Shown here: one piece after another, positions 1-64,000 of the stretch
How positions within the stretch are numbered: position 1 is the stretch's first letter
Layout of the letters: each line of letters begins with the position of its first letter
Origin: Betaproteobacteria bacterium SG8_41
Lineage (GTDB): Bacteria; Pseudomonadota; Gammaproteobacteria; Burkholderiales; SG8-41
Assembly: GCA_001303585.1 (NCBI GenBank)
Contig: LJTT01000001.1
Span: 49,088-113,087 of the forward strand
Length of the DNA: 64,000 nucleotides
Direction: 5' to 3'
Position numbers and translations under genes: made by a program
Notes under the pieces: generated by a model
Told to the model about the DNA's origin: nothing
Seen by the model: only the letters and a program-made list of their open reading frames with translations
Databases searched by the model: none

Positions 1-171
1 CTCGTCTGCGTGCAGTGTGGACATGTCGAGGAGTTCTTCGACTCGGAGATCGAGCAGCGGCAGGAGAAAGTGGCGAGAGACCGCGGCTTCCGGATCCAGG
101 ACCATTCGCTGCACATTTACGTCGAGTGCACCAAGGCTGATTGCCCCTACAAGCGTGGGGATGATGCCTGA
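1..171 (+). CDS. fur: Fur-family metalloregulator, C-terminal fragment (5' end outside window)
   Basis: Frame 1 reads LVCVQCGHVEEFFDSEIEQRQEKVARDRGFRIQDHSLHIYVECTKADCPYKRGDDA, then TGA at 169-171. The CxxC...C layout is typical of the Fur C-terminal domain. Absent from the ORF track because no start lies in the window. Confidence 0.75.
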   Translation, partial: LVCVQCGHVEEFFDSEIEQRQEKVARDRGFRIQDHSLHIYVECTKADCPYKRGDDA

Positions 172-374
172 ACGCTTACTCGAGCCGCTCCCAAGATAGC
201 GTAGTGCAGCTCCCGGTGCAGGCCGATACGCGCCGTCAGCATGAAAGAAGATGATGCATCCCCGGTCTCGCAAAGGCGCTCATCTGCAGCTGATGCTGTT
301 TCTTGGGTTTCAAGGGACATTCTCGTGAATGGCGATCGACCAGGGACGCGCTTCGCCGTTTCACGGGCGGCGCG

Positions 375-1232
375 ATGAGCGACGACAACGCGCTGTGGGA
401 GCGTCTTGCGCTTCACACCTGGACGCTCGACTCGACTCCGCTCGCGGAAGTGCTGCGCATTGCGCCGCGGGCCGGCTGGAACGCGGTCGAGTTGCGGCAC
501 GTCGATTTCGCGCGCGCGTCCAGTGTCGGCAATAGCCGCCGGGATCTGATCGAGCTCATCCGGGCAAGCGGCGTGAAAGTGGCGATACTCGGCGCGGAGT
601 ACGGCTGGATGTTCGCGAAGGGACGCGAGCAGCGCCGCATCTTCGCGGCACTGGCCGAGACTTGCGAGACCGCCAGCGCCCTCGGGTGCGACACGATCAT
701 GAGCGCGACTGGCCAGACCTCCGGCACCGTCAAGGAGGCGGCAGCCGCCTTGCGCGAAGCGGGAGGTATCGTCGAAGCCCATGGGCTGCGGCTCGCGTGG
801 GAGTACAGCTCGCAGCACCAGATTGTCAATCGCCTGGAGCTCGCTCGCGAGATCCTCGCGGCCGCCGCCCATCCGCACTGCGGTCTGCTGCTCGACGCTT
901 ATCATCTGGAACGCAGCGGTGACGGGGGCCGCGGCTTCGAGGACGTCCCTGCCAGCGACATCTTCGCTTTTCAGTACAGCGACGTGCCGGCCGCGCCCGC
1001 GGCCGGCGGGCTGAGGCCCGCCGATCGTCTGCCGCCCGGCCAGGGGATCGTGCGCTGGAGAGAGGTGTTCGGGCTGCTGATCGAAAAAGGTTACGCGGGC
1101 TACCTGAGCTACGAGGCGCCGAATCCGGCTGCCTGGGCCCGCCCGCCAGAGGATGTCGCGCGCGAGGCCGCCACCGCGACCCGCGCCCTGCTCTCGGAAA
1201 TATCGCGGGAATGGAATCTGCCGCCGCACTGA
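375..1232 (+). CDS. sugar phosphate isomerase/epimerase (xylose-isomerase-like TIM barrel) family protein
   Basis: ORF 303..1232 starts at TTG; the first ATG is at 375 (MSDDNALWERL). Segments GLLLDAYH and PGQGIVRWREVFGLLIEKGYAGYLSYEAPNP resemble this fold family. Confidence 0.7.
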   Translation: MSDDNALWERLALHTWTLDSTPLAEVLRIAPRAGWNAVELRHVDFARASSVGNSRRDLIELIRASGVKVAILGAEYGWMFAKGREQRRIFAALAETCETASALGCDTIMSATGQTSGTVKEAAAALREAGGIVEAHGLRLAWEYSSQHQIVNRLELAREILAAAAHPHCGLLLDAYHLERSGDGGRGFEDVPASDIFAFQYSDVPAAPAAGGLRPADRLPPGQGIVRWREVFGLLIEKGYAGYLSYEAPNPAAWARPPEDVAREAATATRALLSEISREWNLPPH

Positions 1233-1810
1233 TCCCGCTCTGGCTCAAGCTCGCCTATACCGCCATGGTGTTGATTACCGTGGCTGTCTACACCGTCAGG
1301 TATCCCCTCGGCAACTTCCTCTGGTTCTCGGACATCGCGCTGCTCGTAACCACGGCTGCTCTTTGGCTGGAGAGCCCGCTGCTCGCGAGCATGATGGCGG
1401 TCGGCACGCTGCTGCCCGAGATACTCTGGAATGTGAGCTTCTTCGGGCAACTCCTCACCGGACGGCGCGTGAGCGGGCTGACCGACTACATGTTCGACGC
1501 GCGCCTGCCCCGCGCTCTGCGCGCGCTATCCCTCTTTCATGTCCTCCTGCCATTTTTGTTGCTATGGCTCCTCGACCGGCTCGGCTACGACCCGCGGGCG
1601 CTTGTCGCGCAGACAGCACTTGCATGGGTGGTCCTGCCGCTCACCTTCTGGCTGACTAATCCCAAAGACAACGTCAACTGGGTATTCGGCTGGGGCGCCG
1701 GACCGCAGCGACACTTCCCGCCACTCCTCTACCTTGCGTTGTTAATGGCAGGCTTCGCGGCGCTGATTCATTATCCGACGCATCTCGTGCTGCAGCGGCT
1801 CTTTGGCTGA
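1211..1810 (+). CDS. integral membrane protein, family not recognised
   Basis: ATG ORF of 199 aa with about six hydrophobic segments (LAYTAMVLITVAVYTV, LLPFLLLWLL, LLYLALLMAGFAALI). Overlaps the upstream gene by 22 nt. Confidence 0.6.
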   Translation: MESAAALIPLWLKLAYTAMVLITVAVYTVRYPLGNFLWFSDIALLVTTAALWLESPLLASMMAVGTLLPEILWNVSFFGQLLTGRRVSGLTDYMFDARLPRALRALSLFHVLLPFLLLWLLDRLGYDPRALVAQTALAWVVLPLTFWLTNPKDNVNWVFGWGAGPQRHFPPLLYLALLMAGFAALIHYPTHLVLQRLFG

Positions 1811-1822
1811 CGCCCAAAACTC

Positions 1823-1878
1823 GGTGACCGGTCATGGGTTACCCGCCACTGGTCACTGCTCACTCGTCACTGGTCACG
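1823..1878. repeat. eight direct 7-nt units, GGTCAC family
   Basis: ggtgacc ggtcatg ggttacc cgccact ggtcact gctcact cgtcact ggtcacg. Covers the recN stop codon (1867-1869). Confidence 0.85.
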
Positions 1879-3531
1879 GCTCTTAAGCATTTCGGCGGCG
1901 TGCTTGCGCGTCGTCTCGGTTATCTTGACTCCCCCCAGCATGCGCGCGATCTCCTCGAGGCGCTGTTCCTCGTCCAGCACCGTCAGCCTGGAGACCACCT
2001 TGCCATTGGCCGTCGTCTTGCTCACCTGCCATTGCTGATCGGCCGAGGCCGCAACTTGCGGCAGGTGCGTGATGCACATCACCTGGTAGGTCTGCCCGAG
2101 CCGCTTGAGCATCTTGCCCACGATCTCCGCGACACGCCCGCCGATACCCGCGTCGACCTCGTCGAAGATGAGGGTCGGCACCTGTGCGACCCGGCTCGTC
2201 ACTGTCTGGATCGCGAGCGAAAGGCGGGAGAGTTCACCGCCCGATGCAACCTTGCCAAGCGGATGCGTTGCCATGCCCTTGTGCGAGGCGACGAGAAACT
2301 CGACATTCTCGAGACCATGGGCAGTCACCTCTGGCAGCTCTGCCAGTGCCACCTCGAACCGGCCGCCCGCCATGGCGAGTGTCTGCATCGCTTGCGTCAC
2401 CTCTCGCGCCAGCTTCGCGGCGGCCTTCCTTCGCGCAGCCGACAGCATTTTGGCCTCCGCCGTGCACGCCGCGTGCGCTTCCTCCTCGAGACGGCGCAGC
2501 GATTCGGCATCACCACCCTCGCCCAGATCGCTCAACCGCGCCTTGGCCGCCGCGAGCCTTGCGGACAAGTCCTCGGGCGGGATTCGATACTTGCGCGCCG
2601 CAGAATGGATGGTATCGAGCCGGTGCTCGATCTCGCGCAACCGCTGCGGATCGAGCTCAAGGCGCTCGCCGTAACGGCGCAGGCTGTAAAGCGCCTCCTG
2701 TAGCTGGATTTGCGCCGGCTCCAGCACATCGAGGATCTCGCGCAGCCGACCGTCGTGTTCAATGAGGGCGTTGAGGCGGTTGATGACGCCGTTCAGTTGC
2801 GCGATACACGAGTTCTCCGCCTCCGACAGTGCTTCGGTGCCAGCCTGGGCGGCCTCGATCAGGCTCGCCGCATGCGCGAGCCGCGCATGCTCAGCCGCGA
2901 GCTCTATCCACTCGCCGTCAGCCAGATGCAACGCCTCGAGCTCGCGCACCTGCCATTCAAGCTGTTCGCGCTCCGCAGCAAACGCGGCGGCATTGGTCTC
3001 GAATGCGATACGGTCTTCCTGTCGCTTCTGCCAAGCCCGGTACCGCTCTCTCACCTTGGCGGCGCTCTGCGCGAGCCCGCCGTAGGCGTCGAGCAACTCC
3101 CGCTGTGCCGCCGTCCGCAGCAGCGACTGATGCTGATGCTGTCCGTGAATGTCCACGAGGAATTCGCCGAGCTCGCGCAGCTGCGCGAGCGTTACGGGCC
3201 GACCATTGACGAAGCCCCGTGAGCGCCCCGACGCTTCGACGACGCGCCGCATCAGGCACACATCCTCATCGCCGGAGAGATCGTTTTCCGCCAACCAGTG
3301 CCCCGCCTGCCGGTGGCCTGCCGTATCGAACTCGGCGCTGATGTCGGCACGCTCGGCGCCACTGCGCACCGCGATCGCCTCGGCTCGCTCGCCCAGCACC
3401 AGCGCCAGCGCATCGATCAGGATCGACTTGCCCGCCCCGGTTTCGCCCGTGAGCACCGTGAAACCGGAGGAAAATTCCAGTTCCATGCGGTCCACGATGA
3501 CGAAATCGCGGATACTCAGGCTGCGCAGCAT
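1867..3531 (-). CDS. recN: DNA repair protein RecN
   Basis: MLRSLSIRDFVIVDRMELEFSSGFTVLTGETGAGKSILIDAL (Walker A), long coiled-coil middle, C-terminal SGGELSRLSLAIQ signature. ATG at 3531 chosen over the track start at 3606. Confidence 0.92.
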   Translation of the reverse strand: MLRSLSIRDFVIVDRMELEFSSGFTVLTGETGAGKSILIDALALVLGERAEAIAVRSGAERADISAEFDTAGHRQAGHWLAENDLSGDEDVCLMRRVVEASGRSRGFVNGRPVTLAQLRELGEFLVDIHGQHQHQSLLRTAAQRELLDAYGGLAQSAAKVRERYRAWQKRQEDRIAFETNAAAFAAEREQLEWQVRELEALHLADGEWIELAAEHARLAHAASLIEAAQAGTEALSEAENSCIAQLNGVINRLNALIEHDGRLREILDVLEPAQIQLQEALYSLRRYGERLELDPQRLREIEHRLDTIHSAARKYRIPPEDLSARLAAAKARLSDLGEGGDAESLRRLEEEAHAACTAEAKMLSAARRKAAAKLAREVTQAMQTLAMAGGRFEVALAELPEVTAHGLENVEFLVASHKGMATHPLGKVASGGELSRLSLAIQTVTSRVAQVPTLIFDEVDAGIGGRVAEIVGKMLKRLGQTYQVMCITHLPQVAASADQQWQVSKTTANGKVVSRLTVLDEEQRLEEIARMLGGVKITETTRKHAAEMLKSRDQ

Positions 3532-3539
3532 GAGAAAAC

Positions 3540-3634
3540 GGTGACTGGCGACCGGTGCCCGGTGACTGGACAAAGCGCAAAGAAACAGAAGTGGCTCACG
3601 GAGCACCCGTCACGGGTCACAGGTCACTGGTCAC
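3540..3634. repeat. inverted pair of 4+4 heptads, GGTCAC family, with a 39-nt centre
   Basis: Left arm ggtgact ggcgacc ggtgccc ggtgact (3540-3567); right arm ccgtcac gggtcac aggtcac tggtcac (3607-3634). Lies between the recN start and the nadK stop. Confidence 0.9.
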
Positions 3635-3637
3635 GCT

Positions 3638-4507
3638 CTATTCTCTGTTCCAGTTGAGCTTCTCCCGCAACATACTGTAATAGCTGTGCCCGACGGGATG
3701 GAGCAGGTGGATCGCATGGTCATAGCGTCGCACTACCACGCGGTCGCCTTCGCGCAGCTCAAAACGGGAGTGGCTGTCGAAGTGCGCCTGCGCGTCGCCC
3801 ACCCCTCGCGCGACGATGTCCACCGTGCAGTCGCTGCTGATCACGATGGGACGGTTAGAGAGTGTATGGGGCGAGACCGGGACCAGCGCCATGACGGACA
3901 GCGAAGGGTGCACGATCGGGCCGCCTGCGGACAGCGCGTAGGCCGTCGAACCCGTTGGCGTCGCGACGATCAACCCGTCTCCACGCTGGCTGTAGATGAA
4001 CTGGCCGTCGATGTGGACGTCGAGATCGAGCATGTTCCCCTTCACGCCTTTGCTCACCACGACTTCGTTGAAGGCGAGAACGTCGAAGAGCGTCTCCTCG
4101 CCGCGAAGGCCCTGGCCGCCGAGGAGCATGCGCGGCTCGGTCACGAACTTGCCGTCCAGCACATCGCCGATGGTGTCGAACATCGTATCGATCGAGATGT
4201 CCGTGAGGAAGCCCAGTCGGCCCTGGTTCACCCCGACCAGCGCGACGTCGTACGGCGCAAGGATGCGCGCAATGTTGAGCATCGTCCCGTCACCGCCAAT
4301 CACGATCGCGAGGTCAGCTTCCCGGCCGAGTTCTTCCAGTGTGTGAACCCGTTGCTTGACCGGCCCCAGATGCTTGGCAGTGAGCGCGTCGATCAGCACG
4401 GTGACCTCGCGCTTTTCCAGAAACTGCGCCAATTTGAGCACTGACTCGGCGACCTCGGGGCTCCGGTATTTCCCGATCACCGCGACGGTCTGGAAAGATG
4501 ATTTCAT
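3638..4507 (-). CDS. nadK: NAD kinase
   Basis: MKSSFQTVAVIGKY..., GGDGTMLN motif, about 290 aa. ATG at 4507; the track extension to 4627 runs through repeat DNA. Confidence 0.9.
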   Translation of the reverse strand: MKSSFQTVAVIGKYRSPEVAESVLKLAQFLEKREVTVLIDALTAKHLGPVKQRVHTLEELGREADLAIVIGGDGTMLNIARILAPYDVALVGVNQGRLGFLTDISIDTMFDTIGDVLDGKFVTEPRMLLGGQGLRGEETLFDVLAFNEVVVSKGVKGNMLDLDVHIDGQFIYSQRGDGLIVATPTGSTAYALSAGGPIVHPSLSVMALVPVSPHTLSNRPIVISSDCTVDIVARGVGDAQAHFDSHSRFELREGDRVVVRRYDHAIHLLHPVGHSYYSMLREKLNWNRE

Positions 4508-4530
4508 GGCGGCATTAGACCACAAAACCC

Positions 4531-4669
4531 CGTGGCCAGTGACCGGCGACCCGTGGGTGGAGAGACCCCGATGAAAGCCGCGTTCCCCGTTAGAATCACG
4601 CCCGACGGCTCGCCCCTCATCGGTCACCCGTTACTGGTCACGGGTAACGGGTCACGGGTCACGGGTCAC
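4531..4669. repeat. inverted heptad arms (4 + 7 units), GGTCAC family
   Basis: Left arm cgtggcc agtgacc ggcgacc cgtgggt (4531-4558); right arm cggtcac ccgttac tggtcac gggtaac gggtcac gggtcac gggtcac (4621-4669). Lies in the nadK/hrcA divergent spacer. Confidence 0.9.
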
Positions 4670-4690
4670 GGTTTTTAGTAGAATAACACC

Positions 4691-5722
4691 ATGGCAGACG
4701 CACCCGTTTTGAACGAACGAGCCCAGCTCCTGCTGAAGACGCTGGTCGAACGCTACGTCGCGGAGGGTCAGCCGGTGGGCTCGCGTGCTTTGTCAAAGTT
4801 CTCCGGTCTCGATCTGAGCCCCGCGAGCATCCGCAACATCATGTCGGACCTCGAGGAAATGGGCTTCATCGCGAGCCCGCATACATCGGCCGGCCGGGTT
4901 CCGACCGCGCGCGGATACCGGTTCTTCGTGGATACGCTGCTTACCATCAAGCCGCTCGACCGGATGGAAGTCCATCAGCTCGAGGAGCAGCTCGACACCG
5001 AGAACCGGCAGCGACTCGTGACATCTGCTTCGCACCTCCTTTCCGAGTTGACGCATTTTGCTGGAGTGGTGCGGACACCACGCCGCAACTCCGGGTTTCG
5101 CCACATCGAGTTCCTGCGTCTCTCGGAAAGCCGCATCCTGCTCATCATCGTCACACCGGAAGGCGACGTGCAAAACCGCATCCTGCACACCGACAGGCCG
5201 TTTGCCCCGTCGGAGCTGACGGAAGCTGCCAATATTCTCAACCAGCACTACGCGGGCCTCACCTTCACCGAAATCCGTCACCGGATCCGCGATGAGCTGA
5301 GGCAGCTGACCGAGGACATGACGCAGTTGATGACGGCCGCCCTGGAAGCGGGAAGCCGTGCCGAAACAGAATCCTCGGAGGACGTCGTGATCTCGGGCGA
5401 GAGTAACCTGCTCGATTCGCAGGACCTCTCTTCCAACATGTCCAATCTGCGCAGGCTCTTCGAGCTCTTCGACCGCAAGACCGGCCTGCTGCAGCTGCTC
5501 GACGTATCGAGCCGCGCCCAGGGAGTCCAGATTTTCATCGGTGGCGAATCCGGCGTGGCGCCGCTCGACGAGTGCAGCGTTATCGCGGCTCCCTACACCG
5601 TGGATGGCCAGGTGGTCGGCACTGTCGGCGTCATCGGCCCGACGCGCATGGCTTACGAGCGCGTGATACCCCTGGTGGATATCACCGCGAAACTCCTCAC
5701 CACCGTGCTTACGCAGCGCTGA
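4691..5722 (+). CDS. hrcA: heat-inducible transcription repressor HrcA
   Basis: N-terminal winged helix [30 protein letters not shown], 343 aa, next to heat-shock genes. Confidence 0.9.
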
Positions 5723-5734
5723 ACTTCGCGTTCG

Positions 5735-5824
5735 TTCCAGGTTCAAGGTTCCATGTTCAAGGTTCGATGCCCTGGAAGCCTTCCTTGAACTTTGAACATT
5801 AAACCCGGAACATTGAACCGTGAA
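5735..5824. repeat. inverted heptad arms, GGTTCAA family
   Basis: Left arm ttccagg ttcaagg ttccatg ttcaagg ttcgatg (5735-5769); right arm cctggaa ... ccttgaa ctttgaa cattaaa cccggaa cattgaa ccgtgaa (5771-5824). The hemH GTG (5820) is in the last unit. Confidence 0.85.
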
Positions 5825-6905
5825 CCCAGAACCTCCCTACGCCCACGGGACCGAGCCTCGAATCGGCGTTCTGCTCGTCAACCTGGGCACACCGGACGCG
5901 CCGAACGCCAGCGCGGTGCGCACCTACCTTCGGGAGTTCCTTTCCGACCCGAGAGTCGTCGAAATTCCGCGCATTGTATGGTGGCCGATCCTGCATGGCT
6001 TCGTTCTCACAACGCGGCCGAGGGGATCGGCCGAACGCTATGCCCAGGTGTGGATGAGCGACGGCTCGCCGCTCAAGGTTCACACCGAACGGCAGACCAA
6101 GCTCGTGCGCGGTTATCTCGGCGATCGCGCCCGACAGCTGCCCATCGTGCTCGACTATGCGATGCGCTACGGCTCACCATCGATCGCGGAAAAGATGCGC
6201 GAGCTGAAGCTTCATCATTGCAACCGCATTCTGGTCGTGCCGCTCTACCCCCAGTACTCCGCCAGCACCACGGCCTCCGTCGTCGATGCCGCCACCGCCT
6301 GCCTTGCGTCCATGCGCAACCAGCCGGCGCTGCGGACGGTACGCAGCTTTCACGACCATCCCGGCTACATCGGGGCGCTGGCACAAAGCGTGCGCGACTA
6401 CTGGATGAGAAACCACCGGCCGGATGTGCTTCTCATGAGTTTTCACGGGGTGCCGCGCTACACGCTCGAGAAGGGGGACCCCTACCACTGTGAGTGCCAG
6501 AAGACGGGGCGCTTGCTCGCGGAGGCGCTGTCGCTGCGCCCGGAGCAGTACCGGATCACCTTCCAGTCGCGCTTCGGCAGGACGGAGTGGCTGAAGCCCT
6601 ACACCGCTGACGTCCTGAAGGAGCTCGGCAAACAAGGGCTCGGGCGCGTCGACGTCATGTGCCCAGGCTTCGTCAGCGATTGCCTGGAAACGCTCGAGGA
6701 AATCGCGATCGAGGGAAAGACGATCTTCCTCAAGTCCGGCGGGCGGGAGTTCCATCACATCCCTTGCCTCAACGAGCGCGACGACTGGATCCACACGCTC
6801 ACCGACATTGTGTTGCGAAATCTCCTTGGCTGGGAACACAAGGTTTCAAGCGAGCAGCTGGAGAAATCGCGCCTGAGCGCGCTTGCCATGGGTGCGGAAA
6901 GCTAG
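5820..6905 (+). CDS. hemH: ferrochelatase
   Basis: [16 protein letters not shown]-terminal motif and length 361 aa. The GTG start at 5820 lies inside a repeat arm, and there is no upstream ATG. Confidence 0.9.
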
Positions 6906-6988
6906 CGCGCCCGCAAAACGGGCGGTCCCGGATCGTCCGCGGAAAGTCGTTTGTCGAGACCAGGCGCGTCCATTTTCAAGGGGAATCC

Positions 6989-8344
6989 ATGAAAGAACCG
7001 GAACGGGACGTCTTGCGCACGGCCAGCCGCACGCTGTGCGCCCACCTCGCGAACACGAGGTTCGAGGACCTGCCAGCAAAAGCCGTGCACGAGGCGCGGC
7101 GGGGCCTGCTCGACTGGCTCGGCTGTGCTCTGGCGGGTAGCGGCCACCCGACGATCGGCAAGCTGGTCGGCGTGCTGCAAGCAGTGAGCGGTAATGCGCA
7201 GGCGACAGTGCTTGGACGGCGGCTCAGGCTCGGCCTTCTGGACGCGCCGCTCGCGAACGGCCAGATGGGGCACGTGCTTGATTTCGACGACACGCACATG
7301 GGAGGCGTCGTCCTGCATACCAGCTCTCCGGTCCTCGCCGCGCTCCTCCCGCTGGCCGAGCGCCGGCCGACCTCGGGCAAGGACCTCGTCGTCGCCTACG
7401 CCGCCGGATTCGAGGCCGGCGTGCGCTGCGGCCAGGCCGCGCCCGCGCACCATGCCGGCGGCTGGCACCTGACCGGGACGCTCGGCAGTACCGCAGCCGG
7501 TGTCGCCGCAGGCCGCATCATGGGGCTGGACGAGGAGCGACTCACTTATGCCATGGGCATCGCTACAACGCAGGCCGCCGGCATGCAGCAGAACCGCGGA
7601 ACGATGTGCAAGTCGTTTCATGCCGGCAAGGCAGCCTCAAGCGGCGTGCTGGCGGCCCTGCTGGCGCAGAATGGCTTCGACAGCTCGCAGGAGATCATTG
7701 AGGGCAAGCGCGGTTTCTGCCGCATCTACAGCAGCATTGCCGCTCCCGAGAAACTCACCAGCGGACTCGGCGACAACTGGGAGATTGCGCGCAACGGCCA
7801 CAAGCCGTATGCGTGCGGCGTGGTGTTGCACCCGCTCATCGACGCGCTGGTGAAGATTCGTAGCGAGAGCGCGATCGATCCGGCCACGGTCAGCTCAATC
7901 GAGCTGCGCGTCCACCCGCACGTGCTCTCGGTCACGGGCGTCGTCGAACCGACCACTGGCTTGCAGTCGAAGTTCAGCGTCTACCACAGCGCCGCCGTTG
8001 CGTTGATGGACGGCGCTGCGGGCATTGCGCAGTACAGCGATCAGCGCGCGACAGACGCCGCAGTCACCGCGCTTCGCCGCAAGGTCACCGCGACGCCTGA
8101 TGAAAGCTTTCGCAAGGACCAGGCCTGGGCACGAGTCGTCACCGGCAAGACCTCCCGCGAAGCGCACGTGGACCATGCGAGCGGCACCATTGACAACCCG
8201 ATGACGGACGCGGCAATCGAGGCCAAGTTCCTCGCTAATGCCGAGACTGCGATTGGGATGGAAAACGCGCGGCGCTTGGCAGAGGGCGTCTGGAAGCTGG
8301 ACACCGCGGCTGACGTTCGCCCGCTGATAGCGCTCGCCGCCTGA
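6989..8344 (+). CDS. MmgE/PrpD family protein (2-methylcitrate dehydratase-like)
   Basis: ATG at 6989 (MKEPERDVLRTASRTLCAHLANTRFEDLPAKAVHEARRGLLDWLGCALAG) is a typical PrpD-family N-terminus. The track start at 6659 overlaps hemH. Confidence 0.8.
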   Translation: MKEPERDVLRTASRTLCAHLANTRFEDLPAKAVHEARRGLLDWLGCALAGSGHPTIGKLVGVLQAVSGNAQATVLGRRLRLGLLDAPLANGQMGHVLDFDDTHMGGVVLHTSSPVLAALLPLAERRPTSGKDLVVAYAAGFEAGVRCGQAAPAHHAGGWHLTGTLGSTAAGVAAGRIMGLDEERLTYAMGIATTQAAGMQQNRGTMCKSFHAGKAASSGVLAALLAQNGFDSSQEIIEGKRGFCRIYSSIAAPEKLTSGLGDNWEIARNGHKPYACGVVLHPLIDALVKIRSESAIDPATVSSIELRVHPHVLSVTGVVEPTTGLQSKFSVYHSAAVALMDGAAGIAQYSDQRATDAAVTALRRKVTATPDESFRKDQAWARVVTGKTSREAHVDHASGTIDNPMTDAAIEAKFLANAETAIGMENARRLAEGVWKLDTAADVRPLIALAA

Positions 8345-8375
8345 ACGCCGACAGCCGCGAGCAGACCCACGCCGG

Positions 8376-8711
8376 TCATTCGGCCAGCAGCGCCCTCACC
8401 CGCTCCAGCAGCGCCGCGTCCTCCGTCCCCGCCACGGTCCCACGCAAGCAGTCCTCGATCAGCTCAAGTTGTGCCGCGATCTCGGCGTGCTCGCGCACCA
8501 TAATCGCCGCAGCCGCGTCCGGATCGGGACCGGCGCCGAGGAACGGCGTGAGAAGCTCGTCCTCGACGTAGAGGTGTCGCGTGAGAGCGCGGGGGAATTC
8601 CAACAGCAGGGGCGTCGCCACCACGGCCGCACTACCGGTATCGAGTACACGCAATGCATCCGCGAGCAAACTGTCGGGACGCCGATGCTCGCGCTGGAGC
8701 AGATCGAGCAA
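8376..8711 (-). CDS. hemerythrin-like (HHE cation-binding) domain protein, possibly 5'-truncated
   Basis: LLQREHRR ... MVREHAEIAAQLELIEDCL has His/Glu spacing like hemerythrin-type four-helix bundles. Only a TTG start is available. The in-frame upstream stretch (APILRWPT) has no start codon. Confidence 0.4.
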   Translation of the reverse strand: MLDLLQREHRRPDSLLADALRVLDTGSAAVVATPLLLEFPRALTRHLYVEDELLTPFLGAGPDPDAAAAIMVREHAEIAAQLELIEDCLRGTVAGTEDAALLERVRALLAE

Positions 8712-9009
8712 CGTCGGCCAGCGGAGAATCGGCGCGGTGCTGGACGAGAGTTTGCCAGCGCCCGCCCTTCCCGACGATAGATCAGGCGAGTTTGTGGCCT
8801 ATCTGCAGGCCGAGGCTGCGCATCAAAAGCGAGGGCTCCTAGGCGGTGAGCAGCACCACGCTCTCGCCCGACCGCAGGTCCCGGACCGCGCAGAATGCCG
8901 CCCCCTGCACGCGGTTCGGGGTCTCGCCGGTGATATCCACGATCTCTGATGGCAGTTCTTTCAAAACTTTATAATTATAATCAATTACTTGTGAAATTTA
9001 CCCTGCTCC

Positions 9010-9037
9010 CTTGAAATGAGCGGGTATAGCCCAATGT
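9010..9037 (+). promoter_or_regulatory. sigma-32 (RpoH) type heat-shock promoter upstream of grpE
   Basis: CTTGAAA (9010-9016), a 13-nt spacer, then CCCAATGT (9030-9037), against the consensus CTTGAAA-N13-15-CCCCATNT. It lies 23 nt upstream of the grpE ATG. Confidence 0.6.
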
Positions 9038-9059
9038 GTTTCGAGTTAACACGGAGACC

Positions 9060-9662
9060 ATGATGCAGGAAACACCCGATGCCCGCACTGCTGATTCAAG
9101 CCAGCAGGAAGGACCGGCCGGCGAGCTGACCGAGCAGCCCGGTACGCCCGAGACGCCGCAGCAAGCACCCGAGCCCTCTGCTCCCGAAACAATGCCGAGC
9201 CTCGAGGTGCTGCTCAAACGCGCCGAACTTGCAGCGCAGGAGCACCATGACGCCTGGCTGCGCGCGAAAGCAGAAGCAGACAACATCCGTAAACGCGCGC
9301 AGTCTGAGATCGCCAGTGCTCACAAGTTCGCCGTGGAGAGCTTCGCGACGGAATTGCTGGCAGTAAAGGATAGCCTCGAAGCGGCGCTTGCCGTGGAAAA
9401 TGCGTCCGTCGAGAGCATGAAAAGCGGCGTCGAGCTGACGCTGAAGCAGCTCTTGAGCGTGTTCGAGAAATTCAGCCTCACGGAAATCGACCCGGCGGGC
9501 CAGAAATTCGATCCTCACCGGCACCAGGCGATCAGCGTCGTCGAGGGCGAAGCAGAGCCCAACACGGTGGTTCAGGTGCTTCAGAAAGGCTGCCTGCTGC
9601 ATGACCGGGTGATTCGTCCTGCCCTGGTGACGGTGTCGAAGACCAGGAGCGTTGAAAGTTGA
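9060..9662 (+). CDS. grpE: nucleotide exchange factor GrpE
   Basis: ATG at 9060 preceded by [36 protein letters not shown] is a typical GrpE core. Confidence 0.9.
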
Positions 9663-9678
9663 GGGTTGACCCCAATAT
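9651..9678 (+). promoter_or_regulatory. possible sigma-32 type promoter for dnaK, overlapping the grpE 3' end
   Basis: GTTGAAA (9651-9657), a 12-nt spacer, then CCCCAATAT (9670-9678). The spacer is one nt shorter than the usual range. Confidence 0.4.
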
Positions 9679-9720
9679 CCCTTCGTGAAGGAACTTTAGG
9701 AAAACCAAAGAGGTAGAAAC

Positions 9721-11673
<1,953 letters not shown>

Positions 11674-11681
11674 CGATTAAC

Positions 11682-11819
11682 CACAGAGGCACAGAGGCAC
11701 TGAAGAGCTCACAGAGTCTTGACGGCGGTAACGCAGCCGGGCAGGGGTAGAACGCCCCTGCCTTGCGCTTTTTCGCATTGAAGAATCGCGTCTTGCTCCG
11801 GCGCTCCGTGCCTGTGTGG
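11682..11819. repeat. 8-nt unit array with an inverted partner flanking the dnaK terminator
   Basis: cacagagg cacagagg cactgaag agctcaca gag (11682-11716); inverted partner ctccgtgcctgtgtgg (11804-11819). Confidence 0.7.
11741..11773 (+). terminator. hairpin plus T-run between dnaK and dnaJ (terminator/attenuator)
   Basis: GCAGGGG-tagaacg-CCCCTGC (11741-11761), then cttgcgcTTTTT (T-run 11769-11773). Confidence 0.5.
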
Positions 11820-11831
11820 TAGAGAAGTCGA

Positions 11832-12962
11832 ATGGCCAAACGAGATTACTACGATGTGCTGGGGCTGGGCCGGGACGCCTCCGATGAGGACATCAAGAAG
11901 GCCTACCGCAAGCTCGCCATGAAGTGGCATCCGGATCGCAATCCGGACAATCCCAAGGCCGAGGAGCACTTCAAGGAAGCAAAGGAAGCATACGAAGTCC
12001 TGTCCGACGGACAGAAACGCGGGGCGTATGACCAGTTCGGCCATGCCGGCGTCGATCCGTCCATGGCGGCGGGCGGCGGCTTCGGGCCTGGTGGGGCCGG
12101 TTTCGGCGGCTTTGCCGATGCGTTCGGCGACATCTTCAGCGACATCTTCGGCGGGGGGCGCTCGCGCTCGAACGTGTTTCGCGGCGCGGACCTCCGATAC
12201 AACCTCGAGATCTCGCTCGAGGACGCCGCGCGCGGCACCGAGACGCGAATCCGCATCCCCGCAATGGAGCAGTGCGACACCTGCCACGGCACCGGCGCCA
12301 AGCCGGGCACCTCGCCGAGCAACTGCCCCACCTGCCAGGGCCACGGTCAGGTGCGCATGCAGCAGGGTTTCTTCTCCATCCAGCAGACCTGCCCGCGCTG
12401 TCACGGCAGCGGCAAGATCGTCGCGTCGCCCTGCGCAACCTGCAGCGGAGCGGGGCGCGTCAAACGGCACAAGACGCTCTCGGTGAAAATACCCGCGGGG
12501 GTGGACGAAGGCGACCGCATTCGCCTCTCGGGCGAAGGTGAGGCCGGCATGAATGGCGGTCCTCCCGGCGATCTCTATGTCGTGATCCACATCCGGCAGC
12601 ACTCGGTTTTCACGCGCGACCACAATGACCTTCACTGCGAGATGCCGATCAGCATCACGGTGGCGGCGATCGGCGGCGAAATCGAGATTCCAACGCTTGA
12701 CGGTTACGCCAAGATCAAGGTGCCCGCGGGCACACAGACCGGCCAGATGTTCCGGTTGCGAAACAAAGGGATCAAGGGGGTGCGCTCCGCGAGCCAAGGC
12801 GATCTCATCTGCCACGTGATGGTGGAGACACCGGTCAACCTCACCGCGCGCCAGCGCGAGCTCCTGGTCGAGCTCGAGCAGATCAACCGGACGGGAGCGG
12901 GCCGCCACGACCCGCGCGCCAAGTCCTGGATGGACAAAGTCAAGGAATTCTTCGCGGAATAG
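11832..12962 (+). CDS. dnaJ: molecular chaperone DnaJ
   Basis: J domain [35 protein letters not shown]-rich linker, four CxxCxGxG zinc motifs. Confidence 0.95.
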
Positions 12963-13061
12963 GTCGCGCCCGGCGCGGCCGGGACACGCCGTGCAAGAAC
13001 CTTGCGCGGGATCCCCCGCGACGACACGATCGGGCGACACCCGTCTCGAGGAATCAGACCG

Positions 13062-13679
13062 ATGAAAATGAAACTTCATTACTCTCCGGCCTCCCCGTTT
13101 GCGCGAAAAGTGCGCGTGTTCGCGCTCGAAACCGGGCTGGATCGCGATATCGAGCCGCACGCGATCACCGTCTCACCCGTCAATCCCAATTCCGAGCTGG
13201 CCAGCGACAACCCGTTGATGAAGGTCCCGACGCTGATCACCGCCGACGGCACCGCTCTTTTCGACTCACGGGTGATCTGCGAGTATCTGGACACCTTGCA
13301 CTCGGGTCGCAAGCTGTTTCCAGCGAACGGCCCGGCCCGCTGGCAGGCGCTGCGCCAGCAGGCATTGTGCGATGGCATCCTCGATGCGGCGGTTCTGTGC
13401 CGCTACGAAGCCGCGGTCCGGCCCGAGCAATTTCAGTGGAGCGAATGGCGTTCGGGGCAGCTCGCCAAGATCGCCGCGGCCCTTGCGGCGCTCGAGCGCG
13501 AGGCAGCGTCGCTCGAGGGCGAGCTCACCATCGGGAGCTTGACGGCGGCCTGCGCGCTAAGCTACTTGGACTTTCGGCTACCGGAAATGAAGTGGCGCGA
13601 CAACGTCCCCGCCCTCGCGCATTGGTTCGGGAAGCTATCCGCGCGACCGTCGTTCCATGCGACCGCGCCACCGGTCTGA
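13062..13679 (+). CDS. glutathione S-transferase family protein
   Basis: ATG at 13062 after GAGGA. MKLHYSPASPFARKVRVFALETGL is a GST N-terminal thioredoxin-like start; about 205 aa. Confidence 0.8.
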   Translation: MKMKLHYSPASPFARKVRVFALETGLDRDIEPHAITVSPVNPNSELASDNPLMKVPTLITADGTALFDSRVICEYLDTLHSGRKLFPANGPARWQALRQQALCDGILDAAVLCRYEAAVRPEQFQWSEWRSGQLAKIAAALAALEREAASLEGELTIGSLTAACALSYLDFRLPEMKWRDNVPALAHWFGKLSARPSFHATAPPV

Positions 13680-13822
13680 GCACGACGCGACGCTCAGCCT
13701 GAAGCGGCCGCAAATCGGCGCGGTTTGGGCTCAGCTCTTGCCGAGCGCGAGCTTCGTGAAGTTCGGTTCCGGATGCGGAAGCGGGGGCAGCGACCAGTTG
13801 CCAGTACCGACCGACTCACCAT

Positions 13823-15916
13823 TCAGCCGGATAGTGATATTTGCAGCAGCTCAAACAGTTCCGCGGGCTGCACCGGTTTGCGCAGCAGCGCCGATACCCC
13901 CGCTGCCCTTGCCTCATCCTCACTGAGCCCTTCGAGATAGCCCGAATAGAGGATCACAGGCAGTTCAGGCCGGATCGAACGCAGATGACTTGCAAGATCA
14001 AGGCCCGTCAGCCGCGGCATGGTCTGGTCCGTGATGACCACATCAACCGAATCGGGGGCTGCATCGAGCATCGCTTTCGCTTGGACCCCGCCCGCGGCCA
14101 CGGCGACGGTCAGGCCCCAATTCTCGAGCAATTCGCGCATGAACTCGCGCACAGACTGCTCGTCGTCCACAACCAGAACACGGCCCGCAAGTTCGCTCTT
14201 CGTCGCCCCCCTCACCGGCTCCGCTCGGCCGCCTTCGCGCACCTCCTGCGCTACCGGTTCCAGGCCCGGTAACAGGATACGGAACACGGCGCCCCGCGCG
14301 TTCGCCGACTCGACGAGGATATGGCCGCCGTATTCATGGACGATGCCGTGCACCGTGGAGAGCCCCATGCCACTGCCTTTGCCGACCTCCTTGGTGGTGA
14401 AGAAGGGGTCGAACATGCGGTCGACGACGTGAGGCGCGATGCCCGGGCCGGAGTCGCGCACGGACAACTCGGCAAAAGTGCCGCTCACGGGCTGGCGGCA
14501 CGAAGCGCAGGTAGCGCCATGTAGCCTCGTCCGCCGCGTGCTCAACTGCACCAGCCCCGCGCCGCCCATCGCGTCGCGCGCGTTGATGCAGAGATTGAGC
14601 AGTATCTGGTCGATGTGAACCGGATCGACTCGCACGGCAGGCGTCTCGGCGGCTGACTCGGTCTGCAATTCGATCGTGGCGGTCAGGGTCGAGCGCAGCA
14701 ACCGCGCGCATTCATTGACCAGGTCCGGCAGATCGAGCGCGCGCGCATCGCCCCGCCGGCCCCGGCTGAACGTCAGCATCTGCTGGATCAGATCCCGCGC
14801 CCGCTCACAGGAATGCCGCGCCTGCTCGAGATAGCGACCGAGCTTCGGGTCAGCCTGCGCCGCCTCCCGTTCCGCAGCGAGCACCATATAACCCATCACG
14901 CTGGTAAGAATATTGTTGAAATCATGGGCAATGCCGCCGGTGAGATGGCCGATCGCTTCCATTTTTTGCGCCTGCCTCAACTGCGACTCGAGCTGCGCGC
15001 GCCCGGCCTCCGCACGCTTGCGCGCCGTCACATCGCGCATGATCCCGAGCACATGCGGCACGCCCCGGTACTGGATCGGCACGAAACGCACCTCGGCGTC
15101 GTAACGCGTGCCGTCCTTGCGTATGCGCTCGCCCTCGAAGTGCAATTTCTCGCCCTGCAGCGCCCGCAGCCGCAGCTCACGGGCGTGATCGGCGAGATCC
15201 GCGGGCAGGTTTGGCACCCAGTCCGCGTTCATGACCTCCTCGCGTGTCACTCCGGTAATGGCGAGATAGGCCGGGTTCACGTCCACCACACGGGACTCGC
15301 CGTCACGCAGGATCAACCCGTCCTCGGACGCGTTGAAAATGGTCCGATACTGCTCCTCGCTCGCGCGCAACGCTTCGTCGGCGCGCATGCGCTCGAGCTC
15401 TGCCGAGGCGCGCACCGCGAAGATCTTGAGCACCGATTCGACGAATTCGCTGTTCACCATCGATTTGCGCGACACAACGGCGATCAAGCCGAGCGCCCGG
15501 CCGTCACCATCCCGCAAGGGAAATCCCGCGTAGCTATCGAAGCCAAGCCTCGCGAAATCAAGATCGGCCGGAAAAGTCTTGCACAGTCCCTTCGGGTAGA
15601 TGCGGAAATGCTGCCCGATCACGGTCTCGCATGGCGTGCCCGCGAGGGGATACTCGAAGTTTTCCCGGATCTGGCCGTCGAGGACGAAAGCGAACACGCG
15701 CATGCTGCAGGGCGCGTCCTCGTGCGGGGAGGAGATAAATGCGCAGTCCACATCGAGAGTCTTCGCGAGATAGCGCACCAGCTCCTGGAACAGCGTCGGG
15801 CCGCGCGCGCTTGACACAGCCAGCGCGGCAGCGGCAAGCGCATCCTCGGTGAGGCTGTGTTGACGCGCATCAGGTTGATTCCGTTTGCGCGGCAGTTTGC
15901 GATGCGTTTTGCTCAT
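13823..15916 (-). CDS. cytoplasmic hybrid sensor histidine kinase (GAF-PAS-HisKA-HATPase-receiver)
   Basis: H-box [17 protein letters not shown], ATPase G-boxes ([14 protein letters not shown]), C-terminal receiver [15 protein letters not shown]...VITDQTMP. No transmembrane segment seen. Confidence 0.85.
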
Positions 15917-15977
15917 GCCTGACAGTTTACCGGCGGGCGCCCGCAGGGAGGCTCCTTTTTACCCGCCGGCAACCATT

Positions 15978-15998
15978 GAAACAATCCGGTTACAAAGC
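15978..15998. promoter_or_regulatory. 21-nt conserved motif, copy 1 (upstream of the histidine kinase gene)
   Basis: GAAACAATCCGGTTACAAAGC; 19/21 identical to the copy at 16925-16945, in the same orientation. Confidence 0.35.
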
Positions 15999-16069
15999 CG
16001 CTCGAGCATGAGCGGACGGGCGCGGCCCGCACCCTCGGCTCCGGCCTCTGCTCGGCCCCCGAAAGAACG

Positions 16070-16792
16070 CTATGAGCCGGATCCGGGGACGAACATGTAG
16101 CCGGCACCCCGCACGGTGCGAATGGCACGGGGCTTGTCGGGATCGGCTTCGACCTTGCGCCTCAATCGCGCAATGCGGATGTCGATCGAGCGATCGAACG
16201 GCTCCCAGTCTCGATTGCGGGTCAGGTTGAGCAGCTGATCGCGGGAGAGCACTTGGTTCGCGTGCTCCACGAATACCTTGAGCAGATCGAATTCCATTCC
16301 GGTCAGCTGAATCTCCTCGCCTTCGGCGTCGAAGAGCAGGTGTGACTCGAGATCCAGCTCGCAGCGCCCCACGCGCACACGGCGGCCCGCGTCTCCCGCT
16401 GCAGGCGCGGGCCGGGGGCCGGCCCTCATCCGTCGCATGACGCTCCGCAGCCGCGCGCGCAGCTCTCTTGGATCAAACGGCTTCGTGACGTAGTCGTCCG
16501 CCCCGATCTCGAGCCCGACCACACGATCGATGACCTCGCCTGCCCCCGTCACCATGATGATGCCGACCGGGTAGTGCTCGCGCAGGTGACGCGCCAGGGT
16601 GAGACCGTCCTCGCCCGGCAGGTTGACGTCGAGCAAAACCACGTCGGGAACCTGCTTCGCCAGCGCGGCACGCATCGCGTCGCCACCGTCGGTCAACGTG
16701 ACGTCGTAGCCATGCTCGCCGAGGTACTCGCCGAGCATGCTTCGAATTTCCGGGTCGTCTTCGACGACCAGCACCCGCCCTTCGTTAGCCAC
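16070..16792 (-). CDS. OmpR-family response regulator
   Basis: Receiver VLVVEDDPEIR...DVVLLDVNLPGEDG plus winged helix (RTVRGAGYMF). GTG at 16792 gives about 240 aa. The track start (GTG at 16924, 284 aa) is an alternative. Confidence 0.8.
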   Translation of the reverse strand: MANEGRVLVVEDDPEIRSMLGEYLGEHGYDVTLTDGGDAMRAALAKQVPDVVLLDVNLPGEDGLTLARHLREHYPVGIIMVTGAGEVIDRVVGLEIGADDYVTKPFDPRELRARLRSVMRRMRAGPRPAPAAGDAGRRVRVGRCELDLESHLLFDAEGEEIQLTGMEFDLLKVFVEHANQVLSRDQLLNLTRNRDWEPFDRSIDIRIARLRRKVEADPDKPRAIRTVRGAGYMFVPGSGS

Positions 16793-16924
16793 GTCCCCAG
16801 AATCCTCGCTGATTTGCCGGTGCCCGCCTGACAGGGTTCCAGACGGTCGCCTCGCCGCAATTATAGACACAGACGCTACCTCTGACGGCCCTGCGCCACC
16901 AGCCGGCTCTTTCACGGCTTCCAC

Positions 16925-16945
16925 GAAACGATCCGGTTACATAGC
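16925..16945. promoter_or_regulatory. 21-nt conserved motif, copy 2 (upstream of the response regulator gene)
   Basis: GAAACGATCCGGTTACATAGC; pairs with the copy at 15978-15998. Confidence 0.35.
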
Positions 16946-17049
16946 GCTACAAACTGTTTCGGAACTGACAACGCACGGATACCAGCGGCGCCTAGGATGC
17001 ACTCCAGCAGCACAAGATGTCTTTCCAATCCACGACAAGGAGACAGGCC

Positions 17050-17985
17050 ATGCAAGCAGTCAAGACACAGAGCCAGACCAAGCGTTACGCAAAATGCATC
17101 GAGGTTTCGAAACGTGTGCGCTGGGATATCGACCGCGACGTGATCCGCGGCCGGTCTTTCGATTTCGCAAAGAAGTTTCTTCCCGATGCACTATCGCGCA
17201 TGGGCCATCTGGATTTTCTCGACGCCGGCGAACGCCGCCTCGTGAGCCAGATCCAGGGACGGACCTACGCCAACATGTTCCGCCTGGTGGAACGCTTCAT
17301 CGGTGCCAAGATCCTGGACCAGAGCCGCGAGCACTCGCTGGGCGACCAGACGGCAATGGAAGCGCTGGTTCGCCTCACCGACGAGGAGCTGAAGCATCAG
17401 GAACTCTTCCGCCGCCTCGACGCGATGATGGCCAACGACATGCCCGAGGGTTACCAGTTCGTGCCCGACCCGAACGCCGTGGCATCCGTCGTGCTGGGCA
17501 AGTCGACGTGGGCGGTGCTGGGGCTCATCTGCCACATCGAGATCTTCGTGGTGTCCCACTACCGGCAGAGCATCGATCCGGACAGGGAGCTCTCCGCGCT
17601 GTACAAGGACGTGTTCCTGTACCACGCCCGCGAGGAGGCCCAGCACGCGATTCTGGACGAGCTGGAGTGGGCACGCGAAAACGCGAAGCTCTCGCCCGTG
17701 GAGCGGGATCGGGCAGTCGACGACCTCATCGAGCTGGTCGGCGCAGTGGACGGCCTGTTGCAAATCCAGGCGCAGGCAGATGCCGATTACTTCCTGCGCA
17801 TCTGCGGCCGGTCGTTTTCCACAGACGAGGAGACCGCGATCCGAAATGCCATGCTCGGAGCCTATCGCTGGCAGTACATCGTCTCGGGCGTCCAGGATGA
17901 ACGGTTCGCCAACCTTCTTGGGGGACTGGTCGACGGGGCGCAGGCCAAGCGCATCGGCGATGCACTCGCGCCCATCCTGCAGTAA
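17050..17985 (+). CDS. ferritin-like diiron-carboxylate protein (AurF-like oxygenase family candidate)
   Basis: ATG at 17050 preceded by AGGAGA (17039-17044). Two ExxH motifs (DEELKH, REEAQH) plus single-Glu helices (LVERF, HIEIF) give a six-ligand diiron pattern. Confidence 0.6.
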   Translation: MQAVKTQSQTKRYAKCIEVSKRVRWDIDRDVIRGRSFDFAKKFLPDALSRMGHLDFLDAGERRLVSQIQGRTYANMFRLVERFIGAKILDQSREHSLGDQTAMEALVRLTDEELKHQELFRRLDAMMANDMPEGYQFVPDPNAVASVVLGKSTWAVLGLICHIEIFVVSHYRQSIDPDRELSALYKDVFLYHAREEAQHAILDELEWARENAKLSPVERDRAVDDLIELVGAVDGLLQIQAQADADYFLRICGRSFSTDEETAIRNAMLGAYRWQYIVSGVQDERFANLLGGLVDGAQAKRIGDALAPILQ

Positions 17986-18068
17986 GGAAGAGCAGCGGTG
18001 GCGCTACTCGACAGCGAGCAATGGCATTCGACCGCTGTTGCAACACGTCGATACCTCAGCAGGCGGTG

Positions 18069-18094
18069 GGCGGCAGTGGAGACCGCCTGCCGCC
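18069..18094. terminator. GC hairpin between convergent genes (no U-tract)
   Basis: GGCGGCAG-10 nt-CTGCCGCC, an 8-bp perfect stem between the diiron-protein stop and the enolase-family stop. Confidence 0.3.
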
Positions 18095-18128
18095 GCTTGG
18101 CAACTCGCCAGCGCGCGAGCCGCGGCCG

Positions 18129-19280
18129 CTAGGCCCGATGTTTCTGGACGTAATCCCAGTCGATCTCGACGCCAAAACCGGGCTTGTCACTGAGGTATAC
18201 ATAGCCGTCGCGCACCTGGGCCCGTTCGGTGAACAGCCCGAACCAGAGCGGATCGCGCTCCGGCCCTCCGTGCGTCTCGATGCCGAACGAGGCGCTCGGA
18301 AAGGCGGCCACCAGATGAGCATGGAGTTCAGGTGCCAGATGGGGCGCAATGCGCACACCATGCTGCTCGGCGAACTGGGCGACGCGCAACGCCTCGGTGA
18401 AACCGGCGGCCCGGGTCGAGTCGAACTGCACGTAGCGGATCGCCCCGCTAGCGATAAAGTCACGCACGGTGAAGCGCGTGAGTTCCCGTTCCCCATGCGC
18501 GAGCGGGATCGTGGTTGACTGTGCAAGCCGCACGAAGTCCGATGGCTGCAAATACCAATGCAACGGCTCTTCGAGCCAGAATATGTTCGAGGGCTCGACG
18601 GCGCGCGCGAACGCTATACAGTTGTTGAGATCATACGGCGCGTTCATGTCGAGCATTAACGAAATGTCTTCGCCAATAGCGTCGCGCACGAGTCGAACGC
18701 GCTTTGCCTCGTCGGAGGGCGTGCCGGCGCCCGTCTTGAGCTTGACCGCGCGATAGCCGGCTTTGACAAAGCTGGCCAGTTCCTCGGCGTACACGTTGTC
18801 CAATGCCCCGGCCCGGTAGTAGCCGCCCGTCGCATACGAAAAGATCGGGCGGTTTTCACCGCCAAGAAGCCTCCAGACGGGCATGCCGGCGCGCTTCCCC
18901 TTGATGTCCCAAAGGGCGATGTCTATGCCCCCGATCGCCGCCATGATCTGCGGGCGTTCATTGCGCGAGAGCGGCGGCGGCAGCCCATCGGACGGCGGGG
19001 TGCCGCCAGGTCGCGGGGACGTAAGGCCAAAGAGCCGCTCCCACACCGCGACGTGGCCCAGCGCATCCATGCCGCGGATGATCTCCCCGAACCTCCCCAC
19101 CCAGTTGCAGATCACGTTCAGCGGCGAGCCCTTGATCTGGCCATAGCCGGCAAGGCCGTCGTCAGTAAGCACTTCGACCACAATGACGCTCGAGGTCTTG
19201 AGCTCTTCGTGAGCCGTCCAAAGCGCTTCTTTGAGAGGTACGGAAACGGGGTGGGCAGTTACAGTGGCGATACGGCTCAC
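18129..19280 (-). CDS. enolase superfamily enzyme (mandelate racemase/muconate lactonizing family)
   Basis: Capping domain plus barrel with LMLDMN, WLEEPLHWY and AHGERE ligand-type motifs; 383 aa. Confidence 0.8.
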   Translation of the reverse strand: MSRIATVTAHPVSVPLKEALWTAHEELKTSSVIVVEVLTDDGLAGYGQIKGSPLNVICNWVGRFGEIIRGMDALGHVAVWERLFGLTSPRPGGTPPSDGLPPPLSRNERPQIMAAIGGIDIALWDIKGKRAGMPVWRLLGGENRPIFSYATGGYYRAGALDNVYAEELASFVKAGYRAVKLKTGAGTPSDEAKRVRLVRDAIGEDISLMLDMNAPYDLNNCIAFARAVEPSNIFWLEEPLHWYLQPSDFVRLAQSTTIPLAHGERELTRFTVRDFIASGAIRYVQFDSTRAAGFTEALRVAQFAEQHGVRIAPHLAPELHAHLVAAFPSASFGIETHGGPERDPLWFGLFTERAQVRDGYVYLSDKPGFGVEIDWDYVQKHRA

Positions 19281-19333
19281 GATTTTGTGCTCCGGTTGGC
19301 AGGACGCTCGGCAGCCGCGCCCCAGGATGGCGG

Positions 19334-20182
19334 ATGTTCGTAGTAGGATACTACGCGATGCTGTTGAAAACGCTAAAAGAGGCTCTGAGGTCGCTCATTC
19401 CACGCAGTGGTGCGAGGCCCGAATACCCGTTGGAGACGGAGCGCAAGCTCAACCAGCTTCACGGCCGCGCGCCCGTGGACCAGCATCTCGATATCCTGTT
19501 CCAGGACGCCCGCATCGGCGAGGACAGTTTTGTGGCGCTTCACAGACGCTGTCTCGAGCACACGGGCACGGGGGTAACGCCATTCAATGTTTTCCAGCGC
19601 TTCCAGACTCGTCTGGCGCTGGTCAACTATTTCCTCGCGACGCTACCGGTGCCCGGCGCGCGTGCCGAGTGCGGCGCCTACCGCGGCGCGACCGCATTGC
19701 TGCTGTGCCACGCCTGGCGCAGCCGGCAGCCCGACTTCAAAGGCGCCGGTTTCTACTTGATCGACAGCTTCTCCGGAACCAGCGCGTCCGTCGATCAGGA
19801 TCTCATACCCGTGCGCGGTGTGAACGGCACGACGAGCATGGAAGCCTTTTTCCCCGCTGGCAAGTCCGACACGTCGGCGGATGAGGTGCGCGGCTACTTT
19901 ACCGATTTTCCCGAGGCGGAAATCTGCGCCGGCTGGATACCGCAGGTCTTCAGGTCGCTGCGCGACCAAGACTGGGCGTTTGTGCGCTTGGATCTGACGC
20001 TATTCGAGCCTACCCTGGCGGCGCTCGAGTACTTTTACCCCCGCCTCAGTAAAGGCGGCGTCATGATTTGCGACGGGTCGATTTTTTGTCCTGGTGCCGA
20101 GAAGGCGTGGGAGCAGTTCTGCGAGCAGCATGACATCGCTTACGTCATGCTTGGCCACCGGCAGTTTGTTCTCATCAAGTGA
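19334..20182 (+). CDS. TylF/MycF-like class I SAM-dependent O-methyltransferase candidate
   Basis: AECGAYRGATALLL, LIDSFSG and FVRLDLTLFEPTLAALEYFYPRLSKGGVMICDG resemble the TylF-family layout. ATG at 19334 follows AGGA. Confidence 0.55.
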   Translation: MFVVGYYAMLLKTLKEALRSLIPRSGARPEYPLETERKLNQLHGRAPVDQHLDILFQDARIGEDSFVALHRRCLEHTGTGVTPFNVFQRFQTRLALVNYFLATLPVPGARAECGAYRGATALLLCHAWRSRQPDFKGAGFYLIDSFSGTSASVDQDLIPVRGVNGTTSMEAFFPAGKSDTSADEVRGYFTDFPEAEICAGWIPQVFRSLRDQDWAFVRLDLTLFEPTLAALEYFYPRLSKGGVMICDGSIFCPGAEKAWEQFCEQHDIAYVMLGHRQFVLIK

Positions 20183-20270
20183 AAGTTTCTTGACAACCGG
20201 TGCTTGAGGCGCCATCAACAAACGTGCGCGTGTACGCTTCTCGCGTCCGCCGGGTCTGGCCGCCTTGCGC

Positions 20271-21401
20271 TTATTTGCCGAACAGCTTGGCCGCGCGAGA
20301 ACGCAAGGTTGCGTACATTTCCCTTGCTTTTTCCTCGGGCGCAACCGGATTTTTCGGAGGCGGATAAGACGGCAGCAGGTGTGCGGCCTTGATTCTTGCG
20401 GCCCAGATCGCCCGCTCCAGCGCGCGTCCGCCAGCGCCCGGGTAATCGGCCAGTTCGCCGCCGCTCAATTTCCCGCACTTCTCAAGCCCGCCCTCTGGTG
20501 TCAGGCGCAGCAGATCGAACGTTGCGGGGTCCACGAACCGGTTGTCGAAAATGTGCATCAGCTCCATGCGATCGCCCGTCTGCGCCTTGAGCTCAACACG
20601 TGCGCCAGGATCGAGTCCCGGTGCCCCGACATGGGTCATGCTGTGCATGACCATTCGCGTGAGATTGTCGAGCGCCGCCAACCGCTCCGCGTCGGGAACG
20701 AAGCCAGCCGCGGGGACGCTTGGGCCGAACCCCCAGAGCGCTCTCCCCCAGCGCACTCTGGTCTGTTCGTGGTCAAGATCGAGGAAAAAGGGATTGATGA
20801 CCGGCTGCCCCTGCACGGAATAGCCGTAGCTCTCAACGACCCAACGGTCCATCTCGAACTCGTCCTCCTCGTAGGCGGAAGCCACTAGCTGAACGCCGCC
20901 GGCAATCAGGCGCGCGAAGCTGCCGTCCTCCAGCCAGCCACGATGTTTGCCCAGTCCGGGATGAAAAATCACCGCGATATCGAATTCAGCGCTGCCGTTC
21001 TCGCTGAGAAAATCGTTGAGCCGGGCGCGCGCGCAGCGCGCGGGCTGAGACGGGGCAAGGGCCCCGGCCGGTGAGACAAACGATGGGTCGAGATCGGCGC
21101 CGACCAGCGTGACCGCGGTCTTGAAGTCAGCCCCGAGCAGCGTTGGCAAAATCGCGTACCATCTACCCTGGTCGACGGCGTCCACTGACTCGGCTCCGAT
21201 AAGCAGCAGCCGCAGTCGTCGCACTGCCAGCAGTTGCGGCATGCGCCGTGCAATCCATAGCGCGACGGCAGCCGGTGCCGCGAGCACGGCGCAGGCGAGC
21301 GTGGGATTGATTCCTGCGAGCGCCGAGCAATCCGGCCGAGCGGCAATGGCAGCAATCAGTTCATCCCAGTTGCTGCACTTCAGGATGGGCGGAACATTCA
21401 T
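20271..21401 (-). CDS. hypothetical protein, 376 aa, no family recognised
   Basis: Long ATG ORF on the strand opposite the shadow ORFs, with protein-like composition and no obvious transmembrane segment or signal peptide. Confidence 0.6.
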   Translation of the reverse strand: MNVPPILKCSNWDELIAAIAARPDCSALAGINPTLACAVLAAPAAVALWIARRMPQLLAVRRLRLLLIGAESVDAVDQGRWYAILPTLLGADFKTAVTLVGADLDPSFVSPAGALAPSQPARCARARLNDFLSENGSAEFDIAVIFHPGLGKHRGWLEDGSFARLIAGGVQLVASAYEEDEFEMDRWVVESYGYSVQGQPVINPFFLDLDHEQTRVRWGRALWGFGPSVPAAGFVPDAERLAALDNLTRMVMHSMTHVGAPGLDPGARVELKAQTGDRMELMHIFDNRFVDPATFDLLRLTPEGGLEKCGKLSGGELADYPGAGGRALERAIWAARIKAAHLLPSYPPPKNPVAPEEKAREMYATLRSRAAKLFGK

Positions 21402-21680
21402 GATGTTAAAAGCAGGCGGATTTTACTCCACGTTATGCTTTCAGCCGACTGACATGGCGTTGGCGCGGCAAATCTGCCGTTCAGAGCAATTACACCGCGC
21501 CCCGGGAAAGCACTTGCCGGAGCGCGTCAGCACACGTTCTGCTTTGGGCGCCTTCGGTCGTGGCCGCTAGGCGCCTGCTCCGCGGCTCGTGGACCCCGTC
21601 CCATGTTTCAGCGCTTCTCTCAAAACAGACCGAGGCAAATCGGGGGCCGGGAAGTAGTTTGTCAACTAATTCCGCAAACT

Positions 21681-22931
21681 TCAATGGAGCACGCCGACCA
21701 GCGCTCCGATCATGAGCGTGGCGAGCGTCCCTGCAATGATCGAGCGCATGCCCAGCGAGACGATTTCTTCGCGCCGCTCGGGAACCATTGTCGCCATGCC
21801 GCCAATCAGAATGCCGAGACTTCCAAAATTGGCAAAGCCGCACAGGCAATAGGTCATGATGATGCGGCTGCGGTCCGAAAGACTGCCTTCGGCCAGTCGC
21901 GCCATGTCGAGATACGCAATCAGCTCGTTGAGCACTGTCTTCGTGCCCATCAGCGCTCCCGCCACGGGCGCTTCCGACCACGGCACCCCCGCGAGCCACA
22001 CCACCGGCGCCATCACGTAGCCGAGCAGGCGCTGGAGCGTGATTCTTGCGCCGCCCCACTCGGGCAACAAGCCCAGCGCGAGATTGACGAGCGTGACCAG
22101 AGCGATCAGCACGACCAGCATAGCGACGATGTTGAGCAGGAGCTGCAGACCGTCCAGCGTGCCGCGCGTAACGGCGTCCATGCTGCTCGCGGCCTGTTGG
22201 GGCGGCAGCAGCCGACCCGATGTCGGAGCGCCCCGAGGCGGGACCATCACCGCGGCAACGAGTATCGCAGCGGGTGCGCTGATGATGGACGCCGACAGGA
22301 TATGCCCCATCGCGCCCGGCACGACCGGGCCCAAAATGCTCGCGTATAGCACCATGACCGTGCCCGCGATGCCCGCCATCCCGCCCGTCATCACGATGAA
22401 CAGCTCTCCCCGGCTCATCTCCCTTAAGTAGGGACGGATGAACAGCGGCGCCTCGACCATGCCGACGAAGATGTTGGCGGCCGTCGACAGCCCGACGGCG
22501 CCCCCCACGCCCATCGCTTTTTCGAGCACGGTCGAAGTCGCCCGCACGATCGCGGGCAGCACGCGCCAATAGAACAGCAGCGCGGAGAGCGCGCTTACCA
22601 CCAGAATGAGGGGCAAGGCGCGAAACGCCAGAATGAAACTCGAGCTCTGCGGCAATTCCTGAAAGGGCTGGGCGCCGCCGCCCAAATAGCCGAACACGAA
22701 CCGGGTGCCCGCCTGCGTTGCCCGCTCCAGCGCAAGCAGGCCGTCGTTCAGCAAGAAAAAGAAGCCTTTGACGATTGGCACCTTCAGCAGCAGCGCCGCG
22801 AGCACCACCTGGAGCACGATGCCCGATACGACAATCCGCCACGGGATCGCGCGCCGGTCCTCCGACAACAGCCAGGCCAGGCCGATGAGGGCAAAAAAAC
22901 CGAAGGCGCTCTGCAGGGCCAGCCAGTTCAA
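21681..22931 (-). CDS. NupC/NupG family (CNT) nucleoside transporter
   Basis: 416 aa polytopic protein. MNWLALQSAFGFFALIGLAWLLSEDRRAIPWRIV and the C-terminal half are typical of concentrative nucleoside transporters. Confidence 0.8.
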   Translation of the reverse strand: MNWLALQSAFGFFALIGLAWLLSEDRRAIPWRIVVSGIVLQVVLAALLLKVPIVKGFFFLLNDGLLALERATQAGTRFVFGYLGGGAQPFQELPQSSSFILAFRALPLILVVSALSALLFYWRVLPAIVRATSTVLEKAMGVGGAVGLSTAANIFVGMVEAPLFIRPYLREMSRGELFIVMTGGMAGIAGTVMVLYASILGPVVPGAMGHILSASIISAPAAILVAAVMVPPRGAPTSGRLLPPQQAASSMDAVTRGTLDGLQLLLNIVAMLVVLIALVTLVNLALGLLPEWGGARITLQRLLGYVMAPVVWLAGVPWSEAPVAGALMGTKTVLNELIAYLDMARLAEGSLSDRSRIIMTYCLCGFANFGSLGILIGGMATMVPERREEIVSLGMRSIIAGTLATLMIGALVGVLH

Positions 22932-22957
22932 AGCGCCTCCAAACCCATTCTTGGCCG

Positions 22958-23078
22958 CAGATAAACACAGATAAACGCAGATTCAACCATGCAAAAGACC
23001 AAGAGCGAGAGCAAAACCGTTTCGCCGCCGATGGACGCCGATAGGCGGAAACTAGGCGCGGCTCGATTCACGATTCAC
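22958..23078. repeat. 10-nt unit arrays plus GATTCAC heptads
   Basis: cagataaaca cagataaacg cagattcaac (22958-22987); ccgatggacg ccgataggcg (23028-23047); gattcac gattcac (23065-23078). Confidence 0.75.
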
Positions 23079-23132
23079 GACGGCAAGGGCTGCCGATGGG
23101 TATCAGCATGTTCGTAGTAGACCCTGCGCGAA

Positions 23133-24503
23133 TCATAGGCGGCGCCAGGTGGTGCCTTGTGGCGTGTCTTCGAGCGTCACGCCCGCCTCCAGCAGTGCAT
23201 CGCGAATGCGGTCTGCCTCGGAAAAATTCCGGCTCTTGCGCGCGGCCGCGCGCGCTGCGATCTGCGCCTCGATCTGCTCCGCCGTCAGCCCGCCCGCTGC
23301 TGGCAACGCTTGCAGGAACTGCTGCGGCTCGCGCTCGAGTAATCCCAGTATCGCGCCCAACGACTTCAGCAACCGCGCGTCCTCCGGCCTATGGGTGCGA
23401 TTCACCTCGTTGGCAAGCTCGAACAGGACCGCTACTGCTTCCGGCGTGTTGAAATCGTCGTTCATCGCCTCCTTGAAACGCGCCGCATGCGGGGCATTCC
23501 AGTCGAGCTGCCCCCCCGAGACGTCTATCCCCTTAAGCGCAGTATAGAGGCGCGTCAGCGCCTGCTTCGCATCCTCGAGGTGCTGGTCGGAGTAATTGAG
23601 CGGGCTGCGGTAGTGCGCGCGCACGATGAAGAAACGCACCACTTCCGCGTCGTAGCGCGCCAGTATTTCACGAACCGTGAAGAAGTTGCCAAGCGATTTC
23701 GACATCTTCTCGTTGTCGACGCGCACGAAGCCGTTGTGCATCCAGTAATTGACAAACGTTTCCTGGTTCGCGCCTTCCGACTGCGCAATCTCATTCTCAT
23801 GATGCGGAAATTGCAGGTCCTGGCCGCCGCCGTGGATGTCGAAATGCTTTCCCAGCAGGGCGCTCGACATGACGGAGCATTCGATGTGCCACCCGGGCCG
23901 CCCCCTGCCCCATGCCGATTCCCAAAACGGCTCGCCTTCCTTGGCCCGCTTCCAAAGCACGAAATCGAGCGGATCCTGCTTGGCCGCATCCACCTCGATG
24001 CGCTCGCCGGCGCGCAAATCGTCAAGCGACTTCCCGGAAAGCTTGCCGTAGCCAGGAAACTTGCGCACGGAGTAGTTGACGTCGCCGTTGCCCGCGCGGT
24101 ACGCGAGCCCCCGGCGCTCCAGCAAAACGATCATTTCCTGCATGCCGGCAACGTAATCGGTCGCGCGCGGCTCGAAATCCGGTGTCTCCACGCCGAGCGC
24201 GGCGTTATCCTCGTTCATGGCCCGGATGAAGCGCGCGGTAAGCGCCGCAACGGTCTCGCCGTTCTCCTGCGCCCGCTTGATGATCTTGTCGTCGATATCC
24301 GTAATATTCCGCACGTAGGTAACCCGATAGTCGAGGGCACGCAGCCACCGTCGGACCACATCGAACACCACCATCACGCGTGCGTGCCCCAAGTGGCAAT
24401 AGTCATAGACCGTCATGCCGCACACGTACAGACGGACATGGCCGGGTTCGATCGGCGCAAATGTCTGCTTTTCCCGACTCAGCGAGTTATAGATCTTCAG
24501 CAT
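23133..24503 (-). CDS. cysS: cysteine--tRNA ligase
   Basis: [19 protein letters not shown]-type [18 protein letters not shown] at 24503. Confidence 0.93.
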
Positions 24504-24763
24504 GTTCGTGCATCCGCCGGGCCTGCCGGGCAGCCCCGAGGCGTCCGCCACGGCTGTTTGCACGCGAGCAAAACAGGGGCCTGAGCATAGGGGCGGATGC
24601 GTCTTCTCGGATAGCGGAACTCGGCCCTTCTGGGGGGCGTCGCAACGGGCATGACAAGACCCAAGACAACAGCAAATCTTAAGTTTGAATTACCCGACGT
24701 TCTTGGTAAAATTTCGAGGATCTTGGCACTAACCCACTGAAATTATCGGGAAAGTATAGCACA

Positions 24764-25834
24764 ATGGCATTGTTCTCCGTGCGCGTTCCGGCGCTGCTGG
24801 TAGCGTTGATGATCGGGCTGGTTAGCATGGCGCCTGCGCTTGCCCAGCGCGACGAACTGCGGGACGCGAGCGAGTTGATCAGGCTCGGCCAGTACGATCG
24901 CGCGCTCACGCGGGTCGAGGCCTACCTCAAGGAACGGCCCAAAGATGCGCGCGGGCGCTTTCTGAAAGGACTGATCCTCGCAGAGCAGAAGAAGATTGAC
25001 GAGGCGATCGACGTCTTCACCGCGCTGACACAGGATTACCCGGAGCTGCCCGAGCCCCACAACAATTTGGCGGTGCTCTACGCCAACCAGGGTCAGTACG
25101 AAAAAGCGCGTTCGGCGCTCGAGATGGCCATCCGCACGCACCCAAGTTATGCCACCGCGCACGAGAATCTTGGTGATGTCTACGCGAAGATGGCAAGCCA
25201 GGCCTATGGCAAGGCGCTGCAGCTCGACAGGGAAAATCGAGCCGCGCAGACCAAGCTCAATCTGATCCGCGAGCTGTTTTCGAGCGCCGCCCCTGCAAGC
25301 AAGGGGACGGTCGCCGCGGCCGCGCCGACCGGAACAATGGCTGAGAAGCCGTCCGCAGCCGGAGCAAAACCGGCGGTCGAGGCTCCAAGCGGGCCGCCAG
25401 CCGCGGGCGCGGTGCCTGCTCCAGGTCCGAGCGCAGCGGCGGTGAAACCGGCGATAAAGCCTGCGTCACCAGCCAAGGCAGCGCCGCGTGATGATTCGAA
25501 ACAAGTCATGCAAGCGGTAGATCGCTGGGCAAGGGCCTGGTCCGAAAACGACATTGCTACCTATCTCGCGCACTATGCTCCCGATTTCGAACCACCCCAA
25601 GGCATGTCACGCACCGCCTGGGAAGCGCAGCGCAGGGCGCGTATCGCCAAGCCGCGTGAGATCAAGGTCATGATCGAGGCCCCGAAGGTCGTTTTCACGG
25701 GAGAGGACCGTGCCAAAGTAACCTTCCGCCAGCACTACCGTTCGAATACCTTTAAGGCCTCAGGGACCAAGACCCTGGATATGGTGAGACAAGGCGACAA
25801 ATGGCTCATCAAGCGGGAACAGTTCAAGGGATGA
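24764..25834 (+). CDS. secreted TPR-repeat protein with C-terminal NTF2/SnoaL-like domain
   Basis: Signal-like N-terminus ...SMAPALAQ, TPR-type helices, an Ala/Pro-rich linker, then a C-terminal domain with YLAHYAPDF. Confidence 0.75.
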   Translation: MALFSVRVPALLVALMIGLVSMAPALAQRDELRDASELIRLGQYDRALTRVEAYLKERPKDARGRFLKGLILAEQKKIDEAIDVFTALTQDYPELPEPHNNLAVLYANQGQYEKARSALEMAIRTHPSYATAHENLGDVYAKMASQAYGKALQLDRENRAAQTKLNLIRELFSSAAPASKGTVAAAAPTGTMAEKPSAAGAKPAVEAPSGPPAAGAVPAPGPSAAAVKPAIKPASPAKAAPRDDSKQVMQAVDRWARAWSENDIATYLAHYAPDFEPPQGMSRTAWEAQRRARIAKPREIKVMIEAPKVVFTGEDRAKVTFRQHYRSNTFKASGTKTLDMVRQGDKWLIKREQFKG

Positions 25835-27120
25835 TCTCGGCTCGGGCTATGTGGAGCCACCGCGGGGTCCGTTTTGCGCTGGTCGCGCTGGCGGCATCTG
25901 CCGCCTGTGCCGCCTTGCTGGTCATCGGCGGACGATCCACACCGGCGGTCTCGGCGATACCGGCAATGCCGGTTCCCACGGTAATCGCGGATTCAAAGCG
26001 CAATGGGCCCGAAGCGCTGCTCGCTCGCACGATGCGCGAGATCAACGCGAACCAGCTCGACGGCGCGCTGGCCGAGGTCGACAAGATCATCAACGCCTAT
26101 CCGAACTTCCGGCTCGCGCACCTTATCAAGGGCGATATCCTGCTCGCGCGCGCGCGCCCGCTGACGACGATCGGAAACGTAGTTGGCGCGCCCTCCGACG
26201 AGATCGAGGACCTGCGGGAAGAAGCGCGCGCGCGCATTGCGCGTTACCAGGATGAGCGCCCGAAAGCGCGCATTCCACGCTACTTCGTGCAGCTGAATGA
26301 CGAGCAGCGTCACGCGTTCGTGGTGGACACTTCGAAATCCACTCTATACGTATTCGAAAACGACGGCGGCGAGCTGCGCTACGTGAACGACTACTATGTC
26401 AGCATCGGCAAGAATGGAATCGACAAATTCCGCGAAGGAGACAACAAGACACCGCTTGGCGTCTATCACGTGACGCGCTGGCTCTCCCGGGATCAACTGG
26501 CGTCCCAGTACGGTAAGGCGAGCGAGCTATACGGGGCCGGCGCGTTCCCGCTCGACTACCCAAACACCTGGGACCGGCGGGAGGGACGCAACGGATACGG
26601 CATCTGGCTGCACGGCGTGCCCTATGACACCTACAGTCGTCCGCCGCGCGCCAGCAACGGCTGCGTGGCGCTCACGAACCAGGACCTCGAGGCCCTCACC
26701 GGCAAAGTCCAGATTGGACTGACACCGGTGGTCATTGCCAACGGCGTCGACTGGGTGCCACCCGAGTCGAATACGGCGATGCGCCGTGAGCTCACCCGGC
26801 AGCTCGATGGCTGGCGCCAGGACTGGGAAAGTCTCGACACCGAAAAATACCTTGGCCACTACGCCCCGGACTTTTCATCGGGCGGGGACGGGCTTTCGAA
26901 ATGGTCAGCGCACAAGCGCAGGGTCAACGCCCGCAAGAAATGGATCAAGGTCAAGCTGAACAAGGTCAGCATCGTTCTTTATCCCGGCCGCGATGATCTC
27001 GCCGTGGTCACCTTCGACCAGGACTACGCGAGCAGCAATTACAAGAAGCGGATGCGCAAGCTCCAGTACTGGATCAGGGACGGCGGGGCCTGGCGCATCC
27101 TGCATGAGGGCGCCGCTTGA
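25801..27120 (+). CDS. L,D-transpeptidase (YkuD) family protein
   Basis: GDNKTPLGVYHV ... GIWLHGVP ... SNGCVALTN catalytic His/Cys region. The start is uncertain (ATG at 25801, 25831 or 25849) and overlaps the upstream gene. Confidence 0.8.
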   Translation: MAHQAGTVQGMISARAMWSHRGVRFALVALAASAACAALLVIGGRSTPAVSAIPAMPVPTVIADSKRNGPEALLARTMREINANQLDGALAEVDKIINAYPNFRLAHLIKGDILLARARPLTTIGNVVGAPSDEIEDLREEARARIARYQDERPKARIPRYFVQLNDEQRHAFVVDTSKSTLYVFENDGGELRYVNDYYVSIGKNGIDKFREGDNKTPLGVYHVTRWLSRDQLASQYGKASELYGAGAFPLDYPNTWDRREGRNGYGIWLHGVPYDTYSRPPRASNGCVALTNQDLEALTGKVQIGLTPVVIANGVDWVPPESNTAMRRELTRQLDGWRQDWESLDTEKYLGHYAPDFSSGGDGLSKWSAHKRRVNARKKWIKVKLNKVSIVLYPGRDDLAVVTFDQDYASSNYKKRMRKLQYWIRDGGAWRILHEGAA

Positions 27121-27202
27121 TTGAGTGAAGCTCGCTCCCGGCTGTTGACGGGAGCTCTCGGCGCGGCCCAGTCCGCTTTTTTGGTTCTTCAATCGGAATA
27201 CC

Positions 27203-27805
27203 ATGCTCAGACTCCTCTTCACTCTGATCGCAGCGCTCTGGTCCGTTGCGTCTATTTCCGCAAATCCGCAGGTCGAGCTCAAGACGAACATGGGAGTCAT
27301 CGTGCTCGAGCTGTATCCGGAGCGGACCCCGGCCACCGTGAAGAACTTCATCCAATACGTGAAAGATGGTCACTACAACGGCACCGTTTTTCACCGCGTC
27401 ATCCCCAAATTCATGATCCAGGGTGGCGGCTTCAGCCCGGACTTCAAGCAAAGGCCCGTGGGCAAGCCCATTCGAAACGAGGCCGCCAACGGAATCAAGA
27501 ACACCATAGGTACCGTGGCGATGGCACGGACATCCGAGCCTCATTCGGCGACCGCGCAATTCTTCATCAATATCGCGGATAACGACTTTCTTAACTTTCG
27601 CTACCCGACCAGAGAAGGCTACGGCTATTGCGCGTTCGGCCGGGTGATCAAGGGCATGAACGTCGTTCAACGCATTGCGAGCGTCGCCACGGGCCCCGGC
27701 CCGGCGCCACACCGTGACGTGCCGCGGCAGCCTGTCGTAATCGAGCAGGCGACTGTCATCGAGGCGGCGGACCCCGCCGCGAAGTTGCCCGCAAACCCGA
27801 AGTAG
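27203..27805 (+). CDS. ppiA: peptidylprolyl isomerase A (periplasmic cyclophilin)
   Basis: Signal peptide MLRLLFTLIAALWSVASISA plus a cyclophilin core ([15 protein letters not shown]). Confidence 0.9.
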   Translation: MLRLLFTLIAALWSVASISANPQVELKTNMGVIVLELYPERTPATVKNFIQYVKDGHYNGTVFHRVIPKFMIQGGGFSPDFKQRPVGKPIRNEAANGIKNTIGTVAMARTSEPHSATAQFFINIADNDFLNFRYPTREGYGYCAFGRVIKGMNVVQRIASVATGPGPAPHRDVPRQPVVIEQATVIEAADPAAKLPANPK

Positions 27806-27917
27806 CCCGCTGGCCCCGGCACCGACTCGGGCGCGGGCCTATAATACCCAGGGCCATTTGCGCTAATCTCGGCGTGTTGGTCTGTTTGCATCGATCTAAA
27901 CCAACGACAGGAGAATC

Positions 27918-28412
27918 ATGGTCAAGTTGCACACCAATTTCGGCGCCATTTCACTCGAACTCGACGCCGCGCGCGCTCCGCAAACAGTCGCCAACTTTCT
28001 GCAATATGTGAGGGATGGCCACTACGACAACACGATTTTTCATCGCGTCATAGACGGCTTCATGATTCAGGGCGGCGGCTTCGAGCCGGGAATGAAGCAG
28101 AAACCGACGCGCGCGGCGATCAAGAACGAAGCCGACAACAAGGTTCCGAACGCGCCTTACACCGTCTCGATGGCGCGCACGTCAGAGCCCCATTCGGCAA
28201 GCGCGCAGTTCTTCATCAATGTCGGGAGCAACGATTTTCTCAACTATACCGCGCCTACGGCGCAGGGCTGGGGCTATTGCGTCTTTGGGCGGGTCGTCGA
28301 CGGCACCGATGTAGTCGACCGGATCAAGAGCGTCCAGACCGGGCGCAAAGGTTTTCACGACGATGTGCCGCTCGAGGATGTCATCATAGAACGCGCCGAG
28401 ACCAACGAGTAA
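27918..28412 (+). CDS. ppiB: peptidylprolyl isomerase B (cytoplasmic cyclophilin)
   Basis: [31 protein letters not shown]; 164 aa. Confidence 0.9.
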
Positions 28413-28484
28413 TTCGTGATGCGCGTCAGGTAAACGGTAAAGCCTGCTCTCACGCCGCCACCCGTCACTCATCACGCATAACGA

Positions 28485-29207
28485 ATGACGCACAGCCTCT
28501 TCATTTCAGACCTGCACCTGGCCCCCGGGCGTCCCGCTACCACTGACTCCTTCTTCGGGTTCTTGAAGGGACCAGCCGCGCAGGCCGAAGCGCTGTACAT
28601 CCTTGGCGATTTGTTCGAGTACTGGATCGGAGACGATGATCTGTCTGACCCGTTCAACGCCTCGGTTGCCGAAGCGCTGGGCGCGCTCTCCCGGCGGGGC
28701 GTGGCCGTCAACCTGATGCAGGGAAATCGCGACGTTCTGATGGGTGACGAGTTTGCCGGCCGTTGTGGCGGACGCCTGCTGGCAGATCCCGCAATCCTCG
28801 ACCTGTACGGCAAACCCACGCTCGTCATGCACGGTGACACGCTGTGCACCGACGACGTCGAGTACATGAAATGGCGCGCCAAGGCCCGCGACCCCGCCTT
28901 CCAGGCTAGATTCCTGGGGCAGCCGATCCCTGAGCGCAAGCGGCTGATCGTCGGCATGCGCCAGAAGAGCGAGGAGCACAAGCAGGGGCAATCTCCGGCC
29001 ATCATGGATGTTGCGAAGCCAACGGTGGAGCGGATTTTGCGTGACTTCAACTATCCGCGTCTCATCCATGGTCATACTCACCGCCCGGCGCGCCACGTGC
29101 ACCGGATCGACGGCCATGACTGCGAGCGCTGGGTGCTGACCGACTGGTACGGAAGTGGCGGATACTTGCGCTGCGACGCCAGCGGCTGCACCGTGACCGC
29201 ACTATGA
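28485..29207 (+). CDS. lpxH: UDP-2,3-diacylglucosamine diphosphatase
   Basis: LFISDLHL metallophosphoesterase start, GNRD and HGD motifs, 240 aa, in the ppiB-lpxH context. Confidence 0.88.
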   Translation: MTHSLFISDLHLAPGRPATTDSFFGFLKGPAAQAEALYILGDLFEYWIGDDDLSDPFNASVAEALGALSRRGVAVNLMQGNRDVLMGDEFAGRCGGRLLADPAILDLYGKPTLVMHGDTLCTDDVEYMKWRAKARDPAFQARFLGQPIPERKRLIVGMRQKSEEHKQGQSPAIMDVAKPTVERILRDFNYPRLIHGHTHRPARHVHRIDGHDCERWVLTDWYGSGGYLRCDASGCTVTAL

Positions 29208-29303
29208 GCACGCGGGACGATCACGCGCGCAATGATACGGACTTGGCACCTACCAACACGCCGGCAACGCCGATTACGAACTTGAACGTGGCCTAGGGAA
29301 CCG

Positions 29304-30065
29304 ATGCACCTAACCAACTCCGTGAAAAAAGCCGCAGCACAAACAAACGCCGAAGCAGGCCCGGCGGCTACCGGCTCGCCGGCCGTTCAGGCACCCGTGG
29401 CCGTGCCAACGTATCTCGAGCAGACCTATTGGTGGGCCTACCTCCATCCGCGCGGGGTGAGTTTCTTCGAGCGCCAGTGGCTGGTAAATCTTATTTTGTG
29501 GGGCAATTACGTTACCTTGCGCGATGCGGCATTCGCCGAGCTTGACGACCTGACTGTCGGCAAGGTGCTCCAGGTTGCATGCGTGTACGGCGATTTCACC
29601 GTAAAACTCGCACAGCGCCTCGCACCTGGAACGCGTCTTGACGTCGTCGACGTGGCGCCCGTGCAGCTCGACAATCTTCGAAGAAAGATCGGAACACAGT
29701 CCGCGGTTTCCCTGCACCACCAGGATTCGGCTGATCTCGCATTCGCCGATCAGAGCTACGATTGCGTCGTGGTTTTCTTTCTGCTCCATGAGCAGCCGGC
29801 CCATGCGCGAGCGCGCACGATCCGGGAGGCGCTGCGCGTCACCCGGCGCGGCGGCAAGATCGTAATCGTCGATTACCATCAGCCTGCCCGGCTCAACCCG
29901 TTCCGCTACATCATGCTGCCGGTCCTGAAACTACTGGAGCCGTACGCGCTGGACATGTGGTTCAACGATATCTCCACTTGGCTGCCGGCGGACGCGAAGC
30001 CCGCCAGCGTGGAAAAGCGCGTCTACTTCGGCGGGCTCTACCAGAAAGTCGTCGTCACCCTGTAG
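29304..30065 (+). CDS. class I methyltransferase-fold protein, RquA-like (rhodoquinone biosynthesis) candidate
   Basis: YLEQTYWWAYLHPRGVSFFERQWLVNLILWGNY and LQVACVYGD (atypical SAM motif I), then VVDVAPVQLDNL. This matches my recollection of RquA signatures. Confidence 0.55.
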   Translation: MHLTNSVKKAAAQTNAEAGPAATGSPAVQAPVAVPTYLEQTYWWAYLHPRGVSFFERQWLVNLILWGNYVTLRDAAFAELDDLTVGKVLQVACVYGDFTVKLAQRLAPGTRLDVVDVAPVQLDNLRRKIGTQSAVSLHHQDSADLAFADQSYDCVVVFFLLHEQPAHARARTIREALRVTRRGGKIVIVDYHQPARLNPFRYIMLPVLKLLEPYALDMWFNDISTWLPADAKPASVEKRVYFGGLYQKVVVTL

Positions 30066-30131
30066 CGATCGTTCGACCGCAGCCAGCGTAACCGCCTGCT
30101 GCCATCTCGTTCGCCCTGCCTGTCTGCGGGA

Positions 30132-31307
30132 TCATGGGTTCAGCCCCTGCGCGAGATCGGCTTCGATATCCTCGACCTTTTCAAGGCCTACCGCTACCCG
30201 CAGCAAGCCTTCTCCAATTCCGGCGGCAGCGCGCGCTTCTGGCGAGATGCGGCCATGAGTGGTCGAGGCCGGATGCGTAATGGTGCTGCGGGTGTCGCCA
30301 AGATTGGCCGTGATGGAAAGCATTTTCGTCGCGTCGACGACTCGCCAGGCGCCCTCGCGCCCGCCCTTCACATCGAATGACACAATAGCGCCCGGCCCCT
30401 TCTGCTGCTTCTTCGCAAGCTCGTGCTGCGGGTGGGAAGCAAGACCGGGGTAATAAACGCGCTCGACAGCGGGTTGCTGCTCGAGCCAACGCGCCAGCGC
30501 CAGCGCTGACTCGGACTGGTTTTGCATCCGGATCCTCAAAGTCTCCAATCCTTTGAGGATCACCCAGGCATTGAACGGGCTCAATGTCGGCCCCGCGGTG
30601 CGCAGGAAGCCGAACACGCCTTCATGGATCACGTCGCGGCGGCCGAGCACTGCCCCACCCAGCACCCTTCCCTGCCCGTCCAGATATTTGGTGGCAGAAT
30701 GGATCACGATGTCCGCGCCGAGCTCCAGCGGACGCTGCAGGGCCGGCGTGCAAAAGCAATTATCCACGGCCAGCAGCGCGCCGGCCTTTTTCGCAATCCC
30801 GGCGAGCGCTGCCACGTCGTAGACTTCGGTTAGCGGGTTCGACGGCGTCTCGAGGAACAGCAGGCGCGTAGCGGGCTTCAATGCCTTTTCCCACCCACTG
30901 AGGGCACTACCCGAAACAAACGTCGTTTCCACGCCGAATCGCTTCATGACGTTGCCCAGGAGCTGCACGGTCGCGCCAAACACGCCTGCCGAGCACACAA
31001 TGTGATCGCCGCTCCTCAACAGCCCCATAACGGTCGAAAGAATTGCGGCCATGCCCGAGCCGGTCGAGACGCAGCACTGCGCGCCTTCGAGCGCAGCAAG
31101 ACGCTCTTCCATCATGGTGACCGTCGGGTTCGTGAAGCGCGAATAAATGTTGCCCGGTTCCTGGTTCGCGAAGCGCGCCGCGGCCTGGGCGGCCGTCTTG
31201 AACACAAAACTCGAAGTGAGGTAAAGCGCCTCGGAGTGCTCGCCGAACTGGCTGCGCTGTGTCCCCGCCCGAACCGCGAGGGTATCCAGATGATAGTCGT
31301 CACTCAT
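30132..31307 (-). CDS. metZ: O-succinylhomoserine sulfhydrylase
   Basis: LDTLAVRAGTQRSQFGEHSEALYLTSSFVF...NIYSRFTNPTV and the PLP-lysine motif HSATKYLDGQGR. Confidence 0.8.
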   Translation of the reverse strand: MSDDYHLDTLAVRAGTQRSQFGEHSEALYLTSSFVFKTAAQAAARFANQEPGNIYSRFTNPTVTMMEERLAALEGAQCCVSTGSGMAAILSTVMGLLRSGDHIVCSAGVFGATVQLLGNVMKRFGVETTFVSGSALSGWEKALKPATRLLFLETPSNPLTEVYDVAALAGIAKKAGALLAVDNCFCTPALQRPLELGADIVIHSATKYLDGQGRVLGGAVLGRRDVIHEGVFGFLRTAGPTLSPFNAWVILKGLETLRIRMQNQSESALALARWLEQQPAVERVYYPGLASHPQHELAKKQQKGPGAIVSFDVKGGREGAWRVVDATKMLSITANLGDTRSTITHPASTTHGRISPEARAAAGIGEGLLRVAVGLEKVEDIEADLAQGLNP

Positions 31308-31318
31308 TTCACATCCCT

Positions 31319-31353
31319 AAAAACAAAAACCCGATCAGCTCGCGCCGACCGGG
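31319..31353 (-). terminator. intrinsic terminator/attenuator inside the metZ leader
   Basis: Minus-sense CCCGGTC-ggcgcgagct-GATCGGG followed by TTTTTGTTTTT. It ends 12 nt before the metZ ATG, so metZ transcripts must read through it. Confidence 0.6.
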
Positions 31354-31358
31354 TTCGC

Positions 31359-31413
31359 CGTCGCTTTAGCTGAATTTCTAACGCGCCCGCAAGCTGACCT
31401 TCAAATCGGCGCG
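31359..31413 (-). ncRNA. candidate SAM-II-like riboswitch aptamer in the metZ leader
   Basis: Minus-sense CGCGCC-GAUUUGAAGGUCAGCUUGCG-GGCGCG-UUAGAAAUUCAGCUAAAGCG. This gives a 6-bp P1, a U-rich L1, loop GCUU complementary to the 3' AAAGC (H-type pseudoknot), and CGAUUU/GCUUGC/AAAGC words as I recall for SAM-II. Confidence 0.35.
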
Positions 31414-31419
31414 ATTGGA

Positions 31420-31448
31420 AAGTTACTCTGCGCCTGAGGCATTGTCAA
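31420..31448 (-). promoter_or_regulatory. sigma-70 type promoter for the metZ leader
   Basis: Minus-sense TTGACA (31448-31443), a 17-nt spacer, then TAACTT (31425-31420). Confidence 0.5.
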
Positions 31449-31479
31449 CATCAGACGCTCGCGCGCCCAGTTACGAGAG

Positions 31480-31572
31480 CGGTAAGTGGTGAGCGATTAA
31501 TGGCGGGCGGGACAGGCCGTAGCGCTTTAAACTCGGACTGATTCAGCCTGACTACCGCTCACGAATCACGCC
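31480..31572. repeat. weak inverted heptad arms, GTGAG/CTCAC-GATTA/AATCA type
   Basis: Left arm cggtaag tggtgag cgattaa tggcggg (31480-31507); right arm contains ctcacga atcacgc (31558-31571), within ctaccgctcacgaatcacgc (31553-31572). Confidence 0.45.
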
Positions 31573-31594
31573 GTTGTCGAGCGACCGATAGCGG

Positions 31595-33124
31595 TCATTC
31601 GACCAGCTCAAGGCCGAGATCGAGTTGCGAGGACGCCGCCGACCCCAGGTCCGTCATCTTCGCACCGTCGCGACGCCGAGCCTCGACGCCGTCCAGGTAC
31701 TCCTGCGTGACATCGCCCGTGACGTAGACGCCCGAGAAGCACGAATCCTCGAAATTGGACACTTTCGGATTAACGCTCTGCACGTCGCTGCGTAGCGCAT
31801 CCAGATCCTGGTAGATGAGCTCGTCGCACCCGATCTCGCGCGCGATCTCCGGCTCCGTGCGGCCTGCTGCGATCAGCTCTTCGCGCGTGGGCATGTCGAT
31901 GCCGTAGACGTTTGGGAAGCGCACTGGCGGCGCCGCCGAGGCGAAATAGACCCTGCGCGCGCCCGATTCGCGGGCCATCTGCACGATTTCGCGGCTCGTA
32001 TTGCCCCGCACCACGGAATCGTCCACCAGCAACACGTTCTTGTTGCGGAACTCCATCGCAATCGAATTGAGCTTCTGCCGGACCGATCTGCGGCGCATCG
32101 ACTGCCCCGGCATGATGAAGGTCCGTCCGATATAACGGTTCTTGATGAAGCCTTCGCGATACGGCAGATTGAGCTGTTTCGAGAGCTGCATCGCCGCCGG
32201 CCGGCTGGAGTCCGGAATCGGGATCACGACATCGATATCGAGATGGCGGTATTGCTGGCGGATTTTCTCGCCAAGACTTTCTCCCATCCGCAGCCGCGTT
32301 TCGTAGACCGATATCCCGTCGATAACCGAATCGGGCCGGGCCAGATAGACAAACTCGAAGAGGCAGGGATTGAGCGACACGGCCGACGCGCATTGGCGAC
32401 TGTAAAAGTTGCCATCCTGGTCGATGAAAATCGCTTCGCCGGGAGCAACATCGCGTACCGGCTCGAAACCCAGCGCATCGAGCGCCACGCTCTCCGAGGC
32501 GACCATGTATTCGTAGCCGCCCTTGGTCTCCGCACGCCCGAAAATCAGCGGACGGATGCCATAAGGATCCCGAAAGGCAAGGAGGCCGTATCCCGCGATC
32601 ATCGCCATCACGGCGTAAGCGCCGCGGCAGCGCCGGTACACGCCCGATACGGCGGAAAAGATCGTGGAAGGGTCCAATTTGTAGTTGGTCGCGGTCTCCT
32701 GCAGCTCATGCGCGAGCACGTTGAGCAGCACCTCGGAGTCTGAATTGGTATTGACGTGCCGCAGGTCCTGCCGGAACAGATCGTTCTTGAGCTGCTCGGT
32801 GTTCGTCAGATTGCCGTTGTGCCCGAGCACGATGCCGAACGGCGAATTGACGTAGAACGGCTGCGCCTCGGCCGCCGACCAAGCCGAGCCCGCGGTCGGA
32901 TAGCGCGTATGGGCGATGCCCGAGAGGCCAATCAACGTGCGCATGTTCCGGGTGCGGAAGACATCACGCACCATGCCGGGCCCCTTGTGCATGTGAAACG
33001 TGGCGCCCTCGGCCGTCACGATTCCCGCGGCATCCTGACCCCTGTGCTGAAGCACCAGCAGCCCGTCATAGAGCAACTGATTGACCGCGCTGTCCTTCGC
33101 CACAACGCCGACTATCCCGCACAT
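31595..33124 (-). CDS. purF: amidophosphoribosyltransferase
   Basis: MCGIVGVV N-terminal nucleophile Cys; PRTase motif VLLVDDSVVRGNT. Confidence 0.95.
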   Translation of the reverse strand: MCGIVGVVAKDSAVNQLLYDGLLVLQHRGQDAAGIVTAEGATFHMHKGPGMVRDVFRTRNMRTLIGLSGIAHTRYPTAGSAWSAAEAQPFYVNSPFGIVLGHNGNLTNTEQLKNDLFRQDLRHVNTNSDSEVLLNVLAHELQETATNYKLDPSTIFSAVSGVYRRCRGAYAVMAMIAGYGLLAFRDPYGIRPLIFGRAETKGGYEYMVASESVALDALGFEPVRDVAPGEAIFIDQDGNFYSRQCASAVSLNPCLFEFVYLARPDSVIDGISVYETRLRMGESLGEKIRQQYRHLDIDVVIPIPDSSRPAAMQLSKQLNLPYREGFIKNRYIGRTFIMPGQSMRRRSVRQKLNSIAMEFRNKNVLLVDDSVVRGNTSREIVQMARESGARRVYFASAAPPVRFPNVYGIDMPTREELIAAGRTEPEIAREIGCDELIYQDLDALRSDVQSVNPKVSNFEDSCFSGVYVTGDVTQEYLDGVEARRRDGAKMTDLGSAASSQLDLGLELVE

Positions 33125-33133
33125 CGCGTGCCC

Positions 33134-33625
33134 TCAATCGTAGGTGATGCGTTGCGACAGGCCGCCCGGCAACCAGGGCTTGACCCTTCCTGCGAACGAT
33201 TCCAGCGGCTTGCTCAACATGGCTTCCCGCCAGACCGGCTGTTTTGGCAGTGACGTCAGGCCAGCGAGCAGCACCAGAACCATGACTACCAGCATACCGC
33301 GCGCCAGGCCGAAAACGCCGCCCAGCATACGGTCTTCAACGCCGAGACCGGCGTTTTTTACCAGTTTAGAGGCAAACATGGCAAGCAGACTCATGGAGAG
33401 GAGGACCACCACGAACGCCGCCCCGAAGCCTACCAGCAGACGCACCTCCACATTCGACATCTCATCAGGCAGCAGGGTGGCGAGCGGACCGGCAAAAAAG
33501 TTTGCCGCCAGGAACGCAATCACCCAGGCGAGCAGCGCAAGCACTTCCCGAACGAGGCCGCGAATCACGCTGAGAAGGATTGAAAGTCCGACAATGGCGA
33601 TCACGACGTAGTCAAACACGGTCAT
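33134..33625 (-). CDS. cvpA: colicin V production protein CvpA
   Basis: 163 aa, four transmembrane segments, MTVFDYVVIAIVGLSILLSVIRGLVRE; upstream of purF as usual. Confidence 0.85.
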   Translation of the reverse strand: MTVFDYVVIAIVGLSILLSVIRGLVREVLALLAWVIAFLAANFFAGPLATLLPDEMSNVEVRLLVGFGAAFVVVLLSMSLLAMFASKLVKNAGLGVEDRMLGGVFGLARGMLVVMVLVLLAGLTSLPKQPVWREAMLSKPLESFAGRVKPWLPGGLSQRITYD

Positions 33626-34218
33626 TTCGTCGTGATGTTCCCGCTCAGACCAATCGCTTTCAGCTGCGCCTGGGCTTTTTCCGCGGCTTTGCGATCTTCG
33701 AACGGCCCTGCGCGCACGCGCGTCACGTCGCCCTTGACCGTTTTGACGACTTCCGTGTAGGACTTGACGCCTGCCGCAGCGATCTTTTCTCGCAACCGGT
33801 TCGCCTTGTCCGCATCAGCAAGGGCAATCACCTGAATGACGTATTTCGGGCTGGCGGGCTTGGATGAGGCTTGGGCAGCAGGCTTCGGGGGCTCGGCCTT
33901 CGCCGGCGTTTTGGGCTTTTCGGGCGCTGGCTTCGGCGCCGGCTTGACGGGCGCCGGTTGCTCCTCCTTCGCTTCTGCTGGAGCAGCCTTCGAAGCTGGT
34001 GTCGGCACAGCGGGCTCGACCGCCAGCTTTGGGGAAAACGTAGCGGAACCTGGGGAAGGAATACGGACCGCGACTTCCTCGCCGGAAGGCTTCGGCTCGG
34101 AGTCGAGCACCATCGGCAACGCCACGACCATGGCCGTGACCAACACGATGGCGCCGATCAATCGCCGCCGCGCGCGCCGCTTAAGCTGTGCCTCTTCGTC
34201 GCTAATCGTTCGCGCCAT
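33622..34218 (-). CDS. SPOR domain protein (DedD-like)
   Basis: N-terminal transmembrane segment, Pro/Ala/Lys-rich linker, C-terminal SPOR-like YVIQVIALADADKANRLREKI...RVRAGPFEDRKAAEKA. 4-nt overlap with cvpA. Confidence 0.75.
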   Translation of the reverse strand: MARTISDEEAQLKRRARRRLIGAIVLVTAMVVALPMVLDSEPKPSGEEVAVRIPSPGSATFSPKLAVEPAVPTPASKAAPAEAKEEQPAPVKPAPKPAPEKPKTPAKAEPPKPAAQASSKPASPKYVIQVIALADADKANRLREKIAAAGVKSYTEVVKTVKGDVTRVRAGPFEDRKAAEKAQAQLKAIGLSGNITTK

Positions 34219-34263
34219 CTGCTGCCGTCGATGCCGGCTCCGCCAACCTCATGGCCATGACTG

Positions 34264-35586
34264 TCACCGGGGTTCCGCCACCGAGGCCCCCGCCGCGCGT
34301 CTGCGCTCAAGCAAGGCCATAACCGCTGCTACGGTGTAGAACGACCCGAACACGACGATTCTATCATTTTCCGTCGCCATATCACAGGCTTGCGCGTACG
34401 CGTCGACCACGCTGGCGCACGGCGTGCAGCCCGCTATGTCCGCGGCGGCCAGGGCACGTTCCAGTTCCCTCGAGTCCCCCCCGCGGGGGCCGGACAATCC
34501 AGCGACATACCAATGCGAGATCTGCGGCGCCACGGCCGACGCCACGCCCGCAATGTCCTTGTCGCGAAGCATCGCGAACACCGCATATGTGCGGCCAGCG
34601 CACTCCATCGCAGCAAGATTGTCCGCCAGCGCGCGCGCCGCATGCACGTTATGCGCCACGTCGAGAATTACGGCCGGGCGCCCCGGAATGACCTGGAACC
34701 GGCCGGGCACCTCCACCCGCAACAATCCTTGCCTGATATCGTTCATGGTCACCGGCAAACTGTCGCGCAGGCACTCGAGCGCCGTAATCGCTGCCGCCGC
34801 GTTGTCCAGCTGGCACACACCGCGCAACGCGGGGTGCGGCAGTGCGTTGCGCGGTCCTCTCGGTCCCCAATATTGCCAGTGCCTGCCCTGCACTCTGAAG
34901 CCAAAATCCCGCCCGATCCGCAAGAGCCCTGCGCCAATGTCTGCGGCGTGACGGACGAGACGCTCCGGCGGGGACGCGTCCGAGCAAACCGCTGGCCGGC
35001 CCGCCCGGAAAATGCCCGCTTTTTCTGCCCCGATCACCTCACGATCCGCGCCAAGGTAATCAACATGGTCGATATCGACCGCCGTTACCACTGCGCAATC
35101 GGCATCGAAGGCATTGACCGCGTCGAGGCGCCCCCCGAGCCCGACCTCGAGGACCGCCACGTCCACCCGCTGCTCGATAAACAGCCACAGGGCCACCAGC
35201 GTGCCGTACTCGAAATACGTCAGTGCAACATTGCCACGCATCCGCTCCACCTCGTCGAATGCCCTGACAAGCGCGGCGTCGGCCAGCTCCATTCCCCCGA
35301 CGCGCACCCGCTCGTTATAGCGCAGGAAGTGCGGTGAGGTATAGCAGCCGACGCGGTAGCCGGCGTGGCGCAAGACCGACTCCAGCATCGCGCAGGTGGA
35401 GCCCTTGCCATTGGTGCCGCCGACCGTGATGATGGGAAAACTCGGCTCGAGAGAAAGTCGCTCCTTGACGCGCCCGACCCGCTCGAGACCTAGCGCGATC
35501 GTCTGCGGATGCAGGCGCTCGATATACGCCAGCCATTCGGCTAGCGTTTCAGGTTCAAGGTTCAAGGTTCTAGGTTCTAGGTTCAA
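34264..35586 (-). CDS. folC: bifunctional folylpolyglutamate synthase/dihydrofolate synthase
   Basis: LAEWLAYIERLHPQTIALGLERV, P-loop TVGGTNGKGST. The start must be TTG 35586 or TTG 35565, both inside the heptad array; there is no ATG or GTG before the P-loop. Confidence 0.88.
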   Translation of the reverse strand: MNLEPRTLNLEPETLAEWLAYIERLHPQTIALGLERVGRVKERLSLEPSFPIITVGGTNGKGSTCAMLESVLRHAGYRVGCYTSPHFLRYNERVRVGGMELADAALVRAFDEVERMRGNVALTYFEYGTLVALWLFIEQRVDVAVLEVGLGGRLDAVNAFDADCAVVTAVDIDHVDYLGADREVIGAEKAGIFRAGRPAVCSDASPPERLVRHAADIGAGLLRIGRDFGFRVQGRHWQYWGPRGPRNALPHPALRGVCQLDNAAAAITALECLRDSLPVTMNDIRQGLLRVEVPGRFQVIPGRPAVILDVAHNVHAARALADNLAAMECAGRTYAVFAMLRDKDIAGVASAVAPQISHWYVAGLSGPRGGDSRELERALAAADIAGCTPCASVVDAYAQACDMATENDRIVVFGSFYTVAAVMALLERRRAAGASVAEPR

Positions 35587-35697
35587 GGTTCAAGGTTCAA
35601 GGTTCAAGGTTCAAGGTTCAAGGTTCAAGGTTCAAGGTCGACCTTCAAACCCGCGCTTCGAACTTTGAACCTGGACCCTTGAACTTTGAACCCGGAC
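35551..35697. repeat. largest array: 12 heptads AGGTTCA/AGGTTCT plus 1 degenerate unit, directly abutting an 8-unit arm of opposite orientation
   Basis: 35551-35634 is 12 exact-period units (two AGGTTCT variants at units 3-4); unit 13 is aggtcga. The second arm is ccttcaa acccgcg cttcgaa ctttgaa cctggac ccttgaa ctttgaa cccggac (35642-35697). The centre is the palindrome AAGGTCGACCTT (35634-35645). Confidence 0.95.
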
Positions 35698-35700
35698 CCG

Positions 35701-36567
35701 TTACGGAGCGGGGGGAAGCTTCAGTAGAAGCGTAATGATGCTGGCGAGCTTGTCCCGCAATTCGCGGCGGTCCACGATCATGTCTATCGCGCCGTGCTGC
35801 AGCAGAAATTCCGAACGCTGAAAACCTTCCGGCAACGTCTCGCGCACCGTTTGCTCGATGACCCGCGGCCCAGCGAAACCAATGAGGGCACCCGGTTCCG
35901 CAATGACTACATCCCCGATCATGGCAAAACTGGCTGAAACGCCGCCCATCGTTGGATCCGTCAGCACCGTGATGAACGGAAGGCGTTCCCGCGCGAGTTG
36001 CGTGACGGCCGCGCAGGTCTTCGACATTTGCATCAGCGAGAAGAGCCCTTCCTGCATGCGCGCGCCCCCGCTGGCTGTAAAGCAGATGTACGGCAGACGC
36101 TGCTCCAGACAGACCTTCACACCGCGCACGAACCGCTCCCCCACCACGGAACCCATGGACCCGCCGAGAAAGTCGAACTCGAATGCGGCAGCGACCACGG
36201 GATGGGTCTTGATGCTGCCCTGCATGACGATAAGCGCATCTTCCTCCGACGTCGTGCGGCGCCCCTCTTCCAGGCGTTCCGTGTAGCGCCGGCTGTCCTT
36301 GAACTTGAGGCTGTCTACCGGCAGAACATCAGCACCAACTTCGTACCGGCCTTCGCGGTCGAGCAGCCAGTCGAGTCGCTCGCGGGCCGAGACACGATTG
36401 TGATGCGCGCATTTCGGGCAAACATAGAGGTTCTTCTCCAGATCGGCCCGGTACAGCACGGCTTCGCACGCCTCGCACTTGCTCCACAGGCCCTCCGGCA
36501 CCATCTTCCGCGGGCTGCCCGCGTCGCGCTTGATCTTCGGCGGCAGCAGTTTTTGCAGCCAGCTCAT
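35701..36567 (-). CDS. accD: acetyl-CoA carboxylase carboxyltransferase subunit beta
   Basis: Zinc ribbon CEACEAVLY...CPKCAHH, then a carboxyltransferase domain. Confidence 0.93.
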
Positions 36568-37382
36568 GCCGGAGTCTTCTCTCTGGGTTGGTCCATGGCC
36601 CGGCGAATGTCGGACAGCACCGTCTTGATCCTCTCAACCAGCTCGTCGGGCCCCGCGTTCTCGACTTCCTGCACCAGTCGGCTGCCGACCACGACCGCGT
36701 CCGCGAACGCCGCCACCGCCTGCGCCGTAGCGGCATCGCGAATGCCAAAGCCTACACCCACCGGCAGCCGGGAGGATCTCTGAACGCGCCCCACACCGGC
36801 CGCGACGTCGGCAAGATTGATGTGAGAGGCGCCCGTAACGCCTCGCAGCGACACATAATAGAGGTAGCCCCGCCCCAGCCGCGTCACCTCCTCCAACCGC
36901 GCATTTGTGGTCGTCGGCGACAACAGAAAGATGGTATCGATTCCCCGCGCGTCGAGGAGCCCGACCATCTTTTCCGCCTCCGCGGGCGGGTAGTCCACCA
37001 CGAGCACGCCGTCGACCCCCGCCGCCTTGGCTGCCTCCGCAAACCGCTCGAGGCCCATCGCCTCAATCGGATTCGCGTAACCCATCAGCACCACCGGAGT
37101 CGACGCGTTCGCTGCGCGAAACTTGCGCACCAATTCGATCACGCCCTTGAGCGACACTCCGTGCTTGAGCGCGCGCTCGCTCGAGCGCTGGATCACGGGC
37201 CCATCAGCCATGGGATCCGAGAACGGAACGCCCAGCTCGATGACGTCCGCCCCGCCATCGACCAGTGCGTGCATTAGAGAGATCGTGAATTCGGGCGCGG
37301 GATCACCTGCCGTGATAAACGGAATCAGCGCCTTTCTACCCTGCTTTTTCAGGGCCTCGAATGTGGACGCGATGCGGGACAT
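36564..37382 (-). CDS. trpA: tryptophan synthase subunit alpha
   Basis: [31 protein letters not shown] at 37382; 4-nt overlap with accD. Confidence 0.93.
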
Positions 37383-37390
37383 GTCAAATA

Positions 37391-37508
37391 CGGTTACCAG
37401 TGACCGGTGACCGGTGACCGGAACGCCCAATGACGGGTGTCCGGTCCGCCGTTAGCAGAAACACCCATATCCCAGACTTTGTTAACGGGTCACGGGTCAC
37501 GGGTCACG
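37391..37508. repeat. inverted heptad arms, GGTCAC family
   Basis: Left arm cggttac cagtgac cggtgac cggtgac (37391-37418); right arm gttaacg ggtcacg ggtcacg ggtcacg (37481-37508). Lies between the trpB stop and the trpA start. Confidence 0.9.
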
Positions 37509-37513
37509 GGCTG

Positions 37514-38713
37514 TTAGATCTTGATGCCGGCCAGTTCCGCGACGGTCTGCATGTCCTTGTCGCCCCGGCCGGAAAGGTTGATGAGCAGCATCTGGTCCTG
37601 TTTCATGCGGGGCGCCATCTTGGCAGCGTATGCCAGCGCGTGCGCGGACTCGAGTGCCGGAATGATGCCCTCCAGGCGGCACAAGTCATGAAACGCCTGA
37701 AGCGCGTCCTCGTCCGTAACCGCAACATACTCCGCGCGCCCGCTGTCCTTCAGCCAGGCGTGTTCAGGTCCGACGCCCGGGTAATCCAGCCCCGCGGAGA
37801 CAGAGTGCGTCTCGATGATCTGGCCATTATCATCCTGCAACAGGTAGGTGCGGTTGCCGTGCAGCACGCCCGGCTTCCCCGTGCACAGGGTTGCCGCGTG
37901 TTTCCCGCTCTCCAGACCGCGGCCCGCGGCTTCAACCCCGATCAACCGGACCTTTTCGTCCGATATGTAGGGATAAAAAATTCCCATCGCGTTGGAGCCG
38001 CCGCCGACGCACGCGACAACCGCATCAGGCTGACGACCGGTCATCTCCTGCATTTGCTCTCGCGCCTCGCGCCCGATTACGCTCTGGAAGTCTCGCACCA
38101 TCATCGGATAGGGATGCGGACCGGCAACCGTACCGATGATGTAGAACGTGTTCTCCACGTTGGTCACCCAGTCGCGCATCGCCTCGTTGAGCGCGTCCTT
38201 GAGCGTCTTGGATCCGCTCTCCACGGGCACCACCGACGCGCCGAGCAACTTCATGCGGTACACGTTCTGCACCTGCCGCTTGACATCCTCGACGCCCATG
38301 TAAACGACGCACTCAAGTCCGTAGCGCGCCGCGATGGTGGCGGCAGCCACACCATGCATTCCAGCGCCGGTCTCGGCGATGACGCGCTGCTTGCCCATGC
38401 GGCGCGCGAGCAGCGCCTGGCCGATCACGTTGTTGATTTTGTGCGCGCCGGTATGGTTCAGATCCTCCCGCTTGAGGTAAACCTGCGCCCCGCCAAAATG
38501 CCCCGACCAGCGCCGAGCATGGTAAACGGGACTGGGCCGTCCGACGTAGTGCTTGAGCTCGTAGGCAAACTCGTCGAGAAACTGGGGATCCTTCTGATAG
38601 CGCGCGTAGGCGGCCTTCAGTTGATCGAGCGCCTCGATCAGGGTTTCGGCAACAAACACCCCACCGTAGTTTCCGAAGTGGCCGCCGCGGTCGGGCAGGT
38701 CATACATCTGCAT
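37514..38713 (-). CDS. trpB: tryptophan synthase subunit beta
   Basis: [18 protein letters not shown]-lysine motif; 399 aa. Confidence 0.95.
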
Positions 38714-39323
38714 CGCGCACTCCCTTAATGAAAGCGGTTATCTTCGAGGCATCCTTGACGCCCTTGGCGGACTCGACGCCACTCGACACATCCACCGCGA
38801 GCGGGCGCACGCGGCGCACCGCTTCCGTGACGTTCTCGGCGTTCAGGCCGCCAGAAAGAATGATCGGCAGCGCCAAGTCGCGCGGGATTAGACTCCAGTC
38901 GAAAGTGATGCCGCTGCCGCCCTGAAGACCCTCAACAAAGGCGTCGAGAAGAAGCGCCTTCGCATCGTGGTAGTTCCGGCCGTATTGTATCAAATCCACA
39001 CCTGGCCCCATTCGAACCGCCTTGACGTACGGCCGCCCGAATTGCCGGCAGAACTCGGGCGTCTCTTCGCCGTGGAACTGGAGCAGCTCAACAGGCGCTT
39101 CGGCAAGCACTGCCCGCACCTCGTCCGCTGTCGCATTCACGAACAATCCAACAGTGGTGATGGAAGTTGGCAACGCACGTATGATCTCGCCGGCCTTTAC
39201 CGGGGCAATGTAACGCGGGCTGGTCGCGTAAAAAACGAGCCCGATCGCGTGCGCGCCGACGCGCGCTGCCGCTAGCGCGTCCTCGAGCCGCGTGATACCG
39301 CATATCTTGACCGCTGTACTCAT
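38700..39323 (-). CDS. trpF: phosphoribosylanthranilate isomerase
   Basis: [15 protein letters not shown] start; 207 aa; overlaps trpB by 14 nt. Confidence 0.9.
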
Positions 39324-39385
39324 CGCGAGATTCGTAAAAGGGGAAATGCTACGCTTGGAGGCTCCGCGCGACCACTTCCTGTCAC

Positions 39386-40180
39386 TTATTCCCTGTCACA
39401 TTGTTCCATGATAGCTGCGCGGGGCGACTCGGCCAGGCCCCAGCGGGGCTCGTATTCGACGCGGGCAAGGTATAACCCTGCAGCGGGAAACGTCGGCGCC
39501 CCACGCGTCCGGTCGCGGCCCGACAGCAACTCGCCAAGCCATTCGGGGGGAAACTTGCCTTTGCCGACATAGACCAGGCAGCCCACGATATTCCGCACCA
39601 TGTGATGCAGGAATGCGTTGGCCTGCACATCGAACACCACATAGCTGCCCCTGCGCGAGAGCTCGAGGCGCTTCAACGTGCGCACCGGCGAACGCGACTG
39701 GCATTCCGAGCTGCGAAAGGCGCTGAAATCGTGCTCGCCGATGAGCAGGCGAGCTGCATCGCACATCTTCTCCAGGTCGAGCGGTAGGTGAAACCACCCG
39801 ACCCGGGCGTGGCCTACAGCAGGCCGAACAGGATCGTTCAGAAGGATGTAGCGATACGAACGGCTCAGCGCGGAGTATCGCGCGTGAAAATCACTGGCTA
39901 TTTCGCGCACCCAGGTGACCGCCAAGGGCGGCGGCAGGAGCGCATTGGTGCCGCGCATCCATGCCGAGGCCGGCCGCCGCGCCTCGGTATCGAAATGGAC
40001 AACCTGGGCGAGCGCATGCACGCCGGCGTCCGTTCTCCCGGCGCAGGTGGTCGCGACCGGCGTGCCGGCAATCTCGCGCAACGCACGCTCGAGCGTATCC
40101 TGCACGGCACAGCCCTCCGGTTGGGTCTGCCAGCCGCAGAATCGGCTGCCGTCATACTCCAAGCCGAGCGCAATTCTCAA
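39386..40180 (-). CDS. truA: tRNA pseudouridine(38-40) synthase TruA
   Basis: (M)RIALGLEYDGSRFCGWQ and RTDAGVHA. TTG at 40180 preferred; the track start at 40216 is a TTG inside the T-tract of the fimV terminator. Confidence 0.88.
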   Translation of the reverse strand: MRIALGLEYDGSRFCGWQTQPEGCAVQDTLERALREIAGTPVATTCAGRTDAGVHALAQVVHFDTEARRPASAWMRGTNALLPPPLAVTWVREIASDFHARYSALSRSYRYILLNDPVRPAVGHARVGWFHLPLDLEKMCDAARLLIGEHDFSAFRSSECQSRSPVRTLKRLELSRRGSYVVFDVQANAFLHHMVRNIVGCLVYVGKGKFPPEWLGELLSGRDRTRGAPTFPAAGLYLARVEYEPRWGLAESPRAAIMEQCDRE

Positions 40181-40208
40181 GTGGCGCCCCCTGGTTTCAC
40201 TCGCTTCC

Positions 40209-40244
40209 AAAAACAAAAACCGCGGCAGCTCCTCGCTGCCGCGG
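40209..40244 (-). terminator. rho-independent terminator after fimV
   Basis: Minus-sense CCGCGGCAGC-gagga-GCTGCCGCGG (10-bp perfect stem) followed by TTTTTGTTTTT. Confidence 0.75.
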
Positions 40245-40267
40245 TTCGATCAGACCTGCAGGCCGCC

Positions 40268-42784
40268 CTAGCCCAGGCTTGCGAGCAGCGCCTTCGCCTG
40301 CGACTTCTGGTCGGCGTCACCCTCGTTGATCACTTCCTGCAGGATCTCCTTGGCGCCTACCTTGTCGCCCATCTCCTGGTATGCCTTGGCCAGATCGAAC
40401 TTCGTCTGGACGTCGTACCAATGGCCGTCTTTGGTTGTCGGCACGCCTTGCGCTGTCGTAGACGCAGGCTTTTCGCCAAGGTCGAGCCCGCCCGGAATAT
40501 CAAGCTTGAAGTCGGTACCGCCGGGGCTCGTCAAATCTTTCACCGTTGGCAATTCGTGGATAGGCACCTCCGCTGGCGGAAGCTCGATGTGGAAGTCGAT
40601 GGTTCCCGGGTCCTTGGCGGTCTCGCGGCCCGTTTCGGGCTTCAGGTCGGCTTCCGCGGGTATTTCCTGCGCGGGCGGCACGTCGAGCTTGAAATCCGGC
40701 ATTGACGGAGCCTCTGCCGCGCGCTGCGCGCGCTCCACATCGGTTGCCATGCCGGTATCGACCACGGTCTGGGTCGCCGCCTGCACCGCAGCGGCAGCTT
40801 CGCTGCCAAGTTCGATGTCAGTAGTGGTCAGACCGACTCCAGCGCCGATCCCCAGGTCGATATCCAGGTTCTGCCCGGTTCTCGGGCCTGAGGGCGCTGG
40901 CGCTTCCGCGCCTTTGCCGGCCTCGTACAGCCTGTTCCCGGGGTCGAACGCGTACCCCATCGCCGCGACCTTGAGCCATTCGCTTCCCGCACTGCCAATC
41001 TGCTTCTGAACGTCCGTCGCAAGCTGACCAAACGCGCTCTTGTCTTTTCGCGCCGCGTAGATCTCAAGCAGCTTCAGCTTCACGTCCGCCCGGTTAGGCG
41101 CTCGTGCCAGTGCTTCCTTGAGAATCTCTTCTGCCTGTCCGTCCCGACCGTACGCGATATAGACTTCCGCCTCGGCAAGGGGATCAACGTCATCAGTCGC
41201 AGCCGACGCCGACGTGCTAGGTGCTGCGGCGGAATCAATATCGTCAGTTGAGGCGACTACCCCCGCCGCAGCGGTAGCCGCCGGACCAAGAGTCGGTGAT
41301 TCCCGGCCCATACCGATGTCAATGGCCTCGCGTGCGCGTCGGCGGCGCGCCATCCACAGCGCGAGGCCGCCCAGCACAAGGGCGCCGCTACCCGCCGCGA
41401 GGTACATTGGGTTTCCCACTGCCTCGATCACCTGGTCCATGAGCCCGGGCTGCGACGGCGCAGGCGGTGGCGCGACGATCTTGGGCTTCGGTTTCTGTTT
41501 CGGGGGCTCGGGCTTGGCAACAACCTTCGGCTTTTCCGGCACCGGCTGCGCCGCTTCCGGCTTGGCAGGCGCCGTCACTGCTGGTGCGGGCGCGGTTGCC
41601 GGCGCGGGAGGCGCGGCCTCCTGAGCCTGCTGCTGAGCAGCTGCCATACCCGAGCTCCGCAGCTCGATCAGCTTCTGCATGTCCTTGATGGTCTTCTCGA
41701 GCTGCACAATGCGCTCGTTGGCTTCCGCCAGCGCTTTTTCACGCGCCACGACTTCTTCCTCGAGAGCGCGGATGCGTTCTGCCGTACTAGCGGGTTTGTC
41801 AGCGCCAGCGGCAGGGGGCTCACCCTTGGAAATCTTTACGACTTCTTTCGGCCCCTCGCCGGGGCTCTCCTCGACTTTGGCCACGATCTTGCCGCTCGCA
41901 GCGCTTCGGCTGCTCGCCGGCGTCTCACCAGCCGCGTCCGCGAGGCGCTGGCGATAGGCTCTCCAATCGGTCACGTGAGCGCGGTAGACCTTGACCGCCT
42001 CGCCTCTCGAAATCGCTTCCACTTCTTCCCGGTCGGGAACACGGAGAATCTTCCCCGCCCGCACCAGATTCAGATTCTTGCGAATAAAGACTTCCTCGTT
42101 CGCGCGATACAGCGCCACCAGCATCTGCTCCAGCGTCACGCCCTCCGGCATCACGCTCCGTGCAATCTTGCCCAGCGTCTCTCCCCGCTCGATCGGCCCG
42201 TATTCCTTCGCTCCCGCCATCGGCGCCGGCGTAATCGGCTGGCTCACAGGCGCGGTGACTGGCGGTTCCGGCGCCGCTTGCATCGCTGGCGACGCTGGCG
42301 CCAGAGGCGCCGCCGGTGCTTCAGGAGTCATGGGCACAGGACGCATCTCAGGTGCCGCGGAAACGGTGGGGGCCGCTTCGCCCAGCGGCATCGACCCGAC
42401 GCCTGGCGGGTCGAGCAATGCGGTGTATTCACGCATGATGCGCCCGGAAGACCACGTCAGATCGATCATCAGGTCGATGAACGGCTCCGTGACGGGCCGC
42501 GATGTCGTGACCTTGAGATAGGGCCGCCCATCCGGACGCTTCTCGATCGTAACGCGCGCTCCCGGTAGCGCCGCGTTGTACTGCAGGTTGGCTTTTTTAT
42601 AGGCTTCAGGCGGTGCAATCCGGGCGCTGAGCGAGCCCATCTCGGCTTTGCTGACCGAGACCAACTCGATCTCCGCGCTGAACGGATGACCCAGAGCCGA
42701 CAGCACCGTGAGCCGCCCTAAGCCGGCTGCAGTTGCAAGCCCGGTCGCCAGCGCCATGAGCAGCATCGAGAGCGATGCCTTCAT
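40268..42784 (-). CDS. fimV: FimV-like peptidoglycan-binding protein
   Basis: Signal/transmembrane N-terminus, LysM-like YGPIERGETLGKIAR, a long acidic Pro/Ala-rich region with a mid transmembrane segment, and the C-terminal motif DLAKAYQEMGDKVGAKEILQEVI. ATG at 42784. Confidence 0.75.
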   Translation of the reverse strand: MKASLSMLLMALATGLATAAGLGRLTVLSALGHPFSAEIELVSVSKAEMGSLSARIAPPEAYKKANLQYNAALPGARVTIEKRPDGRPYLKVTTSRPVTEPFIDLMIDLTWSSGRIMREYTALLDPPGVGSMPLGEAAPTVSAAPEMRPVPMTPEAPAAPLAPASPAMQAAPEPPVTAPVSQPITPAPMAGAKEYGPIERGETLGKIARSVMPEGVTLEQMLVALYRANEEVFIRKNLNLVRAGKILRVPDREEVEAISRGEAVKVYRAHVTDWRAYRQRLADAAGETPASSRSAASGKIVAKVEESPGEGPKEVVKISKGEPPAAGADKPASTAERIRALEEEVVAREKALAEANERIVQLEKTIKDMQKLIELRSSGMAAAQQQAQEAAPPAPATAPAPAVTAPAKPEAAQPVPEKPKVVAKPEPPKQKPKPKIVAPPPAPSQPGLMDQVIEAVGNPMYLAAGSGALVLGGLALWMARRRRAREAIDIGMGRESPTLGPAATAAAGVVASTDDIDSAAAPSTSASAATDDVDPLAEAEVYIAYGRDGQAEEILKEALARAPNRADVKLKLLEIYAARKDKSAFGQLATDVQKQIGSAGSEWLKVAAMGYAFDPGNRLYEAGKGAEAPAPSGPRTGQNLDIDLGIGAGVGLTTTDIELGSEAAAAVQAATQTVVDTGMATDVERAQRAAEAPSMPDFKLDVPPAQEIPAEADLKPETGRETAKDPGTIDFHIELPPAEVPIHELPTVKDLTSPGGTDFKLDIPGGLDLGEKPASTTAQGVPTTKDGHWYDVQTKFDLAKAYQEMGDKVGAKEILQEVINEGDADQKSQAKALLASLG

Positions 42785-43000
42785 GATGATATCTCGCACA
42801 GCGGATCCCCTCCTTTTCGCGAGGAATAAAAAGACTAACATCAATCAGTTAGCGATGCAAGCTCATGTTTCCGTTAAATGATATGCCTAATGAAACTATT
42901 TTTTAATCAATTTCAACACAAGAGTGTGACGGATTCCGCGGTTTGTCACTACATGACACCTGAATGCAACTCATCGCATCGACGCACAGTCATGCCCGAC

Positions 43001-44170
43001 TCAGACACGAACCGAGCCGTGTCTTTTCGCAATCTCATCCGCAGCAGGCGCGCTGCCATCCGCTTCAAGCAGAATCCTCAGCATGCGACGGAGCGGCTCC
43101 GCGGCACCCCACAGCAATTGATCCCCGACCGTAAACGCTGCGAGATATTGCGCGCCCATCGGCAGCTTGCGCAATCTGCCAATCGGGACCAACAGCGTTC
43201 CGGTCACTGCCGCCGGCGTCAATTCCTCGAGCGTGGGCTCACGCCGGTTCGGAATGACCCTGACCCACGGATGCGCAGAAGCAAGCAACTGCTCGACTTC
43301 ATCGAGGCCGACATCCCGGGTAAGTTTGATCGTAAGCGCCTGACTGTGACAGCGCATGGCACCCACTCTTACGCAGATGCCATCGACCGGCATCGGATCA
43401 GCCATGCGCCCCAGTATCTTGTTGGCTTCGGCCATTGCTTTCCATTCCTCGCGGCTCTGGCCGTTGCCGAGGTCTTTGTCGATCCACGGCAGCAGGCTGC
43501 CGGCAAGGGGATGCCCGAACTGGGCAACAGGCAGGCCGCGGCCGCGGATCGCCTCAGCGACAGCCCTGTCGATCTCCAGTATGGCCGAACGCGGATCATC
43601 GGCCAGATGACGCGCCGCGCCGTACAGGTTACCCATCTGCTGCACCAGCTCGCGCATGTGCCCCGCACCAGCGCCGGAAGCCGCCTGGTAAGTCATCGCC
43701 GTGACCCACTCCACAAGTCCCGCCTGAATCAGGCCAGCAAGCGCCATTAGCATCAGACTGACCGTGCAGTTGCCGCCGATATAGTCCCGGGTGCCCCGCG
43801 CGAGCGCCGCATCGATGACCGCTCGATTGACGGGATCGAGGATGATGATGGCTTTCTCATCCATGCGCAGCGCCGATGCCGCGTCGATCCAGTAACCGCC
43901 CCATCCCGCGGCGCGCAGCTTTGGATGGATCTCGTTGGTGTAGTCGCCGCCCTGGCAGGAGATCAAAATGTCCGTTGCGGCAAGCGCGTCGAGATCTCGC
44001 GCGTCTTTGACCGGCGGAACGTCCCGGCCGACTCTCGGCGCGTTGCCGCCCATCTGCGAGGTGGAAAAGAACACGGGCTCGATAAGGTCGAAGTCGCGCT
44101 CCGCGCGCATACGGTCTACCAGCACGGAGCCCACCATGCCGCGCCACCCGATCAAGCCAACCCGTCTCAT
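43001..44170 (-). CDS. asd: aspartate-semialdehyde dehydrogenase
   Basis: [34 protein letters not shown] active-site Cys region. Confidence 0.93.
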
Positions 44171-44208
44171 TGCTGTTTACCGTCCAATGTCAGACTTCTT
44201 GGAGGGAT

Positions 44209-45273
44209 TCAAAGCTCCGCAAGCACCGCGTCCCCCATCTCAGCCGTGCCGACCTTCCGGGCGCCGCCCTCCTGTATGTCCGCCGTGCGCAAACCCTGCG
44301 CGAGCACGCGCTTGACCGCATCCTCGATTCGCTTCGCCGCCTCGTCCTGGTTGAACGTGTAGCGCAGCATCATGGCCAACGACAAGATCGTCGCCAGAGG
44401 ATTCGCCAGGTTCTTGCCGACTATGTCCGGCGCCGAGCCGTGCACCGGCTCGTAGAGCCCCTTGGAGCGCTCGTCGAGCGAAGCCGAGGGAAGCATCCCG
44501 ATCGAGCCCGTCAGCATCGATGCCTCATCGGACAGGATATCGCCAAACATGTTCCCGGTCACGATTACATCGAACTGCTTGGGGGCACGCACGAGTTGCA
44601 TCGCTGCGTTGTCCACGTACATGTGCGTGAGCGTGACCTGGGGATAATCTTTGGCGACATCGGTCACCACCTCCCGCCAGAAACGGCTGGTCTCGAGCAC
44701 GTTTTCCTTGTCCACCGAGCAGAGCTTGCGGCCGCGCTTCATCGCGGTGGTGAATCCCACGCGCGCAATCCGGCGGATCTCGGGTTCGCTATAGAGCATC
44801 GTGTCGAAGCCCTCGCGCTCCTGGCGCGCGTTAACTCGCCGGCCGCGCGGTTCGCCAAAGTAAATATCGCCCGTCAGCTCGCGGATGATCATGACGTCGA
44901 GCCCCGACACGATTTCCGGCTTGAGCGTCGACGCGCCGACCAGCTCCGGAAACAGCACTGCCGGCCGCAGATTGGCGAAAAGTCCGAGCTCCTTGCGAAT
45001 TCGCAGAATCCCCTGCTCCGGGCGCTGCGCACGCGGCAGCACATCGTACTGCGGACCGCCCACTGCTCCGCAAAGAACGGCATCCGCCGCCTTGGCAAGC
45101 CTGAGCGTCGCCTCGGGAAGCGGATCGCCATGGGCGTCGTAGCCGGCACCACCGAAGGGCGCCTGCTCGAGCTCCAGCTTCAGCCCGTCACTGGCCAGCG
45201 CCTGCAGCACCTTCATCGCCTCAGCAATGATCTCCGGGCCGATGCCGTCGCCCGCCAGAACCGCAATCTTCAT
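44209..45273 (-). CDS. leuB: 3-isopropylmalate dehydrogenase
   Basis: [41 protein letters not shown]. Confidence 0.95.
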
Positions 45274-45280
45274 ATACCCT

Positions 45281-45388
45281 CCGTGAACCGTGATTGGTGA
45301 TTGATGAATCGGAAAGATTGCCTCTAACGGCGCGACCGATTCCGGCCGGTAACTTCGCGATTCACGATTTACGATTCACGTTTTACGA
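45281..45388. repeat. inverted heptad arms, GTGAAT/ATTCAC family
   Basis: Left arm ccgtgaa ccgtgat tggtgat tgatgaa (45281-45308); right arm ttcgcga ttcacga tttacga ttcacgt tttacga (45354-45388). The leuD stop (45383-45385) is inside the right arm. Confidence 0.85.
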
Positions 45389-46021
45389 GAACAACCACGG
45401 CTGCCGTTCGCGATGTGCCGCCTCGAAAGCTCTGATCTTGTCAGCGTGGCCAAGCGTCAGGCCGATTTCGTCGAGCCCGTTCAGCAGGCAATGCTTGTTG
45501 AACGGATCGATCTCGAACCTGAAGCTCTCGCCACCAGGCGTGCTCACCGCCTGCTGCTCCAGATCGATCGCGACCCGGTAACCCGGTGTCGCCTGGGCCT
45601 CCCGCAACAGTCGATCGACGATCTTCGCATCGAGCCGGATCAGCAATAACCCGTTTTTCAGGCTGTTGTTGTAAAAGATGTCGGCAAAACTGGGCGCGAT
45701 TACTGCCTGAAACCCGTACTGGAGCAGCGCCCACGGCGCATGCTCGCGCGAGGAGCCGCAGCCGAAATTTTCGCGCGCGAGCAGGACGGTTGCGCCCTGG
45801 TAGCGCGGTTGGTTGAGGACAAAATCCTTGTTGAGCGGCCGCTTGGAATGATCCATTCCCGGTTCGCCGTGGTCGAGATAGCGCCACTCGTCGAACAGAT
45901 TCGGGCCGTAGCCCGTGCGCTTGATCGACTTCAGGTATTGCTTGGGGATGATCGCATCCGTATCCACGTTGGCGCGGTCCATCGGCGCCACCAGACCCTC
46001 GCGTCGGACAAATTTTTCCAT
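45383..46021 (-). CDS. leuD: 3-isopropylmalate dehydratase small subunit
   Basis: 212 aa, [20 protein letters not shown] motif. The stop codon lies inside a repeat arm. Confidence 0.93.
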
Positions 46022-46038
46022 GATCTTTCCAGTCCGCC

Positions 46039-47407
46039 TTATTTCATGGTACGAACATCGACAAAATGCCCGGCGACCGCCGCCGCCGCCGCCATCGCGG
46101 GACTAACAAGATGTGTTCTGCCGCCGGCACCCTGCCGACCCTCGAAATTGCGATTCGAAGTGGATGCGCAACGCTCGCCCGGCGAGAGCTGGTCGTCGTT
46201 CATGCCCAGACACATAGAGCAGCCCGGCTGGCGCCACTCGAATCCGGCTGCGGTGAAGATCTTGTCGAGCCCTTCTTGTTCAGCCTGCTGCTTGACCAGG
46301 CCCGATCCGGGGACGACGATTGCCAGCTTGATATTCGAAGCCACCCGTTTGTCCTTCACGACCTGGGCCGCGGCACGCAGATCCTCGATGCGCGAGTTGG
46401 TGCAGGCGCCAATGAATATCTTGTCGGGCTTGATCTGGGTAATGGGCGTGTTGGGCTTGAGGTCCATGTACTTGAGTGCGCGCTCCATCCACTCGCGCTG
46501 CACGGGATCCTTCTCCTGCGCAGGGTCGGGCACCTTTCCGTCAACGGTCGTCACCATCTGAGGCGATGTGCCCCAGCTCACCTGCGGCTGGATCTGGGCC
46601 GCGTCGAGCGTGACCACCTTGTCGAAAGTCGCATCGGGATCGCTAACGAGCGTGCGCCAGTAGGCAAGCGCCTTGTCCCACATCGCGCCCGCGGGCGCCA
46701 TGGGACGCCCCTTCACGTACTCGATCGTCGTGTCGTCCACTGCAACCATGCCGGCCCGCGCGCCCGCCTCGATCGACATGTTGCAGACGGTCATGCGGCC
46801 TTCCATTGAAAGCGCGCGGATGGCGCTCCCGGCAAACTCGATGCTGTAACCGGTGCCACCTGCGGTACCGATTTTTCCGATGATCGCGAGAATGATGTCT
46901 TTCGCCGTGACGCCGAGGCCGAGCGCTCCCTCCACCTCGACTTTCATGGTCTTCGTCTTTTTCATCATCAGGCACTGGGTCGCAAGCACGTGCTCGACCT
47001 CGCTCGTGCCGATACCGAAGGCAAGACAACCGAAGGCGCCGTGCGTGCTCGTATGCGAGTCGCCGCACACGACTGTCATGCCCGGAAGCGTCGCGCCCTG
47101 CTCCGGCCCGATCACGTGCACGATCCCTTGCTGCCTATCGAGAAACGGAAAATAGACTTTGGCACCGAATTCCTTGATGTTCTTGTCGAGCGTCTCGACC
47201 TGCAGTCGCGAAACCGGATCGGTGATGCCGCCGAACCGAATCCACGCGCCACGGCTTGCGCCCCGCGAGCTTCAGCCCCTCGTAGGCCTGCGGACTGGTT
47301 ACCTCGTGAACGAGGTGGCGGTCGATGTAAATAAGTGCGGAGCCATCGGGCGCTTGGTGCACGAGATGGCTATCCCATAATTTGTCGTAAAGCGTCCGGG
47401 CTGTCAT
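46039..47407 (-). pseudogene. leuC: 3-isopropylmalate dehydratase large subunit, disrupted (internal deletion plus frameshift near 47236)
   Basis: The N-terminal 57 aa ([57 protein letters not shown]) are in one frame. The rest ([47 protein letters not shown]...) is in another. The conserved DHN-containing segment between them is missing. Confidence 0.8.
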
Positions 47408-47515
47408 TGATCGCCTAACGTCATAAAAACGTTGAATTATCACACATTCCATTTCCAATCGGAACACACAGGGCTGCAATTGCCGTTCTCGGCTGGCCCG
47501 CTACCCGGTGCCGGC

Positions 47516-48664
47516 TCAGCGCTCCCGCGCTTCGAGATCGAGTTTCCAGAGAATGAGCAGCATCCCCAATCCTGCCGCTGCCGCCGCAAGGCTGAATGTC
47601 AAGCCGGCGCCGAGTTGCTCCCAGCCATAACCGCTGGCAACGCTGCCCACCGTGCCGCCGACGCCGTAGGCCAGGCTGCCGTAAATTGCCTGCCCGCGCG
47701 CCTGGTGCCGGCCCCGGAACAAACGGTGCACGAGCCCAATTGCTGCGGCGTGGAAAGACCCGAACGTTGCCGCATGCAAAGTCTGCGCGAACAACAAAAG
47801 GGCGAGACTGTCCGCTCCCCACCCGATCACGAGAAAGCGCACGACCGCGAGCGCAAAGCTTCCCATCAGGATCTGGCGCAATGTGAACGCGCCATAAAGC
47901 CGTGGCAGCCAGAAGAAGATGCCGATTTCGCACAGCACGCCGATCGCCCACAGCCATCCTGTCAGCGCCTTGCTGTAGCCATGCGCGACGAGATGAATCG
48001 AATAAAAGGAATAATAGGGTCCATGGGCAGCCACCATGAGCGCGCAGCCCGCGATCAACGCCACAACCGCGGGTCGCTTCAGTATGTGGGTTATCGGCCC
48101 GGCCTCTGGATGTGGCGGGGGATCCGTTTCAGGTATGGATTGCGCCAGCGCCACCGTTCCCGCGATTAACGCGAGCACAACCCACAGCAGCGCTGACACC
48201 TCAAAAAGATCCAGGAAGTAGCCGACCGCAACCACAGCCACCATGTATCCGATCGACCCCCACAGTCGGATGCGGCCATAGTCGCCCGTCCTCTCGCCCA
48301 ACCGGAGCAGTGTCGTCGAATCGACCAGCGGTATGGCTGCGCTCAAGAAAAAACTCAGGGCAAATGCAACCGTGCAGATCCAAACGAACTCCGTGCCCGC
48401 AAACATGCCGAGCCAGCATACGAGTCCCGCCAGCGTAGTCGCGCGAACGATGCGCATGAGTCCTCCGCTGGCGTCGGCGAGCCAGCCCCAAAGATGCGGC
48501 GCCGTCATCCGCGCCACTGCGGGTAGCGCCATCACGACACCAATCTGGACCGGTGAGAGGCCGACCGCTTTCAGGTAGATGCTGAAGAAGGGCGCGAAGG
48601 CACCCAGGTAGGCGAAATAGAAGAAATAAAAGCCGGCGAGACGCCGGCGAGGCAGATCAACCAT
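47516..48664 (-). CDS. MFS transporter (HcaT/LacY-like subfamily)
   Basis: 382 aa, 12 hydrophobic segments, FYFFYFAYLGAFAPFFSIYLKAVGLSP start. Confidence 0.8.
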   Translation of the reverse strand: MVDLPRRRLAGFYFFYFAYLGAFAPFFSIYLKAVGLSPVQIGVVMALPAVARMTAPHLWGWLADASGGLMRIVRATTLAGLVCWLGMFAGTEFVWICTVAFALSFFLSAAIPLVDSTTLLRLGERTGDYGRIRLWGSIGYMVAVVAVGYFLDLFEVSALLWVVLALIAGTVALAQSIPETDPPPHPEAGPITHILKRPAVVALIAGCALMVAAHGPYYSFYSIHLVAHGYSKALTGWLWAIGVLCEIGIFFWLPRLYGAFTLRQILMGSFALAVVRFLVIGWGADSLALLLFAQTLHAATFGSFHAAAIGLVHRLFRGRHQARGQAIYGSLAYGVGGTVGSVASGYGWEQLGAGLTFSLAAAAAGLGMLLILWKLDLEARER

Positions 48665-48677
48665 CGCCTAGATGCCG

Positions 48678-49841
48678 CTAGGCTTCGTCGGGGTCCGGGT
48701 TTTCGACCGCTGCCGCCGCGCGCAGCTTGTCGATCACTTCGGCAGGTGCCACGGCTGGCACGCGGGGGGTCCCGCACGCCACGTCCGCATTCTGCGCACG
48801 GTGGCGCAGCGCGTGGTCCATGAGTGTCAGGGCCATCATCGCTTCGCAAATCGGCGTCGCGCGAATGCCGACGCAAGGATCGTGGCGCCCGTGCGTTTCG
48901 ATCGTGGTCGGCCCGCCTGCCGTGTCGATCGTGCGCCGCGCCAGCCGGATGCTTGAAGTGGGCTTTACCGCGACATGAACGACGATGTCCTGGCCCGTCG
49001 AGATGCCACCGAGGACACCACCGGCGTTATTTGAGAGGAATCCCTGCGGTGTCATCTCGTCGGAGTGTTCCGTACCCTTCTGGACCACCGAGCGGAACCC
49101 CGCCCCGATCTCGACGCCTTTCACCGCGTTGATGCTCATCATGTTGTAAGCGAGGTCCGCATCGAGCTTGTCGTAAACCGGCTCGCCCCAGCCCACTGGA
49201 ACGTTCTGCGCAAGGGTCGTAATCCGCGCACCGCAGGAGTCTCCCGATTTGCGCAGCCCGTCCATGAACGCCTCTAGCTCCGGCACAATCTCGGCATTGG
49301 GCGCGAAGAACGGGTTCGCAGCGACCGCATCCCACGTCTTGAACGGAATTTCGATCGGGCCGAGCTGCGCCATCCAGCCGCGCACCACAACGCCGTAGCG
49401 CTCGCGCAGCCACTTCTTGGCGATCGCAGAGGCTGCAACGCGCACCGCCGTTTCCCGCGCGGACTGGCGCCCTCCGCCGCGATAGTCACGGATGCCGTAT
49501 TTTTGCCAATAGGTATAGTCGGCATGGCCCGGCCGGAACATGTCCTTGATCTTTGAGTAATCCTTGCTGCGGGCATCGACATTGCGAATAAGCAAAGCGA
49601 TAGGCGTGCCGGTCGTCCTGCCCTCGAATACGCCCGAGAGAATTTCAACGACGTCTTCCTCGCGCCGCTGCGTCACGTGTCGCGACGTGCCGGGCTTGCG
49701 CCGGTCGAGCTCGGGCTGGATGTCAGCTTCGGAAAGTTTCAGGCCCGGCGGGCAGCCATCGACCACGCAGCCGATCGCCGGCCCGTGGCTCTCGCCGAAC
49801 GAGGTCACGCAGAAGAGCTTGCCCAGGGTATTGCCCGACAT
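48678..49841 (-). CDS. aroC: chorismate synthase
   Basis: [32 protein letters not shown] at 49841. Confidence 0.95.
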
Positions 49842-50019
49842 CGTGCGCGCCAAAACTCGAAGAAATTCAACGGGAAGTTTAGCACAAGGACCAAGAAGCG
49901 CCGCCGTCCCTGAAGTGAGCTGCAGCGGCCTTTTCGGTCAGCGGGTGCAGTCGCCGCCCGGCGCATTTCTGGACGATGTGTATTGATGCTCGCGGCGGGC
50001 CGTAGAAACTGGCCCCCGC

Positions 50020-51291
50020 TCAGCGCGCCCGGCCCAAGAGGGCTTGCAGCAACTCGACGCCCCAGGCCACGCCGAAACCCGTGACATCCGTGCCCACCGC
50101 GCCAAGACCGCCCTTGCAGCTCGAACCCGAAAGATCCATGTGTATCCACGGCGTGTCTCCCACGAACCGCTTGAGGAAACGGGTCGCAAGGATATGGTCG
50201 GCCTGTCCTTCCATGCTGCACTGTTTGACGTCGGCGATCTGGCTGTCGAGCGCCGCGTCGTAGTCCGCGTCAAAGGGAAAAGCGCAGACGCGCTCCCCGC
50301 TCGCTCGGCCAGCCGCCACTGCGCGCCGCGCAAGATCCTCGTCCGTGGCAAACACGCCGCTGTAGCGGTCACCGAGCGCGACATGCATGCTGCCCGTCAG
50401 CGTCGCAAAATCCACGATCAACGCCGGCTTCGCGCGCGCCGCCAGCGCAAGCGTGTCGGCGAGCACCATGCGCCCCTCCGCGTCCGTGTGAACGATCTCG
50501 ATGGTCGTGCCGTTGAGGGCGGTCACCACCTCGTTCTGCTTGTAGGCGCGCGGGCTGAGATGGTTCTGCGCGATGGCCATCCAGCAATCCAGCTCGACCG
50601 GCAGCCCGAGCTCCGACGCGGCAAGCAGGATGCCCAGCGCCACGGCCGAACCATTCATGTCCTCATGCATCCCGTGCATATAGCGCGCGCTCTTCAGGTT
50701 ATGCCCGCCGGTATCGAAGCAAATTCCCTTGCCGACCAGCGCGATGCGCTTGCGTGGCCGACGGCCGCGATAGGTGAGATGCACGATGGCCGCATCGCCG
50801 TCGGCGCTGCCCTGAGCAACGGCGAGGAAAGCGCCCGCGCCCATCTTTCTCAGGCGCTTCACGTCGTAGTCCTCGTGCCGCCAGCCGTGCTCGCGCGCGA
50901 GCCGGCGCACACGCGCGCGGTAGTGGGCCGGGTTGAGCTCGTTAGGTGGCAGCACGGTCAGCTCGCGGCATAACGCGTTGCCTCCCGCAACAGCCAGTCG
51001 AGGGCAGAAACCGTTTGCGGAGCGATGGCCGAACAGCCGGATCGAACGCAGAGCGGCTCCACTCGCCTCCTTCTTTCGCTGCGGCAAGCGGGCGCCGTTG
51101 ATCCACGCGGCGTAGACCGCCATCTCAGCAGCGCGCTGCCGCTGGACAGCCGTTCCGAAGACGCCAATGGCCAGCGACTCGGGCTTCTCCGCCAGGAGAA
51201 GCTGCGCCGCCTTGCGGACCACGGTGAGTTGCTCAAACGGCGTGTTACCGGCGTCGAGCATGACCCAGGCGGCCAGCCCGCCCTGAGGCAA
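50020..51291 (-). CDS. M17 (leucyl aminopeptidase) family peptidase, main ORF
   Basis: VGKGICFDTGGHNLK, NGSAVALG and DAEGRMVLAD catalytic-domain motifs. The only start is a TTG without a Shine-Dalgarno sequence. Confidence 0.85.
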   Translation of the reverse strand: MPQGGLAAWVMLDAGNTPFEQLTVVRKAAQLLLAEKPESLAIGVFGTAVQRQRAAEMAVYAAWINGARLPQRKKEASGAALRSIRLFGHRSANGFCPRLAVAGGNALCRELTVLPPNELNPAHYRARVRRLAREHGWRHEDYDVKRLRKMGAGAFLAVAQGSADGDAAIVHLTYRGRRPRKRIALVGKGICFDTGGHNLKSARYMHGMHEDMNGSAVALGILLAASELGLPVELDCWMAIAQNHLSPRAYKQNEVVTALNGTTIEIVHTDAEGRMVLADTLALAARAKPALIVDFATLTGSMHVALGDRYSGVFATDEDLARRAVAAGRASGERVCAFPFDADYDAALDSQIADVKQCSMEGQADHILATRFLKRFVGDTPWIHMDLSGSSCKGGLGAVGTDVTGFGVAWGVELLQALLGRAR

Positions 51292-51481
51292 ATCCGTCGT
51301 TGGCGAGATCTTCCGGCTTCTTCTTGCGCCGGGCGAGCGCCCGCGAGAGTGTATCAGCGAAGGGCAACCCGGGCACCGTTTCCAGCCGGGTCGTTTTGGG
51401 CAACACCATCAATGCGTGCCGCACGCGCGCCAGATTCGCAACGGTCATGGGTGCGCCTGTTTGCTCCAGCTTTGCCAGCAT
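51245..51481 (-). pseudogene. upstream ORF that is probably the displaced N-terminal part of the M17 peptidase gene
   Basis: ATG ORF (MLAKLEQTGAPMTVANL...ARRKKKPEDLA) with a GGAAGG box and a TATAAT-like box upstream. It ends 46 nt inside the main ORF in another frame. Skipping one nt near 51301 joins ...PEDLA to TTDLPQGGLAAWVMLD. Confidence 0.45.
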
Positions 51482-51693
51482 TGAAATCCCAACCTTCCGA
51501 TCGACAGGTGCGCGGATTATAACCTCCGGTCTCGCCCGACACGGAGAGCGCCGGAGCAGAATCGGCCGATGGCGCGCTGGCTGTCGCTCGTCACATTCGC
51601 GGCCACCAGAGAACGAATCGTCGCGGCACAGTAAAATGGACTAGAATTCCCGTCGCATCGCCACTCGAACCCGTAGGCCTGTATCCTGAGTCC

Positions 51694-52488
51694 ATGCGTC
51701 AGTATCTCGACTTGATGAAGCACGTGCTGGAGCACGGCACGCCCAAAATGGACCGCACCGGCACGGGCACGCGGTCAATCTTCGGCCCGCAGATGCGCTT
51801 CGATCTCGCGGCAGGTTTTCCGCTTCTCACCACCAAGAAGGTCCATCTCAAGTCCATCATTCACGAGCTGCTGTGGTTCCTGAAGGGCGAAACCAATATC
51901 CGCTACCTCAAGGAAAACGGCGTAACGATCTGGGACGAGTGGGCGGATGAAAGCGGCGACCTGGGGCCGGTCTACGGCTATCAGTGGCGCTCGTGGCCGG
52001 CCCCCGACGGCCGCCACATCGATCAGATCAGCCAGGTGGTCGATCAGATAAGAGAGAATCCGGACTCGCGGCGTCTCATCGTCTCGGCCTGGAATGTGGC
52101 CGACCTGCCCAGGATGGCACTGCTGCCGTGCCACGCCTTCTTCCAGTTCTACGTCGCGGACGGCCGGCTCTCGTGCCAGCTCTACCAGCGCAGCGCGGAT
52201 TTCTTCCTCGGCGTTCCGTTCAACATCGCCTCCTATGCGCTGCTCACGATGATGGTCGCCCAGACATGCCGGCTCAAGCTGGGCGAGTTCGTCCACACGT
52301 TCGGCGACGCGCACCTCTATCTCAACCACCTCGACCAGGCGCGCGAGCAACTCTCTCGCCAGCCGCGCGCACTCCCGGCAATGCGCCTCAATCCGGCCGT
52401 GACGAATCTCTTCGACTTCCGTTACGAGGATTTCACTCTCGAGAACTACGACCCCCACCCGGCGATCCGCGCCCCGGTCGCGGTCTAA
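51694..52488 (+). CDS. thyA: thymidylate synthase
   Basis: [31 protein letters not shown], catalytic PCH region ([12 protein letters not shown]). Confidence 0.95.
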
Positions 52489-52494
52489 CCGGGA

Positions 52495-52624
52495 CTGTTC
52501 CGGGTTTCAAGTTCGATGTTCAACGCTGCATGTTCAATGTCCAAAACCAGACCGTCTGACCCGGACAACCTTTAACCTTGAACGTTGAACTTTGAACTTT
52601 GAACCTTGAACATGGAACCTGGAA
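52495..52624. repeat. inverted heptad arms, GTTCAA family
   Basis: Left arm ctgttcc gggtttc aagttcg atgttca acgctgc atgttca atgtcca (52495-52543); right arm cctttaa ccttgaa cgttgaa ctttgaa ctttgaa ccttgaa catggaa cctggaa (52569-52624). The folA ATG is 6 nt downstream. Confidence 0.85.
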
Positions 52625-52629
52625 CTTCG

Positions 52630-53133
52630 ATGATCGACGGCCCGCGGCTGTCGATCATCGTCGCCATGTCCCGCAACCGCGTCATCGGCGCGGGAGGCGC
52701 GATTCCCTGGCACCTGCCGGATGAGCTCAAGCGGTTCAGGAATATCACGATGGGTCATCACATCATCATGGGCCGCAAGACCTGGGAGTCCATTGGCCGA
52801 CCGCTCCCGGGCCGCACCTCCGTCGTGGTTACCCGCCAGGCCGGCTATCGGGGGGCGGGGGCCATCGTGACGCACTCGCTCGATGAAGCCATTGCGGCGT
52901 GCCGGGACGACGAGGAGATCTTCGTTATCGGCGGGGCTGAACTCTACGCACAGGCCCTCCCGCGAGCGGACCGCATCTACCTCACAGTGGTGGACGCGGA
53001 CATCGAGGGCGATACCTGGATGCCGGAGTTCAATGCGAGCGCGTGGCGTGAAACCGCCTTCCAGTACTTTGCAGCCGATGAGCGGCACGCCCATCCCTAC
53101 CGCTGCAGCATTCATGAGCGTGTTCGCGATTAG
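52630..53133 (+). CDS. folA: dihydrofolate reductase
   Basis: LSIIVAMSRNRVIGAGGAIPWHLPDELKRFR...GRKTWESIG. ATG at 52630; the track extension MNMEPGTS is translated repeat DNA. Confidence 0.9.
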   Translation: MIDGPRLSIIVAMSRNRVIGAGGAIPWHLPDELKRFRNITMGHHIIMGRKTWESIGRPLPGRTSVVVTRQAGYRGAGAIVTHSLDEAIAACRDDEEIFVIGGAELYAQALPRADRIYLTVVDADIEGDTWMPEFNASAWRETAFQYFAADERHAHPYRCSIHERVRD

Positions 53134-53788
53134 GCGGCTTGCCTGGGCGCTGGTCGCCGCCGCGGCCTTCGGGCTTGCCGCGGCGGAGGAAAAGCTCACC
53201 GTCGATGGCCTCAAGGTGCGCGCGGCCGCAGGCGACAAGGCGGCAACCCGCCAGCTCGCCGATATGTACTATGCCGGACAGGGGGGCGTGGAGCAGGACT
53301 TCCGGGAGGCTGCACGTTGGTACGAAAAGCTGGCCAAGCTGGGCGATGCGCGTGCCCAGACGAGCCTGGGCCTCATGTACGCGCGTGGCTACGGCGTCGA
53401 GAAGGACCTGCGAAAGGCGCACCGCTACTGGGGTTTCGCCGCTGCCCAGAACGACCCGGGGGCGCAATTCAATCTTGGCCTCACCTACTCGCGCGGAGAC
53501 GGGGTCGCCCAGGACTTTGAGCGCGCAGCCCAGTGGTATACGAAGGCCGCGAGCCGGGGCCACGTTCAGGCGCAACACAACCTCGGCATGCTCTATCACC
53601 TCGGCAAGGGTGTCGACCGCGATCCGGCGCGCGCCTACTTCTGGGTCAAAGTCGCCGCGCTGCAGGGCGACAAGGTTGCCGGGGACACTTTGGGCACCGT
53701 CGCCGCGGATCTCACAGCGGAGCAGATCCAAGAGGCCGACGCCCGGGCTGCCGCCTGGACGAATAGGGCTCGGAACCTGCCGCGTTAA
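53114..53788 (+). CDS. Sel1-repeat (TPR-like) secreted protein
   Basis: Signal peptide MSVFAIRRLAWALVAAAAFGLAAA, then repeated A..WY.KAA..G...AQ..LG.MY..G.GV units. Overlaps the folA end by 20 nt. Confidence 0.8.
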   Translation: MSVFAIRRLAWALVAAAAFGLAAAEEKLTVDGLKVRAAAGDKAATRQLADMYYAGQGGVEQDFREAARWYEKLAKLGDARAQTSLGLMYARGYGVEKDLRKAHRYWGFAAAQNDPGAQFNLGLTYSRGDGVAQDFERAAQWYTKAASRGHVQAQHNLGMLYHLGKGVDRDPARAYFWVKVAALQGDKVAGDTLGTVAADLTAEQIQEADARAAAWTNRARNLPR

Positions 53789-53818
53789 GCCCGGCCGGGG
53801 GCCAACCGCTCGTCACCG

Positions 53819-53849
53819 ACAAAAAAGGCGGACCGACCCGGCCCGCCTT
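53819..53849 (-). terminator. rho-independent terminator after the decarboxylase gene
   Basis: Minus-sense AAGGCGG-gccgggtcggt-CCGCCTT followed by TTTTTGT; 20 nt past the stop. Confidence 0.6.
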
Positions 53850-53869
53850 CAGTTGCGTTGCGGCGCCGC

Positions 53870-55057
53870 TCAGATCACACGGACATCCGGCAGCGGAAAG
53901 CCATTGAAGTTACTGGCATAGGCCGTGGTGTACGCACCGGCGTTGGCGATGTAGATGAAATCGCCTTCCTGCAAGTCTTCGGGGAACAGCTCGTCGCGCA
54001 TGCACACGTCCACCGAATCGCAAGTCGGGCCGGCGATATTCCAGGGCACGAGCTTGCCGGTGCGGTCTGTCAGAACATCGTAGCGCAGGCCCTCAGTGGT
54101 CTCGATAACTCCGCCGAATACCCCGGCATCCCAGTACATCCAGCGCTTGCCCGAGCGCGTCGCCGTGCCGACCACCCGGCAAACGAAGAAGCCGGCATCC
54201 GAGACAAAATAGCGGCCCGGCTCTGCCATGACGCGCACCGTCTGCGGAACATCGCGCAGCGCATGGTTCACCACCTCGGCAATCTTCTCGATCGACGGAA
54301 TGGGCTTGACATGCCGTACCGGGTAGCCGCCGCCGATATTGAGCAGCCGCGGGTCGAGGCCCGCCAGCCGCATTTTCCTGAAAACGCGCTTTGCGCTCTG
54401 GATACCGACCCTCCAGTTCTCGGGGTTGCGGCACTGCGAGCCCACGTGGAACGTCACGCCGGCGAGATCCGCCTTGAGCCCTACCGCTTCGGCGATGATG
54501 GCATCGACCTCCTGGGCCTTCATCCCGAACTTGCCCGCGAGCGGCCAGTCGCTGCCGACGTTGGGGGCCTCGATCCGGACATAGAGCTTGGCGTCGGGCT
54601 TGATGCTCACGATCTTGCGCAGCTCTTCCAGGCTGTCCAGCACGAACCACTCCACGCCCTTCTCGGCGGCGTAGCGGATGTAGTCGCGCGACTTCATCGG
54701 GTTGCTGTAGCACACCTCCTGCGCCGGCACCCCGAGCTCCAGAAGAATGTCGAGCTCCGCGATCGAGGCGATTTCGAACCCCGCCCCTTCTTCGATCAAC
54801 ACCTTGAGCACACGCGGATCCGGGTTGGCCTTGACCGCGTAGTGCGGATGCACGCGCGGCATCGCGCCCTTGAAGCGGCGGACCTTGTTGCGAACGATCT
54901 CGGTGTCGACAAGCAGGAAAGGCTTGGTGTAGCCCTGCTTCAGCGCTTCCCGGACGTGGCGGAACTCAAGCCGGATCTCGGGATGGGTGTCGAAAAGGTG
55001 GGAATCAGTGTCGGATGTAGCCTGGGATTTCTTGAGGGCGACGGGGCGCACGGCCAT
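53870..55057 (-). CDS. type III PLP-dependent decarboxylase (ornithine/lysine decarboxylase type)
   Basis: HPHYAVKANPDPRV PLP-lysine motif, Orn/DAP/Arg decarboxylase layout. ATG at 55057, 8 nt after AAGGAG. Confidence 0.85.
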   Translation of the reverse strand: MAVRPVALKKSQATSDTDSHLFDTHPEIRLEFRHVREALKQGYTKPFLLVDTEIVRNKVRRFKGAMPRVHPHYAVKANPDPRVLKVLIEEGAGFEIASIAELDILLELGVPAQEVCYSNPMKSRDYIRYAAEKGVEWFVLDSLEELRKIVSIKPDAKLYVRIEAPNVGSDWPLAGKFGMKAQEVDAIIAEAVGLKADLAGVTFHVGSQCRNPENWRVGIQSAKRVFRKMRLAGLDPRLLNIGGGYPVRHVKPIPSIEKIAEVVNHALRDVPQTVRVMAEPGRYFVSDAGFFVCRVVGTATRSGKRWMYWDAGVFGGVIETTEGLRYDVLTDRTGKLVPWNIAGPTCDSVDVCMRDELFPEDLQEGDFIYIANAGAYTTAYASNFNGFPLPDVRVI

Positions 55058-55079
55058 CAACGTTCTCCTTGAGACCTAG

Positions 55080-55156
55080 GTTTCGGGTACATCCAGCGCA
55101 GCCACATCGGCTGCCCACCAGCATGCTCTTGCTGTTGTCATCTTCCCCTCCGAAAC
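55080..55156 (-). promoter_or_regulatory. structured 5' leader of the decarboxylase gene
   Basis: Minus-sense GUUUCGG ... CCGAAAC closing stem encloses hairpins CAGCA-agagca-UGCUG and GCAGCC-gaugu-GGCUGC. It ends 10 nt before the AAGGAG ribosome-binding site. Confidence 0.35.
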
Positions 55157-55195
55157 ATCGTCAGCGCGCTGCAAAAAAAAGTGAAACTTGCGCGA

Positions 55196-55223
55196 ATTAT
55201 AGGAGTACTACGCTGGATTTCAA
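55196..55223 (-). promoter_or_regulatory. sigma-70 type promoter of the decarboxylase gene
   Basis: Minus-sense TTGAAA (55223-55218), a 16-nt spacer, then TATAAT (55201-55196). Confidence 0.55.
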
Positions 55224-55612
55224 GAGTTTTACCGGAATTTTTCCCCGCTTTCGTCCATGCGGTCGCGCACGCGCAACAGCTGAAGCGGCGGCGCGGAGCC
55301 GCCAACGCCTCGCGTGAAGGCGACGAGCGAGTTGTAGCGCGTTGCTCGCGCGCCGAGCGCGGCCGCAACCGTGACGCGCGTCACGCACGCAGTAAGGTTT
55401 GCGAAAGCCGCGGTGCGGGTGCGGGCGAGCAGACTCGCTCTTCGCGGCCTCTCCCCCAGCGCAAGCACTCGATGGACGCTCCGACGGAGGCCGCGCTACG
55501 TGGCCTCAACAATTCTCGATCGCTGAGCAGCGCAAGGGCGCACGCGCCAGCGGCGCCCGCGCGCTTGGTTTCAGTGGATGGGGACGACCGTGGAGCAAGG
55601 CGCCCCGGCCGG

Positions 55613-56185
55613 TCAGACCTTTGGTGGTGTAACGCCGACCTGCCCTTGGTATTTGCCGCCCCGATCCTTGTACGACGTCTCGCAGATGTCGTCCGGTGCG
55701 GACTCGAGGAAGATGACCTGGGCCACCCCCTCGTTTGCATAGATCTTCGCGGGCAACGGAGTGGTGTTGGAGAACTCGAGCGTGACGTATCCCTCCCACT
55801 CCGGCTCGAGCGGGGTCACGTTAACGATGATGCCGCAGCGCGCGTAGGTCGACTTGCCGAGGCACAGGACCAGTACGTTGCGCGGGACCCGGAAATATTC
55901 GACGGTGCGGGCCAGGGCGAAGGAGTTGGGCGGAATGATGCAGACGTCGCTTTTCAGGTCGACGAACGAGTTGGGATCGAAGCTTTTCGGGTCGACGATC
56001 GTGGTGTTGATGTTGGTGAACAACTTGAATTCGTCCGAGCAACGGATGTCGTAGCCGTAGCTTGAGGTGCCGAAGGATACGACCCGGCTCCCGCTCAGGG
56101 TCTTTACCTGCCCCGGCTCGAAGGGCTCGATCATGCGCTGCTCCAGCGCCATGCGGCGAATCCAGCGATCTGATTTGATTGACAT
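55613..56185 (-). CDS. dcd: dCTP deaminase
   Basis: [27 protein letters not shown]; 190 aa. Confidence 0.93.
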
Positions 56186-56248
56186 CTTCTATTCAGCGGC
56201 TAGCGGCAAGAACAATCTGGACGCTCGTGCCCGCGTCGTGCATCACGA

Positions 56249-57337
56249 TTAGGTATTCTGAACCACGATCTTGGGGAACGCAGCGGTGTGGTCCTGTGCC
56301 TTTTCCGCGATCTTCACCGCTACGCGCCGCGCGATCTGCTTGTAAATTTCCGAGACCGAGCCGTCGGGATCGGACACGACCGTTGGCTTGCCCGAGTCGG
56401 CGTGCTGGCGAATCTTGATATCGAGAGGCAGGGCGCCCAGCATTTCGGCGTCGTAATCCTTACCCATGCGCTCGGCACCACCCTCGCCGAAGATGCGCTC
56501 CTCGTGGCCGCACTTGGAGCAGATGTGAGTGCTCATGTTCTCGATGATGCCAAGGATCGGAATGCCGACTTTCTCGAACATCTTGAGCCCTTTGCGGGCG
56601 TCGATCAGGGCGATGTCCTGAGGCGTGGTGACGATGACCGCCCCCGTCACGGGCACACGCTGTGCGAGCGTCAACTGGATGTCCCCCGTGCCGGGCGGAA
56701 GGTCCACGATCAGGTAGTCCACGTCGCGCCACTTGGTTTCATTCAGCAGCTGCTCGAGCGCCTGGGTGACCATCGGACCGCGCCAGACCATCGGCGTCTC
56801 GACATCGATGAGGAAGCCGATCGACATTGCCTGAAGGCCATGGCCCTCCATCGGCTCGAGGCTCTTGCCGTCGCGCGACTCCGGCCGCCCCCGAATGCCG
56901 AGCATCGTTGGCTGTGAGGGGCCGTAGATATCCGCGTCCAGCACGCCCACCGTCGCGCCTTCGGCGGCCAGGGCCAGGGCCAGGTTGACGGCCACCGTGC
57001 TCTTGCCAACGCCGCCCTTGCCGGATGCCACCGCGATGATGTTCTTAATGCCATGCACCAGCTTCACGCCGCGCTGCACCGCGTGAGAAATGATCTTCAT
57101 CTGGACATTGACACTGACTTGCCCGGCGCCCGGGATACTCCTCAGCTGTTGTGTGACCATCTGCCTGATCGGCTCGATCTGGCTTTTCGCCGGATAGCCG
57201 AGAAGGATGTCGACCGAGACCCTGTCGCCCTCGATCTTGATGTGGCGGGCCGACTTGGTGGCGACGAAATCCTTGCGGGTATTGGGGTCAGTCAGCTGTT
57301 TCAGCGCCTCCTGAACCTGTTGCTCCGTGATGGCCAT
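56249..57337 (-). CDS. apbC: iron-sulfur cluster carrier protein ApbC/Mrp
   Basis: Deviant Walker A ASGKGGVGKST, CxxC (CSKCGHE), N-terminal DUF59-like domain. Confidence 0.9.
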   Translation of the reverse strand: MAITEQQVQEALKQLTDPNTRKDFVATKSARHIKIEGDRVSVDILLGYPAKSQIEPIRQMVTQQLRSIPGAGQVSVNVQMKIISHAVQRGVKLVHGIKNIIAVASGKGGVGKSTVAVNLALALAAEGATVGVLDADIYGPSQPTMLGIRGRPESRDGKSLEPMEGHGLQAMSIGFLIDVETPMVWRGPMVTQALEQLLNETKWRDVDYLIVDLPPGTGDIQLTLAQRVPVTGAVIVTTPQDIALIDARKGLKMFEKVGIPILGIIENMSTHICSKCGHEERIFGEGGAERMGKDYDAEMLGALPLDIKIRQHADSGKPTVVSDPDGSVSEIYKQIARRVAVKIAEKAQDHTAAFPKIVVQNT

Positions 57338-57523
57338 ATGCGATCCTCTTCCAGCGTGTAGGGCGCGATTCTAATCAATTCGCGGCGACAATCCTATTGC
57401 CGGGCGCAATACGCGGCGCGTCGTGCGCAGATTCCAAAAATCCCTGCCTTGAACCCGCAAATGAATAACGATTACGCCTCACCTGTTTGTTACAATTCGA
57501 GGACTTAAGTTTCATAAAATTCA

Positions 57524-59593
57524 ATGGAAAAGCGTCGAATCCTCGTAACCTCGGCCCTCCCCTATGCCAACGGGGCGATCCACCTCGGGCATCTGGTGGG
57601 CTACACCCAGACCGATATCTGGGTGCGCTACCAGCGCATGCAGGGGCATGAGGTCCACTACTGCTGCGCCGACGACACGCACGGGACGCCGATCATGCTG
57701 CGCGCCGAGCAGGATGGCGTGACCCCGGAGCAACTCATCGCGCGCATGCATGCGGAGCACCTGCGTGACTTTACCGGCTTCCATATTGAATTCGATAACT
57801 ACTATTCGACCCACTCCGACGAGAATCGCGAGATTTGCTACGAGATCTTCCGCCGCCTGGTCAAAGCCGACCTCATCGAAAAACGGCCGATCGAGCAGTA
57901 CTTCGACCCGGTCAAGGGGCTCTTCCTGCCGGACCGGTTCATTAAGGGCGAGTGCCCGAAATGCCATGCCAAAGATCAATATGGGGACGCCTGCGAGTCC
58001 TGCGGCTCGACTTACGCCCCCACCGACCTCGTCAACCCGTATTCCGCCATCTCCGGGGCGATCCCGGTCCGGAAGCAGTCCGACCACTATTTCTTCAAGC
58101 TCGGGCAGTGCGCTGATTTTCTGAGGATCTGGACGCGTGGCGTCGGCACGCTACAGCCGGAGGCTGTCAACAAGCTCGACGAGTGGTTCCGCGCCGGTCT
58201 CACGGACTGGGATATATCGCGTGACGCGCCCTATTTCGGCTTCGAAATCCCGGATGCGCCCGGCAAGTATTTTTATGTCTGGCTCGAAGCGCCGATCGGC
58301 TACTTCGCGAGCTTCAAGAATCTCTGCGCCCGCGAGGGGATCGACTACGATGCCTTCACCGACCGCATCAGGAGCCGGGACGAGGCGACGGAAATGATCC
58401 ATTTCATCGGCAAGGACATCCTCTATTTTCACGCGCTGTTCTGGCCGGCGGTGCTGGAGAGCGCGGCATTTCGCACGCCGACCTTCGTCTTCGCCCACGG
58501 CTTTCTCACCGTGAACGGCGAGAAGATGTCCAAATCGCGCGGCACGTTCATCACAGCGGAAAGTTATCTCAAGCAAGGGCTCAATCCCGAATGGCTGCGG
58601 TATTACTACGCGGCGAAGCTCGGCCCTACGATGGAGGACATCGATCTCAGCCTGGATGACTTCGTTGCGCGCGTAAACAGCGATCTCGTGGGCAAATACG
58701 TCAACATCGCGAGCCGGGCCTCGACGTTCCTCCATCGGCACTTCGATGGGGACATCTCCCAAGCTGCAGTGGAAACCGGCCATGACAACGTATTGGCCGC
58801 GGGCGTGCAGGAGATAGAAGATGAAGTCCGGGAAGCGTACAATGCACGCGATTACGGCAGGGCCGTGCGCGCCGTGATGCGCTACGCTGACAGAATCAAT
58901 CAGTACTTCGACGCCAATAAGCCCTGGGAACTCGCAAAACGCCAGGATGATCGGGCGCGGTTGCACGCTGTGTGCAGCGAGGCCATCGCGGCCTTTCATC
59001 GCATGACCATCTTTTTGAAACCCGTCCTGCCGGCGCTGGCAGAGCGCGCGGAGAAATTCCTCGGAACACCCGGTCTGACGTGGCACGACCTGGGCCGGCG
59101 GCCGGCGCAGATCGGAAAGTACGACCATCTCATGACCCGCATTGACCCCAAGCAGGTTTCGGCGCTGGTCGAAGCCAACAAGGAAACACTCCAGCCCACG
59201 CGACAGCCGCATTCGCAACAACGTCACGCCCAACACCAGGAGCATATCGTGGAGACGACACCCGGCAGCCCGATCTCCGCCGACGATTTCGGCAAGGTCG
59301 ACCTGCGCGTCGCAAAAATCGTCCAGGCCGAGCACGTCGAAGGCGCAGACAAGTTGCTGAAGCTGACACTCGATCTCGGCGGCGAGACGCGCACCGTCTT
59401 CGCCGGCATCAAGGCCGCTTACGAGCCCGCTCAACTCGTGGGACGCCTGACGGTGGCGGTCGCGAATCTTGCGCCGCGAAAGATGAAGTTCGGAGTATCC
59501 GAAGGCATGGTGCTCGCGGCAAGCGGTGAAGGCCCCGGTCTCTTCCTGCTTTCTCCCGATGCGGGCGCAAGTCCCGGAATGCGGGTCAAATGA
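57524..59593 (+). CDS. metG: methionine--tRNA ligase
   Basis: [14 protein letters not shown] (HIGH), zinc knuckle [28 protein letters not shown]-terminal tRNA-binding domain. Confidence 0.96.
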
Positions 59594-59678
59594 CGAAAAT
59601 AGGGGAAATGGCGAAACGCGAGGCAAGCGCGGGCGCGGCTTTCGGGTTTACCATTTACCATTCACGATTCAAGAATCG
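59591..59678. repeat. inverted heptad arms, CATTTAC/ATTCAC type (left arm weak)
   Basis: Right arm gggttta ccattta ccattca cgattca agaatcg (59644-59678); left arm gaaatgg cgaaacg within 59591-59625. Lies between the metG stop and the cyclase gene start. Confidence 0.6.
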
Positions 59679-59689
59679 CGGATAAGAGC

Positions 59690-60958
59690 GTGCTGGCGCG
59701 GGGAAACCGGACATTCATCTGCAGCGTCGTCTTCATCGATATCGTCGAGTATTCGAGGAAGGCGGTTGCCGAACAGATCAGGCTCAAAGAGCAGCTCAAC
59801 GCGCTGCTCGCCGAGGCGCTCAAGGATGTCGCCGCGAACGATCGCGTCATTCTCGACACCGGCGACGGCGCGGCGATCAGTTTTGTCGGCGATCCCGAGG
59901 ATGCGCTGTTCGTTTGCATCGCGTTGCGCGACGCGGTAGCAACGCCCCCGCAAGGCACTGCCGTCCCGCTGCAGATGCGGATCGGCATCAACCTCGGGCC
60001 GGTAAAGTTGGTCCAGGACCTGAACGGGCAACCCAATATCATCGGCGACGGCATCAACGTGGCGCAGCGGATCATGGCCTTCGCCGAGCCCAACCAGATC
60101 CTGGTGGCTCGCTCCTACTACGAAGTGGTGTCCTGCCTGTCCGACGCGTACGCGAAGCTCTTCCAGTACGAGGGATCTCGCACCGACAAGCACGTGCGCG
60201 AGCACGAAGTCTATGCGGTGGGTGACAGCACGCTCGAGCTCAGGCTGAAGTTCGAGGCTGACCGGCCGACGCCCCCCCCGCTGTCGGCCTCCGCCGCCAT
60301 GGGCAAGAGCGTGATGGATCAGCTCACGTATTTTCCGTCGCGAGTGACGGAAAACCTGCGCACGCGCCCCCGCCTCGGCACCGCCCTGGCAGTGGTCGCG
60401 ATCCTGGTGATCGCAATGGCCTTGCGCGGAATGCGCGACCGTCCGGAGCCACTGCGCCAGGCGCGGGCGCCGGCGAAAGCGATCACGGCTGCGCCGGCGA
60501 ATCCTGTGCAGGAGCCGTCCGAGCCCGCGGCCGCGCCGGAGCCCGCGCTCGAGGCCACGCCCGAGCCTGGGCCGGCAGCGACCGCGGAGAAGGAAAAACC
60601 CGAGTCGCCCCCGGTCAGGACCGCCGCGGTCCCCGCATCGCCCGAGCGAAAAAAGACCACGCTCGCGCCGCCGTCCCGTCCATCACGGGAGAGCGCGACC
60701 TCCCCAGCGCCGTTTTCCATGCTGGAGGCCGAACCGGCGTCCGCGAGCGCGCCCGCTGTTGTCTCCTTCGCGATCGCGCCCTGGGGCGAGATTTACGTCG
60801 ACGGACAAAAGCGGGGTGTGAGCCCGCCGATGCGGGAAATCGAGCTCAGTCCGGGGCAATACAAGATCGAGGTGCGCAACACGACTTTTCCCGTGCATGC
60901 CCGGACGATCGAGGTCGAGTCCGGGGGGCGGATTAGAATAAAGCACCAATTCCGTTGA
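59690..60958 (+). CDS. class III nucleotidyl cyclase domain - transmembrane - PEGA domain protein
   Basis: VVFIDIVEYS, LDTGDGAAISF and GDGINVAQRI (metal Asp, Asn, Arg positions present). One transmembrane segment (LGTALAVVAILVIAMAL), a Pro/Ala-rich linker, and a C-terminal PEGA-like beta domain (GEIYVDGQKRGVSP...YKIEVRN). GTG start. Confidence 0.7.
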   Translation: MLARGNRTFICSVVFIDIVEYSRKAVAEQIRLKEQLNALLAEALKDVAANDRVILDTGDGAAISFVGDPEDALFVCIALRDAVATPPQGTAVPLQMRIGINLGPVKLVQDLNGQPNIIGDGINVAQRIMAFAEPNQILVARSYYEVVSCLSDAYAKLFQYEGSRTDKHVREHEVYAVGDSTLELRLKFEADRPTPPPLSASAAMGKSVMDQLTYFPSRVTENLRTRPRLGTALAVVAILVIAMALRGMRDRPEPLRQARAPAKAITAAPANPVQEPSEPAAAPEPALEATPEPGPAATAEKEKPESPPVRTAAVPASPERKKTTLAPPSRPSRESATSPAPFSMLEAEPASASAPAVVSFAIAPWGEIYVDGQKRGVSPPMREIELSPGQYKIEVRNTTFPVHARTIEVESGGRIRIKHQFR

Positions 60959-60968
60959 GGGTGAACTC

Positions 60969-61367
60969 ATGAGGGCTATGCTGTTTCTGCTCGCGTTGTG
61001 TGGGCTGCTGGCCGGCTGCGAGTCCGCGCCAGTGCAGCAGATGACGCAGGACATCACGAGCGTTTTCGAAACCCCCAAGGGCGAGCCTGCCCTGGCAGCG
61101 GGCATCCGCGCGTACGAGGAGGGCGACTACAACGCGGCGTCGCGGCAGCTGCAGAGCGCCTTGCAAGCCGGACTGAACAGCTTCGGCAAAATCAAGGCCC
61201 ACAAGTACCTCGCCTTCATCCATTGCGCCTCCGGCCGGGAATCACGCTGTCGCGATGAGTTCCGCAAGGTCCTGTGGCTCAGCCCGGATTTCGAGCTGGC
61301 GCCGGCGGAAGCCGGTCATCCGACCTGGGGCCCGGTCTTCCGCAGCGTGAAAGCGGAACAATTATAG
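60969..61367 (+). CDS. lipoprotein (lipobox LLAGC), family not recognised
   Basis: MRAMLFLLALCGLLAGCES signal plus lipobox. GAGGG ribosome-binding site 8 nt upstream. TPR-like helix pair (YEEGDYNAASRQLQSAL). Confidence 0.7.
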   Translation: MRAMLFLLALCGLLAGCESAPVQQMTQDITSVFETPKGEPALAAGIRAYEEGDYNAASRQLQSALQAGLNSFGKIKAHKYLAFIHCASGRESRCRDEFRKVLWLSPDFELAPAEAGHPTWGPVFRSVKAEQL

Positions 61368-61379
61368 AGTCCGGTCGCC

Positions 61380-62576
61380 ATGGCAGACGCCCGTAAATTC
61401 GGCCGCTATGAAGTGGTCGCCGAGCTCGGCAAGGGGGCGATGGGCACCGTCTACCGCGCCCGCGACCCCATGCTTAACCGGACAGTCGCGATCAAGACCG
61501 TCAACATGGACCTCGATCGCGACGAGGTTGCGGATTACGAAGCGCGGTTCTATCAGGAGGCGCGCGCCGCGGGCGGACTGAACCACCCCAACATCGTCAC
61601 CATTTACGACATCGGCAAGAGCGGGACCGTCGCTTACATGGCAATGGAGCTTCTCGAGGGCAACGAGCTCCGCACGATAATGGCGCAAGGCAAGGCGCTG
61701 AACGTCGGCCAGGCGATCGACATCGCAGCGCAGGCCGCAGAGGGTCTCGGCTACGCCCATGACCATGACGTCGTCCACCGCGACATCAAGCCGGCAAATC
61801 TCATGATCGTGCGTGACGGGCTGGTAAAGATCACGGACTTTGGCATTGCACGCATGCGCTCGGCCGAGGTGCGCACCCAGACCGGGGTTGTGCTGGGCTC
61901 GCCTCGCTACATGTCTCCCGAGCAGGTGGTCGGCAAACGCGCCGAGCCGCGCTCGGACATCTTCTCGCTGGGCGTGATTCTCTACGAGATGGTCACGGGC
62001 AAGCCACCGTTCACGGGCGACGACGTGAGCGCGATCATGTTCCAGATCCTCAATTTCGTGCCGCCGCCTCCGAGCACCGTGAACCCCGATGCGCCGGAAA
62101 TGCTGGACTTCATAGTCGCCAAGGCCCTTGCCAAATCGCCGGCGGACCGTTATGCCAGCGCGCGCGAATTGGCAAGCGATCTGCGCGAATGCCGCCAGCA
62201 AGTCCCGGCCCGGGCGTCTTCAAGTCTGATCCTGAAGCCGCTACAGCCCAGCTTCGAACCGGAATCCGCCAACGAGCTTCTGCTTCGCACCGCCCCGCAC
62301 ACGCGTCGCTCCGACGCGGAAACCTCCGTGCCCGAGCCGGCCCCGACGCTGGGGGTCTCGAAAGCCTTCGATTCCATGGCGGCGACCTCGCGTCTCGCAA
62401 TTCAGGCCGGCGTAAGCGGCGAGTTCCCCGGCGTCTCGACGCCGATTCCATCCAACCTGGGACAGCGAGGGTTCAGCCGGGGGGAAAGCCAAGGCTGGAG
62501 CCAGCGGGACAAGCTTATCTTCACGGCTAGCGTGATCGGCGCCGCGGTTCTGGGCGCCTTCATCGTTTTTGCTTGA
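61380..62576 (+). CDS. Hanks-type serine/threonine protein kinase, C-terminally tail-anchored
   Basis: GKGAMGTVY, VAIK, HRDIKPANL, DFG, SPE motifs. The single transmembrane segment is at the extreme C-terminus (LIFTASVIGAAVLGAFIVFA). Confidence 0.88.
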   Translation: MADARKFGRYEVVAELGKGAMGTVYRARDPMLNRTVAIKTVNMDLDRDEVADYEARFYQEARAAGGLNHPNIVTIYDIGKSGTVAYMAMELLEGNELRTIMAQGKALNVGQAIDIAAQAAEGLGYAHDHDVVHRDIKPANLMIVRDGLVKITDFGIARMRSAEVRTQTGVVLGSPRYMSPEQVVGKRAEPRSDIFSLGVILYEMVTGKPPFTGDDVSAIMFQILNFVPPPPSTVNPDAPEMLDFIVAKALAKSPADRYASARELASDLRECRQQVPARASSSLILKPLQPSFEPESANELLLRTAPHTRRSDAETSVPEPAPTLGVSKAFDSMAATSRLAIQAGVSGEFPGVSTPIPSNLGQRGFSRGESQGWSQRDKLIFTASVIGAAVLGAFIVFA

Positions 62577-62580
62577 ACGC

Positions 62581-62809
62581 CGTGATTGGCGAATGGTGAG
62601 TGGCGAGTGGACCGAATCCACACGCTAGAAGGTACCTCAACCACGACACAGCCGCGGAACCACACGGAAGCACGCGGAAGCACAGAAAACTTGTTATTGC
62701 TTTGCAGTCCTTCAGGTTCAGGTTTTCGTCCGTGTCATTCCGTGGTAAAGGATCTTGCGGTCTTCCTCGCTTTTTGAGACGGGTTCTACTCACCGTTCAC
62801 CATTCACGC
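62581..62809. repeat. nested composite: outer heptad arms enclosing inner 10-nt unit arms
   Basis: Outer left arm cgtgatt ggcgaat ggtgagt ggcgagt (62581-62608); inner array cacacggaag cacgcggaag cacagaaaac (62661-62690); inner inverted partner cgtccgtgtcattccgtgg (62728-62746); outer right arm ctcaccg ttcacca ttcacgc (62789-62809). Confidence 0.8.
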
Positions 62810-62820
62810 AGTCCTGTCGG

Positions 62821-63930
62821 ATGAAAATCGAAAGCGTCGAGGCGATTGCCATCGCGATTCCGCTCAAACGGAATTTCGGCGGCAGCACCTACGACGTGCT
62901 CAAGCGCTGCACCGTCATCACGCGTATCCGCACCGACGAAGGCCTCGTGAGCGAGATTTACAACGGGGATAACCGTGCCCACGGCGGCGGGATCGTCCGC
63001 CTGATCGAGGACGAGCTTGCGCCGCGCGTGAAAGGGCTTGACGTATTCGAAGTCGAGCGCGCCTGGCAGGCCATGTTCGATCTCAGCCATACCAGTAATG
63101 ATCGCAAGACGTTGCTCGAGGCCATCGCCTGCGTCGATTGCGCGCTGTGGGACCTCGCAGGCAAGGCCCTCGGCAAAAGCGTTTGCGCGATGCTGGGCGG
63201 CGCGCGCGATCGCCTGCCCATCATCTCGATCGGCGGCTACTACATGGAAGGCAAGACCCTTGCCGACATCGGCCGCGAGATGGAGCAGTACCGCGAGGCC
63301 GGCATGGCAGGCTGCAAGTTCAAGGTAGGCGGGCTCGCGCCGGAGGACGATTTCCAGCGCGTCGAGGCCGCGCGCAGTGCGGCAGGACCCAGTTTCGTGC
63401 TTGCGGTCGATGCGAATCGCGGCTGGGACCTCCGGGACGCCACACGTTTTGCGCAGCTCGTTGAGCCGCTCGATATCTGCTGGTTCGAGGAACCGTGCCA
63501 CTGGTACGACGACGCGGCGATGATGGCGCGCCTGCGCCAGACAACGCGCATACCGGTCACGGCGGGGCAAAGCGAGATCACCGTCCATGCGGTGCGCCGG
63601 CTCATCGACGCCAATGCAGTGGACTATTTGAACTACGACGCCTCGGAAGGCGGCGGGGTCACCGACTGGCGCCGGGCCGCGGCGCTGTGCCAGGCCGCGG
63701 GAGTCGGGATGGCGCACCACGAGGAGCCGCAAATCTCGCAGCATTTGCTTGGCGGCGTGCCGCATGGGACCTACATCGAGTGCTTTGCCCATCCCGACCG
63801 CGACCCGGTGTGGCAGGCGCTATGGGCAAACCGCCCGCCGATCCGCGACGGGATGATGGAAATATCGAAGGACCCCGGGTTCGGAGTTCAGCTCGACTCG
63901 AAGATGGTGGAGCGCTATCGCGTCGCCTGA
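62821..63930 (+). CDS. enolase superfamily enzyme (mandelate racemase/muconate lactonizing family)
   Basis: ATG at 62821 (MKIESVEAIAIAIPL). LAVDAN, WFEEPCHWY and TAGQSE motifs. Paralogous in layout to 18129..19280. Confidence 0.8.
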   Translation: MKIESVEAIAIAIPLKRNFGGSTYDVLKRCTVITRIRTDEGLVSEIYNGDNRAHGGGIVRLIEDELAPRVKGLDVFEVERAWQAMFDLSHTSNDRKTLLEAIACVDCALWDLAGKALGKSVCAMLGGARDRLPIISIGGYYMEGKTLADIGREMEQYREAGMAGCKFKVGGLAPEDDFQRVEAARSAAGPSFVLAVDANRGWDLRDATRFAQLVEPLDICWFEEPCHWYDDAAMMARLRQTTRIPVTAGQSEITVHAVRRLIDANAVDYLNYDASEGGGVTDWRRAAALCQAAGVGMAHHEEPQISQHLLGGVPHGTYIECFAHPDRDPVWQALWANRPPIRDGMMEISKDPGFGVQLDSKMVERYRVA

Positions 63931-63935
63931 ACGAT

Positions 63936-63998
63936 CGTGAATCGTAAATCGTGAATCGGAATTTAGCCGCAGATGAACGCAGATACACGCAGATTTAC
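63936..63998. repeat. GTGAAT heptads followed by a 10-nt unit array (runs to the window edge)
   Basis: cgtgaat cgtaaat cgtgaat (63936-63956), then gcagatgaac gcagatacac gcagatttac (63969-63998). Confidence 0.8.
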
Positions 63999-64000
63999 AA

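Follow-up and report, generated by a model that had tools for sequence, protein, structure and literature searches.

Heptameric SSRs have been described in the intergenic DNA of Xanthomonas, where they form convergent inverted pairs, with 70-75 pairs per genome and no demonstrable regulatory role (PMC4692102). Heptanucleotides are named as the commonest class of bacterial long SSR in the summary of Mrazek 2007 given in PMC4679880, and a further prior description of such elements is available (PMC2700814). In the window studied here (the whole 64,000-nt stretch of DNA that was analysed, from an uncultured betaproteobacterium), spacers carry long SSRs with a 7-nt unit in two inverted arrays. The favoured reading, with a probability of roughly 60%, is that these arrays evolve in place by slippage and yield generic hairpins.

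Period-7 arrays in intergenic DNA

Period-7 matches were returned by TRF at 1847-1877, 3609-3634, 4636-4671, 5734-5765, 5785-5832, 23064-23080, 35551-35638 (12.6 copies), 35656-35699, 37391-37421, 37485-37510, 45354-45388, 52567-52625, 59647-59662, 62587-62610 and 63934-63962, and 8- and 10-nt arrays at 11682-11700, 22958-22982, 62653-62683 and 63968-63994. TRF agrees with an earlier note on this DNA as to the 7-nt period at nearly all the loci it listed, and its three unit families and accompanying 8- and 10-nt arrays were recovered. The heptads that it placed at 23065-23078 do form a TRF array, albeit of only 2.4 copies. The loci, by position in the window, are:

1823-1878, hyp199/recN convergent spacer: GGTGACC, then five TCACNNN units, running over the recN stop (1867-1869); TRF period 7, 4.4 copies at 1847-1877
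3540-3634, recN|nadK spacer: 5' arm of four GGTGACN (3540-3566), 34-nt loop, 3' arm of four GTCACNN (3601-3634); arms run from 0-2 nt past the nadK stop to 9 nt ahead of the recN ATG
4531-4671, nadK|hrcA divergent spacer: 5' arm (4531-4565), 56-nt loop, 3' arm of seven GGTCACG/GGTAACG units (4622-4671); both arms upstream of conserved -10-like boxes that lie 6 nt before each ATG
5734-5832, hrcA|hemH spacer: 5' arm of GGTTCAA/GGTTCCA (5734-5771), 13-nt loop, 3' arm of TTGAACN (5785-5832) covering the hemH GTG at 5820
11680-11822, dnaK|dnaJ spacer: 2.4 copies of the 8-nt unit CACAGAGG (TRF period 8 at 11682-11700); 11680-11712 pairs with 11800-11822 around an inner hairpin, GC-rich and terminator-like, that has a T-run
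22958-23080, nupC|cysS spacer: 2.5 copies of the 10-mer CAGATAAACR (22958-22982) and 2.4 of CGATTCA (23064-23080); no significant hairpin (spacer fold z +0.9)
28414-28490, ppiB|metallophosphatase spacer: weak heptad hairpin, GTGATGC/GGTAAAC ... GTCACTC/ATCACGC
31480-31572, vicinity of the purF stop: degenerate heptad-like inverted pair, GGTAAGT GGTGAGC ... CGCTCAC GAATCAC
35551-35700, folC|accD spacer: on the + strand, 12.6 copies of AGGTTCA (35551-35641) and six of TTGAACN/CTGGACC (35652-35700); TRF score 162; in mRNA sense the array begins 1 nt past the accD stop, and in translation its last units make the folC TTG start and first codons (MNLEP)
37391-37511, trpA|trpB spacer: four GGTGACC (37391-37424), 57-nt loop, 3.7 copies of GGGTCAC (37482-37511); one G-G mismatch in each unit
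45281-45388, leuB|leuD spacer: 5' arm of GTGAACC/GTGATTG/ATGAATC (45281-45312), 39-nt loop, 3' arm of five CGATTCA/CGATTTA (45352-45388) overlapping the leuD stop
52497-52625, thyA|folA spacer: GTTCAAN (52497-52538), 26-nt loop, 8.4 copies of TTGAACN (52565-52625) stopping 4 nt short of the folA ATG
59595-59678, metG|hyp422 spacer: purine-rich 5' arm GAAAATA GGGGAAA TGGCGAA, 3' arm GGTTTAC CATTTAC CATTCAC GATTCAA
62582-62808, protein kinase/enolase-superfamily spacer: 5' arm GTGATTG GCGAATG GTGAGTG GCGAGTG (62582-62611), 177-nt insert, 3' arm CTCACCG TTCACCA TTCACGC (62789-62808); three copies of the 10-mer CGCGGAAGCA at 62653-62683
63934-63994: 4.3 copies of the heptad ATCGTGA (63934-63962), then 2.7 of the 10-mer CGCAGATAAA (63968-63994); truncated where the window ends

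The weak locus at 28414-28490 is absent from the earlier note's list.

The lag scan found ten strong period-7 arrays, all ten of them intergenic, in a window of which 10.5% is intergenic; other periods were almost absent except for 14 (twice seven) and three 10-mers. Nine arrays were seen at a strict threshold against 0.01 expected from dinucleotide shuffles of the spacers, and 15 against 0.25 at a loose one. The 57 kb of CDS held three weak period-7 arrays, reduced to two once that at 62790-62807 became intergenic on correction of the neighbouring gene start to ATG 62821. The claim that almost every spacer longer than about 60 nt is built of heptads was overstated, since a period-7 array is present in about one third of them, 12 of 38-39 (14 at the loose threshold).

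An origin in assembly error or chance composition would fit the short-read contigs that break within arrays (L003, L005 and L006 start inside one, at 4642-4650), but is given next to no credence. At least five independent assemblies from different samples, a closed genome among them, reproduce the arrays. Across the array spacers, identity to contigs from other samples and assemblers is 99.7-99.96%; six other assemblies, the closed genome CP070703.1 among them, carry an identical leuB|leuD array. These assemblies and the shuffle counts refute both artefact and chance. Period-7 arrays are genuine and nearly confined to intergenic DNA.

Hairpins at gene boundaries

Two inverted arms fold beyond shuffles at about 10 of 15 loci (z -2 to -6). 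RNA-fold z was -6.2 for 35551-35700, -5.1 for 52489-52629, -4.9 for 5723-5832, -4.7 for 62577-62815, -4.6 for 11674-11823, -3.4 for 37383-37513, -3.0 for 4525-4674, -2.9 for both 59594-59689 and 3532-3637, and -2.1 for 45274-45390 (-5.2 for leuB|leuD with flanks). DNA folding parameters gave similar results (-5.1 for folC|accD, -5.0 for hrcA|hemH). Inverted arms had been described as the usual arrangement, and this was sustained at the ten or so loci above; folds no better than shuffles were obtained at 1811-1880 (z -0.6), 28413-28484 (-0.9) and 31470-31585 (-1.5, DNA fold), the last being the weakest of the loci previously listed. Imperfect stem-loops of 20-50 bp can form from the paired arrays, whether in RNA or in DNA that is single-stranded or supercoiled.

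Each spacer is filled by its arrays: the 5' arm starts no more than about 10 nt from the upstream stop codon, and the 3' arm ends no more than about 14 nt from the downstream start or convergent stop. In co-directional spacers, ten in number, the first arm follows the stop by 0-11 nt, and the second either finishes 0-14 nt short of the next start or runs over it. The contacts reported earlier with the recN and leuD stops, the hemH GTG, the folC TTG and the folA ATG are correct, as is the occurrence of arrays in co-directional, convergent and divergent spacers alike.

Unit content is polarised. The 5' arm is the more purine-rich in 32/38 hairpins (mean 0.69 vs 0.31 for the 3' arm, which is pyrimidine-rich) and bears GTGA/TGA; it has the more stop codons in 27 hairpins, against 6 in which the 3' arm does (p 3e-4). 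At the three GGTTCAA loci the polarity is reversed, with TGA on the 3' arm. A stop codon is held by 63% of units against 44% of permuted units (P 5e-5), TGA is preceded by a base that completes a start codon in 53/55, and GTGA is present in 36 of 84 units, those without it including GGTTCAA, GAGGCGA, GGGATGA and AACCCGA. Shine-Dalgarno pairing after an arm is weak (median -2.9 vs -5.3 kcal/mol, p 0.014; strong in 1/12 genes preceded by an arm vs 40%), in part automatically, because the pyrimidine arm fills positions -20 to -3.

These features raise the possibility of dedicated translational devices, in which the stem sets the upstream stop beside the downstream start and couples translation of genes 100-250 nt apart, while all-frame stops and Shine-Dalgarno-like/start-stop units on the 5' arm hold terminating ribosomes. 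The stop-to-start placement, the weak Shine-Dalgarno pairing and the enriched stop codons and NTGA overlaps all speak for such devices, as do the tightly coupled junctions that array-free relatives have at the corresponding position. Nevertheless, arrays also occupy a convergent spacer (1823-1878) and lie upstream of both divergent promoters (4531-4671), two settings in which coupling would have no meaning, the GGTTCAA family bears TGA on the 3' arm, and the stems are without G-U bias; this explanation is considered unlikely. Among sense-strand stem mismatches, 22 were G-U, 28 A-C and 73 other (p 0.48), with no G-U excess. Neither this nor the hairpin lying upstream of both promoters' -10 boxes lends direct support to a role at the RNA level.

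G-quadruplex elements, as put forward for Xanthomonas and Nostoc heptamers, are very improbable here. The (GGGTCAC)n runs at 4642-4665 (nadK|hrcA) and 37487-37510 (second trpA|trpB arm) suit G3-N4 x4 and are potential quadruplexes, but four G3 tracts occur in only 2/19 arrays, and a three-tetrad structure is impossible for GGTTCAA, GATTCAC and GGTGACC arrays; relatives use units such as GTGAAAC and AATGATG.

Change in place among strains and relatives

Strains differ by whole units. Relative to the window, L004 has two extra units (+14 nt) at 4636 in the nadK|hrcA array, and L011 and L012 have two fewer (-14 nt) at 35592-35605 in the folC|accD array, in both cases between direct unit repeats. 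Copy numbers of the two arms within a locus are unequal (e.g. 12.6 vs 6, 9.4 vs 2.3), and blocks of identical variant units are present inside arrays. On these three grounds, whole units are gained and lost in each arm through slipped-strand mispairing.

Such differences, which lie 5' of hrcA and where folC starts, could also be expected of contingency (phase-variation) loci, where unit number switches expression of a neighbouring gene. The neighbours, however, are housekeeping genes (recN, hrcA, hemH, folC, trpA, leuB, folA) and the changes fall outside reading frames; phase variation has been argued against on the same grounds in Xanthomonas (PMC4692102), and it is regarded as highly unlikely here.

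Relatives with 63-92% HrcA identity have hairpins in the same spacers, built of other units. Orthologous recN|nadK hairpins of different units occur in 11 relatives. The nadK|hrcA and hrcA|hemH hairpins can be aligned between the window, L095 (HrcA 92%) and L097 (81%), and at hrcA|hemH L095 retains the same unit family, with 87% column identity. The dnaK|dnaJ locus has a degenerate homologue in L095, and in L098 heptad arms surround a similar inner hairpin; heptad arms enclose a small GC-rich hairpin in several relatives. Within a locus the 3' unit, once reverse-complemented, matches the 5' unit at 5.9-6.0/7 positions, against 3.5-4.25/7 between orthologous loci. The arms of one locus change together, and their staying complementary while the unit drifts leaves orthologous loci with different units. 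Among relatives whose HrcA identity is 75% or more, arrays occur in 8/14 recN|nadK and 6/13 hrcA|hemH spacers, and below 75% they are nearly absent; spacers measure about 110 nt with arrays and about 23 nt in array-free relatives. The arrays are fast-evolving, and present or absent by lineage.

The earlier note suggested a dedicated RAYT-like enzyme or a repeat-reading protein as partner, and neither gained positive support in the 64 kb. Palindromes of the REP/BIME or REPIN kind, disseminated by a RAYT (IS200/IS605-type Y1 transposase) encoded elsewhere and bearing heptads as secondary decoration, would account for intergenic, palindromic loci at about 15 per 64 kb, for the few families per genome and for the inner hairpins of relatives. 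The loci, however, were found to have no 20-35-nt consensus, GTAG-type conserved end, common termini or related loops, orthologous hairpins drift in situ, strains differ by two-unit slippage instead of insertion or excision, and the window contains no RAYT gene. Spread by a RAYT is considered quite improbable. The arrays are not discrete mobile elements; they are inherited vertically in fixed spacers and remodelled there.

Unit likeness between loci averages 4.75/7 within a genome and 4.13/7 between genomes (permutation P < 2e-4), and 21% of locus pairs match at 6/7 or more within a genome against 6% between genomes. This hints at some trans-acting homogenisation or constraint. Slippage alone does not account for it, nor for the fixed purine-first polarity and the cross-genome GTGA core. 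All three would suit sites for a lineage-specific protein or RNP that recognises a GTGA/TCAC core once per 7 nt in DNA or RNA, arrays and polarity being kept by selection for binding, as would the presence or absence of the trait in whole lineages. Against this, many units lack GTGA, copy number and spacing are highly variable, common cores may stem from shared unit ancestry, and the window offers no candidate gene, its unannotated ORFs being without a nucleic-acid-binding Pfam match. For the cyanobacterial and Xanthomonas heptamers, too, no binding factor has emerged (PMC4679880, PMC4692102), and such a protein is an improbable explanation.

Under slippage in place, 5'-arm units may derive from an amplified intercistronic junction, combining Shine-Dalgarno-like purines with a start/stop overlap (GTGA, ATGA); array-free relatives have the junction-like sequences AGGGAGTGATG and CCGGTGATCAATG at recN|nadK. 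Arm complementarity might be upheld by one arm serving as template for the other, or by selection for a hairpin. The hairpins probably act generically, in a REP-like manner, at gene boundaries. In co-directional pairs, the upstream stop and next start would be brought together at the stem base, stop codons would fall in all three frames, 7 not being divisible by 3, and the hairpins could stabilise or punctuate transcripts, whereas the divergent nadK|hrcA hairpin would act on DNA only. The 7-nt unit length lies outside what slippage accounts for; a polymerase footprint has reportedly been proposed for it by Mrazek et al.

Comparison with known systems

The array spacers match no Rfam family and, as the earlier note held, belong to none of the REP/BIME, ERIC, Correia and CRISPR classes. 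The same note considered the hairpins unusual and impossible to assign; inverted heptamer pairs had, however, already been described in Xanthomonas (PMC4692102). Elements of this kind are known from Xanthomonas and cyanobacteria, with no function assigned there. The arrays of the window are of one kind with the inverted heptamer pairs of GGGAATC type known in Xanthomonas and with the heptanucleotide 'long SSRs' of many bacteria.

Heptad arrays and hairpins in the spacers

The window has a GC content of 63% and carries fur, recN, nadK, hrcA, hemH, prpD, grpE-dnaK-dnaJ, cysS, metZ, purF, cvpA, folC, accD, trpA/B/F, truA, fimV, asd, leuB/D/C, aroC, pepA, thyA, folA, lysA, dcd, mrp and metG. With gene calls transferred from identical contigs, its intergenic DNA amounts to 6.7 kb (10.5%). 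Tandem Repeats Finder gave period-7 arrays at almost all of the loci where the earlier note had placed them and recovered the 8- and 10-nt arrays that it had described; together with a lag scan, it yielded 16 intergenic period-7 arrays of 2.3-12.6 copies with degenerate positions. All ten strong period-7 arrays in the lag scan of the window were intergenic, and the only other enriched lags were 14 (two units) and three 10-mers. The 57 kb of coding sequence held three weak period-7 arrays, one of which falls into a spacer when the last gene is taken to start at ATG 62821. Dinucleotide-shuffled spacers gave an expectation of 0.01 arrays at a strict threshold, where nine were observed, and of 0.25 at a loose threshold, where 15 were observed; this composition-matched check rules out an origin by chance or composition. 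The assertion that almost every spacer longer than 60 nt is built in this way was too strong, as 12-14 of the 38 spacers carry a period-7 array.

The window proteins are also encoded by contigs from several metagenomes and by a closed genome of 3.32 Mb (GCA_020349925.1 / CP070703.1), which is 99.4% identical to the window over leuC-asd. The spacers are 99.7-99.96% identical in contigs from other samples and assemblers, and this concordance of independent assemblies rules out an assembly artefact. Three short-read contigs from different runs (L003, L005 and L006) end inside the GGTCACG array upstream of hrcA (window 4642-4650), indicating that de Bruijn assemblies are broken by the arrays. In the closed genome (L175, CP070703.1 966945-977583), synteny with the window is lost inside asd, beyond window ~43481, where a 230-aa asd is followed by DctM/TRAP transporter genes in place of fimV, a rearrangement between close strains. 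At window ~47235, within leuC (- strand, about 46039-47500), 50 nt are missing relative to five other assemblies including CP070703.1, with a TCGG direct repeat on the flanks, so that only the window has a frame-shifted leuC, and its apparent 394-nt 'spacer' at 47122-47515 belongs to the leuC coding sequence. Another small deletion with a frameshift, again confined to the window sequence, is found at 51300 in pepA (- strand), where 11 nt (TGATTGGCGAT) are missing relative to ERZ27279932 contig L014, in which pepA has 490 aa. The lysA-dcd interval (55058-55612, 555 nt) is GC-rich, without a called gene and without heptads.

The proposal that the inverted arms can fold as hairpins held for ten loci, listed below, and failed for three others (1811-1880, 28413-84 and 31470-31585), where folding was not significant relative to shuffles.

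Predicted RNA folding of window loci (z of each locus against shuffles of its own sequence; negative values are more stable)
35551-35700, z -6.2
52489-52629, z -5.1
5723-5832, z -4.9
62577-62815, z -4.7
11674-11823, z -4.6
37383-37513, z -3.4
4525-4674, z -3.0
3532-3637, z -2.9
59594-59689, z -2.9
45274-45390, z -2.1

DNA folding parameters gave the same picture. The stems consist of 5-6 bp per unit, broken by one or two mismatches at variable unit positions, as in the stem at 37391-37511 with its single G-G mismatch in each heptad. At 62611-62788, a 177-nt insert between paired heptad arms holds 10-mer repeats (CGCGGAAGCA) and is predicted to fold as a long stem of its own; it may represent a small RNA, or another type of repeat lodged within the heptad element. 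The mechanical start of the enolase-superfamily (MR_MLE) gene at TTG 62755 is probably wrong, ATG 62821 being favoured since it agrees with the Pfam alignment and keeps the 3' heptad arm outside the gene. The TTG start of folC and its first five codons are made of heptad units.

Variation among strains and relatives

Close strains differ by whole units, with a difference of 14 nt at the same spacer. Relative to the window, contig L004 carries an extra GGTCACGGGTCGCC at 4636, by which complementarity with the left arm is regained, and contigs L011 and L012 are without TGAACCTTGAACCT at 35592. Both indels sit between direct unit repeats, as slippage predicts. The arms of one hairpin can have unequal copy numbers (12.6 vs 6; 9.4 vs 2.3 in L095, a metagenome contig with 92% HrcA identity to the window), so that they expand independently.

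The nearest GTDB species representatives are Betaproteobacteria/Burkholderiales MAGs with HrcA identity of at most 78%, and the recN-nadK-hrcA-hemH synteny is kept in 160 related loci. Relatives with 63-92% HrcA identity have heptad hairpins in the same spacers, made of different units (GGTGAAC/GTTCAC, GGTGGAT/CCACTCA, GGGTAAT/CATCACC, GTGAAAC/GTTTCAC, GTGAGGA/TCCTCAC, GAGGCGA/TCGCCTC and GGGATGA/TCATCCC). In the window, L095 and a further relative (L097), the hairpins of nadK|hrcA and hrcA|hemH can be aligned through arms and loop, which marks them as orthologues and not as separate insertions. The 5' unit agrees with the reverse complement of the 3' unit of its own locus at ~6/7 positions, as against only ~4/7 across orthologous loci, and the arms are thus co-evolving. 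Arrays occur in 8/14 and 6/13 spacers of relatives whose HrcA identity is 75% or more, and they are rare at lower identity; the near sisters L096 and L099 are almost without them. The array-rich lineages are those of the window, L095, L097, L098, L102, L015, L020 and L022, and their array-poor sisters are L096, L099, L016, L018, L105 and L021. The recN|nadK spacer measures about 23 nt in array-free relatives and about 110 nt otherwise. Being frequent in some lineages and near-absent in their sisters, the arrays are a trait of lineages and not of single loci. The GGGATGA/TCATCCC pair recurs in several genomes of the clade, mostly downstream of hemH, and appears to be an older family common to the clade, unlike the mostly genome-specific units.

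Sites of GGGATGA/TCATCCC in contigs of relatives
L015, 12199-12297
L102, 6253-6363
L096, ~9631-9650
L097, 4875-4906
L022, 706-788

The reading that we prefer, with a probability of about 0.6, is that the arrays are heptameric SSR palindromes evolving in place. Units would be gained and lost by slippage between direct unit repeats, and the hairpins would act at most generically, in a REP-like manner, at gene boundaries.

Polarity and position at gene boundaries

Among the 38 hairpins of the window and its relatives, the purine-rich arm is the 5' arm in 32 (0.69 vs 0.31), and stop codons are more numerous on the 5' arm in 27 cases against six (p 3e-4); the main exceptions to the polarity are the window's three GGTTCAA loci. 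As a palindrome is identical on both strands, this polarity is an intrinsic property of the element. On the purine strand, GTGA is present in 43% of units, and a stop codon in 63% as compared with 44% of permuted units (P 5e-5), p-values for unit content being optimistic because the units are related by descent. The base preceding TGA completes a start codon in 53 of 55 cases. The array often starts at the stop codon itself (TGA-GTGACGG, TAG-GGATGAGGGATGA, TAA-TGATGAATGATGAA), and at the same place array-free relatives have tight coupling junctions (AGGGAGTGATG; CCGGTGATCAATG), from which we infer that the 5'-arm units resemble amplified junction sequence; they look like an amplified "Shine-Dalgarno plus start/stop overlap". 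In the ten co-directional spacers of the window, the arms take up the whole interval, beginning 0-11 nt past the stop and ending 0-14 nt short of the next start or overlapping it. Shine-Dalgarno pairing is weaker in arm-preceded genes (median -2.9 vs -5.3 kcal/mol, p 0.014), a result that is partly automatic since that position is occupied by the pyrimidine arm.

Plain slippage does not predict the polarity, the unit content, the position at stop codons, the junction-like seeds, the filling of space, the weak ribosome-binding sites or the genome-specific families. An alternative is that the heptad palindromes are not slippage debris but are both produced and targeted by a lineage-specific system acting genome-wide, one that this clade has and its repeat-free sisters lack and that writes or maintains 7-nt-periodic hairpins of fixed polarity at gene boundaries. 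We regard such a system as unlikely in either of two forms. In the first, a dedicated heptad-reading protein or nuclease would homogenise units across loci. Units from different loci resemble each other more when they come from one genome than when they come from different genomes, and no credible partner protein is encoded in the window; a dedicated system reading or writing heptads is judged improbable. The second form would be a translational punctuation code, with all-frame stops and start/stop-overlap units in the 5' arm and a stem that joins the stop to the next start, replacing Shine-Dalgarno-dependent initiation of the downstream gene. Concrete leads to a role at gene boundaries, either in translation or in the punctuation of transcripts, come from the fixed polarity, the core of GTGA and stop codons, and the weak Shine-Dalgarno sites downstream. 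A translational punctuation role has, in our estimate, a low probability.

Selection at the RNA level would be expected to leave an excess of G-U over A-C among sense-strand arm mismatches. No such excess was found among 123 sense-strand mismatches of co-directional spacers, a sample of low power (22 G-U, 28 A-C and 73 other), and these counts approximate the 2:2:8 ratio expected at random. The divergent nadK|hrcA spacer has a -10-like box exactly 6 nt before each ATG, with both arms upstream of these boxes.

-10-like boxes of the nadK|hrcA spacer
4514-4519, - strand, TCTAAT, nadK
4679-4684, TAGAAT, hrcA

Every relative retains these boxes, whether it has heptads or not, and they have no matching -35 element. 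Their distance from the ATG suggests that the nadK and hrcA mRNAs are probably leaderless, which would place the hairpin in neither mRNA. Heptad elements are also found between convergent genes. An RNA-specific constraint is not favoured by this evidence. It agrees with an origin in DNA that is symmetric between the strands, where an RNA role, if any, would be secondary and context-dependent. Even as products of slippage only, the palindromes evolving in place have practical consequences, in that they break short-read assemblies, shift start-codon calls (folC, hemH and the enolase-family gene at 62821) and provide hypervariable strain markers.

Relation to known repeat classes

The earlier note had been unable to place the elements among REP/BIME or CRISPR repeats, and this is borne out by the lack of a consensus or conserved end and by units of 7-10 nt without spacers. 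The REP/BIME/REPIN class requires a 20-40-nt palindrome with a genome-wide consensus and a GTAG-type end, and was rejected. Three or more unrelated unit families are present, the loops give chance matches of 7-9 nt only, and a search among the loci for shared loops, common termini and GTAG ends found none; with unrelated loops and no common terminus or GTAG end, the elements are not REP/BIME or MITE as defined. A RAYT (Y1 transposase) gene is absent from the 64-kb window of this roughly 3.3-Mb genome. The likeness to REP elements lies in the abundance of intergenic imperfect palindromes at gene boundaries, whereas the heptad arms consist of microsatellite arrays, and the elements change in situ and not by copying. 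REP elements protect mRNA 3' ends and, when near a stop codon, affect translation termination, and these roles would be the most plausible functional analogy for the heptad hairpins.

MITEs, for which terminal inverted repeats, a target-site duplication, a conserved interior and presence/absence polymorphism are diagnostic, were rejected as the internal sequences are unrelated, orthologous loci align through arms and loop, and strain differences consist of unit slippage. CRISPR arrays combine 23-47-nt direct repeats with unique spacers of similar length, as against the short, head-to-tail, spacerless units seen here. At four heptad loci, a scan of 1700-6100 found neither an intrinsic terminator (a short GC-rich stem with a T-run) nor a sigma-70-like promoter; the only terminator-like hairpin is the inner hairpin of the dnaK|dnaJ spacer. 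No Rfam family was found at the arrays at gathering score, the sole match in the window being a SAM-II riboswitch (SAM_alpha, RF00521; 31345-31422, - strand, 42 bits) upstream of metZ, of the O-succinylhomoserine sulfhydrylase family. A tRNA-derived repeat was looked for and not found. Methylation or restriction sites, suggested by 5-bp interrupted palindromes in the units (GTNAC, GANTC, TTNAA), were dropped because units of relatives (GTGAGGA, GGGATGA) are without such palindromes. A literature search on the genome accession found no paper.

Tandem heptanucleotides, and separately tandem-repeat sites paired on opposite strands, are known in the unrelated Geobacter metallireducens, as sites of MTYCTGA x5 and as paired sites of three tandem short repeats TCTCCGTS[Y] (Aklujkar et al. 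2009, PMC2700814). Their copy number is fixed and each class has a single consensus, and they are known from their annotation as putative global regulator sites, without comparative or structural analysis. The cyanobacterial STRR heptamers (Mazel 1990), in the account given in PMC4679880, are direct repeats of the fixed units CCCCAGT, TTGGTCA and CAACAGT, and TAACTGA repeats occur in Beggiatoaceae, Cyanobacteria and Bacteroidetes (MacGregor 2015, PMC4679880), with S1, Csp and CsrA as putative candidate readers. Both share with the present arrays the tandem intergenic heptamers, often directly upstream of start codons. This class was rejected since it has one fixed unit common to several phyla, nearly always as direct repeats without a paired arm (1 indirect among 170 sets in BOGUAY), in contrast to the inverted pairs of GGTCACN, GGTTCAA and GATTCAC. 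Heptanucleotides are the most abundant class of long SSRs in bacteria according to Mrazek, Guo and Shah (2007, PNAS), as summarised in PMC4679880, which lends the arrays general relevance; certain lineages, Burkholderia, Xanthomonas and cyanobacteria among them, are especially rich in these repeats, and polymerase slippage with a 7-nt footprint has been proposed as their origin. The whole-unit strain indels reported here fit that proposal, while the inverted-arm architecture, the polarity and the locus-level co-evolution are not described in that summary.

The closest likeness is to Xanthomonas, in which each genome has 183-186 GGGAATC-type heptamer arrays of 2-26 units, intergenic, beside housekeeping genes, mostly transcribed and variable between Xcc and Xac at the same spacers, with 70-75 cases of two convergent arrays able to form stem-loops (Rehm et al. 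2015, PMC4692102). The supposition in the earlier note that such hairpins are unusual is therefore not supported. No function was found for the Xanthomonas arrays, and a literature search for GGGAATC gave nothing newer. The elements described here share the degenerate 7-nt tandem unit in at least two copies, the strong intergenic bias, the close, convergent and foldable pairs, the association with housekeeping genes, the differences in length and sequence at the same spacer between close relatives, and the placement, in which the coding strand downstream of an ORF is the purine-rich one; the GTGAATC family is one base apart from GGGAATC. They differ in their host, an uncultured betaproteobacterium, in having several unit families per genome where Xanthomonas has one, and in the evidence for arm co-evolution, which is absent from Rehm et al. 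Most units are free of G3 tracts, and four such tracts are found in only 2/19 arrays, so that G-quadruplex elements were rejected and the G-quadruplex rationale does not apply to most units; the G3 tract is a property of the Xanthomonas unit and not of the architecture. The lineage is a cleaner test bed than Xanthomonas, as the same architecture occurs without G-tracts, an argument against G-quadruplex formation as its essence, orthologous hairpins can be traced through relatives of graded distance, which reveals the co-evolution of the two arms, there are sister lineages that have arrays and others that lack them, and a closed genome nearly identical to the window is public. The arrays belong to a known kind, from which they differ in having several non-G-rich unit families per genome, and they come with comparative evidence for co-evolving arms.

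Follow-up and report, generated by a model that had tools for sequence, protein, structure and literature searches.

Arrays of heptamer repeats have been known from bacterial genomes since the 1990s. Xanthomonas campestris and X. citri carry heptameric SSR arrays in convergent pairs, Nostoc has arrays related to these (Rehm et al. 2015, PMC4692102), and the STRR heptanucleotides are found in heterocystous cyanobacteria (cited in PMC4692102). In marine Beggiatoaceae, TAACTGA direct repeats are located immediately upstream of start codons (MacGregor 2015, PMC4679880). These arrays take the place of the ribosome-binding site, are found before some essential genes and in a few cases overlap the end of an ORF (PMC4679880). 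They comprise 2-6 direct copies (with a single indirect repeat), form no hairpins and have a unit without a start codon. The (ATCTTTC)n arrays of Haemophilus influenzae hmw1A/hmw2A form a hairpin that RNase III cleaves, and expression goes down as the unit number goes up (PMC12721329). They are located in the 5'-UTR of a monocistronic surface-adhesin transcript; the partner arm is G-rich, and processing by RNase III is proven.

The element described here separates accD from folC in a 64,000-nt stretch of DNA (the window) from the metagenome-assembled genome of an uncultured betaproteobacterium, with 147 contigs and 63% G+C. As in the Rehm-type SSR pairs, tandem 7-nt units (at least three copies) are present in many, mostly intergenic copies per genome, and two opposite arrays lie close by and are able to pair as a stem-loop. 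Unlike the Xanthomonas GGGAATC repeat, the unit (AGGTTCA / TGAACCT) has no G-tract and is not a G-quadruplex-forming unit. The Rehm-type pairs also differ in that several unit families are found here in one genome, and in that the folC copy overlaps a coding start and supplies the start codon. Judged by its sequence, the folC element is of the same architectural class as the Xanthomonas and Nostoc heptad pairs but not of the Xanthomonas sequence family. It is a variant of an already known repeat class.

With the TAACTGA repeats of Beggiatoaceae, the element shares a forward heptamer array at the start, the lack of a Shine-Dalgarno sequence and a stop codon within the unit. Unlike TAACTGA, its unit TTGAACC includes a start codon, TTG, as well as TGA, and the array is one of the two arms of a hairpin. 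As in hmw, a heptamer array is the arm of a long hairpin before a gene, varies strongly in unit number and has no effect by way of the reading frame. In contrast to hmw, the folC array lies between two cistrons, stands in front of a housekeeping gene and contains the start codon of that gene. The SSR contingency loci of Neisseria and Haemophilus resemble it in a unit that is no multiple of 3 and in a unit number that is polymorphic between close strains. They differ in that the polymorphism at folC lies 5' of the start and not between start and gene body, that the gene is an essential housekeeping gene, and that no out-of-frame allele is found among four complete alleles. The explanation that we favor, with a probability of about 0.72 for the whole, is a heptad-hairpin element with the FolC start at TTG 35565, unit variation exclusively 5' of this codon and low-level translation of folC by coupling or from a standby site. 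The features of the locus are listed in Table 1.

Table 1 Features of the accD-folC region (positions are those of the window)
Feature	Position	Strand	Remarks
accD (acetyl-CoA carboxylase carboxyltransferase beta subunit), 288 aa	35701..36567	-	Pfam Zn_ribbon_ACC + Carboxyl_trans; stop TAA 35703-35701
mRNA hairpin 5' arm	35640..35699	-	degenerate GGTTCAA-type heptads, starting 2 nt past accD stop; inverted repeat
Hairpin tip, central palindrome AAGGTCGACCTT	35634..35645	.	sequence
(TTGAACC)8, polymorphic perfect run of 3' arm	35580..35635	-	last unit has optional in-frame TTG 35586-35584
In-frame TGA closing the folC frame upstream of TTG 35586	35590..35592	-	sequence, ORF list
(TAGAACC)2 variant units	35566..35579	-	three units in 3 other fully assembled alleles, giving in-frame TAG at codon -14
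Invariant array 3' end TTGAACC TTGAACC TGAAACG	35545..35565	-	FolC codons 1-7 (M-N-L-E-P-E-T); TTG 35565-35563 = inferred start
folC (bifunctional dihydrofolate synthase / folylpolyglutamate synthase), 433 aa from TTG 35565	34264..35565	-	NCBIfam NF008101

Tandem Repeats Finder was used to delimit the array, which spans 35551-35638 (period 7, 12.6 copies, 97% matches, consensus AGGTTCA) and is the largest period-7 array of the window. By inverted-repeat detection, two arms of 60 nt each (35580-35639 and 35640-35699) are 75% complementary, with 0 nt between them, and meet at the palindrome AAGGTCGACCTT. An array directly adjoined by an arm of opposite orientation had been described in the original prediction, and this description holds. 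The hairpin element fills the accD-folC spacer. On the folC strand, the accD stop is followed by the degenerate arm and (TTGAACC)8, then by (TAGAACC)2, (TTGAACC)2 at 35565-35552, TGAAACG at 35551-35545 and finally CTA GCC GAA TGG (LAEW). The 186-nt RNA of the folC strand has a predicted folding energy of -67.2 kcal/mol, compared to -45.8 +/- 4.6 kcal/mol in shuffled sequences (z = -4.65). The centroid of this fold is poorly defined because the pairing register can slip. The spacer matched no Rfam family above threshold and only sub-threshold microRNA-hairpin look-alikes. An assembly artefact, which the original prediction had considered as a refutation, was rejected, because the perfect run of 56 nt is shorter than the ~93 nt at which arrays saturate in this assembly. 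The same architecture also recurs in independent assemblies of the same species and of sister species.

FolC is assigned to the NCBIfam equivalog NF008101 over its full length (466 bits), and the genome has one folC gene. The alignment of E. coli FolC (1W78) begins at its residue 12, which falls on T-L-A-E-W-L of the FolC in the window. The folC frame opens after the upstream TGA (Table 1). TTG 35586 and TTG 35565 are the only in-frame ATG, GTG or TTG codons before the P-loop; the next one follows behind the P-loop, 163 nt after the array. On the folC strand, the spacer contains no ATG or GTG in any frame and no GG-containing, purine-rich Shine-Dalgarno-like run. A TTG and a TGA are both present within the unit TTGAACC. 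In the folC frame, the two units with a T-to-A change supply a silent CTA and, where a TGA would stand, AGA. In these respects the locus is as originally predicted: the only available folC starts are TTGs inside the array, neither an ATG or GTG before the P-loop nor a Shine-Dalgarno-like run is found, and the variant units turn the in-frame TGA into AGA. The further claim that folC initiates inside the repeat is supported by the location of the only in-frame TTGs. A read-through fusion of accD and folC was rejected, as the two frames differ (115 nt from the accD stop to TTG 35586).

To locate the start, the accD-folC region was compared with that of 30 related genomes and 80 named public contigs, as the original prediction had suggested for the spacers of relatives. 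All of these are metagenome-assembled genomes of uncultured Betaproteobacteria/Burkholderiales, in which some loci could be chimeric. Judged against about 25 species of the same genus, the FolC start falls on the proximal TTG (35565-35563), seven codons before the L-x-x-W-L motif. A TTG at this position is found in 13/13 TTG-type relatives of the genus, with N-termini such as MNLEPET, MNFEPET, MNPNPET, MNVEHRT and MNPKPET. Relatives without a TTGAACC-type array have ATG or GTG at codon -7 (L004 with MSPVPTS and L012 with MTSAPTT; GTG in L013 and L025) or, in L010, a start at -6 (MNEPAT). In L005, L014 and L016, a TGA is located two codons upstream of the TTG (codon -9), so that no other start is possible for FolC in these genomes. 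A metagenome scan with the 3'-junction pattern returned one contig, from a sister species with the same TGA-ACC-TTG start, and a scan with the hairpin-centre pattern gave no match. In the FolC tree, the TTG(-7) state is basal and widespread across the genus. The codon is also present where the array units do not contain TTG (CCGAAAC in L042, mostly CTGAACC in L035) and where the array is degenerate (L007). Since L042 and L035 keep the TTG, it is retained independently of the unit type. At the level of sequence comparison, this conservation speaks for a codon under selection and less for homogenisation of the repeats, which it could still partly reflect, although L042 and L035 argue against this. 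From these comparisons we infer that FolC starts at the proximal TTG 35565-35563, giving MNLEPET-LAEWL and a protein of 433 aa.

Further alleles of the same species were obtained from six contigs of other samples (ENA, JGI, Logan) that encode the exact AccD protein and whose accD DNA differs from the window by 0-1 mismatch in 867 nt. An exact look-up of the 433-aa FolC sequence returned no record, whereas the AccD look-up did return contigs. Four alleles are complete. Counted as TTGAACC, TAGAACC and TTGAACC units, they read 8+2+2 in the window, 7+3+2 in L115 and 5+3+2 in both L114 and L116. L118 is a further partial allele with a TGGAACC unit, whose contig ends before the 3' end, and in L117 and L119 the contig stops within the array. 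All six other-sample contigs carry an identical 5' arm and centre, and the three of them that extend to the 3' end also have identical last two units and TGAAACG. All observed unit-number polymorphism is thus upstream of TTG 35565. TTG(-7) is in frame in 4/4 complete alleles, and the gene callers on the other-sample contigs report a FolC of 433 aa. In the three complete alleles with three TAGAACC units (3/4), an in-frame TAG takes the place of TTG 35586.

These alleles divide the earlier claims on the array. Variation in unit number had been anticipated and is seen between near-identical strains. The variant units had also been described as keeping the frame open; that they were selected for this is not supported, as three of the four complete alleles have an in-frame TAG at the position of TTG 35586. 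Because of this TAG, the open frame from TTG 35586 is allele-specific and unneeded. Chance suffices to explain the frame-opening variants, since two adjacent variant units hit that phase in 1/3 of the phases. On these grounds, and with the frame closed in the three other complete alleles, the idea of variant units selected for an open frame was rejected. A switch between on and off states through the number of units, also raised in the original prediction, fails because the polymorphism is upstream of TTG 35565 and the last two units plus TGAAACG are invariant. Of the start-site switching suggested there, a weak remnant stands: the window allele alone has an optional N-terminal extension of seven residues, which is closed by TAG in the three others.

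The reason why the unit number does not act on the frame lies in the geometry of the array. In a tandem array, the gain or loss of a unit at any place is equivalent to a change at the 5' end, and the 3' junction stays as it is. With the start codon inside the unit and a constant 3' junction, the unit number cannot put folC out of frame: any unit 21 nt from the 3' junction carries an in-frame TTG. To break folC, a change would have to fall within the last two units, and the four complete alleles show no such change. A phase-variable switch, in which the gain or loss of a 7-nt unit would shift the frame and create FolC-off subpopulations, could be suspected from a unit that is no multiple of 3 and from the polymorphism between close strains. 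With all of this polymorphism upstream of a conserved start that is in frame in every complete allele, with a 3' junction that unit changes leave intact, and with a single-copy gene whose product is essential in E. coli, such a switch is scarcely credible, and frame-based on/off switching by unit number appears excluded from the sequence. Hardly more probable is a non-canonical start 3' of the array, such as CTG 35532-35530 (Leu after Trp) or ATC 35523-35521, which would make the array a pure 5' leader. Near-cognate starts do occur in bacteria and neither TTG has a Shine-Dalgarno sequence, but such a start would remove the conserved beginning of the L-x-x-W-L helix, aligned with E. coli FolC residues 12-17, and those close relatives in which the call is clear share a canonical start at -7 (-6 in L010). 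The use of both TTGs, which would yield isoforms of 440 and 433 aa and let the choice of two or three TAGAACC units toggle the long one, is unlikely but carries more weight than either of these. The two codons share the same local context, and the frame from 35586 is open in the window and closed by TAG in the other alleles. Against it, the predicted pairing of TTG 35586 (0.77-0.94) is far above that of TTG 35565, and the extension is absent from 3/4 alleles and from the relatives examined (stop at codon -9 in L005, L014 and L016). The extension therefore has no conserved role. In the preferred reading, with the start at TTG 35565, the distal TTG would be open by accident, due to two instead of three TAGAACC units, and would at most add the seven N-terminal residues. 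The element is a curious but tolerated repeat insertion and not an on/off switch.

How folC is translated from this start was approached by sequence inspection and partition-function folding. No promoter-like or intrinsic-terminator-like site is found in the accD-folC spacer, and folC is therefore probably co-transcribed with trpB-trpA-accD. Shine-Dalgarno use in the genome shows a GGAG/GAGG peak at -10 to -12, and by a rough count ~39% of the genes have a 4-mer match. As only this fraction matches, the lack of a Shine-Dalgarno sequence at folC is not exceptional. The predicted pairing probability is 0.36-0.45 for TTG 35565 and 0.77-0.80 for TTG 35586. If the first 12 nt behind the accD stop are kept unpaired, as a terminating ribosome would keep them, the predicted value falls to 0.12-0.24 for TTG 35565 and is 0.88-0.94 for TTG 35586. 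Given the missing Shine-Dalgarno sequence and a start within the stem base, folC is most likely translated at a low level.

The predicted pairing values fit translation by coupling to that of accD, which would be the likeliest route. A ribosome that terminates on accD would unfold the base of the stem, and initiation at TTG 35565 would follow by this ribosome or by another one. Coupling by RNA unfolding or re-initiation follows established models (PMC12548453). Known coupled pairs, such as rpmI-rplT and the phage f1 genes VII-IX (PMC12548453), likewise consist of co-oriented genes in which the downstream start has no good ribosome-binding site and is predicted to lie within a structure that involves sequence beside the upstream stop. 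Coupling is also supported by L003, which lacks the hairpin and has the accD TGA 7 nt from the TTG. In a library screen, strong structure right after the upstream stop correlated negatively with coupling (PMC12548453, citing Chemla et al.). The linear distance from the accD stop to the folC start, 135 nt, is far beyond the range of efficient re-initiation and counts against efficient coupling; unlike in the known pairs, this distance would be bridged by a repeat-built hairpin. According to Liang, Rudd and Deutscher in 2015, REP hairpins near stop codons can reportedly stall terminating ribosomes. Alternatively, the single-stranded surplus of the longer 3' arm would serve as a 30S standby site.

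Beyond this tolerated insertion with low-level translation, the unit number could tune folC output gradually, without switching. A graded rheostat, in which the unit number would alter hairpin length or register, or RNase III processing, and thereby tune folC translation or mRNA stability, is suggested by the polymorphism between near-identical strains, by the position of the array as one arm of a long imperfect hairpin right before the start, and by analogy to the (ATCTTTC)n 5'-UTR hairpin of H. influenzae hmw (PMC12721329). It is compatible with the preferred reading but adds an adaptive function. With about 200 arrays in all kinds of spacers, including convergent ones, the variation is more simply explained by neutral slippage, and folC as a housekeeping gene has no obvious need for population heterogeneity; we consider a rheostat doubtful. 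Still less likely is a functional intercistronic device, in which the hairpin would join the accD stop and the folC TTG at the stem base for re-initiation without a Shine-Dalgarno sequence, the TTGA of the unit would provide the signals in the manner of ATGA, the unit number would tune the AccD:FolC ratio, and the same would apply to hemH, folA and trpA of the window.

As indicated by the comparative and population data, a heptamer array can take over the start and the first codons of an essential gene. The array stays across the genus while the unit number, and even the unit sequence, turn over. It can persist at the folC start because the repeat unit brings the start codon with it and slippage leaves the 3' junction untouched. 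For annotation near such arrays, the start should be taken from the unit nearest to the 3' junction and not from the longest ORF, and a polymorphic repeat with a unit that is no multiple of 3 need not mean phase variation. The accD-hairpin-folC arrangement also offers a clean natural system for studying how ribosomes start at a stem-buried TTG without a Shine-Dalgarno sequence.

The accD-folC spacer holds one copy of a genome-wide class of hypervariable heptad-array hairpins. The genome contains 203 period-7 arrays in total, 108 of them long, with many unit families (AATCGTG, AAACTGG, AACCTTG and others). Between called genes, 150 period-7 arrays are found, located in 99 tandem, 38 convergent and 13 divergent pairs. 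A MITE-like shared mobile core was rejected for the folC copy. It is without the ~45-nt core common to five other TTGAACC elements and is therefore no simple copy of these.

Across the genus, the accD-folC spacer is almost always a heptad hairpin that extends from the accD stop to the codon before L-x-x-W-L. The units vary by species (GTTCCAG/TTGAACC, GTTTCGA/CCGAAAC, GGGTCAC/CGGGACT, AGTTTCC/TTGAAAC and GCAGTTG/CAACTGC). Their turnover is fast, since sisters with very close FolC differ in their units (L011/L012, L036/L039 and L008/L040). The position of the start within the element differs in some species: in L043 it is a TTG at -12 inside the array, with TCGAAAC variants removing the TGA, and in L011, L029, L040 and L039 an ATG or GTG at -17 is located in the loop, so that the entire 3' arm is translated. 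In L003 the hairpin was lost and the accD TGA is followed by the same TTG. The element would have occupied the accD-folC site since early in the genus, and its 3' arm would have overrun the first seven folC codons. Units would since come and go by slippage, and only 5' of TTG 35565. Elsewhere in the window, a forward array reaches the start region of hemH and of folA, likewise without a Shine-Dalgarno sequence.

In the window, heptad hairpins of the TTGAACC type are found upstream of further genes (the coordinates are listed in the table below). The hairpin in front of hemH (ferrochelatase, TIGR00109) fills the spacer, and GTG 5820, a GTGAACC variant unit in the 3' arm, is the only plausible candidate start of this gene. 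The N-terminus predicted from this codon, MNPEP..., is repeat-encoded, like that of FolC. The third hairpin of this type in the window precedes folA (dihydrofolate reductase). Two in-frame candidate starts of folA, TTG 52606 and ATG 52612, are located within the 3' arm, and a further one, ATG 52630, lies shortly past the repeat units. A Shine-Dalgarno sequence is absent from the folA start region in the window. The same TTGAACC-type unit is found at the starts of three window genes, two of folate metabolism (folC, folA) and one of haem metabolism (hemH).

The trpB and trpA genes are as a rule overlapping and coupled. Here, two heptad arrays of opposite orientation, GACCCGT x3.7 and GGTCACC x4, lie between them, and this inverted pair stops 9 nt ahead of the trpA ATG at 37382. 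trpA and accD overlap by ATGA.

Locations of heptad elements and associated features in the window and on other contigs (C) of the same genome
Feature	Location	Strand
hemH hairpin	window 5722-5835	+
trpA/accD overlap	window 36564-36567	
trpB-trpA inverted heptad pair	window 37383-37513	-
folA hairpin	window 52489-52629	+
TTGAACC element with core	C17:622-744	
TTGAACC element with core	C30:~44575-44794	
TTGAACC element with core	C75:~28300-28517	
TTGAACC element with core	C40:~41800-42017	
TTGAACC element with core	C140:~46100-46312	
PF05635 gene	C55:1399-1665	
PF05635 gene	C61:70454-70717	
PF05635 gene	C50:18002-18256	

Five TTGAACC elements of the genome have a conserved core in common (about 45 nt; …GGGAACTTCGTATTCGTGGGTCGT.CA.T.TTGC or …GAGGAACTTCG.AAACCGCT…CAATCTTGC), which follows a degenerate 5' arm and precedes a perfect (TTGAACC)11-12 arm. 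Judged by this arrangement, they look like members of a dispersed sub-family whose centre is fixed. The folC copy lacks the core.

Across many contigs of the genome, the lengths of the longest heptad arrays bunch at 91-94 bp, which corresponds to about 13.4 units. Several of these arrays are located at contig ends (C47, C72, C144, C20). Perfect arrays were probably collapsed or broken by the assembler at about k+7, which would make these copy numbers lower bounds.

Among related accD-folC loci, a CAACTGC-type hairpin with an ATG in the loop and a translated 3' arm is common to L011, L029 and L040, which do not group as sisters in the FolC tree, whereas their true sisters (L012, L008) have unrelated units. 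This mismatch suggests that the spacer element was recombined or replaced between species, or that bins are chimeric. At another locus, L002 (contig C292 of the related genome G008), a 1-nt frame break is found near folC codon 13, right after ...ERLH. It is probably an assembly error, as the frame is intact at that point in a contig of the same species (L120, Ga0224512_10000212).

Three genes of the PF05635 family (23S rRNA intervening-sequence protein) are encoded in the window's own genome. At least the copy on C55 has short heptad-like motifs in inverted orientation on its two sides (GTGATGA GTGATGG ... CCATCAC TCATCAC).
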